Positions 1 to 64,000 of a DNA stretch of 64,000 nt are shown here, one piece after another. A model generated the notes under the pieces. It did not search any database, was not told the DNA's origin, and was given only the letters and a program-made list of their open reading frames with translations. Positions within the stretch are counted from its first letter, which is position 1; each line of letters starts with the position of its first letter. The position numbers and the translations under genes are program-made. The stretch is taken from positions 66,065-130,064 of the forward strand of contig QZIX01000009.1 of NCBI GenBank assembly GCA_003599635.1, in the 5' to 3' direction. Source of the DNA: Candidatus Parcubacteria bacterium. GTDB taxonomy: Bacteria; Patescibacteriota; Patescibacteriia; Buchananbacterales; SURF-54.

Positions 1-7
1 AAACATA

Positions 8-919
8 ATGTCAAATAAAGTTATATTTATCCTGGGGCCGACAGCTGCAGGGAAAACCAAAATAGCCGTAAAGCTGGCTTATAAGTTTAACGGCGAGATA
101 ATTTCCGTCGATTCACGGCAGGTGTATAAAGGGATGGATATTGGAACCGGGAAGGACCTTGATGAATACAAGTACCAAGGCGCAAGATACAAGGTACAAA
201 TTCCGTATCATCTTATTGATGTTGCCAGCCCTAAATCACAATTTACAGCGGGTAAGTATCAGCGAATGGCAAATAAGGCCATCAGAGATGTTATAAATAG
301 AGGGAAGATGCCGGTAATCTGCGGCGGCAGCCCTTTTTATATTTATTCGGTTGTGGATGGGTTAGTGCTGCCGCCGAAAACTTCGGAAAGCTCAAGGAAA
401 AAATTAAATAAGCTTACTTTAAAACAGCTTTTAGTCAAACTAAAAAAACTGGACGCCAAAGCATATAATCAAATAGACAAAAAAAACCGGCGCCGGGTTC
501 AGCGGGCAGTTGAAGTGTGCCTGGAAACCGGCAAGAAGTTTTCATTTTTTGGCGAAAAGAAAAAACAAGATTATGATTTTTTATTGCTGGGAATAAATTG
601 GCCTAAGGAAGAATTGAAAAAAAGAATAACCGAAAGATTAAAAGAAAGAATTGAAAAGGAGGGGATGATACAGGAAGTTAAAAGGCTGCACAAGAGAGGC
701 GTCAGCTGGAAGAGGCTGGATGATTTTGGCCTTGAATACCGCTGGGTTTCACGATATTTACAGAGAAAAATATCTTACGATGAAATGTTTGAAAAATTGA
801 ATAACGATATCAATAATTTTTCCAAGCGCCAGATGACGTGGTTTAAAAGAGATAAGAGGATTAGGTGGGTAAAAGATTTAAAACGAGCAGAACGGTTGGT
901 TAAGAAGTTTATAGTATAA
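8..919 (+). CDS. miaA: tRNA dimethylallyltransferase (MiaA)
   Basis: N-terminal P-loop GPTAAGKT plus ISVDSRQVYKGMDIGTGK, typical of IPP transferases; length 303 aa. Confidence 0.85.
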   Translation: MSNKVIFILGPTAAGKTKIAVKLAYKFNGEIISVDSRQVYKGMDIGTGKDLDEYKYQGARYKVQIPYHLIDVASPKSQFTAGKYQRMANKAIRDVINRGKMPVICGGSPFYIYSVVDGLVLPPKTSESSRKKLNKLTLKQLLVKLKKLDAKAYNQIDKKNRRRVQRAVEVCLETGKKFSFFGEKKKQDYDFLLLGINWPKEELKKRITERLKERIEKEGMIQEVKRLHKRGVSWKRLDDFGLEYRWVSRYLQRKISYDEMFEKLNNDINNFSKRQMTWFKRDKRIRWVKDLKRAERLVKKFIV

Positions 920-923
920 TTCT

Positions 924-955
924 GTCATCCTGAACTTGATTCAGGATCTTTTATT
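924..955 (+). terminator. Hairpin ATCCTGAA-cttga-TTCAGGAT followed by a T-run; intrinsic terminator after miaA and also a copy of the GTCATCCTGA palindromic element
   Basis: Perfect 8-bp stem followed by TTTTATT, 5 nt after the miaA stop. Confidence 0.6.
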
Positions 956-1160
956 CCTCCTTTCTTAAAGGAGGTGGCGAACAGCGTGAGCCGGAGGATT
1001 TTACATATTGCACCATCGTTAATTTTAAAGTAAAATTACTTTAGTTAATCGTATAAATACATCATCATGAGTTCGTATTATATACAATATTATGGTTATT
1101 ATACGAAAACACTTCGTATAATAACGAGTTAGCTGCCATAAAAATCATTAGATAAACTGA

Positions 1161-1781
1161 ATGGAAAAACCAAGCAAGAAAATAAACAAAAAAAGAACTA
1201 TTCAAAAAAAGAAAGAATATAACTGGACTGCTATTGCGGCTGTTAGCAATTTTATAACTGCTTTTTGTACTTTTTTATTAGCAATAGCCACTGTGGTATT
1301 GGCTTGGAACACATACGAAAGTATTAGCCAGTCGAAGGCAAGCATAACATTATCTAAAGAAAGTATTCAGCAATCCGAACAACAATTTCGAAAATTAAAT
1401 AGACCCTTTGTAACTATAGATAATAAACTCCAGCCAGAAGGGTCTGATATTGGTGTAACTATAAAAAATATTGGTAATACATCAGCCGAGAATGTAATTA
1501 TTAAGGCTTATTTTACTAAAAAGGATGACTTGTCCGAGCAAACTCTTATTAATGGCCTTCCTGAGACAAATATTGGTTTGCTTTACCCAGAAGAAAACAA
1601 AATTATAGTAATTTTAAACCCAGCTCTTTTTTTGGGTAAAATGTCAAATGATCAGTTTAATATTAAGATAAGCTATAGTTATATAAATATATGTATCGAG
1701 TACTACTGGTCCTCGAACTTTACTGGAACAAATTGGAGATTGCACGAGATAGCTGAGAAAGAAACAGAATGTAAAAAATGA
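1161..1781 (+). CDS. Hypothetical membrane-anchored protein
   Basis: Lysine-rich N-terminus, then one hydrophobic helix (AIAAVSNFITAFCTFLLAIATVVLAW); no recognizable motif. Confidence 0.45.
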   Translation: MEKPSKKINKKRTIQKKKEYNWTAIAAVSNFITAFCTFLLAIATVVLAWNTYESISQSKASITLSKESIQQSEQQFRKLNRPFVTIDNKLQPEGSDIGVTIKNIGNTSAENVIIKAYFTKKDDLSEQTLINGLPETNIGLLYPEENKIIVILNPALFLGKMSNDQFNIKISYSYINICIEYYWSSNFTGTNWRLHEIAEKETECKK

Positions 1782-1844
1782 TTTTTTACAGCAGCTAACA
1801 CGGGCTAGCCAGTTCGCGCCTGCTAAATAAAAAATTTTAACATT

Positions 1845-2378
1845 ATGAAAAAACTTTTATTTACAGCAGCATTACTTTTTATAGGATTAGTTGTGTCCGG
1901 ATGCACCCTTTTAAAGGATAATAATAACGGGCAGCAAAATAAGGCTGACAGAATCGTATCCGCGCAAGATGAAATAACCCAAGCACAAGAGGCATTGATT
2001 ACCTTTTTTAAATATTTAAGCAGGCAAGACTTTGAATCGGCGTTAACACTATTTGAACCTGACGAAGAAAATTCCTGGGAATGGATTGCGAATTTTACCA
2101 TAGAAGAAGACAGGAATAATAAGGCAGAAGTTTTAAAGAATTACTGTGAAGCTGTCGGCACTTGCCTTGAAGTTAAAATTATTGAGGCAAAAAAAGAAGT
2201 TGATGATGTTTATAACCTGGTTGTCCAATTTCAAAAGCCGGACGGCGGTGTTTTTGTCCTTGGCCCCTGCTGCGGAGCAACAGAAGAAGAAATGCCCCCT
2301 CAAAATAAATTCAATTTTACGGTAAAAAAAATCAATAGCGTGTTCAAGGTTACAACAGCGCCGGTATACAGGCCGTAA
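1845..2378 (+). CDS. Putative lipoprotein
   Basis: Signal peptide plus lipobox MKKLLFTAALLFIGLVVSGC; 4 Cys in the mature part. Confidence 0.55.
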   Translation: MKKLLFTAALLFIGLVVSGCTLLKDNNNGQQNKADRIVSAQDEITQAQEALITFFKYLSRQDFESALTLFEPDEENSWEWIANFTIEEDRNNKAEVLKNYCEAVGTCLEVKIIEAKKEVDDVYNLVVQFQKPDGGVFVLGPCCGATEEEMPPQNKFNFTVKKINSVFKVTTAPVYRP

Positions 2379-2403
2379 GCTATCAAGCAAAACATCAAAT
2401 CAA

Positions 2404-2431
2404 AACAGCTCCCGATGTTGGGAGCTGTTTT
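2404..2431. terminator. Bidirectional intrinsic terminator (AACAGCTCCC-gatgtt-GGGAGCTGTT)
   Basis: Perfect 10-bp stem; TTTT on the + strand and TTTTGATTTG on the - strand. Confidence 0.55.
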
Positions 2432-2463
2432 AACTATAAGAAATCCAAAGTTAAAATTGAAAT

Positions 2464-2515
2464 GTCATTCTGAGCGTAAGAGAAGAATCAGATCCTTCAC
2501 TAGGTTCAGGATGAC
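2464..2515. repeat. GTCATYCTGAR-type palindromic element (copy)
   Basis: GTCATTCTGAGCG ... GGTTCAGGATGAC inverted termini. Confidence 0.6.
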
Positions 2516-2528
2516 AATAAAGCCGTAC

Positions 2529-2637
2529 GTCATTTCGACCGATGTTTAAGTTATTTTAAGCGGGTGGAGGAATCCCATAACATACGATATTGAGTGTTGT
2601 GAGATTCCTCGACTCCCTTCGGTCGCTCGGAATGACA
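2529..2637. repeat. Palindromic MITE-like element of about 110 bp, copy A (GTCATTTCGACCGATG ... GAGATTCCTCGACTCCCTTCGGTCGCTCGGAATGACA)
   Basis: Near-identical architecture to copy B at 4410-4510: shared termini, internal GTTTAAG, GAGATTCCTCGAC and CTCGGAATGACA. Confidence 0.65.
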
Positions 2638-2647
2638 AGAAAGTGGA

Positions 2648-3460
2648 TTACCTGTACTTGTTTATCTCATCTCTCAATTTTTTTGTTTCTTCAGCGGCTG
2701 CATCAGCAAAATTTTCATCAGATCCGGCATAGATAATTCCTCTGGCGGAATGGACAATCAAGCCTTGCTTCTTGGAATCCAAACCCACTTCCATAGCGGC
2801 TTTAACATCACCGCCCTGGGCTCCGATTCCCGGCAATAAAATCGGTATGTTACCTACAATGTCTCGGATTTCTTTTAATTCACCGGGGTAAGTGGCTCCG
2901 ACAACCAGCAACAGATTATTATTTTTATTCCACTCGTTGGCGACTTTTTCGGCGACTATTTGATAGACTTTTTTGCCATTAACAATCAAATCCTGCAAAT
3001 CTTTGGCTCCGGGGTTTGACGTGCGGCATAGAACTATCACTCCCTTATCAACCCTTTCAGTAAATGGTTCTAAAGTATCGCCGCCCATATACGGATTAAC
3101 GGTCACGGCGTCGGCTCCGATAATGTCAAAAACTTCTTTGGCGTACATTTGGGCGGTATTGCCGATGTCGTTTCTTTTAGCATCTAAAATAACAGGCATA
3201 TCAGGATAACTCTCGTGGATGTATTGGAAAGTTTCAATCAGCTCATCCATAAACCCGTAAGCGGTATAAAAGGGGATATTGGCTTTTATTGAAGAAATAT
3301 ATTCTGCTGTGGCGTCAATTATGGCTTTGTTAAATTCAAAAACAGGTTTACTTAAATTTTTTAAATGTTGAGGAATTTTTTCCAAATCAGTATCCAAACC
3401 GACGCAGACCAATGAGTTTTTTTTCTCCCAGGAGTTTTTTAATCTTTCAATGAAAGTCAT
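2648..3460 (-). CDS. pyrF: Orotidine 5'-phosphate decarboxylase, long (type 2) form
   Basis: Type-2 OMP decarboxylase N-terminus LVCVGLDTDLEKIP; 270 aa; sits in the pyr operon. Confidence 0.8.
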   Translation of the reverse strand: MTFIERLKNSWEKKNSLVCVGLDTDLEKIPQHLKNLSKPVFEFNKAIIDATAEYISSIKANIPFYTAYGFMDELIETFQYIHESYPDMPVILDAKRNDIGNTAQMYAKEVFDIIGADAVTVNPYMGGDTLEPFTERVDKGVIVLCRTSNPGAKDLQDLIVNGKKVYQIVAEKVANEWNKNNNLLLVVGATYPGELKEIRDIVGNIPILLPGIGAQGGDVKAAMEVGLDSKKQGLIVHSARGIIYAGSDENFADAAAEETKKLRDEINKYR

Positions 3461-3495
3461 AATTTAACAATTATTATTTTAAAAAGGAAAGCTTT

Positions 3496-3714
3496 TTACA
3501 TCCTCCTCTCCGATTGCGGAGATCCGCCGTCGATTTCTATAACAATTTTATGCGTAAGGCTGCAAAAATCTACAATATATTTTCCTATTCTGAATTGTCT
3601 GCGAAATTTAATGTTATTAATGTTTTTATTGCGCAGTACCTTCCATAATTTTACCTCCTGCGGTGTCATATTTTTACGTAATGCAGTTGATATATTGTTT
3701 TTTCCTAAAGCCAT
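3496..3714 (-). CDS. DUF559-family endonuclease-domain protein (very-short-patch-repair-like fold)
   Basis: LRKNMTPQEVKLWKVLRN ... FRRQFRIGKYIVDFCSLTHKIVIEIDGG matches the DUF559 signature. The upstream in-frame extension to 3822 is translated repeat sequence, so I call the start at MALGK. Confidence 0.55.
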   Translation of the reverse strand: MALGKNNISTALRKNMTPQEVKLWKVLRNKNINNIKFRRQFRIGKYIVDFCSLTHKIVIEIDGGSPQSERRM

Positions 3715-3721
3715 GTTTGTT

Positions 3722-3780
3722 GCCTCACCCCTTCGACTACGCTCAGGGCAGGCACTAACAACTCTCCGACACGGAGAGGG
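3722..3780. repeat. Repeat-family member (CCTTCGACTACGCTCAGGGCAGG plus CTCTCCG-aca-CGGAGAG palindrome)
   Basis: Shares the TTCGAC..CGCTCAGG core with the elements at 8881 and 12948. Confidence 0.45.
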
Positions 3781-3790
3781 AATTCTATCT

Positions 3791-4414
3791 TTAAAACTGA
3801 TTAGCTTTAATGAATTCATCAACTTTATTTTTAGTTGCAGAATCTATTTTCCCTTCCTCAAGTAGCGTATTAACCATATCTGACATAGTAAAAATACTGT
3901 GCAGTTTGTAACCCCTTTGTTCGATCAATTTTTTCCCGCCTTGTTCTCTGTTCAAAACCACTATCACGTCGGTAACCTTTAAACCTTCTTTTTCAATAGG
4001 TTCAGTTGTGCCAAAAACACTGGTGCCCGATGTTATCAAATCTTCAATCACCAAAACAGTTTGGCCTTTTTTGTATACTCCTTCCAGGGGTACCTGGATG
4101 CCGTGGTCTTTCATTTCCTTTCTCCTGATAATCATCGGTACATCGTGCATGGCCGAAATTACCGTTGCCAAAGGCAGGGCGGTGTAAGGTACGCCGACGA
4201 TAAGATCAAATTTTAAATCTTTTGCAATATTATAAATTTCTTCTGAAATAGCCTTCATTAAATCGGGGTAAGAAATTATTGTCCGCAATGTCAGGTAAAT
4301 TGGTGAGATAATCCCGGTTACCAGCTTGAATTCGCCGAATTTAATGGCGCCGATTTCGTTAAGTTTTAAAATGAGTTTTTTTTTGTCCATAATATTTATT
4401 CCCTTTTTTGTCAT
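3791..4414 (-). CDS. pyrE: Orotate phosphoribosyltransferase
   Basis: PRTase motif VLVIEDLITSGTS and OPRTase-like N-terminus; an alternative start is MDKKK at 4390. Confidence 0.8.
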   Translation of the reverse strand: MTKKGINIMDKKKLILKLNEIGAIKFGEFKLVTGIISPIYLTLRTIISYPDLMKAISEEIYNIAKDLKFDLIVGVPYTALPLATVISAMHDVPMIIRRKEMKDHGIQVPLEGVYKKGQTVLVIEDLITSGTSVFGTTEPIEKEGLKVTDVIVVLNREQGGKKLIEQRGYKLHSIFTMSDMVNTLLEEGKIDSATKNKVDEFIKANQF

Positions 4415-4510
4415 CCCGACCGATGCGCGAGGTTGTTTAAGGTTAGCGGAGAGATTTCATATCATAATTTATTGATTGATGCGAGATTCCTCGACAAACT
4501 CGGAATGACA
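4410..4510. repeat. Palindromic MITE-like element of about 100 bp, copy B
   Basis: GTCATCCCGACCGATG ... GAGATTCCTCGACAAACTCGGAATGACA; lies between pyrE and pyrC inside the operon. Confidence 0.65.
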
Positions 4511-5548
4511 TTAAATTATTTCCTTCCCCCTAAAATTATCGTTAATTTTATTATCTTCGTAAACCGTTACGCCGTTGACAACGGTTTTAATCGGCCAGCC
4601 TTTCAGTTTCCAGCCGGCAAATGGCGACCAGCCGCATTTGGTGTATAAATTTTCTTCTTTAACCACTTTTTCCAAATCCATATCAATTATGGTTTCGCAG
4701 CTTTTGGGAATTTTTAAATTGAATATTTTAATCGGATTTACTGACATCAAGCTTTTTAATTTTTCCATGGTTATTTTACCATTATTCACGGCATTTAGCA
4801 TCAAGGGCAGGGAAGTCTCAAGTCCGGGCACCCCCCGCGGAAAATCGGCTTTCATTTTTTCTTCCTTTGTATGCGGAGCATGGTCAGAACCGATAGTGTC
4901 AACAACTCCTTCGTCAATTGCCTGCCATAAAGCATCCAGGTCTTTTTTGGTTTTTAAGTTCGGATACATTTCAAAAAATCCGTTCTTGTTATCATCTTGC
5001 GTTAAAAACAGGTGATGCGGCGCAACTTCTGCAAAAATATTTTTGTTTTTGTGTCTTTTTATAAAATCAATTTCGTCTTTTAAAGAAATATGGCAAAGAT
5101 ACAATTTATTGCCGGCTTTTTTCTGAAGGTAAAACGCTTTTTCCACCATTTCTCCTTCAGCATGGCAGGAAACAACAGGGGAGATATCAAATATTTTTTG
5201 CAAAATTTTATCATCTTCAATCTTTAAATCGCCTGTCGAATAGTTTAAAAAAATCTTTATTGACGTTACTTTATTTTTTACTTTTTTAATCTCATCCAGA
5301 TTATCCACTGTCGCGGCGAAATGAAAACCGTAATTAATCAAAGAATCATTTTGCACTGTTTTTCTTTTTTCAACAAGTAAATCCTCGGTGGTCAAGGGTG
5401 GTCTGGTATTGGGCATGTCCAGAACAACGGCAAAGCCCCCGGCTGCGGCTGCCTTTGACCCGGTCTTCCAGTCTTCTTTATGTTCAAGCCCCGGTGTTCT
5501 AAAATGCGCGTGGGGGTCAACAAGGCAGTGAAGAGTAAAAAGTGTCAT
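4511..5548 (-). CDS. pyrC: Dihydroorotase
   Basis: Metal-binding DPHAHFRTPG near the N-terminus, DMPNT, and HAPH near the C-terminus; 345 aa. Confidence 0.8.
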   Translation of the reverse strand: MTLFTLHCLVDPHAHFRTPGLEHKEDWKTGSKAAAAGGFAVVLDMPNTRPPLTTEDLLVEKRKTVQNDSLINYGFHFAATVDNLDEIKKVKNKVTSIKIFLNYSTGDLKIEDDKILQKIFDISPVVSCHAEGEMVEKAFYLQKKAGNKLYLCHISLKDEIDFIKRHKNKNIFAEVAPHHLFLTQDDNKNGFFEMYPNLKTKKDLDALWQAIDEGVVDTIGSDHAPHTKEEKMKADFPRGVPGLETSLPLMLNAVNNGKITMEKLKSLMSVNPIKIFNLKIPKSCETIIDMDLEKVVKEENLYTKCGWSPFAGWKLKGWPIKTVVNGVTVYEDNKINDNFRGKEII

Positions 5549-5671
5549 AAGGGTCCTAATTTCTAAATTCTAATATCTAATAAAAGTGTCAAATTTTAAA
5601 CTAAGTAAAATTCAAATTTACGAATTTTGGCATTTGATTTTTATTGGAAATTAGTAATTAATAATTGGAAA

Positions 5672-8600
5672 TTATTTTTTGTATTCATCCCAGCTTTTAA
5701 TCCTTAAATCAGGAAGTTTTTTCTTATAAATCGAATCAATAAAGAGTTTTGCCAATCTGACATTGGTAATCAATGGTACATTGTAATCAATGGCCGCCCG
5801 CCTCATCAGATAACCGTCGCTGATAATTTCTTTTTTCAAACTGTTGGGTATGTTTATGACAAAATCAACCTTTCCCCCCTTTATTACATCCAAAACATCA
5901 GGCTTCTTATGGTGGCTGATTTTATGAACTAAAATAGCTTTAATGCCGTTCTCATTTAAAAAATCGTAAGTATGGTGCGTAGAATAAATGTGATATCCCA
6001 TGCTGATTAATTTCCGGCAGGCTTCGATCATTTCAATTTTATTTTCCAGTCCTCCCACGGAAATCAGAATATTTTTTCGTGGGGCCTTAAAGCCCGTGGC
6101 ATACATCGCTTTTTGCAGCGCCTCTTTTATGCCTTCGCCGAAACAGGCGACTTCTCCGGTAGAACCCATTTCCACGTAAAGCACCGGGTCAGCTCCTTTA
6201 ATGCGCGAGTAAGAAAATTGAGGAACTTTTACCGCGACATAGTCAAAATCTAATGTATTATAATTTCCCGAAATGTCATGACCAAGCATCGCTTTTGTTG
6301 CCAGCTCAATGAAATTATATTTGGTGACTTTGGATACAAAGGGGAAGCTGCGGGAAGCCCTTAAATTGCATTCAATCACTTTTACGGAATTATTTACGGC
6401 CAGAAACTGGATATTGAACGGCCCTGTAATGTTTAGCGCCTGAATAATTTTTTTGGTTATGACTTTGCATCTTCTGACAGTTTCCAGGTAGGTCCTTTGC
6501 GGCGGCAAGACTAAAGTGGCATCACCTGAATGGATGCCGGCGTTTTCTACGTGCTCGGAGATGGCATATATTTTAAGCTTGCCTTTTTGGGCGACCCCGT
6601 CGATTTCGATTTCCCGGGCGTTGGTAATGAATTTACTGATCACTACCGGATGTTCAGGCGAAACCATTGTCGCTTGTTCAAGGCAATTAACCAGACTTTC
6701 CTGATCGGGGACAATATTCATAGCGGCGCCGGAAAGGACATAAGACGGTCTGACCAGAACCGGATAGCCGACTTTTGTCGCAAAGTTCTTGGCATGTTCG
6801 ATAGAAATGAGCTCTTTCCATGCCGGCTGATTTATTTTTAATTTATCCAGAAGAGAAGAAAACTTGTGTCTGTTTTCGGCGCGGTCGATATTTTTCGGAC
6901 TGGTGCCGATTACTTTTACTTTGGCTTTATAAAGTTCCATTGCCAGGTTATTGGCAATTTGACCTCCGACGGATAAATTGATTCCTACCGGATTTTCAAA
7001 TTCATAAATATCCAGAACGCGTTCGAAAGATATTTCATCAAAATAGAGACGGTCACAAATATCATAATCGGTAGAAACCGTTTCGGGATTGTAATTTATC
7101 ATTATCGTTTTGTAACCGATTTTTTTTGCAGTAATGGTCGCGTTTACCGCACACCAGTCAAATTCCACGCTGGAACCGATTCGATACACACCGCTGCCCA
7201 GGGTTATGATTGATTTTTTTTCCGGCCCCAAATCATTTTCCGAACCGTTATAAGTCATATACAGATAATTGGTTTTTGCCGGATATTCGGCGGCCAGGGT
7301 ATCAATTTGCTTAACTACAGGCAAAATTTTATATTTTTTTCGCAAGTCCCTGATTTCAGATGTTTTATGATTTGTTATTTTTGCAATCTGCTTATCTGAA
7401 AAACCGACCTGTTTTGCTTCTAAAAGCAAATTTTTTTCAAGTTTTTCCGAATAAAGCTTTAATTCTGCATCGACAATATTTTTCAGTTTGTATAAAAACC
7501 ATTTATCTATGCCCGTGTATTTATAGATATCATTAATACGGATGCCTTTTTTTATGGCCTCGGCAACGGCAAAAATCCGCTGCTCCGTGGGATTTTTCAT
7601 TTCCTCGGACAAACCGTTGGCGAATTTAATGTTGTTTTGCACCAGGCCGTACATCCCGATATCAAGCATCCTGATGGCCTTTTGCAGGGCTTCCTCGAAT
7701 TTTCTGCCCACAGCCATAACTTCGCCGACACTTTTCATTTCCGAACCGATGGCGTGGTAAGAATTTTTAAACTTTTTTAAATCCCAGCGGGGCATCTTAA
7801 CCACAATGTAATCCAAGGCGGGTTCAAAACAGGCCTGGGTTGCCCTGGTAATGGAATTGGGGAGTTCGATTAAAGAATGGCCCAAAGCCAGTTTGGCGGC
7901 AATAAACGCTAATGGATAGCCTGTTGCTTTTGATGCCAGAGCCGAGCTTCGCGAAAGCCTGGCGTTGACTTCTATTACCCGATAATCGTCGGATTTTGTG
8001 TTTACGGCATACTGGATATTGCACTCGCCGACTATTCCCAAATGCCTGACGGTTTTTATGGCTATTTCCCGTAATTTATGATATTCGTGATTAGTCAAAG
8101 TTTGGGACGGAGCCACAACTATGCTTTCACCCGTATGGATTCCCATAGGATCGAAATTTTCCATGTTGCATACAGTCAGGCAGTTATCGTATTGGTCCCG
8201 GACAACCTCATATTCGATTTCCTTCCATTTAACTAGACATTCCTCAATTAGAATTTGAGGAACATCGGCCAGGGCTTGGCTGGCTTTTTCATTTAATTCT
8301 TTTTCATTTTTTACTATGCCCGAGTGCTTGCCGCCCAGGGCGAAGGCAGCCCTAAGCATTACCGGGTAGCCCAATTTTTTTGCGGCAATTAAAGCGTCCC
8401 GGCCAGTTTTTACGGCAAAACTTTTTGCGTATCTGACTTTGATTTCTTCCAGTTTTTGATTAAATAATTTCCGGTCTTCAGTGTCTTTTATGGTTTTTAC
8501 GGATGTTCCTAGGACTCTGACTTTATATTTTTCCAAGACTCCGGTTTTGGCCAGTTCCAAGCCGCAGTTTAGAGCAGTCTGTCCGCCAAAGGCAAGCATA

Positions 8601-8887
8601 ATGCCGTCAGGCCGCTCCTTTTTAATGATCTCGGTTACGAAGTATAAGTTAACCGGCAGAAAGTAAATTTTGTCTGCCAGGTGCTCGGAAGTCTGGATGG
8701 TGGCAATATTGGGATTTACTAAAACTACTTTAATTTTTTCTTCCTTTAAGGCTTTTATTGCCTGTGAGCCGGAATAGTCAAATTCGCCGGCTTCGCCGAT
8801 TTTCAAGGCGCCGGAACCGAGAAGGATAACCTTTTTCAATTTAATATGTTTTAGAGTCATAATTGTTTTATTTTCGCATTGTGTCAT
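5672..8887 (-). CDS. carB: Carbamoyl-phosphate synthase large subunit
   Basis: KVILLGSGALKIGEAGEFDYSGSQA; two ATP-grasp halves; 1071 aa; the likely true start is the Met at 8860. Confidence 0.95.
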   Translation of the reverse strand: MTQCENKTIMTLKHIKLKKVILLGSGALKIGEAGEFDYSGSQAIKALKEEKIKVVLVNPNIATIQTSEHLADKIYFLPVNLYFVTEIIKKERPDGIMLAFGGQTALNCGLELAKTGVLEKYKVRVLGTSVKTIKDTEDRKLFNQKLEEIKVRYAKSFAVKTGRDALIAAKKLGYPVMLRAAFALGGKHSGIVKNEKELNEKASQALADVPQILIEECLVKWKEIEYEVVRDQYDNCLTVCNMENFDPMGIHTGESIVVAPSQTLTNHEYHKLREIAIKTVRHLGIVGECNIQYAVNTKSDDYRVIEVNARLSRSSALASKATGYPLAFIAAKLALGHSLIELPNSITRATQACFEPALDYIVVKMPRWDLKKFKNSYHAIGSEMKSVGEVMAVGRKFEEALQKAIRMLDIGMYGLVQNNIKFANGLSEEMKNPTEQRIFAVAEAIKKGIRINDIYKYTGIDKWFLYKLKNIVDAELKLYSEKLEKNLLLEAKQVGFSDKQIAKITNHKTSEIRDLRKKYKILPVVKQIDTLAAEYPAKTNYLYMTYNGSENDLGPEKKSIITLGSGVYRIGSSVEFDWCAVNATITAKKIGYKTIMINYNPETVSTDYDICDRLYFDEISFERVLDIYEFENPVGINLSVGGQIANNLAMELYKAKVKVIGTSPKNIDRAENRHKFSSLLDKLKINQPAWKELISIEHAKNFATKVGYPVLVRPSYVLSGAAMNIVPDQESLVNCLEQATMVSPEHPVVISKFITNAREIEIDGVAQKGKLKIYAISEHVENAGIHSGDATLVLPPQRTYLETVRRCKVITKKIIQALNITGPFNIQFLAVNNSVKVIECNLRASRSFPFVSKVTKYNFIELATKAMLGHDISGNYNTLDFDYVAVKVPQFSYSRIKGADPVLYVEMGSTGEVACFGEGIKEALQKAMYATGFKAPRKNILISVGGLENKIEMIEACRKLISMGYHIYSTHHTYDFLNENGIKAILVHKISHHKKPDVLDVIKGGKVDFVINIPNSLKKEIISDGYLMRRAAIDYNVPLITNVRLAKLFIDSIYKKKLPDLRIKSWDEYKK

Positions 8888-8957
8888 TCTGTTTAGTGTG
8901 AGATCCTTCGACTCCCTTCGGTCGCTCAGGATGACACCTTCGGTGTCATTTTTTTAC
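8881..8957. repeat. GTCATYCTGAR-type palindromic element (GTGTCATTCTG...GAGATCCTTCGACTCCCTTCGGTCGCTCAGGATGACACCTTCGGTGTCATTTTTTT)
   Basis: Inverted termini and inner CGAC-tccc-TTCG-GTCG hairpin; its 3' hairpin plus T7 overlaps the last codons and stop of the NUDIX gene. Confidence 0.65.
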
Positions 8958-9465
8958 GCCATTGTTTATAAATTTTTAAACCTCTTTTTGCCCCCGGACT
9001 TAATTTTTTTCCAGCAAACTGCCTTACTTTATTAATGTCAACCCATTTATATGCTGAAACCTCTTTAGGATCTATTTTTATTTTACCGTCGTAAATGCAA
9101 GTATAATATTTTCTGAAATATTTATGTCTTTTGTTATTTTTACCTCCCTTTAAAATAAATTTCAACTCTTGCGGCTTTATTTTAATTCCCATTTCCTCCC
9201 TTAATTCTCTTATAGCCGCTTTCCCGTAAGTTTCTCCTGCTTCAACATGTCCTCCGATCCTTGTTTCCCACATTCCTGGTTTAGTATAAAGCCAAGGAGC
9301 TCTTTTTTGCATCAATATTTCACCTTTAGAATTTGTAACAATAGCACATGCCAAACGGTGAAATAAGTTTTTTTCCACAATTTCCTTAAAAGTCGTTTTT
9401 CCTATTACGTGATCGTTTTCATCGACTAAATCGTGATGACAATTTTTAAATTTTGGTTTTTGCAT
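8926..9465 (-). CDS. NUDIX hydrolase, possibly type-1 isopentenyl-diphosphate isomerase-like
   Basis: NUDIX box GGHVEAGETYGKAAIRELREEMG; N-terminal LVDENDHVIGK...FHRLACAIV resembles IDI type 1; the assignment to IDI is tentative. Confidence 0.65.
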   Translation of the reverse strand: MQKPKFKNCHHDLVDENDHVIGKTTFKEIVEKNLFHRLACAIVTNSKGEILMQKRAPWLYTKPGMWETRIGGHVEAGETYGKAAIRELREEMGIKIKPQELKFILKGGKNNKRHKYFRKYYTCIYDGKIKIDPKEVSAYKWVDINKVRQFAGKKLSPGAKRGLKIYKQWRKKMTPKVSS

Positions 9466-9502
9466 TTTTTGCTTTTTGTTTGTTTTCGGGCATTCTTGAC
9501 AA

Positions 9503-9531
9503 TTAATATAAAATATGTTATATATAAATAT
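9503..9531 (+). promoter_or_regulatory. Sigma-70-like promoter TTGACA-N17-TATATA
   Basis: cTTGACAattaatataaaatatgtTATATAta lies about 60 nt upstream of the 9591 ATG; RBS aaagga. Confidence 0.45.
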
Positions 9532-9590
9532 TCATAATTCGCCTGTCAGAATAGGCTGATAGCGCGGTATTATGAAGAAAGGAACCAAAA

Positions 9591-10019
9591 ATGGCTACGA
9601 CGTCTTTTCTTTCAAAAGAAATTCAAGTCAGTGGTCTGAGTTATTTTCCCGAATGCAGATGGAGGGAAGCTATAATCCATTATCTTTTCGGGATCTGGGG
9701 AAATCGGTTAAACGTAATATGTAGGCCAAAAATTCGTTTTGGCCATATCGTGCTGCAACTGAAAGACGGACAGTATAACGCCTATCGCGATTCTTGGTAT
9801 GAGAATAATTCTCCTCCAACAATCGGCCGATCGTATCAGTTAGTAGTTGACGGCACAGACAAAAATGCCGTGGAAGTTGGTTTGGCAAGTTTCGTCAAGA
9901 ATGGCAGCATAAAAATGCTTGTCATTGTCATTAAACCTGAGGCTCAGTTCTACCTTTGGAAATTGAAGAGGCGGGGAAAATATGGAGTTTCAGGCAATCA
10001 GCTTCCTAAATTAACCTAA
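9591..10019 (+). CDS. Hypothetical protein; standalone gene antisense within the pyr operon
   Basis: 142-aa ORF with its own promoter and a strong downstream terminator; no recognizable motif. Confidence 0.45.
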   Translation: MATTSFLSKEIQVSGLSYFPECRWREAIIHYLFGIWGNRLNVICRPKIRFGHIVLQLKDGQYNAYRDSWYENNSPPTIGRSYQLVVDGTDKNAVEVGLASFVKNGSIKMLVIVIKPEAQFYLWKLKRRGKYGVSGNQLPKLT

Positions 10020-10025
10020 ACTTCT

Positions 10026-10066
10026 GCCGGCGCGTGATTCGCAGGAATCATGTGCCGGTTTTTTTG
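10026..10066 (+). terminator. Intrinsic terminator (14-bp stem with two G-U pairs, loop GCAG, then U7)
   Basis: GCCGGCGCGTGATTC-gcag-GAATCATGTGCCGGTTTTTTT. Confidence 0.7.
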
Positions 10067-10076
10067 TTGTTAAAAA

Positions 10077-11204
10077 TCATTTCAACATCTTAATAAATTC
10101 GTCAAACAAAAAATCCGTATCAGTGGGCCCTGGCATGGCTTCGGGATGGAACTGAACAGACATAAACGGCTTTGTCTTATGCTTTATGCCTTCATTGGTG
10201 TTGTCATTGGCATTGTAAAACCATTCTTTCCAGCCGGCAGGCAATTTCTTGGCATTTACTGCATAACCGTGATTTTGCGAAGTAATGTAGCAGCGCCTGG
10301 TGCCAGATTCAACGCACGGCTGGTTTTGCGAGCGATGGCCGAATTTCAGTTTATAGGTGTCGCCGCCCGCAGCCAGAGCCAAAAGCTGGTTGCCGAAACA
10401 TATTCCGAATGTCGGTTTGTTTTTTGACAAATATTTTTTTATGTTATCAATAGTGATTTTGCAGGTTTTTGGATCACCAGGCCCGTTGGATATAAAGATC
10501 CCTGAAGACTTGATTTTACAGAAATCATAATCCCATGGGATTCGGACGACGGTGACGCCCCTTTTTAAAAAACTTCTGATGATATTGTTTTTAACGCCCA
10601 TATCAATCAGGGCAACGGATTTTTTTCCTGCCTTGTAAGTTACAATTTTCTTAGTGCTGACAGTTTTTGCCAGCAGTTCGTTATTGGGATTGTAAAATTC
10701 CACGTCGCCATTGCCGGCGATTATTTTGCCCAGCATTACTCCCTTAGTCCTTAATTTTTTCGTCAGCGCTCGGGTATCAATTCCCTCTATTGCCGCAATA
10801 TTATTTTTCTTAAGCCAGTTTCCTAAAGAATTTTCGGCCTGCCAATGATTGTGTTTTTTTGAATATTCGGAAACCACCAAACCCTTGATATGTATTTTTT
10901 CCGATTCAAAATATTTCCGGACCCCGCCCTCCTTTTTTATTAAAGGAATGCCGTAGTTTCCTATTAACGGATATGTCAAAACTAAAATCTGTCCCGCGTA
11001 AGACGGATCGGTAAAACTTTCGGGATAGCCGACCATGCCGGTATTAAAAACCACTTCCCCGGCTGTTGGCATTTCCGCACCGAAGGATTTGCCGCAAAAT
11101 TCAGTGCCGTCCTCAAGAATTAATTTACATATTGCAGGTCTGTCCTCAGAATTTATCATTCCTTCTTGCTTTTTTATTATTTTGTTTTGAATCATAATTG
11201 GCAT
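10077..11204 (-). CDS. carA: Carbamoyl-phosphate synthase small subunit (glutamine amidotransferase)
   Basis: LILEDGTEFCGKSFGA N-domain; class I GATase motifs GICFGNQ and HPE; the true start is probably the Met at 11159. Confidence 0.9.
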   Translation of the reverse strand: MPIMIQNKIIKKQEGMINSEDRPAICKLILEDGTEFCGKSFGAEMPTAGEVVFNTGMVGYPESFTDPSYAGQILVLTYPLIGNYGIPLIKKEGGVRKYFESEKIHIKGLVVSEYSKKHNHWQAENSLGNWLKKNNIAAIEGIDTRALTKKLRTKGVMLGKIIAGNGDVEFYNPNNELLAKTVSTKKIVTYKAGKKSVALIDMGVKNNIIRSFLKRGVTVVRIPWDYDFCKIKSSGIFISNGPGDPKTCKITIDNIKKYLSKNKPTFGICFGNQLLALAAGGDTYKLKFGHRSQNQPCVESGTRRCYITSQNHGYAVNAKKLPAGWKEWFYNANDNTNEGIKHKTKPFMSVQFHPEAMPGPTDTDFLFDEFIKMLK

Positions 11205-11216
11205 GGAATTATCGCA

Positions 11217-12017
11217 TTATAAATTTTGTTTTTTACCGCATTTATCTCTTTTATATTTGCCTAATTCACTAATTTGCAAAGCCATTTCTTTTTCAAAAAC
11301 TGGTCCTTCCTGGCATACCCGCCAGCCGGTATCATCAACGCAGCACTGTCCGCAGATGCCAATGCCGCAAGCCATGAACCTTTCCATGGATATTTGGCAG
11401 CCAATATTTTTTTCCACTGCAAAATCGAGTATTTTCTTCATCATAATTTCCGGACCGCAGGTGTAAATACAATCATATTGGTTTTTGGAGAATAATTCTT
11501 TAAGCCTGTCGGTGGCAAAGCCTTTGTACCCGCAAGAACCGTCGTCTGTTGATGTAAAAATTTTTATTCCTATATAGCCCAGGAATTTTTTTAAAGGAAT
11601 TTCTGACCTTGATCTGGCGCCGATTATGAAATCAACTTCCAGCTTTTTTTCTTTTGCCTGCTGAGCCAGAAAGGCGACCGATGGCGTGCCGCAGCCGCCG
11701 CCGACGCAAATAATCTTTTTATAGTCTTTTAGGTCATAGCCATGCCCATAAGGTCCCTGCAAACCAAGCTTTTGGCCTTTTTTTATTTTGAAAAGCTCGG
11801 ACGTAAAAGGCCCGACTTTCCTTACGGAGAGAGCAAAGCCCTCTTTAATTTTGTAAGCAATGCTGATTGGCTTGGAGTCAATTCCGGGCAGCCACAGCAT
11901 TACAAATTGGCCTGGCAAGGCGCTAAGATTGCCCTGGAAAACAAATGTTTTTATATCCGGCGTTTCCTGGATAACGTCGGTTATTTGAAAAATTTTTGGC
12001 TGTTCCAAATTATTCAT
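11217..12017 (-). CDS. pyrK: Dihydroorotate dehydrogenase electron-transfer subunit
   Basis: FAD/NAD-binding fold plus C-terminal 2Fe-2S cysteine cluster CGIGICGQCC. Confidence 0.85.
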   Translation of the reverse strand: MNNLEQPKIFQITDVIQETPDIKTFVFQGNLSALPGQFVMLWLPGIDSKPISIAYKIKEGFALSVRKVGPFTSELFKIKKGQKLGLQGPYGHGYDLKDYKKIICVGGGCGTPSVAFLAQQAKEKKLEVDFIIGARSRSEIPLKKFLGYIGIKIFTSTDDGSCGYKGFATDRLKELFSKNQYDCIYTCGPEIMMKKILDFAVEKNIGCQISMERFMACGIGICGQCCVDDTGWRVCQEGPVFEKEMALQISELGKYKRDKCGKKQNL

Positions 12018-12927
12018 GAGCCTTGCCGATTATTTCTTTTAAGTTTTTGTAGCCATGATTTTGCATAAATTCTTTAATCTCTTCTGTTATAAGACGAAAA
12101 ATTTCCTTGCCGCGGTAGTAGATGCCTGAACCGATGCCGACGGCAACGGCGCCGGCCATCATCATCTGTACGGCATCCCTGCCTGTCATAATTCCGCCGG
12201 TGCCGATAATCGGGAGTTTTGTCGCTTTGTAAATATCATAAACGCAGCGCACGGCAATCGGAAAAATGGCCGGTCCTGAAACGCCGCCTACTTTGTTGGA
12301 AAGTACGGGCTTTGCAGCTTCAATATTTATTATCATGCCCGGACCGAGAGTATTTATAGCAGTTATGCCATCTGCGCCCGCTTCTTTGCAGGCTAAGGCG
12401 ACGTTGGTTATTTCCGGAGTAATGGGGGATAGCTTTATAAATACAGGTTTAGAGGTATTTTGCTTAACAAGTTTTGTGATCCTGGCTGAATTTTGAGGAT
12501 CAAAAGAAAAAGATTTGCCGCCCGCTTTTACATTCGGACAGGAGATATTAACCTCAATTAAATCGGCCGCGGATTTATCCGCAAGTTCGGCTGCCTTACC
12601 GAAATCATCTGCGCTTTTGGCGTAAATGCTTAAAATTAATGGCGTTTTATTTTTTTCCTTGCATTCTTTGACAACTTCGATTTTTTCTTTTATGCCGGGA
12701 TTGGTTAAGCCGACGCAGTTAAGAAGACCGTGTTCAAAAGAAATAAGTTTAGGATTGGCATGTCCAGGGGTGCCGTTTAAGTCGCAAGACTTGGTAGTAA
12801 CTGCTCCGGCGCCATTTTTAACAATGTTTACCATTGAAGATGCTGTTACACCCAAAATACCCGACGCCAGTATGGTCGGGTTTTGGAGTTTGACACCGCA
12901 AAGCTTTGTTGAGATATCTATTGTCAC
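12010..12927 (-). CDS. pyrD: Dihydroorotate dehydrogenase catalytic subunit (class 1B)
   Basis: Overall class-1B DHOD architecture; in-operon position immediately 3' of pyrB and adjacent to pyrK. Confidence 0.9.
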   Translation of the reverse strand: MTIDISTKLCGVKLQNPTILASGILGVTASSMVNIVKNGAGAVTTKSCDLNGTPGHANPKLISFEHGLLNCVGLTNPGIKEKIEVVKECKEKNKTPLILSIYAKSADDFGKAAELADKSAADLIEVNISCPNVKAGGKSFSFDPQNSARITKLVKQNTSKPVFIKLSPITPEITNVALACKEAGADGITAINTLGPGMIINIEAAKPVLSNKVGGVSGPAIFPIAVRCVYDIYKATKLPIIGTGGIMTGRDAVQMMMAGAVAVGIGSGIYYRGKEIFRLITEEIKEFMQNHGYKNLKEIIGKAHE

Positions 12928-12947
12928 AGTTGGTTATTTATTCTGTA

Positions 12948-12998
12948 AATCCTTCGACCTCCTTTGGTCGCTGAAGGATGACCTAAACTGTCATTTAA
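12948..12998. repeat. GTCATYCTGAR-family palindromic element (ATCCTTCGACCTCCTTTGGTCGCTGAAGGATGACC)
   Basis: Outer ATCCTTC/GAAGGAT and inner CGACC/GGTCG inverted pairs; between pyrD and pyrB. Confidence 0.55.
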
Positions 12999-13911
12999 CA
13001 GCTCCTAAAATCAGCGCCAGCAGCGCTTCTCTGACATATAACCCGTTTTGCGCCTGCTGGAAATAATACGCATAGGGTGTTGAATCGAAATCTTCAGGCA
13101 GTTCATTAACGCGGGGCAGGGGATGAAGTATTTTCAAATTCTTTTTAACATTTTTAAAATTCTTAAGCTTCAGAATATAATCATCCTTTACTTTTTCGTA
13201 ATCGCCAATGTCGCTGAATCTTTCCTTTTGAATTCTTGTAACATAAAGTATATCAAGCTTATTTATTAAGGACGTCAAATTGCCGTGTTCCCTGAAATCA
13301 GCATTGTAATATGAAAGTTCCTTTTTAATATAAAAGGGTATGCCCAGATTTTTCGGCGAAACAAAATGCATGGTTGTTCCCAGTTTGGCTAAAGCTATGG
13401 CCAGAGAGTGTACTGTCCTGCCATATTTCAAATCACCGATAAGCCCCACATTTAATTTGTTGAAATTTTTCTGGCTTTCGGCGATCGTAAAAAGATCAGT
13501 AAGCATTTGCGTCGGGTGCTGATTAGAACCGTCACCCGCATTGATTACGGGCACGTGGGAAACTCTGCAAGCGCGTTCTGCCGCGCCCTCTTCATAATGC
13601 CGGATTACTATCAGGTCGCAGTAGGCCTGTACCATTCTGATCGTGTCTTCAAAACTTTCGCCTTTCCTTAATGATGTTGTTTCCGTATTATCAAAGCCGA
13701 TGGTCTGACCGCCTAATCTTTTAGCGGCCGCCTGAAAGGACAGCCTGGTCCTGGTTGAAGGCTCAAAAAACAAGGTGGCGATTATTTTGTTATCTAAAAG
13801 TTTAGCTTGGGTTTTCCGCTTGAATTTTTTTGCCGTTTCTATTATTTTGGCGATTTCCTCCTTTTTCAAGTCCTGGGCATAAATAATGCTTTTGTTTGAC
13901 AGGCAGGTCAT
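12991..13911 (-). CDS. pyrB: Aspartate carbamoyltransferase catalytic subunit
   Basis: Carbamoyl-phosphate site FFEPSTRTRLSF; ornithine/aspartate transcarbamylase motif HPLP (spelled out in the protein as HPLPR). Confidence 0.9.
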   Translation of the reverse strand: MTCLSNKSIIYAQDLKKEEIAKIIETAKKFKRKTQAKLLDNKIIATLFFEPSTRTRLSFQAAAKRLGGQTIGFDNTETTSLRKGESFEDTIRMVQAYCDLIVIRHYEEGAAERACRVSHVPVINAGDGSNQHPTQMLTDLFTIAESQKNFNKLNVGLIGDLKYGRTVHSLAIALAKLGTTMHFVSPKNLGIPFYIKKELSYYNADFREHGNLTSLINKLDILYVTRIQKERFSDIGDYEKVKDDYILKLKNFKNVKKNLKILHPLPRVNELPEDFDSTPYAYYFQQAQNGLYVREALLALILGAVK

Positions 13912-13920
13912 AAATTCTTC

Positions 13921-13950
13921 AAAAAAACAGCTCCTCTTCGAGGAGCTGTT
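13921..13950 (-). terminator. Intrinsic terminator or attenuator: perfect 10-bp stem ACAGCTCCTC-ttcg-GAGGAGCTGT plus U7 on the minus strand, ending 9 nt before the pyrB ATG
   Basis: Minus-strand reading CAAACAGCTCCTCGAAGAGGAGCTGTTTTTTT-gaagaattt-ATG; it also terminates gatB. Confidence 0.6.
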
Positions 13951-14051
13951 TGATTATAATATTAAAAAATTAGCTGAATAGATATCCGTAAAAAAATTGT
14001 CCTTAATTGATGTCATTTTAGTTTTCATTTTAACAGGCTATCAGTTCAAAG

Positions 14052-15605
14052 TCAATCAGCCGATTTCAATTCTTCTTCAAGCAATTCCCTGACTATTTTT
14101 GGATTGGCCTTGCCTTTAGTTTCTTTCATAACTTGCCCTATCAGATATTGTATTATAGTTACTTTACCGGCTTTGAATTGTTTGACCTGTAAAGGATTGG
14201 CATCAATAGCTTTTTTCACCGCTTCCTTTATTTTTGCCAAATCGTCAATTTGGGCGAAGTCGTTTTCTTCCATAACGTCAGAAGGATCTTTTCCCGTCTG
14301 ATACATTTCGTCGAGTATTTTCATGGCTGTCGTCTGATTAATTCTGTTGCCGTAAACAATAGTTATGAATTCGGCAAAATTTTCAGCGGAGATTTTACAG
14401 TCGGATATTTTGATATTGTCCCGGTTTAAGTAAAACAGCAGCCGGTTGGTAATCCATTTAGCGGCAAGTTTTGAAATTTTGCCTTTATTTTTTTCCCAGA
14501 TTTCTTCAGCCGTTCCTTCCATTTCCCCCGAATCCGCCAGCCAGCTTGTCAGTTCGCTTATCACGGCTTCGGTATATGACGCAAGCAGTTTGTCTTCGGT
14601 AATGATTCGTGCCTGATCAGCGGGCATTTCATATTGTTCTGAAAATCTTTTTCTTTTCTGCTGAGGGCTTTCAGGCAGTTCTCTTTTGATTTTTTCCACG
14701 TCAATTGCGGAATCGGTTTCATAGAATTTTATCGGCGGCAGGTCGGGTTCAGGAAAATACCGGTAATCCTGAGCCTCTTCCTTCGTTCTTTGCTCTTCTG
14801 TCATTCCCTTGTCTTCATCCCAGCCCCGCGTCGATTGAACCTTGGGCGGATTGCCTTCCTGCCATAATTTTGTCTGCCTGCTAATTTCATAATCAAGCGC
14901 CCGCTTTACCGCATTAAAAGAATTAATATTTTTGATTTCCGTTTTCGGATTGAGTTTCTTTGAACCGTTTTTATTGCCATCGGTTTGTGAAAGCGAAATA
15001 TTGGCATCGCAGCGTAGATGTCCTTTTTCCATATCCGCATCGGAAATGTTCAGATACCGCATTATCAGCCGCAGTTCCTGCATAAAAGTTTTTGCTTCTT
15101 CGGATGAACGCAAATCCGGTTCGGTTACTATTTCCATTAAGGGAGTGCCGGCGCGGTTGTAATCAACGTAAGTTTCACGGCCGTCCGGGGAATGAAAATT
15201 TTTGGCGGCGTCTTCTTCCAAATGCAAACGCGTGATGTTTATCCTTCTTTTACCTTTTTTTGTCCCGGCCTGATCCGATTCAATGTCTAAATAGCCCTTA
15301 ATGCCGATGGGTTTATCGTATTGTGATATTTGGTAACCTTTGGGTAAATCAGGATAAAAATAATGTTTCCGGTCGAATTTCGTAAAGGTCGGAATTTCAC
15401 AATTCAGGGCGGCCGCTGCCATAACCGACCATTTAACGGCCTGCAGATTGGCTGCCGGCAAAGTCCCGGGATGGCCGGTACAGACAGGGCAAATAGTCGT
15501 GTTGGCGGGCTTGTCTTCACCGGAATTGTCGCAGGAACAGAACATCTTTGATTCAGTTTTAAGCTGGACGTGGATTTCCAGTCCTATTATTGGCTCAAGT
15601 TTCAT
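14052..15605 (-). CDS. gatB: Asp-tRNA(Asn)/Glu-tRNA(Gln) amidotransferase subunit B
   Basis: N-terminus MKLEPIIGLEIHVQL...FCSC and the GatB/YqeY C-terminal domain. Confidence 0.9.
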   Translation of the reverse strand: MKLEPIIGLEIHVQLKTESKMFCSCDNSGEDKPANTTICPVCTGHPGTLPAANLQAVKWSVMAAAALNCEIPTFTKFDRKHYFYPDLPKGYQISQYDKPIGIKGYLDIESDQAGTKKGKRRINITRLHLEEDAAKNFHSPDGRETYVDYNRAGTPLMEIVTEPDLRSSEEAKTFMQELRLIMRYLNISDADMEKGHLRCDANISLSQTDGNKNGSKKLNPKTEIKNINSFNAVKRALDYEISRQTKLWQEGNPPKVQSTRGWDEDKGMTEEQRTKEEAQDYRYFPEPDLPPIKFYETDSAIDVEKIKRELPESPQQKRKRFSEQYEMPADQARIITEDKLLASYTEAVISELTSWLADSGEMEGTAEEIWEKNKGKISKLAAKWITNRLLFYLNRDNIKISDCKISAENFAEFITIVYGNRINQTTAMKILDEMYQTGKDPSDVMEENDFAQIDDLAKIKEAVKKAIDANPLQVKQFKAGKVTIIQYLIGQVMKETKGKANPKIVRELLEEELKSAD

Positions 15606-15849
15606 ACTAATGAAACGGTAATTTTTATTACGATTAAGTGAATGGTCACGGTTAGTATTTTATCAGATAATTATTATAAAGAAAAGTCCTTGGGCAGGGC
15701 TTAAGACTCGGATTTTACCTTACTTTTTTTCTTTTTTTCTTTTGGCAATGGTTCTTAACACCAGTGTCGCAATTTATTTAGTGAAGGGCGGCGATAAACC
15801 AAGCATCTTTTTACTAATTGTAAAGAACATATTTTCCCCCTTGGTTGAT

Positions 15850-15980
15850 TTAAAGTGCTGTAATTTTTAAGTTGGTTTTTTCTAAATGACTGGATATATT
15901 GTCCCAGATTTTTTCAGTAACTTTGTCAATTTCCTGATTGGCATCAATAATTTTCCAGCCGTATTGTTTTGCTAAAAACA
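15850..15980 (-). pseudogene. Fragment duplicating the tmk 3' end
   Basis: The minus-strand translation LFLAKQYGWKIIDANQEIDKVTEKI matches the Tmk C-terminus FLFLAKKYGWKIIDANQEIEKITEKI; about 75 bp are roughly 90% identical to 17283-17360. Confidence 0.4.
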
Positions 15981-16021
15981 GAAAAACTTTATATTATTTT
16001 ACAGCATTAATTATTTAAAGT

Positions 16022-16054
16022 AAGAAAAAGTCCCGAGGTTGGTTTCCTCGGGAC
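16022..16054 (-). terminator. Intrinsic terminator (GTCCCGAGG-ttggttt-CCTCGGGAC plus U-run on the minus strand)
   Basis: Perfect 9-bp stem directly 3' of the 304-aa gene. Confidence 0.6.
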
Positions 16055-16071
16055 GGGTTGATTTTGACTGG

Positions 16072-16986
16072 CTAAATGCGACTGGTACCTTTCCTTTTTT
16101 TCTTCTTCACGGGGGCTACAGTAATTGCGATATGCGGAGGGATTACTCCTTTGATATCATAAATTGCAATTACCAATCTTCTGGTGCTGCCATCATGGAT
16201 GCCAAGATCAGCTGCAAAAGCTTTTTTTACATGATTTTCGTCAATGCCGAACTTGGCAACATCACCCACCACGCGCATAAAATAATTTTTGCAACTTTCT
16301 CCCTGATGGCGTTCAGGGGCTCTGAGGTTCAGGATGAACTCTTTTGGAACAGCTTCTTGCAGAACTTCTACGTCCACTGTTTTAAGTTCCGCACCTAGCG
16401 CTGCCACCTTATTTTCGAGGGCTTTTATCGCACTGATATCGTCGGTCGGGTATTGAGCCTTTAATACACCCAGGGCAGCACTACCGGTAAAATTTTTTGA
16501 TGGAGAGATTATACTTGGTTTATGGTATAGCCATTTACCAAAACGCCCGCCATATTTCACAAGTAAATCGTGGATTGCTTTGGCGATTTTTATCCTTAGC
16601 TTTTTAGGCTTTATGCCTATATATTTATCGCCACCGCCTGCTTTTAGAGACGTAAACGGTTCTAATAGCTTGCACCTGGTTTTTATTACCAAGTCTCCAT
16701 ACTTATCCGTGTGGACGCTCGTTACTTTTGGACCCCTGTGGTCCTTTTCCAATTCTCTGACGGTATAGTCTTTGCCATTCCCGCCATGGACAATGACATT
16801 TTGCCAACCTCTATTTGCCGCATCCAATAGAAACTGATCAAGCCCTACCTCAATGGTTATGGAGGCTTTTCTCTCTTTAAATCGCTTCTGCCTGTCAGTA
16901 TTAACGGGCTCGGCGTCCGGGTTATTGTGGATTGGCTGTTTTCTTAACGGAACGTTTTTTTCTTTTTGTAAAGTCATCGTAGCCAT
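16072..16986 (-). CDS. Hypothetical 304-aa orphan protein with basic termini
   Basis: Strong RBS (aggagg), own terminator, GC above local background, C-terminal PVKKKKRKG tail; no motif that I can place. Confidence 0.5.
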   Translation of the reverse strand: MATMTLQKEKNVPLRKQPIHNNPDAEPVNTDRQKRFKERKASITIEVGLDQFLLDAANRGWQNVIVHGGNGKDYTVRELEKDHRGPKVTSVHTDKYGDLVIKTRCKLLEPFTSLKAGGGDKYIGIKPKKLRIKIAKAIHDLLVKYGGRFGKWLYHKPSIISPSKNFTGSAALGVLKAQYPTDDISAIKALENKVAALGAELKTVDVEVLQEAVPKEFILNLRAPERHQGESCKNYFMRVVGDVAKFGIDENHVKKAFAADLGIHDGSTRRLVIAIYDIKGVIPPHIAITVAPVKKKKRKGTSRI

Positions 16987-17241
16987 CTGTTTCCTCCTAA
17001 TCTTATTTTTCAGTTAGTTCCTGTGCATGCCAGTAATTTTTTAACGTACTGCAGAGAAAATTTCCACGGTGAAAATTCCTCATTAATACCTTAAAACTTT
17101 TATTATTTGTTTAATATTCTGACGGATTTAAATGAAATCCGCATTAAATTTTAAAGGGCAACCTTCGATAAATATCTAAATTAACTGCCTTGTGCCAGGT
17201 CCACATTTATATTTTAGTTTACTAGGACAATAAAGTATACC

Positions 17242-17850
17242 TTAATTTACACTTTTTGTCAAGAGGATGATTTGAGCGGAAATATTTTCCAAAATTTTTT
17301 CAGTAATTTTTTCAATTTCCTGATTGGCATCAATAATTTTCCAGCCGTATTTTTTAGCCAAAAATAAAAAATTTTGGCGGCATTTTATCATCAATTCGTT
17401 GTTATTTTCATGCAAATGATTTTTTTCTCGGGCTTTAATAAAAGGCTGACCGTCAAGAAGAATGGCAACATCTTCTTTAAGCAAGTCTTCATTAACTTCT
17501 TCCAACTTTTCCAGTGGGACTCCTTTGGTCATGCCCCAGGCCAAGCCGGTTCCGATATAACATTCGGCGACGATTATTTTTCCCAGACCGAGCATTTTCT
17601 TTAATTCCGGCTCAAAATCTTTTCTGTTTCTGGCGTATAATTTTTGAAGTTCAAGTTCGGAAATTTCCTGCGGTTGTCCCGAGCGCAAGATTTTATTTAG
17701 TTTCGGTCCGGTCGGTTCCAGTTCATAAATAGGATATTTAATGTAGACAGTATCACAGTTGCGATTTTTTAATCTGTCAACTAAGATTTTCGCCTGAGTT
17801 GATTTTCCTATATTGTTGGTCCCGTAAAGAATTATAAGTTTTCCCGGCAT
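17242..17850 (-). CDS. tmk: Thymidylate (dTMP) kinase
   Basis: P-loop LYGTNNIGKSTQ; about 200 aa; dNTP-metabolism neighbourhood. Confidence 0.8.
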   Translation of the reverse strand: MPGKLIILYGTNNIGKSTQAKILVDRLKNRNCDTVYIKYPIYELEPTGPKLNKILRSGQPQEISELELQKLYARNRKDFEPELKKMLGLGKIIVAECYIGTGLAWGMTKGVPLEKLEEVNEDLLKEDVAILLDGQPFIKAREKNHLHENNNELMIKCRQNFLFLAKKYGWKIIDANQEIEKITEKILENISAQIILLTKSVN

Positions 17851-17851
17851 A

Positions 17852-20200
17852 TTATTGAATAATAAATTCTTTCTGCCAGGGCGCGTATGATTTTGTTCCT
17901 ATAATTTCATAATAATTGAAAACCGGCCCTGCAATTAATACTTTTTCACCATTTGGAGTCTGATATATAGCCAGAATTAGGTTGGCACCAGAAATTTCTT
18001 CCTGCAGTTTTTTACCTTCCGGTGATGTAAAAGAAATGGCTGAAAATTTCAAAGACAAACTGCCTGGTGTCAGATTGCCTGAAAGCAAATTTAACTGTTT
18101 GTAAAATTCGTTGATGAACAGTTTTTCCTCGTCATCTAGCGGAATATTTTCCAGCTCTTTTAAGGAAATTATCAAAGACTGGCTTAAAACCTCGATATTA
18201 TTGTCTAGTCTTTCTATTATTGGATCGTTTTTAGGAATGATTTCCAGGTCGATAAATGCGTTTTTTATCATTTTGTTTTCCGCGATAAGATTATTGTAAA
18301 ATTCCGGAGCCGGCTCTAAAAATCCGTAATCGCTTTCCGTGGCTAACATTTTATTTGGATCTGTTTTTTTATTTTCAAAATTTATCGATACATCTTTCCT
18401 TAACGCCAGACGCGAGGCCAAAACCATGTTAAGATTTTTTTTCTGCCAGAGGGAATTGGACATAAATGTGGGATAACCAGAATCGTTTAAGTTAAGATAA
18501 GGATTAATATCCTTAAGCGTTGTCCAGAAAATGTTGCCATACCAGGTATATTTGTCAAAAGTTGATATTTTATTTTTAAGCTGGGCAAGAATTTCATCAT
18601 AGCCGCTGTAAAGATCGTCTTTTTCCGCTGAAATAATTTGACTTGATTCCTGTGAACCGAGCAAGGATAAAATATCGAGCGTACGCGGGAGGCAGCGCAC
18701 GGTTTTTGAATCCAGCAGGCAGGCGGTTTTGGGAAGGTTTTTATCTCCGGCATCCCCCAGGTAATCAGAAACAGCCGGAGTGATTAAATTTACAAACAGA
18801 TAATTTTCGGCGGAAAACGGCGACCGCAGAAGTTTTAGTCCTTTTTTGTGTTTTTCTTTCTGGCTGCCTTCAATTTCCATGGAGGTGTATGTTTCGAGCT
18901 TGTTTTGGACAAGATACACGTTGCGTTCGAATTCCGGATTGTCCGGCGAAAACAATTTTTCAGCGTCGAATTCTTCGCCAAAAAGACTGATTAAGGCGTC
19001 CAGATAGTGTAAATAAGTAAAATCGTATTCTAAACCTTTAAAAAAAGACAGCGTTTTGTAAATCTTCAGCCATTCGTTCCTTGATTCTTTATCGTCTCTG
19101 AAATCCTGGGCAATTAAATTTGAAGCCACAAAAAGAATGCGTTGGTCATCGGTGTCAAGAAGGCATTGAGGGCATGAATCGTCAACTGAATAAAGCGGCA
19201 GCAGGATTTCTGAATAAAGCTTGGCGGCCAACGAATAATTTTTTAATTTTTCTGACGAGGAATAGGCGCTGCTGGGGCTGAATTTGCTGTAGTCGATGGG
19301 ATATAAAAAGATAGGGGATTTGGTTATGCTGTTGTGTTTATTGATTAGGGAAATTTCATTATTAATCTGGTTTTTTAATAATTCCGGCATTTCAAAAGTA
19401 AAGTAAGAACTTTCAAGTTCGGAAAAATATTTTTTTCCCAGACCGGAAGTGACCCACTCTTCTTTAATCTGATTTTGTTTCGGCCTTAAAATTTCCAGAA
19501 CGGCGGCGAAAAAAGCTGTTTCTGTTCTGGCTGCTTCCAACATTACGTTTGACGCTATACTTTGCCCCTGTCTTTGCCGATCGAATCTCGATCTGGATCG
19601 TTCATAAAGCCGTTTGGTAACCCGCCACATCGATGAATAGAAAACGTCCTGCTCAATTTCTTTAAAAAGTATTTGCTGCTGCAATAAATTCGCGTAGGAA
19701 ATTGTATCGGCGGTTACAAAAACCGGAATTTCATTTTCATTTAGGGTTTCATAGATTTGTTCGAAGTTGTCGTTTTGCTCAAACGGATATGGAATAACCG
19801 TAAAACCGTAATTTTCCAGGTTATTTTGAATAGGGTCTAAATTTAATTTACGCGACATGTCGCGATAATTAATGACGTCAGTTTTTATGTTTAAGGGGAC
19901 CTGATATACGGCTGTACCGGGGCTAAAGTACAATTTTTCCATCTCGTAATAATCAGCAAACATTTTTCTTTCTTTGGGAACAACCTCACCATTGCCGTTG
20001 CCGGCGCCGTCGGGAAAAATACTTTTGGAAAAAGGCAGTTGTCGGCTGCTGTTTACGGTGTCATTGATATCGGCATTTACATTCTGATTTGAATCAGCCG
20101 GTGGTTTTGGTTTTAGAAAAACCAGTAATCCCGCCAAAATAAAAATTATAGTCGCTAAAGCGGATGCGGCAATTAAATAAATTTTATTTTTTGTTTCCAT
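17852..20200 (-). CDS. Hypothetical 782-aa protein with N-terminal membrane anchor
   Basis: One N-terminal TM helix and a large extracytoplasmic domain; co-oriented with and overlapping dut and tmk. Confidence 0.55.
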   Translation of the reverse strand: METKNKIYLIAASALATIIFILAGLLVFLKPKPPADSNQNVNADINDTVNSSRQLPFSKSIFPDGAGNGNGEVVPKERKMFADYYEMEKLYFSPGTAVYQVPLNIKTDVINYRDMSRKLNLDPIQNNLENYGFTVIPYPFEQNDNFEQIYETLNENEIPVFVTADTISYANLLQQQILFKEIEQDVFYSSMWRVTKRLYERSRSRFDRQRQGQSIASNVMLEAARTETAFFAAVLEILRPKQNQIKEEWVTSGLGKKYFSELESSYFTFEMPELLKNQINNEISLINKHNSITKSPIFLYPIDYSKFSPSSAYSSSEKLKNYSLAAKLYSEILLPLYSVDDSCPQCLLDTDDQRILFVASNLIAQDFRDDKESRNEWLKIYKTLSFFKGLEYDFTYLHYLDALISLFGEEFDAEKLFSPDNPEFERNVYLVQNKLETYTSMEIEGSQKEKHKKGLKLLRSPFSAENYLFVNLITPAVSDYLGDAGDKNLPKTACLLDSKTVRCLPRTLDILSLLGSQESSQIISAEKDDLYSGYDEILAQLKNKISTFDKYTWYGNIFWTTLKDINPYLNLNDSGYPTFMSNSLWQKKNLNMVLASRLALRKDVSINFENKKTDPNKMLATESDYGFLEPAPEFYNNLIAENKMIKNAFIDLEIIPKNDPIIERLDNNIEVLSQSLIISLKELENIPLDDEEKLFINEFYKQLNLLSGNLTPGSLSLKFSAISFTSPEGKKLQEEISGANLILAIYQTPNGEKVLIAGPVFNYYEIIGTKSYAPWQKEFIIQ

Positions 20201-20624
20201 ATTTTCCGGTGCTGCCGAACCTGCCTTCCTGGCGGCTGGTTTTGGAAAGGGAAGCAGAAATTTTTAATGAGGCCGATGTCACAGGCATAAGCAGCAGTTG
20301 GGCGATTTTTTGCCCTTTTTTTATATTATATGTTTTTTTGCCTAAATTTATAAGGCAGGCGTTGTATTCGCCGCGATAACCGGAATCAAACACGCCGCCA
20401 AGCGTGTGAATTTTGTTGATATTGCCAAGGCTTCCTTTATCTTTTATTAAAGCAACGTAATTTTTTGGAAATTCCAGGGCAAATCCCAGAAAAAATATTT
20501 TTGCCTGGCCTGGTTTCAAGCTGTAATTTTCAAGTGAAAATAGGTCCAGTCCCGCATCTCCGGGATGGGCATAGCAAGGAACAATGCAGTTATTCTGTAA
20601 TTTTTTTATTTTAATTTTTAACAT
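20184..20624 (-). CDS. dut: dUTP diphosphatase
   Basis: YAHPGDAGLDL and GVFDSGYRGE motifs. Confidence 0.85.
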   Translation of the reverse strand: MLKIKIKKLQNNCIVPCYAHPGDAGLDLFSLENYSLKPGQAKIFFLGFALEFPKNYVALIKDKGSLGNINKIHTLGGVFDSGYRGEYNACLINLGKKTYNIKKGQKIAQLLLMPVTSASLKISASLSKTSRQEGRFGSTGKYGNKK

Positions 20625-21178
20625 TGCTCTTTTATTTTGCCGACAATCTCATCGATATTTTTATAAAGATTATCCAGACTGCCGTTATTATCAATTTTAA
20701 ATTTGGCTTTTTGGGCGACTTCTCTGATGCTTTGCTCGGCTTCCGCCATACCGTCTTTATGGAACTGGTCGAAAGTTTTTTTAACATCGTCGGAATTTTC
20801 ATCGCGCCTGATAATTCTTTCGTAGCGGCTTTTTTCATCGGCGAAAATATGCACTAAATGGAAATTAGGCATTTTTTGCAGGTATTTTATATCCGGAAAG
20901 CGCCTGACGCCGTCAACGGCAATTACTGTTTTTGAGTCTTTGGCGACGTCTTTGGCAATTACCGACGCCAGCAAATCGTCGCCGAAAAGCTGCCGCAGCT
21001 GCAATGACAGCTTTTGCATATTGTTCCGGCTTTGTTCTATATAGAGTCTGTCTAAAATATCGCGCAGGATTGTCGAAAAACGGTAGACGCTGGCATGATA
21101 TTTTTCTTTTAAATATTTGCAGGCCGTTCCTTTGCCGGAAGCCAGTTCCCCGACAAAACCCAGGATAATTTTTTCCAT
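20618..21178 (-). CDS. P-loop nucleotide/nucleoside kinase (dNMP-kinase or CoaE-like)
   Basis: Walker A GELASGKGT; about 186 aa; embedded in the dNTP operon. Confidence 0.5.
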   Translation of the reverse strand: MEKIILGFVGELASGKGTACKYLKEKYHASVYRFSTILRDILDRLYIEQSRNNMQKLSLQLRQLFGDDLLASVIAKDVAKDSKTVIAVDGVRRFPDIKYLQKMPNFHLVHIFADEKSRYERIIRRDENSDDVKKTFDQFHKDGMAEAEQSIREVAQKAKFKIDNNGSLDNLYKNIDEIVGKIKEQC

Positions 21179-21221
21179 TTTATTTGGTGTAATTTTTTAA
21201 TAGTATATAGTATCTTTATAA

Positions 21222-21737
21222 CTATTTGATCACTTTGTATCTTAATTGAACGGTATTATCTCCTAGGTTACGTGATTCGATCAGTGCTAAATTTAAATCT
21301 AAATCTTGTCCTTCAGTAAAATTTAAGCCAGTGCCGAAAATTTTTGGCTCAATTGTAATTAAAATTTCATCTACTAAATTTTTTTTTAAAAAAGCGGCAT
21401 TAGTTCTTGCTCCTCCGGCTAATACGGCTGATTGAAATCCTCTTTTTTCCAACATCTGTAGAATTTCATTGGGCTGTCCGTTAACAAATTCCAGCTCTCC
21501 GGGTTTTTCTTCACCTTTAAATTTTTTTGGTGCTGAACTTAAGATAAAATTAAGTCTGCCTGGTAGGGCTTTACCGATAGCAAGGTAAGTTGCGCTGCCC
21601 ATTATAATAACGCCGTGCTTTTTTGTTTCTTCCAAAAAAGACTTTTTATCTGCCTTGGTGGTCCAATTGGCGTTATGCTGAGAATCCTTTGCGATAATAC
21701 CGTCAACTGTTTGTGCCATCATTAAAATTAATTTCAT
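21222..21737 (-). CDS. Dihydrofolate reductase family protein (RibD C-terminal-like fold)
   Basis: MKLILMMAQTVDGIIA start and ILITIEPKIFGTG; sits next to thyA. Confidence 0.65.
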   Translation of the reverse strand: MKLILMMAQTVDGIIAKDSQHNANWTTKADKKSFLEETKKHGVIIMGSATYLAIGKALPGRLNFILSSAPKKFKGEEKPGELEFVNGQPNEILQMLEKRGFQSAVLAGGARTNAAFLKKNLVDEILITIEPKIFGTGLNFTEGQDLDLNLALIESRNLGDNTVQLRYKVIK

Positions 21738-21739
21738 AT

Positions 21740-22612
21740 TTATACAGCGATTTCAAATTTTATTGCTGGATAGCTTTGATAATCCAGAACTTTTGTATCT
21801 TCTGCTTTCCAATTAAAAATTGAAGTAAATTTTTCCGTGGAAATTACCGGCAGAGGGTATTTTTCCGGGTCTCGTGAGAGTTGCTCTTTAGCACCATCAA
21901 TATGATTAACAAAAACATGGACATCAGCCAAAAACCCTATCAGTTTGCCCTCTTTAAGATTAGCTTCTTTGGCTAAAAGATGCAAAAGCAAAGCATAACT
22001 GGCAATATTAAACGGCAGACCTAGCATAGTGTCTACTGATCGCTGGCTCCAAAACAAATTTAGCTTGCCGTCAATTACAGTGATCTGCCATTGGTAATGG
22101 CAGGGAGGAAGTGCCATCTGCTTTATCTGCTGCGGATTCCAGGCAGACACAATCATTCTTCTATCGTTGGGATTGGTTTTTAATATTTCCAATATTGCTT
22201 TTAACTGGTCCATGCCCTTGCCGGTATAATCTGTATCGTAACTGACATAGGGCGCGTTAAAATGCCGCCACTGAAAACCATAAATTGGCCCCAGGTCTCT
22301 TTCTTTAAACATTTTTTCTTTGGTTGCAGCATCATGACCGTATGGAACTTTAACCGGACTAGCCCATTCGTCCCAAATATGATTATTGCGGTCAAGCAGC
22401 CATTGCTTGTCGGTAATTCCTTTTATAAAAAATTCTAACTCCGTTGCCACAAGGCGTAAAGGAACTTTTTTTGTAGTCAAGAGAGGAAAACCTAATGACA
22501 TATCGTGTTCAAATAATGCCCCGGCTATGGTTAAACATTCGACACCCTGGCGTGGCATTTTTTTAACACCTGTTGTTAAGACTTGGTTTACTATATTGAA
22601 ATAGGCCTTCAT
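21740..22612 (-). CDS. thyA: Thymidylate synthase
   Basis: Active-site LPPCH motif and WNPQQ. Confidence 0.9.
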   Translation of the reverse strand: MKAYFNIVNQVLTTGVKKMPRQGVECLTIAGALFEHDMSLGFPLLTTKKVPLRLVATELEFFIKGITDKQWLLDRNNHIWDEWASPVKVPYGHDAATKEKMFKERDLGPIYGFQWRHFNAPYVSYDTDYTGKGMDQLKAILEILKTNPNDRRMIVSAWNPQQIKQMALPPCHYQWQITVIDGKLNLFWSQRSVDTMLGLPFNIASYALLLHLLAKEANLKEGKLIGFLADVHVFVNHIDGAKEQLSRDPEKYPLPVISTEKFTSIFNWKAEDTKVLDYQSYPAIKFEIAV

Positions 22613-22629
22613 AAATACAGTTTATACAT

Positions 22630-23166
22630 TTAAACCTTTCCTGTCATTTTTATTTTGCCTTCATTTACTTTTTCTTGAATATCTTTAGCAAATAAGTTTT
22701 GAATTTCATGTGACCAGATAGGATTTTCTTCGTAAATTACAACTTCAATTCCTGCTTCGCGAAGATAATCAACTGACTTGTCGTTGCGATAAATTTTGCC
22801 AATAACTGCTCTTCTAATTCCGCAAGCCACTACATATTTTGCGCAGTGAATGCAAGGATTATAGAGTGAGTAAAGTGTTGAACCGGCTGTGCTGGTTGAT
22901 CCTTGGATTGCCGCTTGGAGCAAGACATTATGTTCAGCATGAATCGTACGCACACAGTGGCCGTCTTCTAGTAAGTGTCCAACATCGTCACAATGCTTTA
23001 ATCCTTTCGGTGAACCGTTATAACCTGTTGCGATTATTCTTTTATCTTTTACCAAAACCGCACCTGCATGTAAACGGTCACAGGTACTGCGAGTGGCGAC
23101 AATTTTTGCCAAAGCCATAAAATAATCATCCCAAGTAGGTCGATATTTTTTTTGATTTAAAGCCAT
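22630..23166 (-). CDS. dCMP deaminase (cytidine/deoxycytidylate deaminase zinc-binding)
   Basis: HAEHN and PCIHCAK zinc-ligand motifs. Confidence 0.85.
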   Translation of the reverse strand: MALNQKKYRPTWDDYFMALAKIVATRSTCDRLHAGAVLVKDKRIIATGYNGSPKGLKHCDDVGHLLEDGHCVRTIHAEHNVLLQAAIQGSTSTAGSTLYSLYNPCIHCAKYVVACGIRRAVIGKIYRNDKSVDYLREAGIEVVIYEENPIWSHEIQNLFAKDIQEKVNEGKIKMTGKV

Positions 23167-23421
23167 AAGTTAGTTGTAATTAGTATTTATAGCAGTAATA
23201 ATCTTAACAAAAAAAACTGTCGTAAGCAAACTAAACAAGAAAACCTATCCGCCTTTTTATTTTTGAATCCGAACCGGAAATTGTTCAAAAAATTGAGGGT
23301 TTACAGGAATTGCTCAATTACTGCGCAAAATTTCAAAGGTTGGAAAATTTTTTTATTCCTTTTTAATTATGGCCCGGCCCTCTTTTTTAAGATATGACTT
23401 TGAATTTCGGCCAATGCGTAT

Positions 23422-23469
23422 TGTTTGCAAACAGTAAACAGTATGATAATATGTACTATCATACTGTTT
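23422..23469. promoter_or_regulatory. Tandem palindromes TGTTTGCAAACA and AAACAGTATGATA-N8-TATCATACTGTTT (candidate operator)
   Basis: Perfect 13-bp inverted arms separated by 8 nt; located in the 5' region of the dcd-thyA-dut-tmk operon. Confidence 0.4.
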
Positions 23470-23503
23470 AATTAATGGGAGATTTTTGGTATCATTCGGT
23501 ATC

Positions 23504-23534
23504 AAAAAGACGACACTGACGTGTCGTCTTTTTA
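23504..23534. terminator. Bidirectional intrinsic terminator (AGACGACAC-tgac-GTGTCGTCT) flanked by an A-run and a T-run
   Basis: Lies 17 nt after the rplA stop on the minus strand. Confidence 0.6.
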
Positions 23535-23550
23535 TTAAAAATTTAAATCA

Positions 23551-24234
23551 TTATTCCACAGATATTTTTATACCCGGTCCCATAGTGGCGTTGATACTGA
23601 CATTGGCAAGGTAATTTCCCTTAATGCCCGATGGTTTGGCTTTTTTTACGGCATCATATAGCGCTTTGAAATTTTCTTCCAATTTTTGGTTTTCAAACGA
23701 GGTTTTGCCGAATATCTGATGTATGTTTCCCGTATCGTCATTTTTAAAATTTACTTTTCCGCCTTTAAGCTGCGCGACGGCTTTTTTAATGTCCTTGGCG
23801 ACAGTTTCGTTTTTCGGAGAAGGCATTAAGCCTTTGGGCCCTAAAATTTTGGCGATAACAGCCAGGTCTTTCATCAATTCCGGTTCTGCCACGGCGACTT
23901 CAAATTCTATTTTTTGCGTGGTTTTGATTTTATCAATCAGCTCTTTCCCGCCGACCAAGTCAGCTCCCGCTTCCTTGGCTGCGGCTTCGGATTTGGAAGT
24001 TACAAAAGCCGCCACTTTTTTAGTTTTACCGGTACCGTGGGGCAGAATAACGCCTCCTCGGACCTGCTGTTCGCCTTTTGACGCATCAATGTTCAGACGA
24101 AAATGTGCTTCCAGGGAAGAATCAAATTTTGTCCTGGCGGTTTTTTTGGCCAATAGGATCGCTTCGGAAAGTTTGTAGACCTTATCGGGGTCAACCAATT
24201 TTTTTAATTCAATGTATCTTTTTGATCTGGGCAT
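23551..24234 (-). CDS. rplA: 50S ribosomal protein L1
   Basis: L1 family sequence; 227 aa. Confidence 0.9.
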   Translation of the reverse strand: MPRSKRYIELKKLVDPDKVYKLSEAILLAKKTARTKFDSSLEAHFRLNIDASKGEQQVRGGVILPHGTGKTKKVAAFVTSKSEAAAKEAGADLVGGKELIDKIKTTQKIEFEVAVAEPELMKDLAVIAKILGPKGLMPSPKNETVAKDIKKAVAQLKGGKVNFKNDDTGNIHQIFGKTSFENQKLEENFKALYDAVKKAKPSGIKGNYLANVSINATMGPGIKISVE

Positions 24235-24333
24235 AAAAAAATTCTTTGCGTGGTTCTAGCGCCCCCTGACTAAAGGAACTCCCACAAAAAGTTTATTATT
24301 AAACGTCAACTGTCATTAAACAGTCAACTTTTT

Positions 24334-24759
24334 TTATTCAGTAACCTCTAATCCCATCTGCCTGGCCGTACCTTCTATTATCTTACAGGCGGCATCAATG
24401 TCTTTGGCATTCAGGTCGGGCATTTTTTTCTCGGCTATCTCTTTAATCTGGGCTTTGGTAACCTTGCCGACTTTTTCAGTCAGCGGCTTACCCGAACCCT
24501 TCTGGATTTTAGCGGCTTTTTTCAAAAGTTCCGCTGCGGGCGGAGTTTTTAAAATGAAACTATAAGTTCTGTCTTCAAAAACAGTTATTTCGGCCGGGAT
24601 AATGTCGCCCATCATCTGTTTGGTTTTTTCATTGAATTTGGAACAAAATTCGGCAATGTTTAAGCCGTGTTGTCCCAAAGCCGGACCGACCGGGGGAGCC
24701 GGCGTGGCCTGTCCTGCCGGAAGCTGCAGTTTGATTATTGTTTTTATCTTTTTAGCCAT
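24334..24759 (-). CDS. rplK: 50S ribosomal protein L11
   Basis: [29 protein letters not shown]. Confidence 0.9.
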
Positions 24760-24873
24760 AAGTGTTTTAAGCCTAAATTCTAATTTCTAAATTCTAGATT
24801 ATTTTAGTACTTTTGGGGATTTTGTCAATTACCATCAGCTTTTTTCATAAGCCGTCTGCCGTTAAATCTAATT

Positions 24874-25419
24874 TTAAATCTTTTTCACCTGCAAAAAGTC
24901 AAGTTCAACCGGCGTTTCACGGCCGAACATGGACACCAATACCTTTATTTTGCCTCTGGCGTCGTCAACGTGCGATACTTTGCCTTCGTAACCTTTAAAC
25001 GGTCCGTCAATGATTCTTACCGGCGCGCCTACGGAAACATCAATGGTGTATTTCGGCTCCTCAACTCCCATCCTTTTTTGCAGATTTTTGATTTCTTCTT
25101 CGGAAATGGGGGTAGGCGTGGTGGCCGTGCCGATAAACCCGGTTACATTGGGAGTGTTGCGGACGACATACCAGGAACTGTCATCAACCACCATTTCAAC
25201 AAGTACATAACCCGGAAAAATTTTTTCGGTCACTATTTTTCGTTTACCGTTTTTAATCTTTATCTTTTTTTCAGTGGGAATTAAAACGTTGAATATTTTT
25301 TCTTCCATATCCATTGATTCAATTCTTTGCTCCAGATTTTTTTTGACATTTTCTTCGTAGCCGGAGTATGTGTGAATAACGTACCAGCGCCTGCCTCTTT
25401 GAACAACTTGTTTTGGCAT
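24874..25419 (-). CDS. nusG: Transcription termination/antitermination factor NusG
   Basis: NGN domain WYVIHT plus C-terminal KOW domain. Confidence 0.9.
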   Translation of the reverse strand: MPKQVVQRGRRWYVIHTYSGYEENVKKNLEQRIESMDMEEKIFNVLIPTEKKIKIKNGKRKIVTEKIFPGYVLVEMVVDDSSWYVVRNTPNVTGFIGTATTPTPISEEEIKNLQKRMGVEEPKYTIDVSVGAPVRIIDGPFKGYEGKVSHVDDARGKIKVLVSMFGRETPVELDFLQVKKI

Positions 25420-25446
25420 ATGTTTAGGTGATTATTTGCGTCAGTT

Positions 25447-25641
25447 TTATATGTTTAAAATTTGTTCAAAACCTAACGTTAAAATGTAATCGACTAGCCC
25501 CAAAAATAAAGCCACGCCTAAACTGATACCGATGACAAGCAGCGTATGATTCAAAGTTTCCTTTTTGCTCGGCCAGATGACTTTTTTCAATTCAGTGCGT
25601 GATTGTTTGATGTAAGTGGAAATTTTATTGATAATACTCAT
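25447..25641 (-). CDS. secE: Preprotein translocase subunit SecE
   Basis: 64 aa with a single C-terminal TM helix; conserved secE-nusG-rplK-rplA order. Confidence 0.75.
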   Translation of the reverse strand: MSIINKISTYIKQSRTELKKVIWPSKKETLNHTLLVIGISLGVALFLGLVDYILTLGFEQILNI

Positions 25642-25816
25642 ATTTTCTTAAATTTAGTAATTTTTGAATCTTAAAAAGCCCCGAAGGGACTTTTGATTTA
25701 TAGTTTTATTATAGAAAAGACAGTTTATTTTGTCAAGGGCTTGACGTCCGTTTATTTTTAATTATAGAGTGGGGGTAATGGTTTTTTGAATTTTGGGGGA
25801 CCAAGGAGGTAAGAGT

Positions 25817-25975
25817 ATGGCAGCAGAAAAAAAAAGTGTTCCGGCATCGAAGAATCCTGAAACCGGTAAGAATCCTGTTTCAAACCAAAGTCTGAGGATG
25901 CCGAAGCAATCAATGCAACCGCAACCGCGCAAATTGCGGACGACTATTTTCGGACCTCCCAATAACATGGGTTAA
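25817..25975 (+). CDS. Small hypothetical protein (52 aa)
   Basis: aaggagg RBS 7 nt before the ATG and a terminator immediately 3'; Pro/Lys-rich. Confidence 0.3.
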   Translation: MAAEKKSVPASKNPETGKNPVSNQSLRMPKQSMQPQPRKLRTTIFGPPNNMG

Positions 25976-25994
25976 TCAACTCGGACAACTCGGA

Positions 25995-26026
25995 CTCGGA
26001 AATTTCATTTTTCCGAGTCCTTTTTT
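25995..26026 (+). terminator. Intrinsic terminator (CTCGGAAA-tttcatt-TTTCCGAG plus TCCTTTTTT)
   Basis: Perfect 8-bp stem followed by a T-run. Confidence 0.55.
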
Positions 26027-26087
26027 AACTATACTTCTGGATTTCGGAACAGAAAATGTAATTTTTATTATAGTTTATTCTTCTCGA

Positions 26088-26116
26088 TTTGACAAAATTT
26101 AGCAAAAGTGATATTA
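26088..26116 (+). promoter_or_regulatory. Sigma-70-like promoter TTGACA-N17-TATTAT
   Basis: TTGACAaaatttagcaaaagtgaTATTAT lies about 100 nt upstream of the 26215 gene. Confidence 0.45.
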
Positions 26117-26214
26117 TCATTTAAAATATTTAGAACTTTACTAATTTAATCCAAAAAGAAAGGAGGGATGCAATATTTGCGGTTGGTACGGAAAGTAAGA
26201 AAGGAGAAAAGAGT

Positions 26215-26667
26215 ATGAAGAGTACCACAATAATGTTGTTCTTGGCCATGGCCATATCGGCGATAGCGATAGCTTTTTTCCCGAACATCGCCGTGGCGCA
26301 CCACGCGTTGGTGTCACAATTGGCAATGTCTGCAGAAGATTCACCGGCCGCCGAAAGTTCATATTTATGTGAAGAACTCGAAAGCGAAGGGAAGCCCATC
26401 GTGGTGGCCGAATGTTCCGGCGATTACCCCCTTCTTTTTCGCCAGTCGGCGTCCATCGTTCAGGGATTGATTGACCGGACCGATATGAGACCCATCGATA
26501 TGATGAAGAGCGAATGCGTTCGACTAGGCGGCCAGGTTCCCGAACCTTATTTATGGATAGTGCACATCACCAAGGCCGGGCAGGCGGCAGAAGACGCAGA
26601 GACGCAAAGAAAGTGCACCGGTGCTTCCGGAATTCACGCGGCCGGGGATCAGCTGATCCTCGGATAA
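26215..26667 (+). CDS. Secreted hypothetical protein with 4 Cys; GC-rich and probably horizontally acquired
   Basis: Signal peptide MKSTTIMLFLAMAISAIAIAFFPNIAVA, RBS aaaggag, own promoter and terminator; by eye GC is roughly 50%, versus roughly 37% for neighbouring genes. Confidence 0.5.
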   Translation: MKSTTIMLFLAMAISAIAIAFFPNIAVAHHALVSQLAMSAEDSPAAESSYLCEELESEGKPIVVAECSGDYPLLFRQSASIVQGLIDRTDMRPIDMMKSECVRLGGQVPEPYLWIVHITKAGQAAEDAETQRKCTGASGIHAAGDQLILG

Positions 26668-26700
26668 ACCGGCGCCACCGAAAAGTAGGCATGAATCATT

Positions 26701-26765
26701 CCCCCAGAGTTAAGCTACTTCCAAAAGGAAGAGCAAAACTGTAATCTGGGGGTTTTTGCTTTTTA
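26701..26765 (+). terminator. Intrinsic terminator (CCCCCAGA...TCTGGGGG long-loop hairpin plus T-run)
   Basis: 8-bp GC-rich stem followed by TTTTTGCTTTTT. Confidence 0.5.
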
Positions 26766-26815
26766 AGATTTTTTAATGGCTTCAAGAATTTTTTTCTTGT
26801 TTTGAAATGGCAATA

Positions 26816-27178
26816 TCAATCGAGCTGAAAACGAAATCCAAGTATGCCGAATCTGATCAAAGCCAGAATCAGCAGGGTATATATTATGGAAGTAATTAAA
26901 ATTTTAACCATTTCTTTTTTTGTTTTTTTCTTGTCCGCTCCAACTAGCATGTCTTTAGCGCCTAAATGCATCAGCAAAAAACCCAAAACATTGGTCAGCC
27001 AATAAGAAATTATTATCATCGGAGTAAAAAGTTTTTCCGAAATCAGGCTGAAAAGCCAGCCGAAAAAAAAGGCAATCGGCAGATTGATAAAGGCGTCATT
27101 CCACCACGACAGTGGAGATAAAAAAAAGCCGATCGTAAAAAGAATCCCGCCTTTTATTTTTTTTCCGGCATTAGCCAT
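26816..27178 (-). CDS. Hypothetical small integral membrane protein
   Basis: 120 aa with three predicted TM helices. Confidence 0.45.
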   Translation of the reverse strand: MANAGKKIKGGILFTIGFFLSPLSWWNDAFINLPIAFFFGWLFSLISEKLFTPMIIISYWLTNVLGFLLMHLGAKDMLVGADKKKTKKEMVKILITSIIYTLLILALIRFGILGFRFQLD

Positions 27179-27316
27179 AATTTTATTATAGCATAATTAG
27201 CATTAGCCAGCCGTGATTTTAGAACCCGGGAAGTGGGTATTTAGTTGATTAAAAAACCGGCCGATAAAGCCGGTTAATTTAATAATTGAATATTTGTTGT
27301 CAATACGTAAATTATA

Positions 27317-29383
<2,067 letters not shown>

Positions 29384-29558
29384 TTAAAATTTTTCACTAT
29401 TTTTAGCTAATTTTATATAAAAAATTGCAATTTATTCTAGTTTATAATGCCTTTATATAATAGCACATTTGAACAAGGATTTCAACTTTATTTCTTTTTG
29501 AGTCATTTTAAAAATTAAGTCTGATATGTTATGCTAAAGAATAATAAATATTTTACTT

Positions 29559-30422
29559 ATGTTAAAACAATCTGAAGGCAGTCAGCTGTCCGGATGGCAG
29601 TTAAAATTGGGCTACTGGTATGTAAGCAATAAGCTTAGGATTAAAAAAATTTTTATTATTTTATTGATTGTCCTGGATGTTTTGTTGCTTGGAATTTCTG
29701 CTATTTATGCGGTCGTTCTTCTATTGATTCAGGCAGAGCCGCACAGCTTGATGTTAAAAGAATTAAACAAAGATCTGGTAAATTACAATTTTTTTCATGA
29801 AAAAAACAAGCTGCAAAATATTGAACAGCTGGCTCTTGAGGTGATTCGTTCTTCCAACGGCAAATATGACCTGGCGGCGGTAATAAGAAATCCGAATAAA
29901 GAATGGCAGATAGAAAATTTTCATTACCAGTTTGTTTCCGGAGCTGATGTCATTTCCGAAGGCAACAGTTTTATATTGCCCGGACAAGAAAAATATATTG
30001 CCGCTTTTGGCGTGGAGAAAAAATTTTCCCCGGGCGATTTGATGATAAGCGTATCCGATATAAACTGGCGTCGCATTGATGATTTTCAGAAAATTTCGTC
30101 AGAAAAAATGAAATTCGAATTTAATGATATAAATTTTTTACCTGCCGGCAAATTAAGCTCCAGCGGCAGATATAACGTGAGTCAGAGCCGTTTTCAAGTC
30201 AAAAATAATTCCGCCTATAATTTTTGGCTGGTGGGATTTTATGTCGTCCTTTATTCCGGCAGCAATATATCAGGCATAAGTTTTTTGAATTTAGAAGATT
30301 TTTCTTCATTGGAAACAAAGTCAGCTTCAGTAAACTGGGATTATCCCTTGCCGACCATAACCAAAACCGAAATCGTGCCGGAAATAAATATTTTAGACCA
30401 GTCGGTTTTCCGGAAAAACTAA
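29559..30422 (+). CDS. Hypothetical membrane-anchored protein upstream of the ABC exporter
   Basis: One N-terminal TM helix plus an extracytoplasmic domain of about 230 aa; co-oriented with the exporter genes. Confidence 0.45.
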   Translation: MLKQSEGSQLSGWQLKLGYWYVSNKLRIKKIFIILLIVLDVLLLGISAIYAVVLLLIQAEPHSLMLKELNKDLVNYNFFHEKNKLQNIEQLALEVIRSSNGKYDLAAVIRNPNKEWQIENFHYQFVSGADVISEGNSFILPGQEKYIAAFGVEKKFSPGDLMISVSDINWRRIDDFQKISSEKMKFEFNDINFLPAGKLSSSGRYNVSQSRFQVKNNSAYNFWLVGFYVVLYSGSNISGISFLNLEDFSSLETKSASVNWDYPLPTITKTEIVPEINILDQSVFRKN

Positions 30423-30471
30423 TAATTTAAAATTTAACTGGCAGCGTTATTTTTTTATTACACAAACACTT

Positions 30472-31188
30472 ATGGAATTGATAAAAGTAGTCGATTTAAA
30501 AAAACAATACGGAGAAGCCATAGTGACGCCGGTACTTTTCGGGCTTAATTTTAAAATTAACGCCGGAGAATTTGTGGCTATTATGGGTCCGTCCGGTTCG
30601 GGTAAATCGACTTTGATGCACATTCTTGGCTTTCTTGACACGGCAACTTCGGGAAAATACCTTTTTGCTGGCGAAAATGTTTCTGAATTTGATGATGACA
30701 AACTTGCCCGTAACCGCAATCAGAAAGTCGGTTTTGTTTTTCAGGCTTTTAATCTACTTCCCAGGACAACGGTTTTTGAAAACGTAAAACTGCCGCTGGT
30801 TTATTCGGATATTGCCGGTGAAAAAGAAAAAAAAGAAAAAACAGACACTGCCATTAAATCAGTTAATCTTGAGCACAGGTCCGATTATAGGACCAGCCAG
30901 CTTTCGGGCGGTGAAAAACAGCGGGTGGCCATAGCCAGGGCCTTGGTAAATGACCCGGCAGTAATTTTTGCCGATGAACCGACTGGTAATTTGGACAGTA
31001 AATCCGGATCGCAAATTATGGAGATTCTGGAAAAATTGAATAATAACGGCAAAACCATAATTTTAGTAACTCACGAACATGATACGGCCAGGCATGCCAA
31101 AAGGATAATCCATTTAAAAGACGGAAGAATAATTTCCGATGAAATGGTCGCCGACCGGAAAAAAGCGTCCGACGGGCTTTTTAAATAA
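30472..31188 (+). CDS. ABC transporter ATP-binding protein (MacB/LolD family)
   Basis: Walker [10 protein letters not shown], signature LSGGEKQR, Walker [12 protein letters not shown]. Confidence 0.9.
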
Positions 31189-31236
31189 GCTGTCAGGATA
31201 CCAAGAAATGAACGGGCGGAATTTATTATACAAGCA

Positions 31237-32478
31237 ATGACCCTTTACTATACTATAAAAGATTCGCTGGAAAATTTAAGAACAAATAAGATCCGCACCT
31301 TTCTTACTCTTTTAGGAATGGTGATCGGCATTTCTTCGGTTATCATTATTATGTCGGTGGGCGCCGGAGCGCAGAGTCTGATTTTAAATCAGATAAAGGG
31401 GGTCGGTTCGAATCTGATAGCCGTGTTTCCTGGAGCTTCGGATGAAAACGGTCCGCCGGCAGCGGTTATGGGAATAACTGTTACAACGCTTAAATACGAG
31501 GATTCGCTGGCTTTAATGGAAAAATCAAATGTTACTCATATAATCGATGCCGCGGCATATGTCCGGGGAACGGCAACTATTTCCTGGCAGAACAGAAACA
31601 CCGATACTTCCTTTAACGGAACGACTTATAATTACAATTCTGTTGAAGACGCCGAAGTGGAGCTAGGAAGATTTTTTTCATTTGACGAGGAAAAATCACT
31701 GGCCAGAGTCGTGGTCCTGGGCAGCCAGGTCGCCGATGATCTTTTTTTGGGAGCCGATCCTTTAGGCGAGAATGTAAAAATTAAAAAAGAAATGTTCAAG
31801 GTTATCGGAGTAATGAAAAAAAGGGGTGTGGTAAGCTTTCAAAATCAGGATGATCAGGTTTTTATTCCGCTGACAACCGCCCAGAAGATACTCCTGGGAA
31901 TAAACCACGTATCGTTTATAAGAGCCAAGATAGACGACGAAAAAAACATCGAACAGACAAAGGAAGAAATTGCCCTGACATTAAGGGAACGGCATAACAT
32001 TTCCGATCCTTCACAGGACGATTTTTCCGTGCGCAGCGCCAATCAGGCAATGGATGTTTTAAAAACCGTGACTTCGGCATTAAGCTATTTTTTGGCGGCA
32101 ATAGCCGCTTTGTCATTAATTGTTGGCGGTGTGGGGATTATGAATATTATGCTGGTGGCGGTAAATGAAAGAATCAAGGAAATCGGATTGCGAAAAGCAA
32201 TCGGTGCGCGACCCAAAAATATAATGATGCAATTCCTTACGGAAACAGTGGTTATTTCTTTAAGCGGCGGTATTGCAGGAGTAATAGTGGGAGCATTGGT
32301 ATCCTTTGCCATTGCCTTTACTGCCAAAATTTTAAATTACGACTGGGATCTGATAATAAGCGTATTTTCGCTGATTCTGGCAACGGGATTTTCCGTTTTG
32401 GTCGGATTGGTCTTCGGCATTTATCCGTCATTCAGGGCGGCGAAAATGGATCCTATTGAAGCTTTAAGATATGAATGA
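31237..32478 (+). CDS. ABC transporter permease, FtsX/MacB family (paralog 1)
   Basis: N-terminal TM helix, MacB-type periplasmic domain, C-terminal 3-TM FtsX domain. Confidence 0.85.
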   Translation: MTLYYTIKDSLENLRTNKIRTFLTLLGMVIGISSVIIIMSVGAGAQSLILNQIKGVGSNLIAVFPGASDENGPPAAVMGITVTTLKYEDSLALMEKSNVTHIIDAAAYVRGTATISWQNRNTDTSFNGTTYNYNSVEDAEVELGRFFSFDEEKSLARVVVLGSQVADDLFLGADPLGENVKIKKEMFKVIGVMKKRGVVSFQNQDDQVFIPLTTAQKILLGINHVSFIRAKIDDEKNIEQTKEEIALTLRERHNISDPSQDDFSVRSANQAMDVLKTVTSALSYFLAAIAALSLIVGGVGIMNIMLVAVNERIKEIGLRKAIGARPKNIMMQFLTETVVISLSGGIAGVIVGALVSFAIAFTAKILNYDWDLIISVFSLILATGFSVLVGLVFGIYPSFRAAKMDPIEALRYE

Positions 32479-32481
32479 AAA

Positions 32482-32520
32482 AGCACTCCCGCGGTGGAGA
32501 GTGCTGGTTTATTTGTTTTG
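32482..32520 (+). terminator. Intrinsic terminator (AGCACTC-ccgcggtg-GAGAGTGCT plus T-rich tail)
   Basis: Stem followed by GGTTTATTTGTTTTG directly after the stop. Confidence 0.5.
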
Positions 32521-33012
32521 ACTCATTTTTTTATTAAGTCATACCAACCGCAAATAATCAGGTAAATTGCGGTCGGAAGTCCAAAGCATAATAATATTGT
32601 TAATTTCAACATTAATACATTGTCCATGTCCATATTCCTTTCTTTGCCTGAATTGTGGCTTATTATAAAGAGCGGTGGTTTTAGTGGAAATTATTTAATA
32701 TATAGCATATTTTGAGAAAAAAGTCAATACCACCCCAGCTGAATTCAATGAGTAAGTGCAAAACCCTTGGTAAAATAAGGGTATGTGAAAAAAAAGACGC
32801 AAGTGGCAAAGAATTATTTTTCGTTGATGCGTTTAAGTCCCTTGCGGTTGTTTTTCTGGCCCTGCGAACAATGCACAATAAGCCCAAGAATCCGAAAGTT
32901 GTTACGGTGATTTTGTAAGTAAAGCTGATAAGGTAGTAAAATAAAGTTCATTTCTTTTTTTCTTCTTAACACTGTAAAAACGGTTACATCATAATGCAAT
33001 AAATTATCGATC

Positions 33013-34263
33013 ATGTCGGGTTTCAATATTTTAAAAATTTCTTTGGACGCGCTTAAAAAAAACAAGATAAGGAGTTTTTTGACGATTTTTGGCATTGTCA
33101 TCGGAATTTCCGCCGTAATAATCGTAATGTCTGCCGGTAAAGGGCTTGAGGGACTGGTGCTGTCCGAGCTTGAAGCATTTGGCACGGATTTTATTGAAAT
33201 CGAGGTAAAAGTCCCGAACACCAAGCACACTTCATCGGAAAACGCTGTCGGAATGGTTCAGGGAATCACTGTAACTACGCTTAAATTCGAAGATGCCGAG
33301 GCAATTGAAAAACTACCCAATGTCATATCCAGTTATTCCGCCATTTTAGGTCAGGAAATCGTTTCTTTTGAGGGGGAAAACAAACAAGGAATGCTTTTCG
33401 GATCTTCCGCGTCATTTATTGACCTGGATCCCAGCGAAGTGGGCGAAGGCAGATTTTTCAGTCAAGACGAAGAAAGCAATTTGTCCCAGGTTGCCGTTTT
33501 GGGCTCGGCCATAAAAGGCGATCTTTTCGGTCCCGGTGACGCGGTCGGAAAATCAGTCAAAATCGGAAAATTGAAATTTGAAGTAATCGGTGTAATGGAA
33601 GAGCAGGGAGGCGGGGCTTTTTTCGACCGAGATAATTTAGTTTTTCTTCCGTTGAGCACTTTGCAGAAAAAAATTATGGGCGTTGACTATGTTTCATTCA
33701 TTTTGGCTAAGGTAGAGGACAATTCGATGGCCAAAGCCACTGCTGATGAAATAACTATGCTGTTACGGGATCGCCATAATATTTCCGGAAATGACAAAGA
33801 CAAAGACGATTTTGCGGTCATTACTATGCAGGAAGCATTGGATATGCTGGATACTGTTTTTGGCGCCATTACTCTTTTGCTTATAGCTTTAGCGGGAATT
33901 TCGCTTATCGTGGGCGGAGTCGGCATTATGAACATAATGTACGTGTCCGTCGCGGAGAGGACTTATGAAATCGGTTTAAGAAAATCAGTGGGAGCGTCAA
34001 AACAAGATATTTTGTTGCAGTTTTTGTTTGAAGCCGTTGCCGTAACTTTTGCCGGCGCCGTACTGGGAATTTTAATCGGTATTCTATTCTCATTTTTGAT
34101 CTATGTCGGCGCGACAAGCCAGGGCTTGAATTGGCGTTTTATAATTACACCGTTGTCTGTTGTCTTGGCCTGCGGGTTTTCCGTAGCTCTGGGGCTTATT
34201 TTCGGCCTGTGGCCGGCCAAAAGAGCTTCTGAACTTGATCCGGTGGAAGCTTTAAGAAGATAA
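33013..34263 (+). CDS. ABC transporter permease, FtsX/MacB family (paralog 2)
   Basis: Same architecture as 31237-32478; shared motifs such as GITVTTLK, LIVGGVGIMNIM and DPVEALR. Confidence 0.85.
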   Translation: MSGFNILKISLDALKKNKIRSFLTIFGIVIGISAVIIVMSAGKGLEGLVLSELEAFGTDFIEIEVKVPNTKHTSSENAVGMVQGITVTTLKFEDAEAIEKLPNVISSYSAILGQEIVSFEGENKQGMLFGSSASFIDLDPSEVGEGRFFSQDEESNLSQVAVLGSAIKGDLFGPGDAVGKSVKIGKLKFEVIGVMEEQGGGAFFDRDNLVFLPLSTLQKKIMGVDYVSFILAKVEDNSMAKATADEITMLLRDRHNISGNDKDKDDFAVITMQEALDMLDTVFGAITLLLIALAGISLIVGGVGIMNIMYVSVAERTYEIGLRKSVGASKQDILLQFLFEAVAVTFAGAVLGILIGILFSFLIYVGATSQGLNWRFIITPLSVVLACGFSVALGLIFGLWPAKRASELDPVEALRR

Positions 34264-34363
34264 TGGCAATACTTTCCCCGCCGTTCCTGCCAAAAGTAAA
34301 ATTTTTTTCATTTAACTTATGGAGTCACAAAAAAAGGGTGCGTGGCTCCCTAGCTGTTTTTAG

Positions 34364-34858
34364 CTATTCGAGGAAGTCTTCTTCTTCCTCATCTCCGTCT
34401 GCCGGTTGTAAATTGTTGTCTTGGCCGGCGACTTCCAGGACTTGTTTTTCGCAAAAAATGGGGCAGTTCATTCGAACCGCCAGAGCAATGGCATCGCTTG
34501 GCCGGCAGTCGATCTTGATGACAAGGTCATCGTTGCCGTTTGTTTCTTGCCGGAGTATCAGGTAGCCGTAAAAGGTTCCGCCTTCCAGCTTGTAAATCCG
34601 CACTGATTGCAGGCTGGTATGAAAACCTTTCAAAATAAGAACAATAAGGTCATGGGTCATCGGGCGCGGCATTTCGACTTTTTCCAAGCCATTGGCAATG
34701 GCAAAAGCTTCTGCATTCCCGGCCAGGATCGGCAAAATTCTGTCTTCATAGCTCAGAATAACAATCGGCCTTCCCAGTACATCATATATCCTCCGCCCAA
34801 CTTCATTTCCAGTAACGCCATTATCGTTCCTCCTTGTTATATTTTGGACGTGGCACAA
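34364..34858 (-). CDS. Bifunctional nuclease family protein (DUF151/BFN domain)
   Basis: LPILAGNAEAFAIA ... PRPMTHDL ... DCRPSDAIALAVRMNCPIF matches the BFN signature. The ORF-track start is TTG and the nearby RBS-ATG is out of frame, so the start is uncertain. Confidence 0.65.
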   Translation of the reverse strand: MCHVQNITRRNDNGVTGNEVGRRIYDVLGRPIVILSYEDRILPILAGNAEAFAIANGLEKVEMPRPMTHDLIVLILKGFHTSLQSVRIYKLEGGTFYGYLILRQETNGNDDLVIKIDCRPSDAIALAVRMNCPIFCEKQVLEVAGQDNNLQPADGDEEEEDFLE

Positions 34859-35010
34859 CAGAATTTCTGTAATCTTATAACTTTGTATTTTTTGTCAACT
34901 TGTAATGTCGGTTATTATGTTAAAAGGAACAGATATTTCCGGTGGCAATGGTGTGCCACTCTCGGCCGGGCTTTAAAACAGCCGGTTTTTTATGATTATC
35001 AGGTATACTC

Positions 35011-35039
35011 TTGACAAGCCCACTTTTAATTAATACAAT
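35011..35039 (+). promoter_or_regulatory. Sigma-A-type promoter TTGACA-N17-TACAAT for hrcA-grpE
   Basis: TTGACAagcccacttttaattaaTACAAT lies immediately upstream of the CIRCE element. Confidence 0.55.
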
Positions 35040-35043
35040 AGAA

Positions 35044-35070
35044 TTAGCACTCATACGTTTTGAGTGCTAA
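35044..35070 (+). promoter_or_regulatory. CIRCE operator (HrcA binding site)
   Basis: Perfect TTAGCACTC-N9-GAGTGCTAA; 20 nt upstream of hrcA. Confidence 0.9.
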
Positions 35071-35090
35071 CCAAAAAATAATCATTATTT

Positions 35091-35768
35091 ATGGAGAAAA
35101 GGCAGGAACAGCTTTTAGAATCAATAATTTTGCATCATATAGAAACAGCCGAGCCGGTCGGATCAAAATCTGTTGCCGGCAGCAGATTTTTTAATTTGTC
35201 TCCGGCGACAATACGAAATGAAATGGCAGTTCTTGAAAACGACGGCTATATTTTCCAGCCGCATACATCAGCCGGAAGGATTCCGACCGAAAAGGGTTAC
35301 CAGTATTACATTAAACATCTGCTTTCGGGAAAAGAACTGGATAAAAAATCAAAAAGCGGTTTGCTGACGGCGCAAAAAAACGGAAAGAAGGATTTGGCAA
35401 AAAAACTGGCGGAATTTTCACGGCTGGCGGTTTTTTTGGGATTTTCCGACAGCAATTTTTTTTATACCGGGCTGGCAAATCTTTTTTCCCAGCCGGAATT
35501 TTCCCAGCGGGAAAGAGTTTACAATATTTCCGAAGTTGTTGATCATCTAGATGAAGCGATCAATAAAATTTTTAACGACATAAACAGCGAACCCGAAATT
35601 TTTCTGGGAAAAAACAATCCTTTCGGCAGCTTTTGCGGCACCATCTGCGTTAAATACAGATCCAAAAATGAAAACGGCATTTTGGGACTTTTGGGGCCGG
35701 TGAGGATGAATTATAAAAAAAACCTGGCCCTGATCAAATATTCGTCAGAATTAATGGAAAGTTTATAA
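35091..35768 (+). CDS. hrcA: Heat-inducible transcription repressor HrcA (short form)
   Basis: Winged-helix N-terminus LLESIILHHIETAEPVGSKSVA...SPATIRNEMAVLE; located between the CIRCE element and grpE. Confidence 0.8.
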   Translation: MEKRQEQLLESIILHHIETAEPVGSKSVAGSRFFNLSPATIRNEMAVLENDGYIFQPHTSAGRIPTEKGYQYYIKHLLSGKELDKKSKSGLLTAQKNGKKDLAKKLAEFSRLAVFLGFSDSNFFYTGLANLFSQPEFSQRERVYNISEVVDHLDEAINKIFNDINSEPEIFLGKNNPFGSFCGTICVKYRSKNENGILGLLGPVRMNYKKNLALIKYSSELMESL

Positions 35769-35788
35769 GTCCGAATTATACTTTTAAT

Positions 35789-36295
35789 ATGACTGAACCA
35801 AAACCCGAAGAAAAAAAAGAAAAAAATGAATTCAAAGACGATACTTTAAGGCAGCTTGAAGAATGCCGGAAAAAGTCGGAAGAATATCTGAACGGCTGGA
35901 AACGCGCCAAGGCGGATTACATCAATTACAAAAAGGAAAAGGAAAAAGAATTTATCGATTTGGTAAAATTCGCCAACGCCGGTTTGATTTTGGAACTTTT
36001 GCCGATTCTTAACAATTTTAAGGAAGCCAGGAAACATCTGCCTAAAGAGCTGGAAAATTCGGAATGGGTAAAGGGAGTGTTTAGCATTAAAAGGCAGCTT
36101 AAGGATATGCTGAAAAATCTGGGTATTGAAGAGATCAGGACAGTCGGTGAAAAATTCGATCCGGCCATGCATGAAGCCGTGGCTGAGGAAGTGAAAGAAG
36201 GCATTCCGGCCGGTCAGATAATAGAAGAAGTAAAACCGGGCTACAAATTGCATGAAAAAGTGATTCAGGCAGCGAAAGTGAAAGTGGCGAAATAG
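35789..36295 (+). CDS. grpE: Nucleotide exchange factor GrpE
   Basis: Acidic coiled-coil N-terminus and GrpE C-terminal beta domain; classic hrcA-grpE order. Confidence 0.85.
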   Translation: MTEPKPEEKKEKNEFKDDTLRQLEECRKKSEEYLNGWKRAKADYINYKKEKEKEFIDLVKFANAGLILELLPILNNFKEARKHLPKELENSEWVKGVFSIKRQLKDMLKNLGIEEIRTVGEKFDPAMHEAVAEEVKEGIPAGQIIEEVKPGYKLHEKVIQAAKVKVAK

Positions 36296-36527
36296 CCCAC
36301 GGCTTAGAGTTAATGGCTAATGGTGTAAGATTAAATTAAGAGACGGAGAGATTTGTTGAAAATTTGGAAATTAACATTTAAAATTTTGTTTGGCATTTTC
36401 CGCCAGAGGCGGATCTGCCTTTGGCTGATGATTTTGGAATTTTAAAATTTTAATAAATAAAATATTAATAAAATTGTCAGGGTAAACCAAAAAATACCAA
36501 CTGGCAATTTTTAAGGAGAATAAACTT

Positions 36528-36968
36528 ATGGCAATTATAAAATGGACACCTTTTTTAGGCGGCGAACCATTTGAGGACATGGGCAAATGGCTCGAAACTT
36601 TCGAAAAATCAGCCGGCCAGGGATTTACGCCGGCAGTCGATGTTTATCAGGACAAGGACAATGTTTATGTTCAAACGCCTTTGGCGGGAGTAAATCCGGA
36701 AGATGTTGACGTTTCGATTGAAAATGACGTTTTGACGGTTAAAGGCGAAAGTAAAAAGGAATCAGAAGTCGATGAAAAAAATTATTATAGAAAAGAAATC
36801 CGGCAGGGCAGTTTTTACCGTTCGGTTGCTTTGCCTGCTCACGTTATCGGTGAAAAGGCACAGGCCGAATCCCATGAAGGCATGCTAAAAATCGTTGTCC
36901 CCAAAGCGCCGGAAGCCAAAACCAAAACAATCAAAGTTAAGGTTAAAGGAAAAAAGTCAAAAAGATAA
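36528..36968 (+). CDS. Hsp20/alpha-crystallin family small heat-shock protein
   Basis: Alpha-crystallin domain PAVDVYQDKDNVYVQTPLAGVNPEDVDVSIENDVLTVKGE. Confidence 0.85.
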   Translation: MAIIKWTPFLGGEPFEDMGKWLETFEKSAGQGFTPAVDVYQDKDNVYVQTPLAGVNPEDVDVSIENDVLTVKGESKKESEVDEKNYYRKEIRQGSFYRSVALPAHVIGEKAQAESHEGMLKIVVPKAPEAKTKTIKVKVKGKKSKR

Positions 36969-37005
36969 CTGTTTTTTACAATTTAAAATTGTCTTAAAAG
37001 AAGGC

Positions 37006-37278
37006 CTACTTGAGCAGTAGGCCGATGAAATGCCGAATGATATTGAATGACCACTTTCCATTTTCATGGTCGTAGAAAAGCGGTTTTTTTCTGGTGATTT
37101 GACTCAGTATAAAACAAAAAGTGTAGAGTCCCTCCAAAATAAGACCAAAGAAAATGAGTAAAAACTTATGGCAGTAAAGACCACCAACGATAAGAGCGAA
37201 AGGTAAGAATGAAAAAAAGACATATTCTTTGATGCTTAGACTGTTGAACACCGTAATGTTCTGATCTTTTTCAGTCAT
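37006..37278 (-). CDS. Hypothetical small membrane protein (90 aa)
   Basis: Two TM helices; a terminator hairpin overlaps its stop codon. Confidence 0.35.
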   Translation of the reverse strand: MTEKDQNITVFNSLSIKEYVFFSFLPFALIVGGLYCHKFLLIFFGLILEGLYTFCFILSQITRKKPLFYDHENGKWSFNIIRHFIGLLLK

Positions 37279-37304
37279 TTTTCACTCCTTTGATTAATGT
37301 ACAA

Positions 37305-37439
37305 TCAATTGTCGTTTGATGGAATTTCGTTTTGTTCTTTCAAATGTTCGGGGCATTTTTGGCAGCCATCTTTTTCATAAGCTCGGGTGCAGTTGCCGCA
37401 TGCTTGTTGATTTATAGCTTCTTGTTCGGGGTCATACAT
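37305..37439 (-). CDS. Small zinc-ribbon protein (44 aa; C-x2-C-x9-C-x2-C)
   Basis: MYDPEQEAINQQACGNCTRAYEKDGCQKCPEHLKEQNEIPSNDN; this ORF is below the cutoff of the supplied track; weak RBS aaagga. Confidence 0.35.
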   Translation of the reverse strand: MYDPEQEAINQQACGNCTRAYEKDGCQKCPEHLKEQNEIPSNDN

Positions 37440-37593
37440 ATTTTTTTCCTTTCTTTGAAATATCTATAACAGAATGTATGAATCGGTCAAGGGGATAAGT
37501 AAGAGAGTTCTGGATTTGCTTCAAAATTTTAATCAGTTGATGGTGGTTAAAAGCTACGCGATTATGACGATAATGCGATCGGTAATATAATAA

Positions 37594-37682
37594 AAAAGCC
37601 CGCCAGTTGGCTTTAATAATAAAATAATTTGCCAAAAGGCGGGTCGTTACGAAAGCCCTTATGCGTGCGGGAAAGAACAGTG
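37594..37682 (-). ncRNA. Candidate small RNA of about 90 nt, bounded by a consensus promoter and an intrinsic terminator
   Basis: Minus-strand TTGACT-N17-TATAAT at 37689-37717; terminator CCCGCCTTTTGGC...GCCAACTGGCGGG plus CTTTTTT at 37594-37643; no ORF inside; GC-rich island in AT-rich DNA. Confidence 0.35.
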
Positions 37683-37688
37683 TGAAGG

Positions 37689-37717
37689 ATTATATCCCGG
37701 CCCGAAGGGCAAGTCAA
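37689..37717 (-). promoter_or_regulatory. Consensus sigma-70 promoter (TTGACT-17-TATAAT) on the minus strand
   Basis: Exact -35/-10 hexamers with a 17-nt spacer. Confidence 0.5.
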
Positions 37718-37742
37718 AAAAATCAAAAAATTAGGCAATTTT

Positions 37743-37771
37743 AAAAAAAATCCGCTTGAAAACAGCGGATT
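37743..37771 (-). terminator. Intrinsic terminator (AATCCGCT-tgaaaac-AGCGGATT plus U8 on the minus strand)
   Basis: Stem followed on the minus strand by TTTTTTTT; lies 3' of the 37786-37950 ORF. Confidence 0.55.
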
Positions 37772-37785
37772 GGTGAAATTTTTTG

Positions 37786-37950
37786 TCACTTGTTGAATTT
37801 ATCAAGGTTATGGCAGATGAACCAGCAGCAGATTAAGAGGACAGCAAAAACTATTCTCCAGGCAAACGACAGTTTTTCGATGCCACTACTATTGATATTA
37901 AAAACTATCGTTGGCAGAACAAAAACAAAAACAATTACGGCTTTTAACAT
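37786..37950 (-). CDS. Hypothetical small membrane protein
   Basis: MLKAVIVFVFVLPTIV... hydrophobic; a terminator immediately follows. Confidence 0.3.
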   Translation of the reverse strand: MLKAVIVFVFVLPTIVFNINSSGIEKLSFAWRIVFAVLLICCWFICHNLDKFNK

Positions 37951-38241
37951 ATTTTTTCCCCCTAAAGAAATAGACTGAAAAAAAGAACATTTCAAACAGT
38001 TAATCAAATTCCGCGAAAGATGTCAAGATAAGTCTGAAATTGCCGCAAGATAAAGAAAGTTTTTTTATGATATTAAAAAAAAGAAAGGTTGAAAAAGAAA
38101 CCCGGAAAAAAAGTTAGCGCTTTTGAAGTTGTGAACTTTAAAATAAAAAAATGCCCCTCTCTGCGGCAGCTTATCCACCAGAAGCAATATTTTACCTCTG
38201 TTTAAATAATGGCAAGGCCCAGAGAGGGGAAAAACAAGATA

Positions 38242-38433
38242 CTATTTAAAGGTTCGATAAAGTATAACTGCGCTCCAAATGGCAAAAATTATGCCTGCGC
38301 TGCTAAATCCCAGGGTTGCCGCAAAATGACTGATATTTATTGAAGACATTACAACCCATGATAACCCAAACAAAAACATAATCTGCCAGAAGAGAAATGG
38401 TAATTTTCGCACTATCACTGACCCCCCCTTCAA
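38242..38433 (-). CDS. Hypothetical small membrane protein (63 aa)
   Basis: Two TM helices; the long-loop hairpin CCCCTCTCTG...CAGAGAGGGG plus T-run at 38145-38232 follows on the minus strand. Confidence 0.35.
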   Translation of the reverse strand: MKGGSVIVRKLPFLFWQIMFLFGLSWVVMSSINISHFAATLGFSSAGIIFAIWSAVILYRTFK

Positions 38434-38582
38434 TTTATTAGAATATTTAATATTAGCAAATTTTTAAAAAAAGTCAAGATGAAATTAAATAATTCCGGTT
38501 TAGAGTTTTTTCCTGTTAATCTGAATGAAAGCTATAAGATTTTTACCTTGATGCTGTTTAAAATAAAAATCGCCGTAAAAAA

Positions 38583-38819
38583 CTAATTTTTACGGCGAAA
38601 TGTCTTGGACAATGAATCCTTTATTTTCCAGAACACAAAAGCTCCAAGAGACACAATAGACATGAAAGGAACTGCGAAATATTCTGCTGTTTCCCGAGTT
38701 GAAAATCGCGTCATGGCAAAGGCCAAAGCTATGATGAATGCCAGAAGCAGACAGAAGACAAATGCTTCAGCCAGTTTCCATAAACAGAATCTTTCCGACA
38801 TGTTCTTTACTTTATCCAT
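38583..38819 (-). CDS. Hypothetical small membrane protein (78 aa)
   Basis: Two TM helices; a perfect 11-bp hairpin (CGCCGTAAAAA/TTTTTACGGCG) plus T-run at 38560-38597 overlaps the stop. Confidence 0.35.
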   Translation of the reverse strand: MDKVKNMSERFCLWKLAEAFVFCLLLAFIIALAFAMTRFSTRETAEYFAVPFMSIVSLGAFVFWKIKDSLSKTFRRKN

Positions 38820-38874
38820 ACTAACCCTCCTTCTGTTATAAATATGTTAACTATTTGTTTAAGATAAGTCAAAA

Positions 38875-39297
38875 ATGAAATTAAATAACCCGGCAGACTT
38901 AATCGTTACTAACAATAAAAAGCAGATACTTTTGGTTAAAAGAGCAAAAACGCAGAAAGAATTTCCCGACTGTTGGTCTTTTCCCGGCGGCGGTTGTGAA
39001 ACGGGAGAAACGGCGGAAGAAGCAATCAAAAGGGAGATAAAAGAGGAACTGAATTGTAAAATAAAGAAATTGCAATATTTTAAATCATATTATTATAAGG
39101 GAAAAGGTTATCATTCGCGGGTGCTGTATTTTTACGGTACAATCTCAGGTAAAATAAAGTTGCAGGAAAAAGAATTGTCAGATTTTAAATGGTTTGAATT
39201 AAATAATGATTTATTGAAGTTGAAGCTGGCATATGAGCAAGAAGAAGTTGTGAAAGATTTTATGAAAGCAGTAAGTGATAAGTTGGTAAGCAGCTAA
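38875..39297 (+). CDS. NUDIX hydrolase (MutT-like)
   Basis: NUDIX box GGGCETGETAEEAIKREIKEELN. Confidence 0.75.
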   Translation: MKLNNPADLIVTNNKKQILLVKRAKTQKEFPDCWSFPGGGCETGETAEEAIKREIKEELNCKIKKLQYFKSYYYKGKGYHSRVLYFYGTISGKIKLQEKELSDFKWFELNNDLLKLKLAYEQEEVVKDFMKAVSDKLVSS

Positions 39298-39316
39298 GTA
39301 TCCAAGTTTAATTACT

Positions 39317-39396
39317 GTCATTCCGAACTGGTTTCGGAATCTCAAATAGAGATCCTGAATCATCCTTCGGCAGGCTCAGGACAAGGTTCAGGATGA
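39317..39396. repeat. GTCATYCTGAR-family nested palindromic element (GTCATTCCGAActggtTTCGGAATC ... GATCCTGAA...TTCAGGATGAC)
   Basis: Two perfect 8-bp inverted pairs; forms the 5' flank of the 39447-40773 cassette. Confidence 0.6.
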
Positions 39397-39446
39397 CAAT
39401 TAGAGTTGATATAGTATAGAGCGATATAAAGTAAAAAGTTAAAAAT

Positions 39447-40073
39447 ATGAATAATAATATAGAATCAAGACCAGATGTAGTAGAGGGCAAAAAAGAAGGA
39501 AAAGTTATAATTGAAATAGGGCCTGGTTTGGCCCCATCCTTTATACTTTCTGATAAATTGGACCGCGAAATAGATGATGGTGCAAGCTACGTTGCCATTG
39601 ATTGCAACCTTGAAGAATTAAAGGGGATGGAGGATATTGGATTAAGAGAAAGAGGGGCGGCTGTGGCAGGTGATTTAAACAAATTACCTTTAAAAGACAA
39701 AACTGCCAATGAAATTTGGGCTTTGAATGTTTTAAGTGGTTTTAAGAATATCCCGGAAAAAATGCCTGACGGTACATCAGTAACAACATTAGGATTTAGT
39801 AAAATTTTCAAAGAATTAGCAAGAGTCATTAAAGATGATGGTAGGATAATAATAGGAGAAATATATACCCCCGTTAAAGGTGCAAAGGAAGTAGATTTGT
39901 CCAAATATGGTTTTGATAAACAAGTTTTTACTGGCAACGAATTAAAGGAGTTTTTGAAAGAAAATGATATAAGCGAAGAGATACTTAGCGAACATAGTGA
40001 GTGTGAAAGGTGGGGCGAACCATTTTTTATGGTTTTAACAAAGAATAAAGCAGAAGAATCGGAAAAAGTTTAA
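39447..40073 (+). CDS. Class I SAM-dependent methyltransferase-like protein
   Basis: Motif I VIIEIGPGLAP and post-I acidic YVAIDCN; 208 aa; no DPPY/NPPY motif, so probably not a DNA methyltransferase. Confidence 0.45.
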   Translation: MNNNIESRPDVVEGKKEGKVIIEIGPGLAPSFILSDKLDREIDDGASYVAIDCNLEELKGMEDIGLRERGAAVAGDLNKLPLKDKTANEIWALNVLSGFKNIPEKMPDGTSVTTLGFSKIFKELARVIKDDGRIIIGEIYTPVKGAKEVDLSKYGFDKQVFTGNELKEFLKENDISEEILSEHSECERWGEPFFMVLTKNKAEESEKV

Positions 40074-40077
40074 AAAT

Positions 40078-40773
40078 ATGAAGAAGAAAAATAATTATCA
40101 AGAGTACAATGTATTAATAGAGTATGGAAATCAGTTTTATAAAATATGTAAGATTATAATTAAGAGAAATGAAGGTGACATAATTTATATACCATCACAG
40201 AGAAAAGTCATGTCAAAGGGTAATATTATCCGAGACAAGACTTTTAATATTTCTACTTTAGATAGAAAAATCGACCATATTACCTTTCACAAAAGCGGAA
40301 CTGCACATGTGGTGTTTTCAGATAGTGATGTCGAAGTCTTAGAATATGGATTTGCTGACCTAGGAAACGTTGCTAACAAAGAGAGGTTAGAAATAAGCAA
40401 AACAGGTTATCAAACACTCATTATTGATACTTTTATAGAATCAATAAGTTTACCAAAAACTAAAGTCATTATAAACGATATAATTTTTTACGTTCCAAAG
40501 ATGACGCCATTTCAATTTCAATTGCGCTTAGTTTCTGGACGTTTGGTTGTTTCCACTTTGTATCCCGAGGTTTTACAAACAAAACATAAGTTAATTATCA
40601 AAAATGGTCATGAGTGCACAAACTTTGTGGGTAAGGAAGATATGGATTTAGGTTGGGAATCAAATAATCAAGATAAGTTGCTACATAATATTTTATATAC
40701 ATATATTGGAAATGATTTATTACAGGGAAGGAGAATCGTTATACCAAGCTCTGACCAAATGACAAACGAATAA
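40078..40773 (+). CDS. Hypothetical protein (231 aa)
   Basis: Follows the methyltransferase-like gene by 4 nt; no recognizable motif. Confidence 0.45.
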   Translation: MKKKNNYQEYNVLIEYGNQFYKICKIIIKRNEGDIIYIPSQRKVMSKGNIIRDKTFNISTLDRKIDHITFHKSGTAHVVFSDSDVEVLEYGFADLGNVANKERLEISKTGYQTLIIDTFIESISLPKTKVIINDIIFYVPKMTPFQFQLRLVSGRLVVSTLYPEVLQTKHKLIIKNGHECTNFVGKEDMDLGWESNNQDKLLHNILYTYIGNDLLQGRRIVIPSSDQMTNE

Positions 40774-40803
40774 TAAATAGTTAAAATAATTAATGATAAA
40801 AAG

Positions 40804-40887
40804 GTGTCATCCTGAGAGAAGCGAAGGATCCCGAGATTCTTCGTCACTTCGTTCCTCAGAATGACATATGAGATCCTAAATCCAGTT
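40804..40887. repeat. GTCATYCTGAR-family palindromic element (GTGTCATCCTGAGAGAAGCGAAGGATC ... CTCAGAATGACAT ... GTTCAGGACGAC)
   Basis: 11-bp inverted termini with one mismatch; forms the 3' flank of the cassette, upstream of dnaK. Confidence 0.6.
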
Positions 40888-41036
40888 CAGGACGACAAAA
40901 AAGTTTGGAATTTAGGTTTTGGAATTTGTTTAGAAATTAGGATTTAGGATTTGGAAATTTCATGCATAGAATTAACAATAAAAAATTTAATATAATCAAA
41001 CTAATAATCAATTAAACAATTAACTAAAAAAATATT

Positions 41037-42977
41037 ATGGCAAAGATTTTAGGCATTGACCTGGGAACTACCAATTCCTGCATGGCAATAATCGAAGGGG
41101 GAGAACCAAAAGTTTTGGAAAATAAGGAAGGCGCGCGGACCACGCCGTCGGTTGTGGCGATTTCAAAAACCGGCGAGCGCTTAGTCGGCATGCTGGCCAA
41201 ACGGCAGGCCGTAACCAATCACGAAAATACCATTTATTCCGTTAAGCGGCTTATCGGCCGAAGATGGGAAGATGACGAAGTTCAGCGCGACGTCAAGCTG
41301 ATGCCTTATAAAATCGTAAAATCAGGCGACGGCGTTAAAGTTCAGATGTCGGGCAAAGAATACACGCCGCAGGAAGTTTCCGCTATGATTTTGCAGAAAT
41401 TAAAAAATGACGCCGAAGAAAAATTGGGAGAAAAAATTACCGAAGCGGTAATTACCGTGCCGGCATATTTTGACGATTCGCAAAGGCAGGCCACCAAAGA
41501 CGCCGGTGAAATTGCGGGTTTAAAAGTGCGGCGGATTATAAATGAACCCACAGCCGCGGCTTTAGCTTACGGCTTTGAAAAGAAAAAAGGCCAGCAGATT
41601 GCGGTCTACGACCTGGGCGGCGGCACTTTTGACATTTCAATATTGGATGTGTCATCCGACACAGTCGAAGTAAAATCAACTAACGGCGACACGCACCTGG
41701 GCGGCGATGATTTCGATCAGGTAATAATCCAATGGATAATAGACGAGTTTAAAAAAGATCAGGGAATTGATTTGTCAAAAGACACCCTGGCTTTGCAAAG
41801 AATAAAAGAGGCGGCGGAAAAAGCCAAAATCGAACTTTCGACGGCAATGGAAACCGAAGTCAATCAGCCGTTTATAACATCCGATGCATCGGGGCCGAAA
41901 CATTTAACGCTGAAATTGTCACGCGCCAAATTGGAAAGTTTAGTCGGCGATTTGATTGAAAAAACCAAAGGACCTGTTATGGCGGCTTTAAAAGACGCTA
42001 ACTTATCGGCTAAAGATATTGAAGAGGTGATTATGGTCGGCGGCATGACCAGGATGCCCTTGGTGCAAAAAACAGTGGAAGAAATTTTCGGCAAAAAACC
42101 GCATTTGGGAGTAAATCCAGACGAAGTTGTGGCGGTCGGCGCGGCAGTTCAGGCCGGAGTTTTGCAGGGTGATGTCAAGGATGTTTTACTTCTGGATGTA
42201 ACGCCGTTGACTTTGGGCATTGAAACACTGGGTTCGGTTATGACACCATTAATTGACAGAAATACGACTATTCCGACGTCTAAATCGCAGGTGTTTTCAA
42301 CAGCTGCCGACAACCAGCCGTCAGTTGAAATTCATGTGCTGCAGGGCGAAAGGCCGATGGCGCCGGACAATAAAACTTTGGGCAGATTTATTTTAGACGG
42401 TATACCGCCGGCGCCGCGCGGCCTGCCCCAAATAGAGGTTACCTTTGACATCGACGCTAATGGCATTTTAAACGTTTCGGCCAAAGACAAGGGCACCGGC
42501 AAAGAGCAGAAAATCACCATAACCGCTTCATCGGGTCTGTCCAAAGAGGAAGTTGAAAAAATGAAAAAGGAAGCTGACCTGCATGCCGAAGAAGACAAAA
42601 AGAAAAAGGAATTGATTGAAACCAAAAATATGGCTGACACCCTTGTTTATACTACGGAAAAAGCTCTGCGCGATGCCGGCGATAAAGTCCCGTCAGACGT
42701 TAAAAAGCAGATAGAAGAAAAAGTGGAAGCCCTGAAAAAAGTCAAAGACAAAGATGATGCGCAGGCAATAAAAACCGCAGCCGATGATTTAAGCCGGACT
42801 GCCCAAAAACTCGGCGAAGCAATGTATAAACAGCAGGGCCCTTCCCAAGACCCGGGCAAGGGACAAGATCAGGGCCAGCCTGCAGGCGACCAGCCGAAAG
42901 ATAATAAAGGCCCGGTTGAAGGCGAATATGAAGAAGTGGACAAGGATAAAAAGGATAAAGATGATAAAAAAAAGTGA
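41037..42977 (+). CDS. dnaK: Molecular chaperone DnaK (Hsp70)
   Basis: [19 protein letters not shown] and the full Hsp70 architecture; 646 aa. Confidence 0.95.
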
Positions 42978-43140
42978 TAAGGTACAAGTGATAAGGTACA
43001 AATAGAAAGTAAAAGACGGCGCCGATAAATATTAAAAATTGTTATGTATAAACAAAATTTGCAAAATCGGTGCCTGAGATTAGCGGTTAGGTATCATTTA
43101 ATTAACCAATCACGACAGTTAGGTGAGAGTTTTTTGGAAA

Positions 43141-43168
43141 AAGAAAAAAGGCGAGGTTGTTGCTCGCC
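43141..43168 (-). terminator. Intrinsic terminator (GGCGAG-caacaac-CTCGCC plus U-run on the minus strand)
   Basis: Lies 19 nt 3' of the 43187-43480 ORF. Confidence 0.5.
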
Positions 43169-43186
43169 AAACGTTATTGTGTATTC

Positions 43187-43480
43187 TTAATGGGTAGGAT
43201 TTCTTGATATCAGCAAAGTCCATTGATTCGTCCACTCCTTTTTTACAGAAGACCAGAAATCTACGTTCTTTGTTTTTCTCCTAAATGGGTATAGTATTGT
43301 TGCTATCAATATTTCAGTGGCAAAAAAGGGCAAAAATGTGATCATTGCGATAATGGAGCAGATATACCTCCAGCCATGAAAACCCGAATATTCTGAAAGA
43401 TAAAGCGAGGTGATAGTGCTGGCTACAATAAAAACAACAGTTAGCAGAAAGAGAAAAAAAACTCTTACCATAATATCCAT
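43187..43480 (-). CDS. Hypothetical small membrane protein (97 aa)
   Basis: Three TM helices and its own terminator. Confidence 0.4.
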   Translation of the reverse strand: MDIMVRVFFLFLLTVVFIVASTITSLYLSEYSGFHGWRYICSIIAMITFLPFFATEILIATILYPFRRKTKNVDFWSSVKKEWTNQWTLLISRNPTH

Positions 43481-43567
43481 AATTCGTAACCTCCTAATTG
43501 TCCAAGAACGATTAATTTGATATGATGTTATTTTATAGAGAATTGTTCGATTGTCAAGAAAAATTTT

Positions 43568-44665
43568 ATGTCAAAAGATTACTACAACATATTAGGTATC
43601 GGCAAAAACGCTTCGCCGGATGAAATAAAAAAAGCCTACAGGAAACTGGCGCATCAGTATCATCCCGACAAGCAGGGGGGCGATGAGCAGAAGTTCAAGG
43701 AAATCAATGAGGCCTATCAGGTTTTGGGCAATCCTGAAAAACGCCAGCAATATGATCAATACGGCCAGACTTTTGAACAGGCCAAGCGCCAGGGCGGTTT
43801 TTCCGGTTTTGAAGGTTTCAGGGATTTTTCAGATTTCGCCTCTGCGTTTCGCGGCAACGGCTCGGCGCAGGATTTTGATTTCGGCGGTTTCGGCGATATT
43901 TTCGGCGATTTGTTCGGGTTTCAGCGCGGCACCGGCGGACGAAAAAGAGGGGGAGATTTGCAGACTTCCATTAACATAACTTTTAAAGAAGCGGTTTTCG
44001 GCGCCGAAAAAATCATTAACATAACCAAGGACAATGTCTGCACCAGGTGCAGCGGCACCGGGGCCGAACCGGGAAGCAAAGTCGTGACCTGCCCGACCTG
44101 CCACGGCCGAGGCAATGTTGTTCGCAGCGTGGCTTTTGGTATCCAGATGTCTTCTGTTTGTCCGACCTGCGGAGGAGCCGGCAAAAAAGCGGAAAAGAAT
44201 TGTTCCAAATGCCGCGGCAGGGGAGTTGTTCGTGAAACGTCCGAACTTAAAATAAAAGTTCCTGCCGGCATAGATGACGGCCAGTCCATAAAATTATCCG
44301 GACAGGGTCAGGCAGGTTCATCGGGCGGACGCGCCGGTGATTTATATGTTGTCGTCAATGTGGCAAAAGACGCTGAATTTGAACGCGAGGGTTTTGATAT
44401 TTTAAGCCGGCGGGAAATTTCCGTTTCACAGGCGGCTTTGGGAGACAAGATTCTTGTTGATACCCTGGATGGCCGGATAAAATTAAAAATTCCCGCCGGG
44501 ACACAATCCGGCAAAGTTTTTGTGTTACGCGGGCTGGGAATACCGCACCTTCACGGCCGCGGCCGGGGAAATCATTTAGTTGAGATAAACGTGAAAACCC
44601 CAACTAATTTATCACGCCGGCAAAAGGAACTCCTTGAAGAACTGCGAAAGGAAGACGGCCGGTAA
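43568..44665 (+). CDS. dnaJ: Molecular chaperone DnaJ
   Basis: J domain with HPD (YHPDK), G/F-rich linker, four CxxCxGxG zinc-finger repeats. Confidence 0.9.
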   Translation: MSKDYYNILGIGKNASPDEIKKAYRKLAHQYHPDKQGGDEQKFKEINEAYQVLGNPEKRQQYDQYGQTFEQAKRQGGFSGFEGFRDFSDFASAFRGNGSAQDFDFGGFGDIFGDLFGFQRGTGGRKRGGDLQTSINITFKEAVFGAEKIINITKDNVCTRCSGTGAEPGSKVVTCPTCHGRGNVVRSVAFGIQMSSVCPTCGGAGKKAEKNCSKCRGRGVVRETSELKIKVPAGIDDGQSIKLSGQGQAGSSGGRAGDLYVVVNVAKDAEFEREGFDILSRREISVSQAALGDKILVDTLDGRIKLKIPAGTQSGKVFVLRGLGIPHLHGRGRGNHLVEINVKTPTNLSRRQKELLEELRKEDGR

Positions 44666-44881
44666 TAATTATTACAATCAGTTTTTGAAGATTTAAATAT
44701 TTGATGAGCAGAATTTTGTTAAAATATTAAGATTAAATCCGAAGATTGCAACACAACTCATAGTTATGTATTAAAATTGCTTAAAATTTGGCTAAAAAAA
44801 AGAGGTTTTTGCCTCATTTTTTTAATGGTATAATTATATTTACAGATTCCTTTTAATTGACAGCGGTGTTACTATAATTAT

Positions 44882-45466
44882 ATGGCGACTCCCGAACAAT
44901 TTATTTCAATATTTTCGCAAGAAATTGCTAAACTGGCAACGACGACCGCGCCAAAAGCCGCCCAGACAGCAATTGCCGATTCTTTTTCAAATTGGGACTG
45001 GTCTATTCCCACCTGGGATCTGATTATTTTGGTAATTTTTTTTCTGACCGTATTTTTTTACAGTTTCGCCCTGGGCCGGGACAGAATTTTGGGCATATTA
45101 ATTTCCACCTACATTGCCCTGGCAGTCAGCTATTCAATGCCTTTTACGGATGAATTGCAGAAGGCAATTGATCAAACCGGTTTTCTTGCTTTTAAAATTT
45201 CAGCCTTTGTAATAGTTTTTTTCCTGATGTTTTTTTTGTTATTTAGAAGCCGTCTGATCCAAAGCGTAAGCGTCTTTTCCGGAAATTCATTGCAGATAAT
45301 TTTTTTTAGTTTTCTCCTTGTCGGTCTTTTGACCAGCATAATTTTATCTTTTCTTCCGCAGCAGGCTTTGGACAACCTTACTTTTTTCACTAATTATATT
45401 TTTTTATCCGACATAGCCAGATTTTTATGGATAATTCTGCCCGTTATGGCACTGGCATTTTTTTAA
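44882..45466 (+). CDS. Hypothetical polytopic membrane protein; first gene of the surface-modification operon
   Basis: Four or five TM helices; its stop lies 4 nt before the next ATG. Confidence 0.45.
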   Translation: MATPEQFISIFSQEIAKLATTTAPKAAQTAIADSFSNWDWSIPTWDLIILVIFFLTVFFYSFALGRDRILGILISTYIALAVSYSMPFTDELQKAIDQTGFLAFKISAFVIVFFLMFFLLFRSRLIQSVSVFSGNSLQIIFFSFLLVGLLTSIILSFLPQQALDNLTFFTNYIFLSDIARFLWIILPVMALAFF

Positions 45467-45469
45467 TTT

Positions 45470-47050
45470 ATGGCTAAAGATTTGAATATTAAAATTATAC
45501 AATTTTTTGTTTTGGCCGTTGTTTTAATCGGTGTATTCATTACAGTTTACAGTCCGCATTTATACTACGACTATTATTATCCCTTGCACTATGATGAGTG
45601 GCTGAATATAAGCGAAGCTAAAAAGATAAATAATGACGGTTTTTTTGAATCTGTTTTTTACCCTTACTTTAAACAAAAGATAGTCAGGATGAATCTGGTT
45701 TACGGTTTCGATATTTTTCTTGCCGTCTTAGAGTCAATATCCGGAAATCTGATTCCGGTTTATCAGTATCTTCCGGCGGCAACCGCGGTTTTAAACGCAA
45801 TAATTTTGTTTTGGCTGGCAAAAACAATTTCCAAAAGTTTTATCTTTTCGCTTACGGTCGTTATTTTTTTCGCTTTACTGCCAAGCAATATCAATATACT
45901 GGGAAACTGGTTTTTTTTACCGTCGACATTTTCATATTTTTTTGTTTCAGCCATCATTCTGTTTTTCAGCCGTTATTTGGCGGAAGAGGACGGAAAATAC
46001 TTTTTTTTGGCTGTAGTTTTTTTAACCGTTCTGTTCCTGGTTTACCCTCTTAATGCCGTTTTTCTGCTGCCTGTTCTGTACATTGCCTATATTTTGGCGG
46101 GAAAAAAATCACCGGCAAAACAGTTTAAATTATTTTCGTTGTTCGTTATTTCCCTTGTGCCTTTTTTATTATTATTTTTTGCCCTCGCCTTTAAAGTGGG
46201 CCTTCCGCATGAACAGCAGAGCGGGAATTTATTTTTAATTTTTAAAAATGCCATAGTCTACAACAGCCGTTCGCAGGGACTTTTGCTTAATGATTTATAT
46301 TTTATGCCGCCTTTTTTTTATTATGTGCTTATGGTTTTTTCCTCTGTCGCCATAGTGAAAAATTACAAAAACAAGATGTTTTATGTCTTGAATTTATTAT
46401 TTTTCTGGTCATTGGGCAACTTGCTGCTTTTCAAGATGTTTAATTTCACTCTTCTGTCATCCTATCACCGAATATTGTATCTGAGCTTTATAGTTTTTTG
46501 TCTGCTGGCGCCGTTGGGAATAAAAAATACGGTCGAACTGCCTGGCAAAATGAAAAAAAATATTTTTGCCGGAAAAATTTTGAAATTCATGGCTGCCGCG
46601 GCGTTTATATTTTACATTGTATCAAGCATGGGAAAAAATTTTTTTCCCTCCGATAACTTAAAGCCGGTTAAGTTGATTGATGCTAAAAATTCGGCCATGC
46701 TTGAATTTATTAAAGAAAATTATTCCAAAAGAGTGGTGCTTGCGCCTCAGCTTTTGTCCGTCGTCATTTATCCCCTGACCGCGAATTTCGCGGCTTCATT
46801 GGCCAATGTTCCGTTTTTTTCTCTTGAAAAAAGAGGGGATTACTTTTTCTCGGCAGAAAAGAGGATGTTTAATGATATAAACAACTATGATCCTTTTTCC
46901 GCTTTTCTGATGCAAAGCGACGAGTCAAGAAAAAAAATTTTGGAATTGTATGATTTTGATTTGGTCTATTCGCCCGGCAGAATTGATTCGCAGCTTCTGA
47001 ATCCAATATTTGCTCAAGACGGCCAGTTTGTTTACGAAGTAAAAAAATAA
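45470..47050 (+). CDS. GT-C-fold polytopic glycosyltransferase-like membrane protein (ArnT/PMT/GT39-like)
   Basis: More than 10 TM helices, an acidic HYDEW motif in the first extracytoplasmic loop, and a large C-terminal soluble domain. Confidence 0.5.
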   Translation: MAKDLNIKIIQFFVLAVVLIGVFITVYSPHLYYDYYYPLHYDEWLNISEAKKINNDGFFESVFYPYFKQKIVRMNLVYGFDIFLAVLESISGNLIPVYQYLPAATAVLNAIILFWLAKTISKSFIFSLTVVIFFALLPSNINILGNWFFLPSTFSYFFVSAIILFFSRYLAEEDGKYFFLAVVFLTVLFLVYPLNAVFLLPVLYIAYILAGKKSPAKQFKLFSLFVISLVPFLLLFFALAFKVGLPHEQQSGNLFLIFKNAIVYNSRSQGLLLNDLYFMPPFFYYVLMVFSSVAIVKNYKNKMFYVLNLLFFWSLGNLLLFKMFNFTLLSSYHRILYLSFIVFCLLAPLGIKNTVELPGKMKKNIFAGKILKFMAAAAFIFYIVSSMGKNFFPSDNLKPVKLIDAKNSAMLEFIKENYSKRVVLAPQLLSVVIYPLTANFAASLANVPFFSLEKRGDYFFSAEKRMFNDINNYDPFSAFLMQSDESRKKILELYDFDLVYSPGRIDSQLLNPIFAQDGQFVYEVKK

Positions 47051-47053
47051 TTT

Positions 47054-48250
47054 ATGCATTTACTTATAGTAACCCCTTATTTATATCCCCAGGGCAGCGG
47101 AGTCGGAAGGATATCATATTCTTTGGCCAGGGAACTAAGTAAAATCGGCCATCAAATTACTGTTTTTAGCACCGGGAAAAATTCAGACGTTGAAGAAAAC
47201 GGCATCCGCATCATAAAAAAGAAACCTTTTTTTCACTTCAGCAACACTCCTGTACGTCTGCGTTTGTTTTTCGACCTTGTTTTTTTGATTAAAAAAGGCA
47301 GATATGATTTTATTCTGGCTTTCACGCCAGTTCCTTATTATATGGACATGGCGTCATTGGCAGCCAGAATTTTATCCGTGCCGTTTTACGTTTCTTATAA
47401 TACCTATAGCTTTAAAAGAGAGCGGACGCTGCTTGATTTTATTACCTGGCTGTATTCCGCAATCGTTGAAAGATTTTCCTTGGGCTATGCCAGAAAGATT
47501 TTTATAAACAGTAAGAGGTTAAAACAGGCAGATATTCTACCGCAGTATAAAAATAAACTCGCTTACATAACTCCCGGAGTTGATCGCAGTCAGTTTCAGC
47601 CGACAAGCAGCCGTTCCGGTTCAGCCGGTTATATGTTATATGTTGGTCCTTTAAACAAAGGACAACGCTGGAAAGGGATAGATTATTTGATTTCCGCCAT
47701 GGTTAAAATAAAAAAAGAATATCCTGAAATAAAATTAAAAATTGCCGGTGGCGGCAATCTGCGGGCTTATTATCATAAAATTGTCAGGGCAGGCAAATTG
47801 GATGGCAATATAGAATTTGTCGGATTTTTGCAAAATGAAGATCTGGTAAAAATTTATCAGAATTGTCGTTTTCTGGTTTTGCCGTCTTACGGGAAAGCCG
47901 AACTTGTACCGACCGCCATTATTGAAGCTTTTGCCTGCGGTAAAACAGTAGTTTCAACATTTTCCGCCGGTATACCTTTTTTAGTGACAGATGGAACAGA
48001 CGGAAAATTAATTGAGCCAAAAAACATTGACCAATTGGCGAAAGCGATGGCAGAATTATGGATAAATGACAATTATCGCCGGAAACTTGAAGAGGGGGCG
48101 ATAAAAAAAACAAAGGAATTTTCCTGGACTAAAATGGCCGAAGATCTTCTGGCGCAGGTAAAACATAATATAACAACAGCCGAATTAAAACAATGTCAAT
48201 TGAAACAAAATTGCAAAAAATCCGATTTTTGGCAAACGCAAGAATTTTAG
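47054..48250 (+). CDS. Glycosyltransferase family 4 (GT-B fold)
   Basis: E-X7-E region AIIEAFACGKTVVSTFSAGIPFLVTDGTDGKLIEP. Confidence 0.8.
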   Translation: MHLLIVTPYLYPQGSGVGRISYSLARELSKIGHQITVFSTGKNSDVEENGIRIIKKKPFFHFSNTPVRLRLFFDLVFLIKKGRYDFILAFTPVPYYMDMASLAARILSVPFYVSYNTYSFKRERTLLDFITWLYSAIVERFSLGYARKIFINSKRLKQADILPQYKNKLAYITPGVDRSQFQPTSSRSGSAGYMLYVGPLNKGQRWKGIDYLISAMVKIKKEYPEIKLKIAGGGNLRAYYHKIVRAGKLDGNIEFVGFLQNEDLVKIYQNCRFLVLPSYGKAELVPTAIIEAFACGKTVVSTFSAGIPFLVTDGTDGKLIEPKNIDQLAKAMAELWINDNYRRKLEEGAIKKTKEFSWTKMAEDLLAQVKHNITTAELKQCQLKQNCKKSDFWQTQEF

Positions 48251-49236
48251 AATTCTTTAAGGCGGAGGAAAATAAATTAACCGCCGGATTAAACGCTGAG
48301 ATCAGAAATATAATGTCACAGCTGGAAAGGTTTTGTCTTGGCGGGAAAAAAATAAGAATAGCACTTGCTTATTTTTCCTATCTGGCCTGCGGGGGCAAAT
48401 CCAAAAAAAAGTTTTTCAGAACCGCGGTTTCTTTGGAATTATTTCATAATTTTTTTCTGATTCACGATGATATTATCGATAAAGATAATTACAGGAGAAA
48501 TAAACTGACTTTTCATAAATACTTCGGTGAAAAAAGAGGCGATTTGCACTATGGTCTGTCCCTGGCAATTATTGGTGCGGACCTGTTGAATTTTTTTGCT
48601 TACAAAAACTTAGATAATTCCAGATATCCGGAAAAGGTTAAAAATAATATCAGAAAACTTTTTTCTGTTTTTCTTTCCAGAGTTTGTTTAGGAGAATTTT
48701 TGGATATATATTTTGCTAAGGTTAAAAAGGTTAGCGCTAAAGAGCTGCTTTTCGGATACGACTGCAAGACGGGCGGCTATACTACGACTTTGCCTGTCGT
48801 TTTCGGCGCCCATTTGGCCGGGGCCAGTTACAGACAGATTAAGGAATTAACGGAATTTTCCGGACCTTTGGGGCAGGTTTTTCAGATAAAGGATGATATT
48901 CTGGACGTTTTCGGAAACAAAAGCAAATTCGGCAAGGATCCGGGTTCAGACCTTTTGAACGGAAAAAAAACAATTTTGCTGGATTTTGTAATGAAAAATG
49001 CCGATTGCCGGGAGAAAAAATATCTGAATTCTCTGGCAAATAAACGGAAGTTGTTATTTAAAGATATTTTTAAAATAAGAAAAATAATAAGAAAAAGCGG
49101 CGCCATAACCTATTTTGATAAATACACCGAAAATTTGGTCTTTAAAGCGAAAGCCAAAATCAACAAAAAAAATTTCAACCGTAACGTTTGTGATTTACTG
49201 GCTTTGGCAGATTATTTTTTAATAAGAAGTTCCTGA
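48193..49236 (+). CDS. Polyprenyl diphosphate synthase (trans-isoprenyl, short-chain type)
   Basis: First DDxxD motif LIHDDIID with aromatic residues at -4/-5, second motif FQIKDDILD. Confidence 0.75.
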   Translation: MSIETKLQKIRFLANARILEFFKAEENKLTAGLNAEIRNIMSQLERFCLGGKKIRIALAYFSYLACGGKSKKKFFRTAVSLELFHNFFLIHDDIIDKDNYRRNKLTFHKYFGEKRGDLHYGLSLAIIGADLLNFFAYKNLDNSRYPEKVKNNIRKLFSVFLSRVCLGEFLDIYFAKVKKVSAKELLFGYDCKTGGYTTTLPVVFGAHLAGASYRQIKELTEFSGPLGQVFQIKDDILDVFGNKSKFGKDPGSDLLNGKKTILLDFVMKNADCREKKYLNSLANKRKLLFKDIFKIRKIIRKSGAITYFDKYTENLVFKAKAKINKKNFNRNVCDLLALADYFLIRSS

Positions 49237-49237
49237 T

Positions 49238-50071
49238 ATGATAAGCGCAATAATTCCTTGCTTTAATTGTATCCGTTCCCTGGACAAGACAATTGCATCC
49301 CTTATGAAGGCAAATGTTAAGTTAGAAATTTTTATTATTGACGATGGATCCTCTGACGCTTCGGCTGATTTTGCCAGAAAAAAATATCCCGGCATAAAAC
49401 TTCTGATCAACGAAAAAAACAGAGGACGCGCATTTTCGCGCAACAGGGGAATGGCGGCTGCAGGAAATAATGTTATGTTATTTATCGATTCTGATGTCTG
49501 GCCGGGTAATGGTTGCCTGGAACAATTATATGAAAATATATCCGATAATGATATCGTTTATCCGAAACTGGCTTACGAGGATGGAGCCGTTAAACATCCC
49601 AAAGATGACAATAGCAGTTATCCTTATGATGCCGGCTGTTTTATGATAAAAATGCCGGACGGAAAAGACGTTAAATTTGATGAGAATTTTAAATATCTTG
49701 AAGACCAGGATTTTTTCATCAGATGTCATTTAAATAATTTTAAGGCAAAATATGTCAGGTCGGCCGTGGCTTTTCACTCTAACAGACAAACGACAAGCAG
49801 CGGCAGTGAAAAATTTTATCAGGAAATGTGCGATATTGTATATGGTATGAATAAATACCGCGGGAAAAAAATAAAACCGGTCCACAATTTCAGCCGAGTC
49901 AATCTGGTTAAAGGTCTGGTTGCAGCTATTTTCAATTATAACTATTTTTTTTACGGCCCCAGCGCTTCGGTATTAAAAAAAATCAGCCGGCTTTTTTTAA
50001 AACACAAAAAATTTGAAATTAGCAATTTCAAGATGTTGAGGCTGTATTTTAAGGCTTTGAAAAATTTATGA
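49238..50071 (+). CDS. Glycosyltransferase family 2 (polyprenyl-phosphate sugar synthase-like)
   Basis: IIPCFNCIRSLDKTIASL ... FIIDDGSSD ... DSD motifs of GT-A fold. Confidence 0.8.
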   Translation: MISAIIPCFNCIRSLDKTIASLMKANVKLEIFIIDDGSSDASADFARKKYPGIKLLINEKNRGRAFSRNRGMAAAGNNVMLFIDSDVWPGNGCLEQLYENISDNDIVYPKLAYEDGAVKHPKDDNSSYPYDAGCFMIKMPDGKDVKFDENFKYLEDQDFFIRCHLNNFKAKYVRSAVAFHSNRQTTSSGSEKFYQEMCDIVYGMNKYRGKKIKPVHNFSRVNLVKGLVAAIFNYNYFFYGPSASVLKKISRLFLKHKKFEISNFKMLRLYFKALKNL

Positions 50072-50841
50072 TAAAAATACTGGATTTTGCAAAATTGATA
50101 CGTTTTAACGAATGGCTGGACAAATTATGGCTGTTAATCATCTCTTTGGTTGTTTTGCTTATGGCCACCGGAAAAAATTTTTATTTTGAAGCTGTGGCTC
50201 AGGCTGCCTATCTTTTTTTTCTTCTGGCTTTCGGATTTTTGCTCAATTCAGTCTTTGAAAAGGATATTGACCTTGCCGTCGGCAAGAACCGGCATCTTGA
50301 TCTTTTTACGCCCGGACAGATAAAATTATTTATCCTTTCATTTTTACTGATCGTTTCGCTTTTGCCTTTGTTTTTTAATAACGGCTTGGCGCAGTTATAT
50401 AATTTAATGATGATAATTCTGGCTGTTTTTTATTCGATGCCGCCCCTTTATTTTAAAAACAAACCGGTTTTAGGCATTTTGGTTCCATCATTTCTGCAGG
50501 GGCCTTCAACACTGCTGTTTTTAAGCGTTAGTGACATAAATACTGTTTATCTGGGTCTTATTGGGGCAATAGTTCTGGCCGTTAACATCTATATGCAATT
50601 GATTCATCAGGTGAGAGACTTTGAAAACGACAAAAAAATGAATCTGAAAACTTTCGCCGTTTTTTTTGGTTCTGAAACGACCTATTTTATGATAAGATTG
50701 TTTATAATCATAGTGGTTTTTTTATTGCTGGCGATTTTTTTCCTGTTTGATGATTTTTTCTTTTCATTATTTGCCGTCCTGATCTACCTGATTTTTCTGA
50801 TCCCGTCTTTGGCCAGTCATTTTCAGCTTAAAAAATTATGA
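50068..50841 (+). CDS. UbiA-family prenyltransferase
   Basis: Seven or eight TM helices; Asp-rich motifs NSVFEKDIDLA (cf. NDxxDxxxD) and VRDFEND. Confidence 0.55.
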   Translation: MIKILDFAKLIRFNEWLDKLWLLIISLVVLLMATGKNFYFEAVAQAAYLFFLLAFGFLLNSVFEKDIDLAVGKNRHLDLFTPGQIKLFILSFLLIVSLLPLFFNNGLAQLYNLMMIILAVFYSMPPLYFKNKPVLGILVPSFLQGPSTLLFLSVSDINTVYLGLIGAIVLAVNIYMQLIHQVRDFENDKKMNLKTFAVFFGSETTYFMIRLFIIIVVFLLLAIFFLFDDFFFSLFAVLIYLIFLIPSLASHFQLKKL

Positions 50842-51866
50842 TCGTTAATTTTTTAAAAAATTTATTTGGCATAATTCACTATAACAACAAAATAGATTTT
50901 TTTATTTACAAAAAATTGCGTTCATATTTGCCGAAAAATCAATATCCCAGGCCGCCCAAATCTATAGCCATCGACCCTTGTTCGGTCTGCAATTTAAGTT
51001 GCCCTGCCTGCGTCGCCTGCAAATCCACTCCCGGCTTTGTTTCGGCTAAGCTGAGTTTTGACAAATTTAAATTAATGCTTGACAAAATGCCTTTCGCCAG
51101 GAAGTTGTTGTTGTGCAATTGGGGAGAGCCTTTTTTAAATGATGATATTTTTAAAATGATAAGGTATGCCAAGACAAAAAAATTGTATGTTTCTTTATAC
51201 AGCAATCTTAATATTAAAAAGAACGACTGTTTTTATACTGAGCTTGCGTTGTCGGGACTTGATGATCTTTTAATTTCCATTGACGGTATCACCCAGGAAA
51301 ATTATGAAAAATTCAGGGCCGGCGGGAATTTGTCGTTGGTTTTTGAAAATATAAAAAAAATAAATGCCGCCAAGGAAAAAAAATCATCCAGTCTGCCGAA
51401 ACTTTACTGGCATTTAACCATCAACAAATATAATGAAAAAGAAATTACTCAAGCCGCGGCCAAGGCCGAAGAACTGAAAATGCAGTTTATGCCCAACTAC
51501 ATTATTTTGTATCATCGGGTAATACCGATAGATGAATCTGAAATGGCCGAAAAAAACAGCTACTGGCTGCCGGCAAAAAATAAAAATTATTATCATTGGC
51601 AGAAAAACAAACCTTACCGGCTGGATTATCCCTGCCAGAATCTTTTTTTAACAGTTTTTTTTGATCCTGAAGGCAACTGCTTTCCCTGCCGTTATCTTTC
51701 CGATGTCAAAGATTCATTCGGCAATATTTTAAGAGAGGATTTTTTTGACATCTGGTACGGAAAAAAATTTCTTTCTGCCCGAAGTCTGTTTTTGAAGAAT
51801 AAAACATTGCCCGTCAATAAAGCTGCTACTATTTGTGACAGCTGCGTCATGCATAAAAAATATTGA
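50838..51866 (+). CDS. Radical SAM protein with C-terminal SPASM/twitch-like Cys cluster
   Basis: CNLSCPAC (Cx3Cx2C) near the N-terminus; C-terminal CQNLF...GNCFPCRYL...ICDSCVMH. Confidence 0.7.
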   Translation: MIVNFLKNLFGIIHYNNKIDFFIYKKLRSYLPKNQYPRPPKSIAIDPCSVCNLSCPACVACKSTPGFVSAKLSFDKFKLMLDKMPFARKLLLCNWGEPFLNDDIFKMIRYAKTKKLYVSLYSNLNIKKNDCFYTELALSGLDDLLISIDGITQENYEKFRAGGNLSLVFENIKKINAAKEKKSSSLPKLYWHLTINKYNEKEITQAAAKAEELKMQFMPNYIILYHRVIPIDESEMAEKNSYWLPAKNKNYYHWQKNKPYRLDYPCQNLFLTVFFDPEGNCFPCRYLSDVKDSFGNILREDFFDIWYGKKFLSARSLFLKNKTLPVNKAATICDSCVMHKKY

Positions 51867-51882
51867 ATTAATATATGGCATA

Positions 51883-53166
51883 ATGAATAAAAACAGCAGA
51901 AAATACAGGATTCTTCTGATAAATCCTTATCAGGACATGCGCAGCTGGATTATGTACAAGGAAAGGAATTTACTTTCCCTTTCTTTTACTACCAGAACGA
52001 TAAAAGCGATTACGCCGGATGATTTTGAAGTTAAGCTAATAGATCAATGTGTTGAAGATATTGATTTTGACGCAGATGTGGATTTAGTCGGCGTGACATC
52101 ACTGACACACAACTCTTATCGCGCTTATAAAGTTGCCGAAGAGTTTAAAAAAAGAAACAAGCCCGTGGTTATGGGGGGTTATCATGCGACTTTCCTTCCA
52201 GAGGAGGCGAAAAAATGCGTAGACAGCGTTGTTATTGGTGAAGCGGAAAATGTCTGGCCGGAACTGTTGAATGATTTTAAAAACGGCAAGTTAAAGGCTT
52301 TTTATAAAAGTAACCTGCCTGCGGAATTGCAGGGCCTGCCTATCGCTGCAAAAGAAAAATATTACGGGAGTAAATACGGGAGTTTTAGCATGCCTTATCC
52401 TATGCATGCTTCCAGGGGCTGCACCAACGGCTGTTCTTATTGTTCGATTAACCGCTTTTACAACCGTACAATAAGGTATCGCCCGATCATTGAAATAATT
52501 GATGAGATAAAAAAAACAGGGTATAAATTCATTGCTTTTATGGATGATAATTTAATTCTTGACGCCAAATATGCCAAAGAATTTTTTGCCGCTTTAAAGC
52601 CGTTGAATATAAAATGGACAATGCAAACTTCAATTCTGATTGCCGAGCATGAGGAGCTTTTAAAACTGGCTGCGGAAAGCGGGTGTTTCTGCTTTTACAT
52701 AGGAGTTGAAAGTATCAACCAGCTTAGCCTTGATTCAGTAGACAAAAAAATTAACCGGGCAGAAAAATTCCTCGCCGCTTTTAAAAAAATAAAAGAATAC
52801 GAAATTAGCATTGTACTTTTGATAATCTTCGGCTTTGACGGTGATACTAAAAGCGTTTTTAATCAGACTCTGGATTTTTTAAAGGAAGCCGGAGTTTTAA
52901 ATGCCGAATTCAGCATGCTGGTGCCTTTTCCCGGGACTTTGTTGTATAAAAAATTAAAAAAAGAAAATCGTATATTAAGTTATGACTGGAAAAATTACAA
53001 TCCCGGCTGGCATTGCGTCTTTCAGCCAAAAAATATGGAGCCGCATGAATTAGAAGCGGGTTTTAAAAAAGTTTTGATTAAATATAATACTCCCTTTTGG
53101 GTTTTAAAAAGGTTAATTGCCGGCGGTAAAAAAATTTTTTTAACAATGCCCGGATACTATTTATAA
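51883..53166 (+). CDS. B12-binding-domain radical SAM protein
   Basis: N-terminal Rossmann-like B12-binding region (RILLINPY...VVMGGYHATF) and rSAM motif CTNGCSYC; an alternative start at 51835 overlaps the preceding gene. Confidence 0.75.
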   Translation: MNKNSRKYRILLINPYQDMRSWIMYKERNLLSLSFTTRTIKAITPDDFEVKLIDQCVEDIDFDADVDLVGVTSLTHNSYRAYKVAEEFKKRNKPVVMGGYHATFLPEEAKKCVDSVVIGEAENVWPELLNDFKNGKLKAFYKSNLPAELQGLPIAAKEKYYGSKYGSFSMPYPMHASRGCTNGCSYCSINRFYNRTIRYRPIIEIIDEIKKTGYKFIAFMDDNLILDAKYAKEFFAALKPLNIKWTMQTSILIAEHEELLKLAAESGCFCFYIGVESINQLSLDSVDKKINRAEKFLAAFKKIKEYEISIVLLIIFGFDGDTKSVFNQTLDFLKEAGVLNAEFSMLVPFPGTLLYKKLKKENRILSYDWKNYNPGWHCVFQPKNMEPHELEAGFKKVLIKYNTPFWVLKRLIAGGKKIFLTMPGYYL

Positions 53167-53420
53167 ATATTCGGTATGTAAATTATTTTACTGTGCCCGT
53201 AATTGTTGTCTGTTATAACATCAGAGAAAAACTTAAGAATGTTTTTAGTAAAATCGTCATTTTCTATCAAAAAATTCAGGAATTCAGGAATAATTAAAAA
53301 AGTTATCCACATCCTAAGCAGATCTCAATTTTTTTCTTTTATATTTGATATAACTGGCAATTTATGTCATACTTAATGTGCAAAATGGTAACTGTGATTG
53401 AATAAAAAAGTCTAAAAACT

Positions 53421-56400
53421 TTGATGTTTTATAGTGAGCAAGACACAATGAAAATAAGGAAAACAAAAAGAAAATTTAAAAAAAGAGATTTTTTGATTTT
53501 AAGATCTGAAAAAAACCAAAGAAGAGAGCTAAACGACTTTTCGGGAAAAGAAAAGAACATAGACCATTTTTACACTAGAAATTCCCGCTTTACTTCCCCT
53601 TTGCCTCCGGCTAAATACGGATTCGGCCCTCTTTTAAGAAAATTGGAAAAGAAATTGATATTAAACCCTTACAGCGCGGTATTTTATTTTTTGTTAATTT
53701 TTGTACTGGTTCAGGGAACTTTCCCTGTTTTTTCTTTTCAATTCAAAAACAAGGTCTGGCAGACAGCTGCAGACTGGCAGGAATGGCAGGTTGATAATTT
53801 GTCAATTACTGAAAATGGTAATTTGGTTCTGGCTCAGTATGTTGAAGATGAGCCAGATATCGAAGTTTTATCTGAAAATAATGATATTGCCGGAGATATT
53901 CAAATTGAAGACGGTCAGATTTTTCCCTCGGGTGATGAATCCTTAGAAGATGATGAAACAGGCAGTATGGGAGAGCAAATTAGCGAGGATGAAGATAGCG
54001 CCGGTGATGATTTAGATGATGATCCAGGAGCCGAAACGGAAGATATTCTGTCCGATTTACAGCAGGAATCGCCGGACGAACAGAGTCCAGACGAAGAATC
54101 GCCGGACGAACAGGCTCCGGACGAGGAAATTACTCAAGACGAAGAAACCGCTCCGGACGAGGAAACTGTTCCTGATGAGGAATCTGATATACAAAACGGC
54201 CAGACCGATTATATTTTGGGCGAGTCTTCCGGCGACGGACTGACCGAGACCGAAAATGACGATATACAAAATAATCCGCTGCCTGATGATTTGGCAAACC
54301 AACCGGATGAAGCAGCTGATGATAATTCAGAGGAGATTCAGGATTTATCGCAAATAATGGATGATTTATCAGTGGAAAAAAATGATACGCCAGAAGATGA
54401 TTCTGAATCCGAAAACTCCGCCGGAGATATTTCAGAAATTATCGAAGACGGAGTAGGTGGCCCTGAAATTTCTCTGGACTACGACGATGAAATTTTAGTG
54501 GAGCCGCCCAAACAACCGGCGCAATTATATCAGATTCAGGGTTCGGCTCAAATCTATTACGAACCGGAGCAGGGAATAAATCAGGTCTGGAAAGATTATA
54601 AGGCAAAAATAAAAGGTTCAGACGAAGAAAACCGGGTGGATTTTACCTTTTCTGCCGACAATGTTTTTTACACCCAGGATATGTCGCAACTGCCCGTCAG
54701 TCCGGGAATTTACATCAGGGCGAATTTTTTTGGCACCGGCCAAAAAACACCTTTATTAGGTTCGTTTAAAATTTTTTATCGGGATGAAAATTCAGACGAA
54801 GCACCCGCTGAAGAAAATCTTAATTTAACCGGCCAGGAAAAAAAGAAGTTTGACCGTTTCAGTTCAAAAAAATTAAATAATGTCCAGCTGTCGCCGGAAA
54901 AAAAGCAGCAAAGAAAGGCAAAACTGACTAATAAAAAAGTCGCTCCGGAAGAAGTAATTGAAAAACGAAACCTGTTTTCCCGTTCTTTTGCCGTCAAGCA
55001 GGGCAGCAGAAAGTTCAATAAAGGAAAGGTAAAAACCAAGCTGAATGATTCCAGTTTCAGAACGGAAATTTTCCGCTACCCGGTTAATTATCAGGATGAA
55101 GAAGGCGCCTGGCAGATAATTGAAAACGATTTTGAACAAATTGACCTAAAAGATTTGGACGGAAAACTAGATTCTGGGCAGGAACAAGATTCTGATTCCC
55201 AGACAGATTCAAATTCAGAAAGCAGCCAGAATAATGACAATGATTCCGAAACGGCAAACGAAAGTGAAGAAAATGCCGAGTCGGAAGCGGATTTTATTTT
55301 TGCCACGCTTGACAACAACTGGCAGACCTTTTTTCCCAATCTTGCCTCACAACCTCACCGCATACAGTATCAGGACAGGATAATCGAATACAGGATAGTC
55401 GGCGCTGATCAAAATTCCGTCGCCCGGGTTGAAAGCAATAAAATAACTTATCCGGAAGTTTTTGAAAATGTTGACTTTGTTTATACAATCGACAATGAAA
55501 GAGTCAAGGAAGATATCATAGTCAAATCTCCTGTAGAGCTGGATATTTCATATCAGATGAATGTTGCCAACGTTTATTTTGTCAGGGCAGAAGACGGCAG
55601 CATAAATTTTTACGACCAAACCACCGATGATAAGATATTTTCTCTGCAAAAGCCGTATGTTACCGATTTTATCGGCCAGAAAGCTGACCTGGATTTAGAA
55701 GTGGAAAAGGCGGGAGAAAACAGCTACCTGATAAGGTTGTTAAATACGACCGGCGTTGAACTTGATGACCCCCGAATTGTCTATCCGATAATTATCGACC
55801 CGACAACAACGATTTATGCTGCCGGAACCAATATTTATGTTGACGGTGACGTTTGGACAAATGGTACCGGATCTTATACGTATTTTGATGTCACATTAGC
55901 CGCTGCCAGATCGGGATTTTATGGAACTAATCAGTACCGTTCTTTTTTTGATTTTGATACATCGGGAATTGACGATGACGTTACGATTACTGATGTTGTT
56001 TTAAAAGTCTATGTCGCTGCAACGGCCGGAGGCACACTATCTGTCAATGCCATGGCTCAACAGGTAGGTTTCACTTCGTCAACTCCAGTAGTAGTTTATA
56101 CTGATGCCGGTGACGGCACAGTCTATTACACCGGCACACCCACAGCGTCGGCTTATAATAATCTGGACCTGGGAACCACGGCTGATTCTGACCTGCAAAC
56201 CAACCTTGCCAGTAATTGGTTTGGAGTCGGCGCAACAACGACTACCGGTTTGACCAGTATAAACACCAGCGGTATGGCCAGCAATAAGCCCTATCTTGAC
56301 GTTGCCTGGACTTATACTGATTGCGTTGATTTAACTATCGGCGAAGACACATCTTTGGCAGAAGATTTAACCTGTACCGGCACTATAACCGTAAACAACG

Positions 56401-59400
56401 GCGCCACTCTGACCGTTTCCGGCGCCAGAACCATAACTGCTAATGCCTTAACGCTTGACAACGGCGACATAACTAACAGCGGCTCAGGCGAACAGTCAAC
56501 TACAACCCTGGCAATCACCAGTGCCATTACCTTGTCCAATAGTTCTGATATAACCTCCAATTTAAATGTTACGGCGGCAACTCTGACTTTAAATTCAGGC
56601 ACGACAATTTCAGCCAATTCCAAGGGTTACCCTTCCAATACTGGGCCCGGAACCAGGGGTACTGGCGCGGGCGGCGGTTACGGCGGCAAGGGCGGAGCCA
56701 CGGGATCAGCTACCGCAGGCAGCATGTGGGGAAAATCCTCTGATCCGGAAAATTTAGGTTCAGGCGGCGGCCTGGGATCGGCAGGTCTTCTCGGTGGAGT
56801 CGGAGGCGGTTTGATTATTATGGATATTTCGGGAACTTTTACTTTATCGGGAACTGTTTCCGCCAATGGTGGTAATGGCGCAACTTTCGGCAGTGCAACC
56901 GGCGGCGGCGGCGGTTCTGGCGGCGGCATAAATATTACAGCCGGCACCTTGGAAGGCGATGGAACAATTACCGCCAACGGCGGCAATGGCGGAGCCAGCA
57001 CAAATTTTGCCGGCAGCGGCGGCGGCGGCGGCAGAATTTTTGTAAATTATGACACTTCAACTTTTAGTAATGAAACCGGCGCCACGACAAACGGCGGGAC
57101 AGGCGGCGGCGGCGGCGGTACTAACGGCAGCACGGGCGAAGACGGCACAATCGGCTTTTTTGATGCAACTAGTAACGACATTAACATTTACGAGGGCTGG
57201 CAGTGGCAGGAAGGCGAGGACCTTGATTTCAGGAATGTCACAATCGCCAACGCGCCAAAAATAAGGACTACATCGACAGCCGATATTACTTTGACCGGTA
57301 ATCTGACAGTTTCCACTTCCACCTGGGAAATTTATTCCGGCCTTTATCCCGAAATTAAAGCCGATAATTTAAGAATAAATAACAGCGACATAACCAATAA
57401 CGGCACGGGTGAAAAATCCACAACCACTTTAAATATTACCAATGATATTACTATTTCCACTAATTCCACCACCACTTCCAATTTGGATATTACCGCCGCT
57501 TCCATGACCATTGAAGACACGGTACATCTTATTGCTGATGGTCTGGGTTACAATTCCGAAGCAGGATTAGGTGCCGGCACATCAGGTAGCGGCGGCGGTT
57601 ATGGCGCAGCTGGCGGCGCATCTGGTGACGGTGACGCCGGAGGCACTACTTACGGAGAAGCAGCTACCCCGACATTTTTGGGTTCCGGTGGCAGTAATGG
57701 CACTGTTTTAGGCGGTTACGGAGGCGGAGGCGGCGGCATGATTTATATTAAGGTGACTGGTAGTTTTATTCATAACGGAACAATTAGCAGCAAAGGCAAT
57801 GATGGCACAGCTTCAACAGCCGATGGCGGAGGAGGCGGTTCGGGAGGCACAGTCTTTATAAAAACCGGCGATACAATGTTGGGAGCCGGCAATATTTTTG
57901 CCAGAGGCGGTTCGGGAGGAAGCAGCAGCGGCGCCCAGGGCGGAGGCGGCGGAGGCGGCGGGCGCATTGCCACCCGTCAGTGTACTAACAGTTTTACCGG
58001 CACCAAATCCGCAACCGGCGGGGCGGGCGGCAGTCCTTCGGGCGTAGCCGGTTCAGATGCCGATGTCAACAATAACGATACTTTCTGTCCGCCCTCAAGC
58101 AATTTTAATTCTGCCTCGCAAAAATCAGACGGTTCCGGGGATGCTGATTTGTCTTTTACGGTTGATGATCAGGACGATTCTAACGTCAAAATGAAAATTG
58201 AATATACTTCAGACGCCAATTGTGAAACCGGCTGGTCAGACCCTACTTTAGTCGGTCCTGTAAGCGTCGCTTACGGCTCTGCGCCGGATTTGGACAATGG
58301 CAACGCCTATCAGGTAGGAACTGTAACCGGCGTATCAACAAGTTCGGGCGTCAATGATCCGGTGCAGTTTGACTGGGATTCTGATACAGATTTGCCGGCC
58401 GGCAATGTCACATATTGCCTGCGCGTTACCGGAAATGACGGCACTGACGACCAGATAAGACCGAGTACCATAACCTTAACCGTCGACAACGTAAATCCGA
58501 CTGTTAGCAGTCTGGCAATATCCACTCCGGCAGCGGCCGATTACAACGACGGCGTTGATGACTGGTATGACCAGGGACAATACGCCCAGATGGCGTTTAC
58601 TTCAACGCCGGCTGATACGAATTTGTCATCCTGCGACTGGACCTGGAACCACAGCGACGGCACAAGCTATGACTATTCGGACACCAACGTTGAAATCGGC
58701 ACGGACGGCGATATTACCACCGCCAATATGTCTGACGGCGTCATTGACCTTTCCGATGACACCGACGGCACGGTCACTTTAACCGTTACCTGTTCGGACA
58801 GTTACGGCAATTCCGGCAACAGTAATATCTCCTTCAAGTTTGACAATACTTCAGCTTCCGGGCTTGCCGACCTTGCTGTTAATGCCATTGACGATACCAC
58901 TGCTACCCTGGGCTGGACAGCTGCGTCCAGTGTCAGCAATTTCGATCATTATGAAATCTGGTACGGCACCAATGAAACCGATGTTGCCAACAGAAACGGC
59001 ACGGCCGCCGAATGGGACAATGACGATGACGGTAATTTAACCACTATTTCCACGACTTCCACGACCATAACCGGACTGACCACAGGACAAACTTATTACT
59101 TTAAAATCTGGGCCGCTGATGAGGCTAGTTTAAATAATGAGGCAACTGCCACGGGAACTTCCGGATATACGTCAAGCAATACTGCTCCCACAGGCGTTTT
59201 TACCGTCAGCTCCTTGCCAACACAAAAAACAGACGGCTCGGGCTATGTTGACATTTCCATAACAGTTGATGATGCCGATGACAATGATACCATGGCCAAA
59301 ATTGAATATGACACTGACGGCACCTGCGACGGCCCCTGGCTTGACCCGACTATTTTAGGTTTGGCAACAGCCACTTATTCTGATTCAGGCGGCGTGCCTG

Positions 59401-62400
59401 ATGTAAATAATGCTAATGACTATCAGATAGGCACCACAGCCAGTACAAGAATAATCACATCATCCGGAGCCAATACTGTTACGTTTGACTGGGATTCAAA
59501 AACTGACCAGGCATCTGCTGACGGCACTTACTGTTTACGGCTGACAGTTAACGACGATACCGCAGATCAGGCAGTACCCGCAACTCAAACAGTTACAGTT
59601 GACAATGTCAATCCAACTGTCAGCAGCCTTGCTATATCCACTCCCGCTGCTGCGGATTATAACGACGGCGCTGATGACTGGTATGACCAGGGCGACTATG
59701 CCCAGATGGCTTTTTCTTCAACGCCGGCTGACACCAATCTTTCTTCCTGCGATTGGACATGGAACCACAGTGACGGTGCCAGTTACGATTACTCGGATAC
59801 CAACTTTGAAATCGGGACAGACGGCGATATTTCTGCGGCTAATATGGTTTCCGGCGGCATAGATTTGTCGGATGACGCTGACGGCACGGTAACTTTGACT
59901 GTGACTTGCGCTGACGCTTATGGCAATTCCGGCAATACCAATATTTCCTTTAAGTTTGACAATACGGCGCCGACAGGTTTAGCCGGGCTGGCAGCCGCAG
60001 CCGACGGCGACACTGCTGTTGACTTGACCTGGACTGCTGCGGCGGAAAGTAACTTTGGCCATTATGAAATCTGGTATGGCACAAATCAAAGCGACGTTAA
60101 CGGCAGGTCGGGAACAGCAACGGAGTGGGATAATTCCGACGATGCCGCATTGGCAACTGCGGCCACTGTTACGACAAATATTTCCGGCCTTAATAATTCC
60201 TCAACCTATTATTTTAAAATATGGGCTGTTGATGATTTAGTAAATGAAGCCACTTTGGATTCAATAAGTTTTGCCTTTTCGGTTTGCGGCGATGGCGTGG
60301 CTGAAGGATCTGAACAATGCGATGCCAGCGACCTTAACAGCCAAAGTTGTGAGACTCTGGGGCAGGGATTTATAGGAGGCACCTTAGCCTGTTCGGGTTC
60401 GTGCACCTATGATACTACTGGTTGTACCAGTTCACAGGGGTGTACTACCTGCGGTAACGACGACAACGATGATGACACTGCTTTTGTCATAAGCAGCGTG
60501 GAGGTAGGGCAAATAACTGGCAGCTCGGCCCAAATTTCGTGGCTGACGAATATAGACTCTGATTCTTATGTTTACTACGGTTTGACGCCGGCTTATGAAT
60601 TAGGTTTTTATTATATAAACGAGCTGACGCAAAATCATTCAGTAACACTTGGCGATTTACAGCCAACTACGACATATTACTACAAAGTTTATTCAGTGGC
60701 CGGGAGCGATTCTGACGAATCAAACGGATCTGTTTTTGCCACTGCCCAATGTTCAGCAGGTGAACATTTAATCTGCGGCCAGACCGAAGTCGGCTTATGC
60801 ACATTCGGCTGGCGTGACTGCGTGAGCGGTTACTGGGGGGAATGCAGCGCTGTTTTACCCGCTGCTGAAATCTGCGGCAGCGGAGAGGATGAAGATTGCG
60901 ACGGTTTTATTGATCTGGATGACAGCGATTGTGCTTGCATTTCAGGCACAATTGAAACTTGCGGTGAAACTGATATCGGCTTGTGCGAATTCGGGCAAAG
61001 AACCTGCCAGGACGGCCAGTGGGGGGAATGCAGCGCTGTTTTACCCGCTGCTGAAATCTGCGGCAACGGAGAGGATGAAGATTGCGACGGCCTTTCTGAC
61101 GAAGGCTGCCCTGTCTGTGTACCCGGTAGCTTGCAGGAGTGTGGGTTAACGGATGTTGGCGAATGCGCCATGGGCATAAGGTATTGCGGTGAAGATGGTA
61201 TCTGGGGTCTTGATTGCGTTAACGCTGTTTACCCTGTTCCTGAAGTCTGCGATGATTTTAAAGATAATGATTGTGACGGTTTTATAGATATTGAAGATGA
61301 TGAATGCGAGGTTTGCAGTCCTGGCAGTATAACTGAATGTGGAACTGATATTGGCATCTGTAGGCAAGGCGAAAGGACCTGCCAGGAAAACGGTGTTTGG
61401 GGTGTTTGTTACGGTGCCATTTATCCTGCTGAAGAAGTCTGTAATGATGAGATGGATAATGATTGCGACGGGGACACGGATGAAAATTGCTGCCAGCCGG
61501 TCTGGCAGTGTTATGACTGGTCGGAATGTAAAGACAATCGGCAGGTCAGGATCTGTATTGACATAAATAGCTGTGGAGTTTCCGAAGGCATGCCGGAAAC
61601 AATCAGAGACTGCGATGTTTGCACCCCCAACTGGACCTGCGGCTGGTCCGGCGAATGCATCGGCGGTGTGGAAGATTTGGTTTGCGTTGATTTAAACGAA
61701 TGCAATAAGCAGGAAGAAGCGCCTGTGGACCACCGTGCCTGCAGCGTCTGCGGCGACGGCACCTGCGAATTGGAAGAAACTTACGATAATTGCAACATAG
61801 ACTGTCCCCAGCAGGAATGTAAAATTTCCTGCCCAAACTCGTGCTACACTGTTGATGCCGGAGAATGTACCTGCATAGTCCAAAGTGCCTGCTGCGGTAA
61901 TCTGGTGTGCGAAGAAAACGAAAATTATAATACCTGCCCGGATGACTGCACTGTAAAGCAAAAAGAGTGCGGCGATGGCATTGACAATGATAATGACGGA
62001 AGGATTGATTTTCCCGAAGATGAGGGGTGTTCAGATGACAAGGATGGCAGCGAGGCCAGCTTTAAAGAGATGATTTTAAATGCCGGTGATAAATCCAAAG
62101 ATTTAATTGGTTTTTCCGGCGCTATTTTAAACGCTGCTAAAAATGCCTTAAAGCCTGTTCAAAATTTTACAGATAATCCTGAAGTGGAAAAAGTGTCAGA
62201 ACGAGTGGTTGCACCCGCGGCCGTGGCCTTGGGCAGCGCTGCTGCCATGTCAGCTGTGAATTTCACCAGCGTATTGGCTTATCTCCAGTATGTCATAACC
62301 CAGCCCTTTTATCTGTTTGCCAGAAGGCGCCGCAAAAAATGGGGGGTGGTTTATAATTCAGTAACAAAAAAACCTGTTGATTTGGCGATTGTCCGCCTTT

Positions 62401-63140
62401 ACGACAGAACCAGCAACCGTTTGATACGGTCAAGGGTAACTGACAAAGAAGGACGGTATAATTTTCTTATTCCGCCCGGTTATTATTACCTGACAATTAC
62501 CAAACCCGATCATATTTATCCTTCAGCCGTTTTAAGGCAAAAAAAACAGGATATGCAGTATCTTGATATTTATCACGGCGAAGTAATAGATGTTATAGAC
62601 AAGGATGTTTTGATAACGGCAAATGTGCCGATTGACCCGGTCAGCGCCGTTGAAACTCCCAAAGAAGTCATCCGCAAAAGAAGGATTAAGAAATTACAGT
62701 CCGGTCTGGCATTCGGGTCAGTACCTTTGTCATTGATTCCGCTGATGATAATTCCGTCGTCGACAACACTGACTCTGTTCGGAGTTCAATCAGCCCTTTT
62801 CTTACTTTTCAGGAAACTGGCTGTAGCCGCCAAACCCAAGGGCTGGGGGATTGTCTATGATCTACATTCAAAATCTCCCCTGAAAAACGCGGTTATGAGA
62901 ATTTTTGACAAAAAGTACAACAAGCTTTTAGAAACGCAGGTGACAGACAACCGCGGCCGTTACAGTTTTTTGACCACAGGCGAAGATTATTATATAGTGG
63001 CCGAAAAAGACGGGTATAATAAATTCCAAACCGATATTCCGGCAATAAAAGAAACCGGTCAGGGAAAAATTCAGGAGTCAGAAAAAGTTGTCAGTCTTGA
63101 TATCGGGCTGGAAAAACAGCCGGGTCAGGATGTTTCTTAG
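53421..63140 (+). CDS. Giant multidomain cell-surface protein (3,239 aa)
   Basis: Continuous ORF; N-terminal TM anchor, acidic SPDE/PDEE repeat linker, two Gly-rich beta-helix-like modules, two ~370-aa tandem repeats ending in an FN3-like YYFKIWA motif (Ig-like/FN3 fold inferred), a Myxococcus-type Cys-rich repeat, four MopE-like CDG...D.DC repeats, Cys-rich modules, two C-terminal TM segments each followed by a CarboxypepD_reg/transthyretin-like domain. Confidence 0.85.
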   Translation: MMFYSEQDTMKIRKTKRKFKKRDFLILRSEKNQRRELNDFSGKEKNIDHFYTRNSRFTSPLPPAKYGFGPLLRKLEKKLILNPYSAVFYFLLIFVLVQGTFPVFSFQFKNKVWQTAADWQEWQVDNLSITENGNLVLAQYVEDEPDIEVLSENNDIAGDIQIEDGQIFPSGDESLEDDETGSMGEQISEDEDSAGDDLDDDPGAETEDILSDLQQESPDEQSPDEESPDEQAPDEEITQDEETAPDEETVPDEESDIQNGQTDYILGESSGDGLTETENDDIQNNPLPDDLANQPDEAADDNSEEIQDLSQIMDDLSVEKNDTPEDDSESENSAGDISEIIEDGVGGPEISLDYDDEILVEPPKQPAQLYQIQGSAQIYYEPEQGINQVWKDYKAKIKGSDEENRVDFTFSADNVFYTQDMSQLPVSPGIYIRANFFGTGQKTPLLGSFKIFYRDENSDEAPAEENLNLTGQEKKKFDRFSSKKLNNVQLSPEKKQQRKAKLTNKKVAPEEVIEKRNLFSRSFAVKQGSRKFNKGKVKTKLNDSSFRTEIFRYPVNYQDEEGAWQIIENDFEQIDLKDLDGKLDSGQEQDSDSQTDSNSESSQNNDNDSETANESEENAESEADFIFATLDNNWQTFFPNLASQPHRIQYQDRIIEYRIVGADQNSVARVESNKITYPEVFENVDFVYTIDNERVKEDIIVKSPVELDISYQMNVANVYFVRAEDGSINFYDQTTDDKIFSLQKPYVTDFIGQKADLDLEVEKAGENSYLIRLLNTTGVELDDPRIVYPIIIDPTTTIYAAGTNIYVDGDVWTNGTGSYTYFDVTLAAARSGFYGTNQYRSFFDFDTSGIDDDVTITDVVLKVYVAATAGGTLSVNAMAQQVGFTSSTPVVVYTDAGDGTVYYTGTPTASAYNNLDLGTTADSDLQTNLASNWFGVGATTTTGLTSINTSGMASNKPYLDVAWTYTDCVDLTIGEDTSLAEDLTCTGTITVNNGATLTVSGARTITANALTLDNGDITNSGSGEQSTTTLAITSAITLSNSSDITSNLNVTAATLTLNSGTTISANSKGYPSNTGPGTRGTGAGGGYGGKGGATGSATAGSMWGKSSDPENLGSGGGLGSAGLLGGVGGGLIIMDISGTFTLSGTVSANGGNGATFGSATGGGGGSGGGINITAGTLEGDGTITANGGNGGASTNFAGSGGGGGRIFVNYDTSTFSNETGATTNGGTGGGGGGTNGSTGEDGTIGFFDATSNDINIYEGWQWQEGEDLDFRNVTIANAPKIRTTSTADITLTGNLTVSTSTWEIYSGLYPEIKADNLRINNSDITNNGTGEKSTTTLNITNDITISTNSTTTSNLDITAASMTIEDTVHLIADGLGYNSEAGLGAGTSGSGGGYGAAGGASGDGDAGGTTYGEAATPTFLGSGGSNGTVLGGYGGGGGGMIYIKVTGSFIHNGTISSKGNDGTASTADGGGGGSGGTVFIKTGDTMLGAGNIFARGGSGGSSSGAQGGGGGGGGRIATRQCTNSFTGTKSATGGAGGSPSGVAGSDADVNNNDTFCPPSSNFNSASQKSDGSGDADLSFTVDDQDDSNVKMKIEYTSDANCETGWSDPTLVGPVSVAYGSAPDLDNGNAYQVGTVTGVSTSSGVNDPVQFDWDSDTDLPAGNVTYCLRVTGNDGTDDQIRPSTITLTVDNVNPTVSSLAISTPAAADYNDGVDDWYDQGQYAQMAFTSTPADTNLSSCDWTWNHSDGTSYDYSDTNVEIGTDGDITTANMSDGVIDLSDDTDGTVTLTVTCSDSYGNSGNSNISFKFDNTSASGLADLAVNAIDDTTATLGWTAASSVSNFDHYEIWYGTNETDVANRNGTAAEWDNDDDGNLTTISTTSTTITGLTTGQTYYFKIWAADEASLNNEATATGTSGYTSSNTAPTGVFTVSSLPTQKTDGSGYVDISITVDDADDNDTMAKIEYDTDGTCDGPWLDPTILGLATATYSDSGGVPDVNNANDYQIGTTASTRIITSSGANTVTFDWDSKTDQASADGTYCLRLTVNDDTADQAVPATQTVTVDNVNPTVSSLAISTPAAADYNDGADDWYDQGDYAQMAFSSTPADTNLSSCDWTWNHSDGASYDYSDTNFEIGTDGDISAANMVSGGIDLSDDADGTVTLTVTCADAYGNSGNTNISFKFDNTAPTGLAGLAAAADGDTAVDLTWTAAAESNFGHYEIWYGTNQSDVNGRSGTATEWDNSDDAALATAATVTTNISGLNNSSTYYFKIWAVDDLVNEATLDSISFAFSVCGDGVAEGSEQCDASDLNSQSCETLGQGFIGGTLACSGSCTYDTTGCTSSQGCTTCGNDDNDDDTAFVISSVEVGQITGSSAQISWLTNIDSDSYVYYGLTPAYELGFYYINELTQNHSVTLGDLQPTTTYYYKVYSVAGSDSDESNGSVFATAQCSAGEHLICGQTEVGLCTFGWRDCVSGYWGECSAVLPAAEICGSGEDEDCDGFIDLDDSDCACISGTIETCGETDIGLCEFGQRTCQDGQWGECSAVLPAAEICGNGEDEDCDGLSDEGCPVCVPGSLQECGLTDVGECAMGIRYCGEDGIWGLDCVNAVYPVPEVCDDFKDNDCDGFIDIEDDECEVCSPGSITECGTDIGICRQGERTCQENGVWGVCYGAIYPAEEVCNDEMDNDCDGDTDENCCQPVWQCYDWSECKDNRQVRICIDINSCGVSEGMPETIRDCDVCTPNWTCGWSGECIGGVEDLVCVDLNECNKQEEAPVDHRACSVCGDGTCELEETYDNCNIDCPQQECKISCPNSCYTVDAGECTCIVQSACCGNLVCEENENYNTCPDDCTVKQKECGDGIDNDNDGRIDFPEDEGCSDDKDGSEASFKEMILNAGDKSKDLIGFSGAILNAAKNALKPVQNFTDNPEVEKVSERVVAPAAVALGSAAAMSAVNFTSVLAYLQYVITQPFYLFARRRRKKWGVVYNSVTKKPVDLAIVRLYDRTSNRLIRSRVTDKEGRYNFLIPPGYYYLTITKPDHIYPSAVLRQKKQDMQYLDIYHGEVIDVIDKDVLITANVPIDPVSAVETPKEVIRKRRIKKLQSGLAFGSVPLSLIPLMIIPSSTTLTLFGVQSALFLLFRKLAVAAKPKGWGIVYDLHSKSPLKNAVMRIFDKKYNKLLETQVTDNRGRYSFLTTGEDYYIVAEKDGYNKFQTDIPAIKETGQGKIQESEKVVSLDIGLEKQPGQDVS
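54060..54190 (+). repeat. Tandem acidic coding repeats (ESPDEQSPDEESPDEQAPDEE...)
   Basis: GAATCGCCGGACGAACAG-like units repeated head to tail. Confidence 0.6.
58090..60250 (+). repeat. Two tandem coding repeats of about 1.1 kb inside the giant gene (each ends in an FN3-like motif)
   Basis: 58486-58720 and 59596-59830 are about 85% identical; the protein segments NVNPTVSSLAISTPAAADYNDG...YYFKIWA are duplicated. Confidence 0.8.
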
Positions 63141-63163
63141 TGGAAATTGGTCCGTTATTTTTG

Positions 63164-63234
63164 CGGCCCGTTCGTCTAGTGGCAGGACGCATGGTTCTCA
63201 TCCATGCAACGGGAGTTCGATTCTCCCACGGGCT
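63164..63234 (+). tRNA. tRNA-Glu (anticodon CUC)
   Basis: Cloverleaf by hand: acceptor GGCCCGT/ACGGGCT, D-arm GTCT-AGTGGCA-GGAC, anticodon stem CATGG/CCATG with loop TTCTCAT, T-arm GGGAG-TTCGATT-CTCCC; TTCGTCTAG.GGC.AGGAC is typical of tRNA-Glu; no encoded CCA. Confidence 0.8.
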
Positions 63235-63453
63235 AACTACTGACGCACGGCTATTCCGACTCGCTTCGGGAAAATTATAATTTAAAATAAAAACGGTCAT
63301 ATATATTAAGAGTTAACATAAAAATAATAAATCTATGTTAACTTGACAAAAATCGAAAAATTTGGCAAATATAAATTATCGGTTCTTTTACAAAAAACTC
63401 CACAAGGGTAATTTTCCATGATATAAAGATTTGGGGAAAGGAAGGTAGATAAT

Positions 63454-64000
63454 ATGGGTCTCAAAATCCTTATCGTCTATTTTTATGTGATGATCAGTAT
63501 GCTTGCGTTTTACTGCGCTTTCATTTACTTTGGAAGCAACAGGCAAAAAAAAATGGAAAAGGTAATACTGTACTTTTTTCCATTGCTTCCCATTTTCTTT
63601 TTGTTTCTCATTAGCTGGCGTTGGTCAATGATGACGTTGCAAGTCCCGGCATTAACTGATATTTACCATTGCTATCGCGGGATAGCCGATCCTGTTAGTA
63701 CGCCGTATCGTGACGTTTGGCAGGTTGAATCACCTACTTTTTTTGCCCTGATGCGAGCCATACTTTTTTTTACCGGCGATAGTCTGGAATCCTATGCCAG
63801 GGTAATTAAGTTTGGCAATTGGATGAGTTTATCTGTGTTTAGCATCTGCCTGGTTATATATTTAAGAAAAATCAGGCCCAATGGTTTTGCCCAGTGGCTA
63901 AATTTAACATTTGAGTTGATGTTTTACGGCCTCTGCGGATTGATGCTGTTTGCACGAAATTACCAGTGCGGTAATTTCAATTGTTTGACCATGGGTTTTG
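63454..64000 (+). CDS. Hypothetical polytopic membrane protein (5' part; continues past the window)
   Basis: RBS ggaaaggaagg; consecutive TM helices. Confidence 0.45.
   Translation, partial: MGLKILIVYFYVMISMLAFYCAFIYFGSNRQKKMEKVILYFFPLLPIFFLFLISWRWSMMTLQVPALTDIYHCYRGIADPVSTPYRDVWQVESPTFFALMRAILFFTGDSLESYARVIKFGNWMSLSVFSICLVIYLRKIRPNGFAQWLNLTFELMFYGLCGLMLFARNYQCGNFNCLTMGF

What the first reader, a model, noticed from the sequence alone, without database searches (positions are those of the whole stretch)
15850..17365. A 1.3-kb insertion carrying a 304-aa orphan gene, flanked by direct repeats of the tmk 3' end
About 75 bp at 15901-15978 are roughly 90% identical to 17283-17360, with a perfect 39-bp core CAATTTCCTGATTGGCATCAATAATTTTCCAGCCGTATT. 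The second copy is the genuine 3' end of tmk.

The first copy still translates on the minus strand to a Tmk C-terminal peptide (LFLAKQYGWKIIDANQEIDKVTEKI). A gene 3' end duplicated as direct repeats is the classic footprint of a site-specific integration that reconstitutes the target, as in attL/attR.

The intervening segment holds a single gene (16072-16986) with a strong RBS, its own terminator and a GC content above its neighbours. The protein has an N-terminal QKRFKERK and a C-terminal PVKKKKRKG that reads like a monopartite NLS or nucleic-acid-binding tail. It contains no motif I can assign; it is not an obvious recombinase, although it is Xer-sized.

It could be a minimal integrated element or a remnant, or the result of a segmental duplication. 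If the former, the 304-aa product is a candidate cargo or effector.
Basis: seen in the sequence. Interest (0 to 1): 0.65.

Follow-up and report, generated by a model that had tools for sequence, protein, structure and literature searches.

The report
Foreign orphan-gene cassette inserted in tmk
A 1.4-kb piece of foreign DNA carrying one gene with no known relatives sits in the tail of the thymidylate kinase gene of an uncultured Parcubacterium, rebuilding that tail and leaving the old one as a stub; this is a fairly ordinary footprint of gene acquisition, with no recombinase and no assignable function.

Summary
Window 15887-15990 and 17273-17375 are direct repeats: 99 nt ungapped at 87% identity (104 nt with one gap), with a perfect 39-nt core, 1386 nt apart. 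The second copy lies inside an intact tmk. The first is a promoterless 45-codon tmk tail.

Between them is a self-contained unit: promoter-like site, AGGAGG ribosome-binding site, 304-aa ORF and a strong terminator.

The ORF has no homologue among 1.84 billion representative proteins, nor in Pfam, PHROGs, NCBIfam, PADLOC, PDB, or the phage, plasmid and viral collections.

In 23 of 36 related Patescibacteria loci, tmk abuts gatB directly. In the others the gap holds unrelated lineage-specific genes. The gene is therefore an insertion at a variable spot.

It looks foreign. Its synonymous codon use is atypical (z about -2.5), and it is the only ORF of at least 120 aa, out of 43, with a Shine-Dalgarno site.

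The stub fits the Tmk family profile as well as the live copy does, which points to two functional tmk lineages rather than local decay.

No integrase or transposase lies within 83 kb of the contig.

Best reading: a single-crossover (Campbell-type) insertion through a tmk-like segment, now a recombinase-less remnant. The gene's function is unknown. Interest is modest.

The parts
17242..17850 (-). Intact tmk (thymidylate kinase, 202 aa). Its last roughly 43 codons comprise repeat copy R2 plus a unique 10-codon tail.
   Evidence: Pfam PF02223 E = 1.9e-18. 197 homologues at E <= 1e-10, the best non-self at 67% identity.
17273..17375 (-). Repeat copy R2, inside tmk. It encodes FLFLAKKYGWKIIDANQEIEKITEKILENISAQ.
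17313..17351 (.). The 39-nt perfectly identical core, copy in tmk. Candidate crossover or gene-conversion segment.
   Evidence: P(run >= 39 | 13 mismatches in 99 nt) = 0.012.
17234..17262 (-). Promoter-like site TTGACA-17-TATACT (11 of 12 matches). It overlaps the tmk stop codon and lies in the non-repeated tmk tail. It would drive the orphan gene with a leader of about 240 nt.
   Evidence: This is a consensus match only.
16987..17241 (-). AT-rich spacer or 5' leader (GC about 0.29) between the tmk stop and the orphan gene. It contains the AGGAGG ribosome-binding site at 16993-16998.
   Evidence: No Rfam match. Fold z = -1.8, not remarkable.
16072..16986 (-). Orphan gene: 304 aa, pI 9.85, soluble, with basic N- and C-termini. 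No homologues.
   Evidence: Atypical synonymous codon use.
16030..16054 (-). Intrinsic terminator of the orphan gene: 9-bp stem followed by a T-run.
   Evidence: One search gives -17.9 kcal/mol and z = -4.5.
15850..15990 (-). Displaced tmk 3' fragment (repeat copy R1 at 15887-15990). The frame stays open for 45 codons to TAA at 15850-15852. It has no start codon and lies downstream of the terminator.
   Evidence: Family-profile score 64.7 bits against 61.5 for the live copy.
15927..15965 (.). The 39-nt perfectly identical core, copy in the fragment.
15606..15849 (-). Presumed original tmk-gatB intergenic region (244 nt). It contains the gatB promoter-like TGATAAAAT and an 18-codon mini-ORF preceded by GGGGGA.
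   Evidence: Its length is within the 26-550 nt range seen in relatives.
14052..15605 (-). gatB, the conserved downstream neighbour of tmk in relatives.

Best explanation
A foreign single-gene cassette entered the 3' end of tmk by one reciprocal crossover, a Campbell-type insertion-duplication. The cassette consists of a promoter-like site, a canonical Shine-Dalgarno site, the 304-aa orphan ORF and a strong terminator.

**Proposed mechanism**
- The crossover occurred between the chromosomal tmk and a tmk-like segment of about 100 nt on the incoming DNA.
- It took place in, or was later homogenised over, the 39-nt identical core.
- The product is a live hybrid tmk. Its last roughly 24 codons, including a new 10-residue tail, come from the incoming DNA.
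- The original tmk tail (45 codons) was pushed 1.39 kb downstream. It now sits as a silent stub in front of gatB.

**Current state**
- The insert encodes no recognisable recombinase. It is either a decayed, minimal remnant of an integrative element (comparable to a cis-mobilisable element) or DNA integrated by the host's own homologous recombination.
- The 39-nt identity could still allow rare RecA-type pop-out.
- The orphan protein is a basic, soluble protein of unknown function. A nucleic-acid-binding role is the most likely guess, based only on a weak hint.

**What is shown:** the anatomy, the insertion relative to relatives, the foreign signature, the undecayed stub and the absence of a nearby recombinase.

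**What is inferred:** a circular intermediate, the crossover position, which repeat arm is native, and any function of the protein.
For: **Anatomy**
- The repeat and its core are real.
- Homology ends sharply on both sides, which defines a tmk-like block of about 104 nt.

**Core identity**
- The core is identical while the arms are 74-80% identical. The probability of a run of at least 39 given 13 mismatches in 99 nt is 0.012.
- All third codon positions in the core are identical, against 8 of 21 differing in the arms.
- Among relatives, third positions in the core are only 55% conserved. Protein-level selection alone therefore does not explain the perfect identity.

**Two functional tmk lineages**
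- The stub keeps an open frame.
- 8 of 14 differences fall at third codon positions, and 5 codons differ only synonymously.
- The stub keeps the family-consensus Trp (81 of 119 homologues) and Val (74 of 119), where the live gene has Leu and Ile.
- The stub scores 64.7 bits against the family profile and the live copy 61.5.
- Both copies therefore derive from functional tmk genes.

**Empty sites**
- tmk is followed by gatB in 36 related loci, 23 of them with gaps of 400 nt or less.
- Other lineages hold unrelated genes in this gap.

**Foreign signature**
- The orphan gene's synonymous log-likelihood is -0.011, against a mean of 0.097 and sd of 0.043.
- It is the only one of 43 ORFs of at least 120 aa with a GGAG/GAGG site.
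- On the contig, 8 of 28 Pfam-less genes have SD-like sites, against 1 of 50 Pfam-annotated genes.
- A subgroup of Parcubacteria lacks the anti-SD motif (PMC9297842).

**Precedent**
- tmk is a known landing site for genomic islands in Pseudomonas putida (PMC10653934).
Against: - No integrase, transposase or other recombinase lies in the insert or within contig positions 8,895-92,027.
- There is no second instance anywhere: the gene and the duplication are unique to one contig from one sample.
- No tmk-like att segment was found in viral contigs.
- The core is also the most conserved part of the tmk tail in relatives (66% against about 49% nt identity). Part of its identity is therefore ordinary conservation.
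- A circle of 1.39 kb is very small for an element.
- Excision, a circular form and read support could not be tested.
Confidence: 0.45

Rival explanations
1. Homology-facilitated illegitimate recombination of a linear DNA fragment from a closely related donor in which the orphan gene already lay downstream of tmk.
- The left crossover occurs by homology within or upstream of tmk.
- The right end joins illegitimately at about codon 159 of the recipient's tmk.
- The live tmk is then largely donor-derived, and the stub is simply the recipient's leftover 3' end.
- No circular element and no site-specific recombinase are needed.
For: - The model produces exactly the observed topology.
- The stub looks like a functional tmk allele.
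- The tmk-gatB gap is a variable spot that holds different genes in different relatives, so a donor with the order tmk, orphan gene is plausible.
- No recombinase is present.
- The abrupt 5' boundary of the stub at 15990 could be the illegitimate joint.
Against: - The model gives no reason for a perfectly identical 39-nt core inside arms of 74-80% identity (P about 0.01).
- It does not explain the abrupt loss of homology 10 codons before the stop, given 87% identity just upstream.
- A closely related donor would be expected to give the orphan gene host-like codon use and no SD site. Both are atypical.
Confidence: 0.22
2. Assembly artefact, or an extrachromosomal mini-circle threaded into the chromosome contig. 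Two strain variants, or a free 1.39-kb circle carrying a tmk-like segment, were joined by the assembler at the shared 39-mer.
For: - The contig comes from a single metagenome assembly. The NCBI and JGI records have the same 162,293-nt length, and only one sample holds the contig.
- The exact repeat is k-mer sized.
- No independent contig confirms either junction.
Against: - This point rests on inference, not a test: a 39-nt exact repeat, or 99 nt at 87%, is shorter than typical Illumina reads and final assembly k-mers, so it should be resolved.
- Even under this model, a real molecule must carry the orphan gene followed by a tmk-like segment. The biology of a tmk-mimicking element would stand.
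- No variant Tmk carrying the stub's tail exists in the 5.8-billion-protein collection.
Confidence: 0.08
3. Local origin. The orphan gene is an old resident, and the stub arose by a local segmental duplication of the tmk tail that has since drifted.
For: - The two copies are each other's closest relatives by far: 87% nt identity, against at most 81% over 64 nt to any relative.
- The GC content of the ORF is unremarkable for this genome.
Against: - The stub has not decayed. Its frame is open and its family-profile score is at least that of the live copy.
- The stub retains the consensus Trp where the live gene has Leu.
- Differences are enriched at third codon positions.
- The duplicated block is non-tandem and only 104 nt long, with unrelated sequence on both sides.
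- No relative has the orphan gene.
- The codon use and the SD site are foreign-looking.
Confidence: 0.07

Closest known systems
Genomic islands or integrative elements inserted in the 3' end of a housekeeping gene with attL/attR direct repeats. Examples, recalled from my own knowledge: SCCmec in rlmH/orfX, ICESt1/ICESt3 in fda, islands in guaA or tRNA genes.
   Same: - Direct repeats made from the target gene's 3' end flank the insert.
- An identical core sits within diverged arms.
- The target gene is rebuilt and stays intact.
- Relatives have empty sites.
- The cargo is compositionally foreign.
   Different: - No integrase or recombinase lies in or near the insert.
- The insert is only 1.39 kb with one gene.
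- Neither excision nor a second occurrence has been shown.
Cis-mobilisable elements (CIMEs) and ccr-less pseudo-SCC cassettes: att-flanked remnants that lack their own recombinase (recalled from my own knowledge).
   Same: It is flanked by att-like repeats of the target gene, has no recombination module and carries a small cargo.
   Different: A cognate integrase-bearing element that uses the same site has not been found. The rest of the genome could not be searched, so membership cannot be tested.
The tmk-disrupting genomic island of Pseudomonas putida KT2440 (PMC10653934).
   Same: tmk is the landing site for horizontally acquired DNA.
   Different: - In P. putida the island is 65 kb and encodes tyrosine recombinases.
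- It splits tmk into two non-functional halves and supplies a replacement dNMP kinase.
- Here tmk stays intact, and the insert has one unrelated orphan gene and no recombinase.
Phage 'morons': independent transcription units with their own promoter and terminator, inserted between conserved genes (recalled from my own knowledge).
   Same: It is a single gene with its own promoter-like site, ribosome-binding site and terminator. Its coding signature differs from its neighbours.
   Different: It lies in a cellular chromosome among nucleotide-metabolism genes, not in a prophage. Morons are not flanked by duplicated target sequence.
Insertion-duplication by Campbell integration, and homology-facilitated illegitimate recombination in naturally transformable bacteria (recalled from my own knowledge).
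   Same: A short homologous segment on the incoming DNA yields a partial duplication of the target around the foreign DNA. The 39-nt identity is of the order of the minimal segment needed for RecA-type recombination.
   Different: These are processes, not element families. Nothing here shows which one acted.

Membership tests
Site-specific integrative element (prophage, ICE, IME or genomic island) | Direct repeats (attL/attR) with an identical core flanking the insert | tested here: met
   Repeat of 99-104 nt at 87% identity with a 39-nt identical core.
Site-specific integrative element (prophage, ICE, IME or genomic island) | Element-encoded tyrosine or serine recombinase next to an att site | tested here: not met
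   - The only ORF in the insert has no Pfam, PHROGs, NCBIfam or PADLOC match.
- By inspection it lacks an RHRY-type or serine-recombinase motif.
- No recombinase is called on contig positions 8,895-92,027.
Site-specific integrative element (prophage, ICE, IME or genomic island) | Empty target site in related genomes | tested here: met
   tmk directly abuts gatB in 23 of 36 related loci. An example is L003, with a gap of about 320 nt. All relatives are distant: Tmk identity is at most 67%.
Site-specific integrative element (prophage, ICE, IME or genomic island) | Excision to a circular form, or presence at the same site in other genomes | not testable with these tools
   No reads are available. 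The gene and the duplication occur on one contig only.
Cis-mobilisable element (CIME-like remnant) | att-flanked, with no recombination module of its own | tested here: met
Cis-mobilisable element (CIME-like remnant) | A cognate integrase-bearing element that recognises the same att core | tested here: inconclusive
   None was found on 83 kb of the contig or in viral contigs. The rest of the genome and community could not be searched.
Insertion sequence or transposon | Transposase, terminal inverted repeats and a short target-site duplication | tested here: not met
   - No transposase family match.
- No terminal inverted repeats at the insert's ends.
- The duplication is about 100 nt and diverged, not a short exact target-site duplication.
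Free-standing homing endonuclease gene | LAGLIDADG, GIY-YIG, HNH, His-Cys or PD-(D/E)xK nuclease domain | tested here: not met
   No Pfam or NCBIfam match at E <= 1. Homing also does not duplicate the target.
   No Pfam hit at E <= 1. No homologues at all in the exhaustive HMMER search.
Thymidylate kinase (the flanking gene and the stub) | Match to PF02223 / TIGR00041. For the stub, alignment to the family's C-terminal helix. | tested here: met
   - tmk matches PF02223 at E = 1.9e-18. Its TIGR00041 score is 58 bits, below NCBI's equivalog cut-off of 83.
- The stub aligns to residues 161-194 at 76% identity, E = 2e-12. Its profile score is 64.7 bits.

The most novel reading that the evidence does not exclude
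The 1.39-kb unit is a minimal, autonomous integrative mini-element of candidate-phyla-radiation bacteria. It would be a circle that mimics the tail of the essential tmk gene. It would integrate and excise through the 39-nt core, using either host recombination or the orphan protein itself as a recombinase or replication protein of a completely new family. The tmk-gatB junction would be its dedicated landing pad.
Probability: 0.07. Interest if true: 0.75.

Novelty: new member of a known kind. Interest (0 to 1): 0.3.

Why it matters
If the reading is right, this is a clean, small example of how ultra-small Parcubacteria genomes pick up lineage-specific genes. Foreign, self-contained cassettes land at a recurrent variable junction inside an otherwise conserved pyrimidine/dNTP gene cluster. 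Here the event left a molecular fossil, the old tmk tail, that records the crossover.

The sharper by-product concerns ribosome-binding sites. Housekeeping genes on this contig essentially lack Shine-Dalgarno sites, while Pfam-less accessory genes carry canonical ones. The same holds in a relative's tmk-gatB gap. This could serve as a simple marker of recently acquired genes in anti-SD-poor lineages. It also raises the question of how such genes are translated there.

The orphan protein cannot be placed, and nothing indicates an unusual mechanism.

Tried and rejected
**Searches for relatives of the orphan protein**
- Pfam, PHROGs, NCBIfam and PADLOC scans found nothing apart from a chance NepR match.
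- The word-indexed search of 5.8 billion proteins returned only the protein itself.
- The exhaustive HMMER search of 1.84 billion representatives returned the protein itself plus two hits, P0122 and P0123. Both are repeat proteins in which a short weak match is multiplied by repeat copies, so I rejected them as artefacts.
- The PDB sequence search gave one borderline hit, to the PCI/winged-helix part of Rpn6 (E = 0.01, residues 75-155). I keep it only as a hint.
- Single-sequence AlphaFold2 gave pLDDT 38, which is unusable, so I ran no fold search.
- Phage, plasmid and viral-contig searches found nothing.

**Other searches that found nothing**
- A degenerate tmk-core pattern had no match in viral contigs.
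- Rfam on the region and on the whole window found only one tRNA, far away.
- The 5' leader fold is unremarkable, z = -1.8.
- ARAGORN found no tRNA or tmRNA target near the insert.
- Alignment of the two regions downstream of the repeats found no further homology. One 59-nt match at 64% identity (E = 0.09) was rejected as noise.
- Intergenic comparison with the closest relatives was not informative.
- A search for tmk-tail duplications in 90 related loci found none.

**Ideas considered and rejected**
- GC content as a sign of foreignness is not distinctive.
- By inspection, the protein does not read as a tyrosine or serine recombinase, an HUH Rep, or a GIY-YIG, HNH or PD-(D/E)xK nuclease. No family model matches either.
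Full report
**1. Observation**

The repeat exists. The repeat finder reports 15887-15985 against 17273-17371, 99 nt at 87% identity, spacing 1386 nt. A gapped alignment extends it to 104 nt, 15887-15990 against 17273-17375. Homology stops abruptly on both sides.

The 39-nt core occurs exactly twice in the 64-kb window, and none of 100 shuffles gave a match.

Copy 2 lies inside an intact tmk at 17242-17850 on the minus strand (Pfam Thymidylate_kin E = 1.9e-18). It ends 10 codons before the stop.

Copy 1 translates on the minus strand to VFLFLAKQYGWKIIDANQEIDKVTEKIWDNISSHLEKTNLKITAL*, with its stop at 15850-15852. No ORF of at least 40 aa is called there, and it sits downstream of a strong terminator.

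Between the copies lie four features:
- a promoter-like TTGACA-17-TATACT site overlapping the tmk stop;
- a 255-nt AT-rich leader;
- AGGAGG 6 nt before the ATG of a 304-aa ORF at 16072-16986;
- a 9-bp-stem terminator with z = -4.5.

The GC claim does not hold. The ORF (0.435) equals gatB (0.432) and lies within the window's spread of 0.40 +/- 0.044.

**2. Where the window comes from**

The ORF is 'hypothetical protein C4569_01665' of a Candidatus Parcubacteria MAG. It sits on a 162-kb contig of JGI metagenome 3300007352.

It lies within a same-strand pyrimidine/dNTP supercluster. The order is dCMP deaminase, thyA, folA, a P-loop kinase, dut, DUF3160, tmk, the orphan gene, gatB, pyrB, pyrD, pyrK, carA, NUDIX, carB.

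**3. The protein**

It is a true orphan.
- Pfam, PHROGs, NCBIfam and PADLOC found nothing.
- The 5.8-billion-protein search returned only the protein itself.
- The exhaustive HMMER scan of 1.84 billion representatives returned the protein itself plus two repeat-protein artefacts.
- Phage, plasmid and viral collections found nothing.
- Single-sequence AlphaFold2 is unusable, with pLDDT 38.

The protein is basic (pI 9.85) and hydrophilic, and I saw no membrane segment or signal peptide. Its termini and residues 121-160 are strongly positive.

The only hint is a borderline PDB match (E = 0.01) of residues 75-155 to the PCI/winged-helix part of Rpn6. A nucleic-acid-binding role is my best guess, with low confidence.

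An ORF this long is very unlikely to stay open by chance. My estimate from base composition is about 2e-8 per frame. I therefore treat it as a real or recently real gene.

**4. It is an insertion at a variable junction**

I collected 91 related tmk loci. In 36 of them gatB follows tmk on the same strand:
- 23 loci have gaps of 400 nt or less.
- 1 locus has a 526-nt gap with no ORF of at least 60 aa (L013, the closest relative).
- 2 loci have gaps of about 530-550 nt, each filled by a 172-aa P-loop-kinase-like ORF.
- 10 loci have gaps of 860-2710 nt.

The larger gaps hold unrelated lineage-specific genes:
- three cassettes in L002;
- a transposase-like ORF in L027 and L029 (my reading of the sequence, not tested);
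- phospholipase-C-like genes in L039, L054 and L056 (by inspection);
- P-loop kinases in L040, and in the two 530-550-nt gaps noted above (L035 and L044);
- a dUTPase-like ORF in L066 (by inspection);
- a membrane protein in L089 and L091.

None is related to the orphan gene. Only this contig has a duplicated tmk tail, out of 90 loci tested.

The stretch from the stub's stop to gatB is 244 nt. That is a normal tmk-gatB spacer for this group.

**5. The cassette looks foreign**

Its synonymous codon-use log-likelihood is -0.011, against 0.097 +/- 0.043 for 50 ORFs in the window. That is the lowest value among the credible genes.

It is the only one of 43 ORFs of at least 120 aa with a GGAG/GAGG motif upstream.

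Using JGI gene calls over 83 kb of the contig, SD-like cores precede 8 of 28 Pfam-less genes. They precede only 1 of 50 Pfam-annotated genes, and that one is a weak GAGG before a DUF559 gene. One caveat applies: gene callers favour SD-preceded small ORFs, so the small ones may be over-called.

In relative L002, every ORF inside the tmk-gatB gap has a strong SD, while tmk and gatB have none.

A published survey found the anti-SD motif in only 48% of Parcubacteria (PMC9297842). The 16S rRNA of this genome is not in the window, so I could not check it.

**6. The two tmk tails come from two functional genes**

Of 14 nucleotide differences in 33 codons, 8 fall at third positions, and 5 codons differ only synonymously.

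The stub keeps the family-consensus Trp (81 of 119 homologues) and Val (74 of 119), where the live gene has Leu and Ile. The live gene keeps the consensus Lys (73 of 119) where the stub has Gln (2 of 119).

A family profile scores the stub at 64.7 bits and the live segment at 61.5 bits. The stub is therefore not a decayed local copy. The two tails diverged under selection in separate lineages.

**7. The core**

Given 13 mismatches in 99 nt, a mismatch-free run of at least 39 has P = 0.012.

Relatives conserve the core more than the arms (66% against about 49% nt identity), but third positions in the core are only 55% conserved. In the repeat pair, no third position in the core differs, against 8 of 21 in the arms.

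Protein-level constraint therefore only partly explains the perfect identity. A crossover or gene conversion in the core is the better explanation. Its length is of the order that RecA-type recombination needs (from my own knowledge).

**8. No recombinase**

Gene calls and Pfam annotation over contig positions 8,895-92,027 show no integrase or transposase. The insert has no terminal inverted repeats. No tRNA lies nearby, and there is no Rfam match.

**9. Explanation and rivals**

*Best (0.45).* A single-crossover, Campbell-type insertion of foreign DNA carrying a tmk-like block of about 100 nt. It rebuilt tmk with a new tail and displaced the native tail. What remains is a recombinase-less remnant, or the product of host homologous recombination.

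*Rival 1 (0.22).* Homology-facilitated illegitimate recombination of a linear fragment from a near relative. It gives the same topology. It does not explain the identical core, the abrupt 3' end of homology, or the foreign signature of the gene.

*Rival 2 (0.08).* Misassembly, or a free mini-circle threaded in at the shared 39-mer. I could not test this because no reads are available. It is unlikely, since the repeat is shorter than typical reads. Even so, some real molecule must join the orphan gene to a tmk-like segment.

*Rival 3 (0.07).* Local duplication followed by drift. Sections 5 and 6 argue against it.

The remaining probability covers scenarios I have not thought of.

**10. Comparison with known systems**

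It works like an att-flanked island in the 3' end of a housekeeping gene, or like a cis-mobilisable remnant. tmk is already a documented landing site for an island in Pseudomonas putida KT2440. There, however, the island is 65 kb, encodes recombinases and destroys tmk (PMC10653934).

Membership in the integrative-element family fails on the defining recombinase. It is not an IS, an integron cassette or a homing-endonuclease gene. As a transcription unit it resembles a phage moron.

**11. Verdict**

The structure is real and interpretable, but it occurs only once, and the protein cannot be characterised. It is a new member of a known kind: an insertion-duplication footprint with orphan cargo. 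Interest is 0.3.

The most useful by-product is the Shine-Dalgarno dichotomy between core and accessory genes.

Noticed in passing
Whole window and contig flanks (L001, L093, L095, L096). Examples: window 16993-16998, upstream of 38819 (minus strand), upstream of 43480 (minus strand).: Housekeeping genes essentially lack Shine-Dalgarno sites: 1 weak case among 50 Pfam-annotated genes. In contrast, 8 of 28 Pfam-less genes carry canonical AGGAG(G) at the proper spacing. This may mark recently acquired genes in an SD-poor Parcubacterium. Part of it could be gene-caller bias for small ORFs.
   Followed up: partly
L002:730-3430 (Logan contig ERR15087788_352801; relative with 63% Tmk and 75% GatB identity).: The tmk-gatB gap holds ORFs of 148, 252 and 232 aa, the last a match to Pfam ATLF (anthrax toxin lethal factor family). 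It also holds a 25-codon Lys/Arg-rich mini-ORF, MAKRDKGGKKRKKRRRYRKKKKKKK. All are preceded by strong SD sites and separated by a reiterated terminator-plus-promoter module of 42-60 nt, with 4 copies at 62-88% identity to the reference copy. Several gap ORFs, like the window's orphan gene, end in Lys/Arg-rich tails.
   Followed up: partly
Window 2598-2637 and 8897-8936.: A 40-nt direct repeat at 90% identity, TGTGAGATTCCTCGACTCCCTTCGGTCGCTCGGAATGACA, with an 18-nt exact core. The copies are 6.3 kb apart and bracket pyrF, a small DUF559-family gene, a phosphoribosyltransferase gene (pyrE-like), an amidohydrolase gene (pyrC-like) and carB. The fold is weak to moderate. Its meaning is unknown.
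   Followed up: partly
Window 3496-3819 (minus strand) and L095:8814-9152.: Two small DUF559-family genes on the contig. I recall this family as Vsr-like endonucleases. One is wedged between pyrF and the phosphoribosyltransferase gene. They may be selfish endonuclease genes.
   Followed up: no
Window 17852-20200 (minus strand); also L003:1095-3434 and L004:1692-4031.: A 780-aa DUF3160 protein is conserved next to dut in the dNTP gene cluster. It sits between dut and tmk in this genome and between dut and thyA in the two relatives. An uncharacterised protein is thus syntenic with nucleotide-metabolism genes.
   Followed up: no
Window 26215-26667 (plus strand); JGI calls a 144-aa gene here.: A Pfam-less ORF with GC 0.534, against a window mean of 0.40, and the most atypical codon use in the window (-0.051). 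It lies close to secE-nusG-rplK. It may be another foreign or spurious ORF.
   Followed up: no
Window 53424-63140 (plus strand).: A 3238-aa protein with weak fn3 matches and large internal DNA repeats: 300 nt at 58367/59483, 96 nt at 60818/61004, and GGC-rich (probably Gly-coding) 41-nt repeats at 56.6-58.0 kb. It looks like a giant surface protein typical of these bacteria.
   Followed up: no
Window about 36970-38870.: A 2-kb stretch with only small (35-90 aa), mixed-strand, Pfam-less ORFs, between the hsp20 and NUDIX genes. Two of them have SD sites. No RNA family matches there.
   Followed up: no
L035:5591-6109, L044:5597-6115 and L040:3186-3710.: In several relatives the gene immediately after tmk is a P-loop kinase-like ORF of about 172 aa. 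This recalls the dNMP kinase carried by the tmk-targeting island of P. putida.
   Followed up: no
Window 15777-15833 (minus strand).: An 18-codon mini-ORF, MFFTISKKMLGLSPPFTK, preceded by AAGGGGGAAAAT. It lies just downstream of the tmk stub. Coding status is unknown.
   Followed up: no

Follow-up and report, generated by a model that had tools for sequence, protein, structure and literature searches.

The 64-kb window, by which is meant the whole stretch of DNA that was analysed, contains a heat-shock gene cluster in the order hrcA, grpE, hsp20 and dnaK, with an island of about 4 kb between the last two genes. The sequence derives from a Parcubacteria/Patescibacteria metagenome-assembled genome (MAG), as part of the 162-kb contig Ga0104756_1000020 (JGI 3300007352; NCBI locus tags with the prefix C4569_), on which the candidate described below occupies positions of about 44318-44441. 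Five co-oriented units are found on the minus strand of this island: genes for proteins of 78, 63 and 54 amino acids (aa), a candidate small-RNA gene, and an operon made up of a 44-aa and a 90-aa gene. All five have a TTGAC -35 box as well as a hairpin and U-run resembling a terminator, and the candidate was the only unit of this promoter-terminator design that lacked an open reading frame (ORF). After these units, on the plus strand, there were a NUDIX gene, a weakly methyltransferase-like gene (Pfam E-value 4.5e-4, at the family cut-off) and an unannotated ORF of 231 aa. A tandem-repeat scan detected no CRISPR- or TIGR-like array.

The upstream neighbor of the candidate is the 54-aa gene (37786-37950, minus strand), which encodes a two-helix membrane protein, has the Shine-Dalgarno (SD) sequence GGGGG and ends in a strong terminator, a hairpin with U8 (37749-37771, minus strand). 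The public JGI gene call at this position is on the plus strand, an ORF of 53 aa (37817-37978) that overlaps the 54-aa minus-strand ORF; with its SD sequence, two hydrophobic helices and strong terminator, the minus-strand ORF looks like the real gene. The downstream neighbors, also on the minus strand, are the 44-aa Cys-rich ORF (37305-37439) and the 90-aa membrane protein (37006-37278, with a terminator at 37003-37023), which form an operon. A promoter-like sequence, TTGACC (37490-37485)-N16-TATAGA (37468-37463), ends 23 nt before the ATG of this operon. The distance from the -10 box to the start was similarly short, at about 15-30 nt, in the 78-aa and 63-aa units and about 50 nt in the 54-aa unit.

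Small membrane-protein genes (44, 54, 63, 78, 90, and 97 aa) flank dnaK at 37006-38819 and at 43187-43480 on the minus strand. All of them had their own TTGAC promoter except the 90-aa gene, which is in the operon with the 44-aa gene, and every unit ended in a hairpin and U-run. A motif of about 20 nt, TTATTTAATTTCATYTTGACTT, which spans the -35 box together with preceding bases, was common to the 78-aa and 63-aa units (38872-38888 and 38476-38492) and may be the site of a shared regulator or the product of promoter duplication. Upstream of hrcA (35011-35070, plus strand) was the promoter TTGACA-17-TACAAT followed by a perfect CIRCE element, TTAGCACTC-N9-GAGTGCTAA (35044-35070), indicating that classical control of heat shock by HrcA and CIRCE has been kept in this genome from the candidate phyla radiation (CPR). 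The region upstream of dnaK showed no CIRCE element.

The exact TTGACT-N17-TATAAT promoter that the first-pass annotation placed on the minus strand was present at 37717-37689. It consists of the -35 hexamer TTGACT (37712-37717), with an A/T-rich stretch just 5' of it (37718-37745), a spacer of 17 nt (37695-37711) that holds GCCCTTCGGGC (37710-37700), and the -10 hexamer TATAAT (37689-37694). Eleven of the 12 hexamer positions match the sigma-70 consensus. The spacer has an unusual base composition, with 12 of its 17 positions G or C (71%) compared to 32% for intergenic DNA. Standard sigma-70 geometry predicts a transcription start at A37683 or A37681 (37681-37683, minus strand), 6-8 nt past the -10 box.

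The pattern TTGACN-N17-TATAAT occurred twice in the 64-kb window, where 0.05 copies are expected, and two copies were not reached in any of 100 shuffles. The second copy (25708-25736, minus strand) is immediately upstream of secE-nusG, which indicates that promoters of this kind are in use by the organism. Since the secE-nusG and hrcA promoters are both canonical, the organism appears to use sigma-70 promoters, and near-perfect matches are expected to mark real and strong ones. The secE-nusG promoter, TTGACA-N17-TATAAT, matches the consensus at 12 of 12 positions, and in the same region (25665-25736, minus strand) a leader hairpin, GUCCCUUCGGGGC with U5, is found about 10 nt past the start (-10.9 kcal/mol, z -3.6); this hairpin may be an attenuator or a 5' stabilizer. 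The sequence CCCTTCGGG had only two copies in the window, one beside each of the two exact TTGACN-N17-TATAAT promoters.

A scan of the window for transcription units, defined as a promoter matching at least 10 of 12 positions with a hairpin and T-run 25-260 nt downstream, identified the candidate as the sole intergenic promoter-terminator pair whose signals neither enclose a gene nor immediately precede one. Among the pairs with a promoter of at least 11/12, its terminator also had the lowest energy. One other 11/12 promoter, at 43557 on the minus strand, proved to drive the gene of the 97-aa membrane protein. On the opposite strand, a promoter-like ATGACG-N16-TATAAT (10/12; 37564-37591, plus strand) would give a transcript antisense to the candidate. 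This site lacks a good terminator downstream on the plus strand and is probably a chance occurrence in AT-rich DNA.

The terminator hairpin (37599-37643, minus strand) has two stems, CCCGCC/GGCGGG and UUGGC/GCCAA, separated by a 2x2 internal loop and capped by an AU-rich apical loop of 19 nt. Read in order, it runs CCCGCC-UU-UUGGC, the AU loop, and GCCAA-CU-GGCGGG, and is followed by a C (37598) and a U6 tract (37592-37597) at or near the predicted 3' end. Its folding energy was -19.8 kcal/mol compared to -9.3 ± 2.5 for shuffled sequences (z -4.24), none of the 200 shuffles was as good, and the stem bases had pairing probabilities above 0.95. A standard terminator scan returned only a weaker local hairpin, because the 19-nt loop is atypical; such a loop is also atypical for an efficient terminator and counts against the small-RNA reading. 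A strong terminator had previously been placed about 90 nt downstream of the promoter. The hairpin and U6 tract are real, but the hairpin begins about 41 nt past the predicted start, and it is the 3' end that lies at about 90 nt. Another terminator-like hairpin with a very large interior follows the 63-aa gene at about 38150-38232 on the minus strand, where CCCCUCUCUG and CAGAGAGGGG are separated by an insert of about 55 nt and followed by U7.

The predicted transcript is about 90 nt long, begins at about 37683 on the minus strand with ACACUGUUCUUUCCCGCACGCAUAAGGGCUUUCGUAACGA, and continues into the terminator hairpin. Its 5' region (37644-37683, minus strand) is pyrimidine-rich and mostly unpaired, and is a putative seed or interaction region. 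The first 44 nt (37640-37683) had a minimum free energy of -3.7 kcal/mol and were less structured than shuffled sequence (z +1.28). Probabilities of being unpaired in the 5' region were mostly 0.4-1.0, with G26-G28 mostly paired and nucleotides 6-9 partly so. Considered together with the z-score of the whole predicted RNA (-1.83), this describes an RNA whose 5' half is unstructured and which ends in a terminator, rather than a compactly folded molecule. The several short internal helices proposed in the first-pass annotation were therefore not borne out, as none was significant. Both of its examples, 'UCGUUACGA' and 'GCCC-GAA-GGGC', are plus-strand readings, for which the RNA strand has UCGUAACGA and GCCCUUCGGGC. 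UCGUAACGA can form at best a 3-bp stem with a triloop, and GCCCUUCGGGC falls within the promoter spacer (37710-37700), which precedes the start, so it is not part of the proposed RNA. The locus had also been called a GC-rich island. This holds in that the transcript is above intergenic DNA in GC content (44% versus 32%), but the enrichment is modest, as coding DNA has 41%. The 44% GC of the transcript in an AT-rich genome is consistent with maintained stems.

The predicted transcript contained neither ATG nor GTG, and no ORF in it is preceded by an SD sequence. Its sole start codon, a TTG at 37635, is within the hairpin and has no SD sequence, in agreement with the earlier claim that no ORF lies between the two signals. 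The ORFs of 58 and 67 aa that were called mechanically extend across promoter sequence, a poly-U tract and a terminator and have junk-like translations. A pseudogene remnant was considered and rejected, because six-frame translation revealed no relic of a reading frame. At the level of sequence only, the locus thus has the spacing and hexamers of a sigma-70 promoter (17±1 bp, TTGACA-like and TATAAT-like), the GC-rich hairpin followed by a U-tract of a Rho-independent terminator, and the make-up of an independent non-coding transcription unit; the statistics given above support the original description of it in those terms. A discrete short RNA is probably made from this locus, though with no great confidence.

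The first-pass annotation had also concluded that the candidate is not a 5' UTR, given that it sits between terminated genes. This conclusion does not follow from terminated neighbors, because the co-oriented 44-aa/90-aa operon is encoded beyond the terminator, with its ATG 155 nt away, and because, in the same genome, the consensus promoter of secE-nusG has a terminator-like leader hairpin behind it. The candidate could be the 5' leader or attenuator of this operon, with the strong promoter serving the operon and the hairpin and U6 tract acting as a regulated or partial terminator that sets read-through. It shares with intrinsic-terminator attenuators and leaders a promoter, a short terminated RNA, a co-oriented operon and a mutually exclusive hairpin: nucleotides 20-53 of the nascent RNA can form a hairpin of -11.1 kcal/mol that sequesters the left arm of the terminator, an antiterminator-like geometry. 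However, this alternative hairpin was not above chance (z -1.55; 12 of 200 shuffles), and the terminator is favored over it by about 9 kcal/mol. The 5' region differs from known leaders in having no aptamer-like or sensor-like structure, leader peptide, T-box or protein-binding repeat, and no cis-regulatory family of Rfam was matched, even at E ≤ 10. The operon also has a promoter-like site of its own. The -10 box of this site, TATAGA, is without the conserved final T, which favors the leader reading, but the separation between its TTGACC -35 box and the ATG is as short as in the neighboring units. A leader function is therefore considered unlikely.

At the gathering threshold, Rfam 15 identified only a tRNA-Glu (at 63165) in the whole window. 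When matches with E ≤ 10 were allowed over 37350-37950, none was found on the RNA strand within the candidate transcript. A weak match to the rimP-leader family (17 bits, E 4.2) ended in the -35 box, and the sole remaining overlap was a 13-bit match on the plus strand; other weak matches nearby fell on the terminator of the neighboring gene. The candidate had earlier gone unmatched by eye to 6S, SRP, tmRNA or a riboswitch class, and the Rfam search likewise assigned it to no family.

Searches for homologs with blastn and nhmmer in 80 Hsp20-anchored Patescibacteria loci from GTDB genomes returned only AT-rich noise, and the best non-self match of a single-sequence covariance model in the window and 85 Patescibacteria loci (796 kb) had an E-value of 0.42. 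A scan for the pattern of GC blocks, with variable linkers, was made in a metagenome collection that excludes the source contig of the candidate. All 40 matches were in contigs of 58-76% GC, showed no further similarity and were rejected. No match was found in scans of viral contigs or in phages and plasmids by blastn, and within the window there was no similarity longer than 12 nt that would point to a paralog. The closest available relatives had 71-78% Hsp20 identity and none had the island; in these relatives hsp20 was followed by a GalT-family gene (and then by dnaK on the longest contig), or the contig was too short. The flanking genes were also without relatives: the 90-aa and 44-aa proteins matched only themselves among 5.8 billion proteins, and the 54-aa protein had no credible relative, with one dubious match among 1.84 billion representatives. 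For this reason the lack of homologs of the candidate says little either way.

These observations bear on the possibility that the locus is a relic or a neutral by-product, in which a cassette lost its ORF or a rearrangement brought a promoter and a terminator together, so that an RNA is perhaps made and has no function. The island is a series of tandem cassettes of one design, and the three proteins beside the candidate lack credible relatives. Between hsp20 and dnaK, relatives have either some other gene or none at all, which indicates that the region turns over fast. For the candidate itself, searches found neither conservation nor a target, and the terminator was its one significant structure. 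Against this, decaying, AT-biased intergenic DNA would not be expected to retain intact GC-rich stems or a promoter with 11 of 12 consensus matches, and the candidate had neither residual similarity to the UTR or ORF of any neighboring cassette nor a remnant frame in any of the six translations. A functionless origin is rated as unlikely and is, with the leader reading, one of two serious rivals of the small-RNA proposal.

The position of the candidate beside several very small membrane-protein genes, each unit with a promoter and terminator, recalls type I antitoxins such as IstR-1/tisB and SR4/bsrG, in which a small RNA gene adjoins the gene of a very small hydrophobic protein. An antitoxin-like RNA could control an adjacent protein of this kind, for example the two-helix 54-aa protein upstream, and by eye, UUCUUUCCC of the 5' region is able to form a duplex with GGGAAAAAAU over the SD sequence of the 54-aa gene (9 pairs, one mismatch). 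Unlike the type I antitoxins, the candidate is transcribed in tandem with its neighbors, not antisense, convergent or divergent to them, and it has neither antisense overlap nor extended complementarity: no complementarity to other sequence in the window was longer than 12 nt, whereas at least about 18 nt or an antisense overlap would be expected of an antitoxin. The predicted duplex with the initiation region of the 54-aa gene was not better than those of shuffled RNA (fraction 0.29), and the fractions for the other neighbors were 0.17-0.75. None of the neighboring proteins matched a Pfam family. An antitoxin role is accordingly very unlikely. More generally, the duplexes predicted between the candidate and the translation-initiation regions of the 64-kb window, including those of the five neighboring genes, were no better than those of shuffled RNA.

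An imperfect inverted repeat, GCCCTT-CGGGC-CGGGA / TCCCG-CACGCAT-AAGGGC (37650-37710, minus strand), lies on either side of the -10 box and predicted start, with its left arm in the spacer and its right arm at 37667-37650. The z-score of this repeat was -1.35 as RNA and -2.36 as single-stranded DNA, which is statistically weak and not clearly above chance. The GC-rich inverted repeats of the locus (GCCCTT..CGGGA / TCCCG..AAGGGC and the 13-nt arms of the 'terminator') could act at the DNA level, as a site of protein binding or recombination. The first of them spans the promoter core, with the z-score of -2.36 as single-stranded DNA, and the promoter spacer is unusually GC-rich, both of which fit such a role. 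However, the window has just one copy of the element, the hsp20-dnaK island showed no gene for a recombinase or of a mobile element, the z-score of the first repeat at the RNA level is insignificant, and transcription accounts better for the U-tract and the promoter hexamers. A function in DNA alone is thus most improbable.

Trans-acting base-pairing small RNAs have the same arrangement, an unpaired 5' region and then a terminator hairpin, which makes antisense pairing the most likely mechanism for this RNA. Under this proposal, the near-consensus sigma-70 promoter would fire at about 37683 to give a free-standing non-coding RNA of about 90 nt, the first 40 or so nucleotides would stay unpaired, the Rho-independent terminator (a GC-rich hairpin of 11 bp with a U6 tract) would release the RNA, and the 5' region or the large AU-rich terminator loop would pair with one or more mRNAs. 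The candidate resembles trans-encoded base-pairing RNAs of the RyhB, Spot 42 and RsaE type in its sigma-70 promoter, its length of about 90 nt, the absence of an ORF, and its unstructured 5' part followed by a terminal GC-rich hairpin with a U-tract. Like them, it also has a pyrimidine-rich stretch containing UCCC, which could contact Shine-Dalgarno sequences. It differs from them in having no sequence or structure similarity in Rfam and no target found, in the 19-nt loop of its terminator, and in its CPR host. Chaperones of the Hfq or ProQ type are not known from CPR bacteria, which counts against this reading. That the candidate is a lineage-specific, functional, trans-acting base-pairing RNA, with an unpaired 5' region and a terminator, is a plausible reading held tentatively and somewhat short of probable.

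Small RNAs that act through the terminator loop are described in one report (PMC11979758). The large hairpin of the candidate, with its accessible apical loop, is similar to those described there and could be an interaction site, but the likeness is purely architectural and the loop of the candidate is low-complexity AU sequence.

A full-text literature search found no paper describing any small RNA in CPR/Patescibacteria. If transcribed and functional, the candidate would be a rare case of riboregulation in the CPR, where genomes are very small and recognizable regulators few, and would give a handle on the island of unique small membrane proteins beside the chaperone genes. A more far-reaching version of this proposal, in which a strongly expressed regulatory RNA of a CPR/Parcubacteria episymbiont in the heat-shock cluster (hrcA-grpE-hsp20-...-dnaK) controls the surrounding unique small membrane proteins without classical chaperones, is quite unlikely; were it true, this RNA would be one of the first riboregulators to be reported from the CPR. 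The candidate is more simply viewed as a plausible but unproven small-RNA prediction of the ordinary kind, made from sequence as very many others are, and would represent a lineage-specific addition to a well-known kind of RNA. Its main value is as a well-defined target for checking against metatranscriptomes.

A further GC-rich element in this part of the window was seen upstream of dnaK, at about 40807-40953 on the plus strand. This palindromic element, GTCATCCTGAGAGAAGCGAAGGATC...CTTCGTCACTTCGTTCCTCAGAATGAC, looks like a repeat family that occurs widely in CPR and other metagenomic genomes, and a 25-nt tandem repeat, GTTTAGAAATTAGGATTTAGAATTT, comes after it in two copies.

Follow-up and report, generated by a model that had tools for sequence, protein, structure and literature searches.

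A conserved glycosyltransferase, UbiA and radical SAM gene cluster of a Candidatus Parcubacteria bacterium: a possible variant of lipid-linked extracytoplasmic glycosylation

Introduction

Protein O-mannosylation, found in Actinobacteria and eukaryotes, combines Ppm1/DPM1 with PMT (GT39) and is directed at Ser/Thr-rich secreted proteins. The locus described here, part of a 64,000-nucleotide stretch of DNA (the window), resembles it in encoding a polytopic putative transferase with a D-E motif in its first loop, a GT2 partner and, next door, a Ser/Thr-rich, presumably extracytoplasmic protein as candidate acceptor. It differs in that the PMT_2 match stays sub-threshold and the GT2 of the window is not DPM1-like.

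BtrN, a Twitch dehydrogenase, and AprD4, a diol dehydratase, are radical SAM (rSAM) enzymes that tailor aminoglycoside sugars. Among solved structures, the operon's two rSAM proteins match these best in sequence, yet identity is just ~15-20%, the operon's Twitch protein carries an N-terminal extension, the B12 protein keeps a match to the B12-binding domain, and the context is lipid and glycan rather than aminoglycoside. The bacteriohopanepolyol side-chain pathway likewise has an rSAM (HpnH), a GT2 (HpnI) and a B12-rSAM (HpnJ), which act on both the sugar head group and the isoprenoid lipid that bears it, and provides a working analogy for a glycolipid product; unlike it, the CPR loci have UbiA in place of squalene-hopene cyclase. 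The original prediction also saw a likeness to archaeal DGGGP synthase with the Tes and Grs enzymes, to which the operon is similar in having rSAM enzymes and a UbiA with DGGGPS among its closest solved relatives, but glycosyltransferases dominate the locus.

Three-component extracytoplasmic glycosylation is represented by GtrA/GtrB/GtrC, by ORF15 PPPRS/ORF14 flippase/ORF12 GT136 of Citrobacter and by the mycobacterial DPPRS-DprE-Emb/Aft system; known systems combine a UbiA-family PPPRS with a GT-C (PMC11127046). In these systems, as predicted here, the sugar is loaded onto a polyprenyl lipid by a membrane enzyme and then used, still lipid-linked, by a polytopic GT-C-type protein on the outer side of the membrane, and UbiA-family and GT-C-type genes cluster with GT2 genes. 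The operon departs from them in its two added rSAM enzymes, in an isoprenyl diphosphate synthase (IDS) present in two loci, in a UbiA outside the phosphoribosyltransferase subfamily, and in a GT-C-like protein that belongs to no described GT family. Our leading, still tentative reading, to which we assign a probability of about 0.45, is that the operon encodes a variant lipid-linked extracytoplasmic glycosylation pathway, which would build a prenyl-lipid-linked glycoconjugate and deliver it outside the cell, with tailoring by the rSAM enzymes. Literature searches returned no description of such a system, in agreement with the original prediction.

Organization of the Operon

Eight mostly overlapping genes and the gene of a membrane-anchored giant protein that follows them are read in one direction (Table 1), all at the positions and on the strand first assigned to them. 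NCBI names the source, a metagenome-assembled genome (MAG), Candidatus Parcubacteria, consistent with the CPR origin proposed from the sequence. The operon probably starts 3' of dnaJ, where a terminator-like hairpin (44802-44815) with a T-run is accompanied by a TGgTATAAT extended -10-like element and TTGACA/TATAAT-like hexamers.

Table 1. Features of the operon and its giant neighbour (positions in the window).
Feature	Position	Strand	Product and basis
Probable operon start region	44802..44881	+	consensus matches only
Small polytopic membrane protein	44882..45466	+	194 aa; ~5 hydrophobic segments (hydropathy)
GT-C-like polytopic protein	45470..47050	+	526 aa; hydropathy, sub-cut-off PMT_2 match
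GT4 (GT-B fold) glycosyltransferase	47054..48250	+	398 aa; no hydrophobic segments
Short-chain trans-isoprenyl diphosphate synthase (IDS)	48193..49236	+	347 aa; PF00348 1e-49
GT2 (GT-A fold) glycosyltransferase	49238..50071	+	277 aa; no hydrophobic segments; PF00535 3e-24
UbiA-superfamily intramembrane prenyltransferase	50068..50841	+	257 aa; PF01040 2e-16
Twitch/SPASM radical SAM enzyme	50838..51866	+	342 aa; PF13186 29.8 bits (cut-off 21.5)
B12-binding radical SAM (class B)	51883..53166 (GTG 51835 alternative)	+	427 aa (443 aa from 51835)
Giant protein	53424..63140 (53421 alternative)	+	3,238 aa (3239 from 53421)

The spacing of -4 to +4 nt claimed for these genes is found at five of the seven junctions: +3 nt on either side of the GT-C-like gene, +1 nt between IDS and GT2, and -4 nt (ATGA) at both GT2/UbiA and UbiA/rSAM. 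It fails at GT4/IDS, which is -58 nt from the IDS start ATG 48193 (no IDS start gives a 4-nt overlap because 48247 reads TTA), and at rSAM/B12-rSAM, which is +16 nt from ATG 51883, the start that JGI calls as well, or -32 nt from the GTG. A spacer of 257 nt lies 5' of the giant gene. The 194-aa membrane protein has no Pfam or NCBIfam match and, by tblastn, no counterpart in related loci L002 or L008, and is thus an accessory part at most.

Conservation of the Gene Set

A core made of the GT-C-like protein, the GT2-UbiA pair, a SPASM-type rSAM and a B12-rSAM is found in five loci (the window, L002, L008/9, L097 and L098) at 24-60% identity, so the genes do stay together in relatives, as the original prediction supposed. 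The other four loci are metagenomic and low-GC, one being a Patescibacteria MAG; the L002 contig stops short of any B12-rSAM. Because the set is found again in these four, it reflects more than chance. Pfam bore out six of the seven enzyme family calls (GT4, polyprenyl_synt, GT2, UbiA, SPASM rSAM and B12-rSAM).

The GT4 matches PF00534 (5e-32) and PF13439 (7e-16). Four of the five core loci have it, and its orthologues from L002, L008 and L097 are 42-51% identical. The closest PDB matches of the window GT2 are generic GT-A enzymes, DPMS reaching just 22 bits. Through the ATGA overlap this GT2 is translationally coupled to UbiA; both in the window and at six further loci of the UbiA clade, a GT2 lies directly 5' of UbiA (one gene removed in L098). 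The distant loci L003 and L094 show this order too, the two genes often overlap, and in one clade member GT28C and UbiA are fused. An extra GT2 in L097 and L094 finds its best matches in dolichyl- or undecaprenyl-phosphate sugar synthases (AglJ 136 bits, DPMS 1e-14, ArnC). Such a DPMS-like GT2 is absent from the window, which counts against the leading reading. In L095 and L096, the gene right after UbiA and GT4 encodes a true GT-C of the PMT/PMT_2 type.

The seventh call, the GT-C-like protein, was not confirmed by sequence. The 526-aa protein has the architecture of a GT-C, namely TM1 and, after it, an extended first loop in which the H-Y-D-E-W motif (D42/E43) is invariant, then ~10 more TM segments (~11 in total), followed by a C-terminal tail of ~135 aa free of hydrophobic segments. 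No family match reached significance: its sole Pfam match is PMT_2 at 17.4 bits (cut-off 26.1), Pfam returned nothing for three other family members, hhalign against two real PMT proteins was not significant and a PDB profile search gave no match. The AF2 model (pLDDT 43) is too low for use. Homologues occur in L008, L002 and L097 (36-41% identity) and in L098 (30%), with a distant one in L094. They form a family for which Pfam has no model, and the assignment as a putative transferase taking a lipid-linked donor extracellularly draws only on architecture and gene position, which speaks against the leading reading.

Predicted Prenyl Chain Synthesis and Transfer

Both DDxxD motifs are found in the IDS. 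Its best NCBIfam matches, both below cut-off, are encapsulin-cargo polyprenyl transferase (188 bits) and IdsA (148 bits). By the chain-length rule, F-F at -5/-4 points to an FPP-type (C15) synthase; F-F occupies these positions ahead of DDIID, which suggests a C15 product. The IDS occurs in the window and L002 only and, missing from three of the five core loci, is not a core part.

UbiA carries N60-x3-E64-x3-D68 as motif 1 and D184-x3-D188 as motif 2. Its subclade is rare and divergent, with 2 proteins at E<=1e-30, query included, in 1.84 billion representatives. Searched against the PDB, the clade profile scores 69.7 bits with DGGGPS, 69.3 with AfUbiA and 69.1 with chlorophyll synthase; DPPRS reaches 33.6 bits, in a match that covers just the N-terminal half. 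The clade therefore resembles O-prenyltransferases of the DGGGPS/chlorophyll-synthase type, which use prenyl diphosphates, and not the polyprenyl-phosphate phosphoribosyltransferase of known UbiA-plus-GT-C systems. A role in a donor pathway would thus be without precedent, which weighs against the leading reading.

The Radical SAM Pair

In the Twitch/SPASM protein, the Pfam Radical_SAM match falls slightly under cut-off and the CX3CX2C motif is C51/C55/C58. Four C-terminal cysteines are conserved (C266, C284, C333 and C336), with within-pair spacings of 18 and 3 residues that we take to fit the single auxiliary cluster of BtrN. BtrN is also the first PDB match of the family profile (7e-25, 91 bits), all others staying at <=51 bits, Tes at 49. 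In a Foldseek search, the AF2 model (pLDDT 87.7) is placed among SPASM/Twitch enzymes, a comparison that does not discriminate the substrate class. The B12-rSAM matches PF02310 (8.5e-13) and PF04055 (8e-20), its closest PDB match is AprD4 (4e-11), and its L008 orthologue is 53% identical.

The original prediction placed the two rSAM enzymes outside standard glycosylation pathways; their relatives in nucleotide-sugar and polysaccharide clusters contradict this. rSAM homologues at 35-38% identity have B12-rSAM partners in such clusters, beside NDP-sugar dehydratases, a nucleotidyltransferase, DegT aminotransferases, a Wzx flippase and GT4/GT2 genes. In the three glycan clusters L017, L022 and L030, a relative of the B12-rSAM adjoins the Twitch rSAM, and L022 also holds a PMT_2 GT-C. 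On the other side, a crude scan recognised no glycan neighbours for most of 80 distant rSAM relatives, and the SPASM rSAM of L097 and L098 is of another type, PTO1314/HpnH-like with DUF3463, which fits a prenyl-chain substrate as well as a sugar.

The Giant Neighbouring Protein

The original prediction of a TM-anchored, Ser/Thr/Gly-rich giant protein agrees with two predicted membrane-spanning segments (hydrophobic residues ~77-107 and 3093-3113), an S+T content of 22-28% across residues 800-2400, a region rich in Ser/Thr/Gly/Asp, and 10.7% G overall. Residues 2400-3000 are Cys-rich, and fn3-like, DUF7948-like and prealbumin-like domains are present. The protein is presumably surface-exposed. 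An orthologue adjoins the operon in all three assessable loci, downstream in the window and L008 and upstream in L002 (59% identity across the last 730 aa). We regard the protein as the operon's candidate acceptor or partner. The adjacency is known from three related genomes only, two of which share dnaK-dnaJ synteny, and may partly be due to common descent.

Alternative Readings

The nearest alternative, which we consider rather unlikely, is that a modified isoprenoid glycolipid, complete in itself and destined for the membrane, is the product of the operon, with no transfer to protein. UbiA would prenylate a small polar acceptor, GT2 and GT4 would supply head-group sugars, and the rSAM pair would either alter the prenyl chain or carry out a head-group rearrangement, in the manner of HpnH, HpnI and HpnJ on bacteriohopanepolyols; the 526-aa protein would be a polymerase, flippase or scaffold, and the giant protein merely a neighbour. 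CPR bacteria are generally regarded as lacking fatty-acid lipid synthesis, which fits this view, as do the affinities of the UbiA clade profile, the 4-nt UbiA/rSAM overlap shared by the window and L098, a geranylgeranyl-reductase-like flavoprotein and an ABC-2 exporter next to UbiA in L094, and the GT21-like (lipid-acceptor type) GT2 genes that flank UbiA in L003 and L094. The L097/L098 rSAMs match HpnH (88 bits) and the B12-rSAMs of L097 and L008 match HpnJ at ~150 bits, though BchE scores higher; these HpnH/HpnJ scores lie far under the family cut-offs and are no better than for unrelated rSAM families. Further against a glycolipid, the window rSAM is BtrN-like, with several of its closest relatives in polysaccharide clusters and UbiA beside its relatives in 0 of 80 loci, and the DPMS-like GT2 (L097, L094) and real PMT (L095) suggest polyprenyl-phosphate-sugar donors and GT-C transfer.

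A three-component pentofuranose pathway like those of mycobacteria or Citrobacter, in which the GT-C-like protein would place pentofuranose on an external glycan, appears improbable. The pairing of UbiA-family PPPRS with GT-C gives this a precedent (PMC11127046), UbiA and a GT-C-like gene occur together in six loci, and two alkaline-phosphatase-superfamily (Phosphodiest) genes next to UbiA in L095 could be the phosphatase. Yet the window UbiA has no DPPRS NCBIfam match at E<=0.01, just 2 of 51 UbiA-clade members touch the DPPRS model weakly, the clade profile points away from DPPRS, and neither a HAD or PAP2 phosphatase nor an epimerase or recognisable flippase is encoded in the window operon.

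Less probable still is that the rSAM pair are RiPP-type peptide maturases with a small peptide or the giant protein as substrate, the latter being glycosylated afterwards: the peptide maturases SuiB, SkfB and CteB are among the top Foldseek matches and B12-rSAM models for RiPP methylases (ApyD, rSAM_ocin_1) score on par with others, but neither a precursor-peptide gene nor a RiPP recognition element was found in the operon, BtrN is the best sequence match and the closest rSAM relatives examined adjoin nucleotide-sugar genes. Least probable of all is the archaeal-type ether lipid pathway of the original prediction (GGPP synthase, DGGGPS-like UbiA, Tes-like rSAM, Grs-like B12-rSAM), for which the best single-sequence PDB matches of UbiA (AfUbiA, MjDGGGPS) and rSAM (GDGT-MAS (Tes)) and the archaeal IdsA match speak, and against which stand a Tes match limited to the generic rSAM core (34-35 bits, cut-off 450), an rSAM of 342 aa compared with ~500 for Tes and nearer BtrN by profile, 24 bits with DGGGPS models (cut-off 296), an FPP-type IDS missing from most loci, no called GGGPS, G1P dehydrogenase (G1PDH) or CDP-archaeol synthase gene in the 64-kb window, and three glycosyltransferase-type genes left unexplained.

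A Model for Lipid-Linked Glycosylation

The reading of the operon as a variant lipid-linked extracytoplasmic glycosylation pathway draws on the family assignments, the conserved core, the GT2-UbiA pairing, the GT-C-like architecture of the 526-aa protein and the adjacent Ser/Thr-rich giant protein. In addition, related clusters hold known parts of such pathways (PMT in L095/L096, DPMS-like GT2 in L097/L094), and the BtrN/AprD4 matches and the glycan clusters give the rSAM pair a sugar context. Against it, small membrane proteins are not kept across loci and no flippase is identifiable. The substrates, order of steps, GT-C activity, product and acceptor that we infer would be as follows. The IDS would make a short prenyl diphosphate, probably C15, and UbiA, always paired with GT2, would transfer the prenyl group onto an oxygen nucleophile, yielding the lipid moiety. 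GT2 and GT4 would add sugars at the cytoplasmic face, while the BtrN-like Twitch rSAM and the cobalamin rSAM would tailor the product, most likely by sugar oxidation, deoxygenation or C-methylation. With this lipid-linked product as its donor, the 526-aa GT-C-like protein would then glycosylate an acceptor on the extracytoplasmic side, most likely the envelope of this Parcubacteria bacterium or its neighbouring giant Ser/Thr-rich protein.

Operon Organization and Genomic Surroundings

The ORF map bears out the original prediction of nine plus-strand genes from 44882 to 63140, and Pfam recovers the families claimed for them, namely GT4, polyprenyl_synt, GT2, UbiA, SPASM with Radical_SAM, and B12-binding with Radical_SAM. 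The junctions measure +3 nt between the genes for the 194-aa membrane protein and the 526-aa GT-C-like protein, +3 nt between the latter and the GT4 gene, −58 nt between the GT4 and synthase genes, +1 nt between synthase and GT2, −4 nt at both GT2/UbiA and UbiA/radical SAM (rSAM), and +16 nt between the rSAM and B12-rSAM genes when ATG 51883 is taken as the start, as in the JGI call. Because codon 48247 is TTA, ATG 48193 is the sole start of the synthase gene, and a 4-nt overlap with the GT4 gene is ruled out. The 194-aa membrane protein has no family match in Pfam; its candidacy as a conserved flippase was rejected, there being no homologue in the related loci L002 or L008.

The dnaJ gene of the preceding heat-shock block ends at 44665 and is followed, upstream of the operon, by a terminator-like hairpin and −10-like elements. 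An AT-rich spacer of 257 nt lies 5′ of the giant gene, and a tRNA-Glu gene begins 25 nt past its stop codon. The remainder of the window is housekeeping in character (pyrimidine and dNTP metabolism, gyrB, secE-nusG-rplKA and an ABC transporter). A DUF3160 protein sits within the dNTP-metabolism gene row, among genes for dCMP deaminase, thymidylate synthase, DHFR, a kinase-like protein, dUTPase and thymidylate kinase.

Coordinates of features in the window and in related loci
Feature	Locus	Position	Strand	Remarks
DUF3160 protein	window	17852-20200	-	782 aa
hrcA, grpE, small HSP20, dnaK, dnaJ	window	35091-44665		heat-shock block, immediately 5′ of operon
Operon	window	44882-53166	+	
UbiA motif 1	window	50245-50271	+	residues 60-68
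Giant surface protein	window	53424-63140	+	3,238 aa
Tandem repeats	window	54066-54182		near 5′ end of giant gene; periods 30 and 18
GC-rich part of giant gene	window	56000-62000	+	GC 0.49-0.52
tRNA-Glu	window	63165-63235		anticodon CTC
GT-C-like gene	L002	2288-3835		515 aa from ATG 2288
Small divergent membrane ORF	L002	3813-4115	-	97-100 aa
Small divergent membrane ORF	L008	5346-5645	-	97-100 aa
Small divergent membrane ORF	L098	1073-1366	-	97-100 aa
NifS, NifU, ferredoxin-NADP-reductase-like gene, ferredoxin	L097	7890-10441		directly after cluster
NifS	L098	7510-7938		directly after cluster
Second UbiA gene	L095	1019-4009	-	between two squalene-hopene-cyclase-like (SQHop_cyclase_C) genes

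Conservation of the Gene Set

The gene set is kept together in relatives, in four further loci besides the window. Its conserved core consists of the GT-C-like protein and the GT2-UbiA pair together with one or more rSAMs of the SPASM type and one or more B12-rSAMs; the contig of L002 stops before the point where a B12-rSAM could appear. Counting the window, four of the five loci have the GT4, two have the isoprenyl diphosphate synthase and one has the 194-aa protein. Part of this synteny reflects common descent, because dnaK-dnaJ also lies upstream in L008/L009. The GT-C-like ORF of L002 is intact, its public Logan gene call (264 aa) being truncated.

In three loci, a small divergent membrane ORF with about three hydrophobic stretches by eye separates the GT-C-like gene from the glycosyltransferase gene that follows. 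Its L008 and L002 copies are 54% identical and both match DUF1616 exactly at the Pfam cut-off. The window lacks such an ORF and has the 194-aa membrane protein upstream instead. The Nif and ferredoxin genes that follow the clusters of L097 and L098 possibly serve the radical SAM enzymes by assembling Fe-S clusters and supplying electrons.

Gene content of related loci (core gene set, first four), more distant UbiA-clade loci (next three) and glycan clusters with Twitch-rSAM relatives (last three)
Locus	Genes
L002	giant-protein C-terminus, 135 nt, intact GT-C-like, small divergent ORF, GT4, synthase, GT2, UbiA, Twitch rSAM, contig end
L008/L009 (Patescibacteria MAG)	dnaK, dnaJ, GT-C-like, small divergent ORF, GT4, B12-rSAM, GT2, UbiA, Twitch rSAM, B12-rSAM (53% identical to that of the window), B12-rSAM, housekeeping aminotransferase, giant protein (3,858 aa)
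L097	GT-C-like (36%), DPMS-like GT2, GT4 (42%), GT2 (34%), UbiA (29%), PTO1314/HpnH-like SPASM rSAM, B12-rSAM, NifS, NifU, ferredoxin-reductase-like gene, ferredoxin
L098	GT-C-like (partial), small divergent ORF, GT2, B12-rSAM, GT2 (42%), two rSAMs, UbiA, NifS
L003	GT21-type GT2, UbiA, GT2
L094	GT2, GT2, UbiA, FG-GAP protein; GGR-like flavoprotein and ABC-2 exporter close by
L095/L096	GT2, two phosphodiesterase-family genes, UbiA, GT4, true PMT/PMT_2 GT-C
L012	Wzx flippase, deacetylase, DegT aminotransferase, several GTs
L017	two B12-rSAMs, NDP-sugar dehydratase, nucleotidyltransferase, Wzx flippase
L022	NDP-sugar dehydratases, GT4s, B12-rSAM, rSAM, GT4, PMT_2 GT-C, GT2, DegT

The GT-C-like Membrane Protein

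A protein was taken to have GT-C topology if it had 7–13 TM helices and if its first extracytoplasmic loop, following TM1, carried a conserved acidic motif. By hydropathy, the 526-aa protein has TM1 at residues 2–33, a loop extending to ~115 and about ten more TM segments, while its C-terminal tail holds no hydrophobic segment. The long first loop contains an invariant H-Y-D-E-W, in which D42 and E43 do not vary among four homologues. This architecture fits a GT-C and makes the protein a candidate GT-C-like glycosyltransferase; by sequence, Pfam PMT_2 gives only 17.4 bits against a 26.1-bit cut-off, and for the window protein only. The family profile finds no match in the PDB, and its hhalign comparison with two real PMT proteins is not significant (E=0.08 and 0.26). 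A single-sequence AF2 model reached a pLDDT of only 42.8, too low for use, and a homologue search returned only the query, its candidate list probably being swamped by hydrophobic words. L094 holds a distant relative of the family, and in L095/L096 a true PMT directly follows UbiA and GT4, much as the GT-C-like gene is placed in its own clusters.

The Isoprenoid Enzymes and Their Glycosyltransferase Partners

The synthase is a short-chain trans-isoprenyl diphosphate synthase (PF00348, 169 bits) with two DDxxD motifs, DDIID (position 92) and DDILD (position 234). Aromatic residues before the first of these motifs limit chain length, and the synthases of the window and L002 have F-F at −5/−4, which suggests FPP as the product. 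Dolichyl- and undecaprenyl-phosphate sugar synthases make the type of donor that GT-C enzymes use; they are the best matches (DPMS/ArnC-like) of an extra GT2 in L097 and L094, a GT2 that is not present in the window.

The prenyltransferase belongs to the UbiA superfamily (PF01040, 60.4 bits against a 34.2-bit cut-off) and has two Asp-rich motifs, N60-x3-E64-x3-D68 and D184-x3-D188, of which N60, D68, D184 and D188 are invariant across 51 clade members. In motif 1, Glu replaces the first Asp in the window, L002 and L008; Asp is kept there in L097, L098, L094, L095 and L003. The clade is sparse and divergent: among 1.84 billion representatives, 2 proteins (one being the query) reach E≤1e-30 and 88 reach 1e-10, and a metagenome scan with the subclade, which is rare, returned solely the L009 contig, already known. 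Against solved structures, the 51-member profile scores 69.7 bits for DGGGPS, 69.3 for AfUbiA, 69.1 for chlorophyll synthase and 33.6 for decaprenyl-phosphate phosphoribosyltransferase (PDB 8j8j), and no NCBIfam cut-off is reached by the window enzyme. On these scores and cut-offs, it groups by sequence with prenyl-diphosphate/O-nucleophile enzymes and not with the PRPP-using enzyme. The genomic company of the clade is glycosyltransferases, and one member is a GT28C-UbiA fusion. A second UbiA gene of L095 adjoins that locus's GT2/Phosphodiest/UbiA/GT4/PMT cluster.

The Radical SAM Enzymes

The 342-aa rSAM is a SPASM/Twitch protein (PF13186, 29.8 bits against a 21.5-bit cut-off) with CX3CX2C at C51/C55/C58. 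Residues C266, C284, C333 and C336 do not vary across 60 homologues, and we take their spacing to be that of BtrN's single auxiliary cluster; because only these four C-terminal cysteines are conserved, the domain is Twitch-like and not a full seven-Cys SPASM. The 60-member family profile has BtrN as its best solved match, at 91 bits over two stretches that include the auxiliary-cluster domain, and SuiB, BlsE, CteB, Tes, SkfB, PqqE and DesII all score 42–51 bits. A confident structure model (pLDDT 87.7) falls among SPASM/Twitch enzymes in Foldseek, which did not tell sugar-acting from peptide-acting members apart. An amino-sugar pair of the BtrN-plus-transaminase kind, involving the L008 aminotransferase, was considered and rejected, since that protein passes the general class I/II amino-acid aminotransferase cut-off.

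A scan of species-representative genomes, which serves as a control and not as evidence of synteny, gave 80 loci with rSAM relatives at 28–37% identity. None is from a CPR genome and none of the 80 has a UbiA or GT-C-like neighbour; a B12-rSAM is a neighbour in 7 and a GT4 in 9. Several of the nearest relatives lie in glycan clusters (L012, L017, L022), and polysaccharide clusters from several phyla contain the Twitch-rSAM/B12-rSAM pair again. The family (loci L013–L092, ~340–350 aa, no named function) comprises at least 584 stretches in species-representative genomes. It is particularly common in Dehalococcoidia, Omnitrophota, Nitrospirota and Bacteroidota, is also found in some archaea, and has most of its copies outside the contexts that the neighbour scan recognises.

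The B12-rSAM is a class B radical SAM protein with predicted cobalamin binding (PF02310 48.6, PF04055 72.1 and PF19864 31.6 bits); AprD4 is its nearest solved structure, and it has no specific NCBIfam membership. The SPASM rSAM of L097 and L098 is of a different, HpnH/PTO1314-like type, and the radical SAM enzymes may therefore act on the prenyl chain.

The Giant Surface Protein

Hydrophobic segments of the giant protein lie near residues 77–107 and 3093–3113. Its Ser+Thr content is 22–28% over residues 800–2400, a Cys-rich block lies at 2400–3000, and it has weak fn3, DUF7948 and prealbumin-like matches. It adjoins the operon in all three loci whose flanks can be judged, on the opposite side in L002, where its C-terminus is 59% identical to window residues 2502–3233. 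The GC content of its gene exceeds the 0.35–0.38 of the operon over a stretch that coincides with the Gly/Thr/Ser/Ala/Asp-rich part. The tandem repeats are short, acidic and P/D/E-coding.

A Proposed Variant Lipid-Linked Glycosylation Pathway and Its Alternatives

The reading that we favour, with a probability of about 0.45, takes the operon for a variant of the lipid-linked extracytoplasmic glycosylation pathway. The UbiA/GT2 module would assemble a lipid-linked intermediate, the GT4 would extend it and the rSAM pair would tailor it, and the GT-C-like protein would transfer the product outside the cell, the acceptor probably being the envelope or the adjoining giant protein. Three-component extracytoplasmic glycosylation systems encode a polyprenyl-phosphate sugar synthase and a flippase next to a GT-C; here, a DPMS/ArnC-like GT2 occurs in L097 and L094 but not in the window, Pfam recognises no flippase family, and the 526-aa protein is a candidate GT-C. 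The main rival, a stand-alone modified isoprenoid glycolipid, is somewhat unlikely. More doubtful is a CPR-restricted pathway of a new type, in which a divergent UbiA, neither GtrB- nor DPPRS-type, would produce a short-chain prenyl-linked sugar carrier or anchor, the Twitch and cobalamin rSAMs would remodel it, and the new GT-C-like family would transfer it to the giant surface protein.

A pentofuranose three-component system is improbable. The UbiA enzyme of known UbiA-plus-GT-C systems uses PRPP (PMC11127046), but the window UbiA has no NCBIfam DPPRS match (weak in 2 of 51 clade members), and the operon holds no HAD or PAP2 gene for the phosphoribose phosphatase expected with DPPRS/PPPRS. 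A RiPP reading of the operon, likewise contradicted by specific tests, is very unlikely. Least probable is an archaeal ether-lipid pathway, the likeness first proposed: Tes is the best solved match of the single rSAM sequence (33.8 bits, rSAM core only), but the family profile gives it 49 bits against 91 for BtrN, Foldseek ranks it 20th, rSAM_GDGT_ether, a model of ~490 positions that requires a match over all of them, reaches 34.9 bits against a 450-bit cut-off in the rSAM core only, the UbiA reaches 23.9 bits against the 296-bit cut-off of the DGGGPS model NF009521, and neither GGGPS nor glycerol-1-phosphate dehydrogenase is among the called genes of the 64-kb window.

Full-text literature searches returned no description of a system of this composition, in line with the novelty originally claimed for it. 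The general logic, in which a lipid-linked donor serves a GT-C-type transferase and a UbiA enzyme sometimes takes part, is already known. Compared with described systems, the present one differs in its UbiA type, its fixed GT2 pairing, its two radical SAM enzymes, its unclassified polytopic protein family and its CPR setting beside a giant surface protein.

Like the rest of the CPR, Parcubacteria have small genomes, are uncultivated and are believed to live attached to hosts. To our knowledge, almost none of their envelopes and giant surface proteins has been characterised. The conserved locus would offer a concrete, testable handle on this surface chemistry, with seven enzymes given, as proposed, to making a prenyl-linked, radical-SAM-tailored glycoconjugate and a giant surface protein next to them. 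The locus further draws attention to three enzyme groups that lack an assigned function, namely a polytopic membrane family lacking a Pfam model, a GT2-coupled UbiA subclade and the Twitch-rSAM/B12-rSAM pair. Should the UbiA product prove to be a lipid carrier or anchor of a new type, the known routes feeding GT-C enzymes would widen; and if the new-type pathway is true, it would mean a new lipid carrier, or a glycolipid-modified protein by which episymbiotic bacteria are likely to attach to their hosts.
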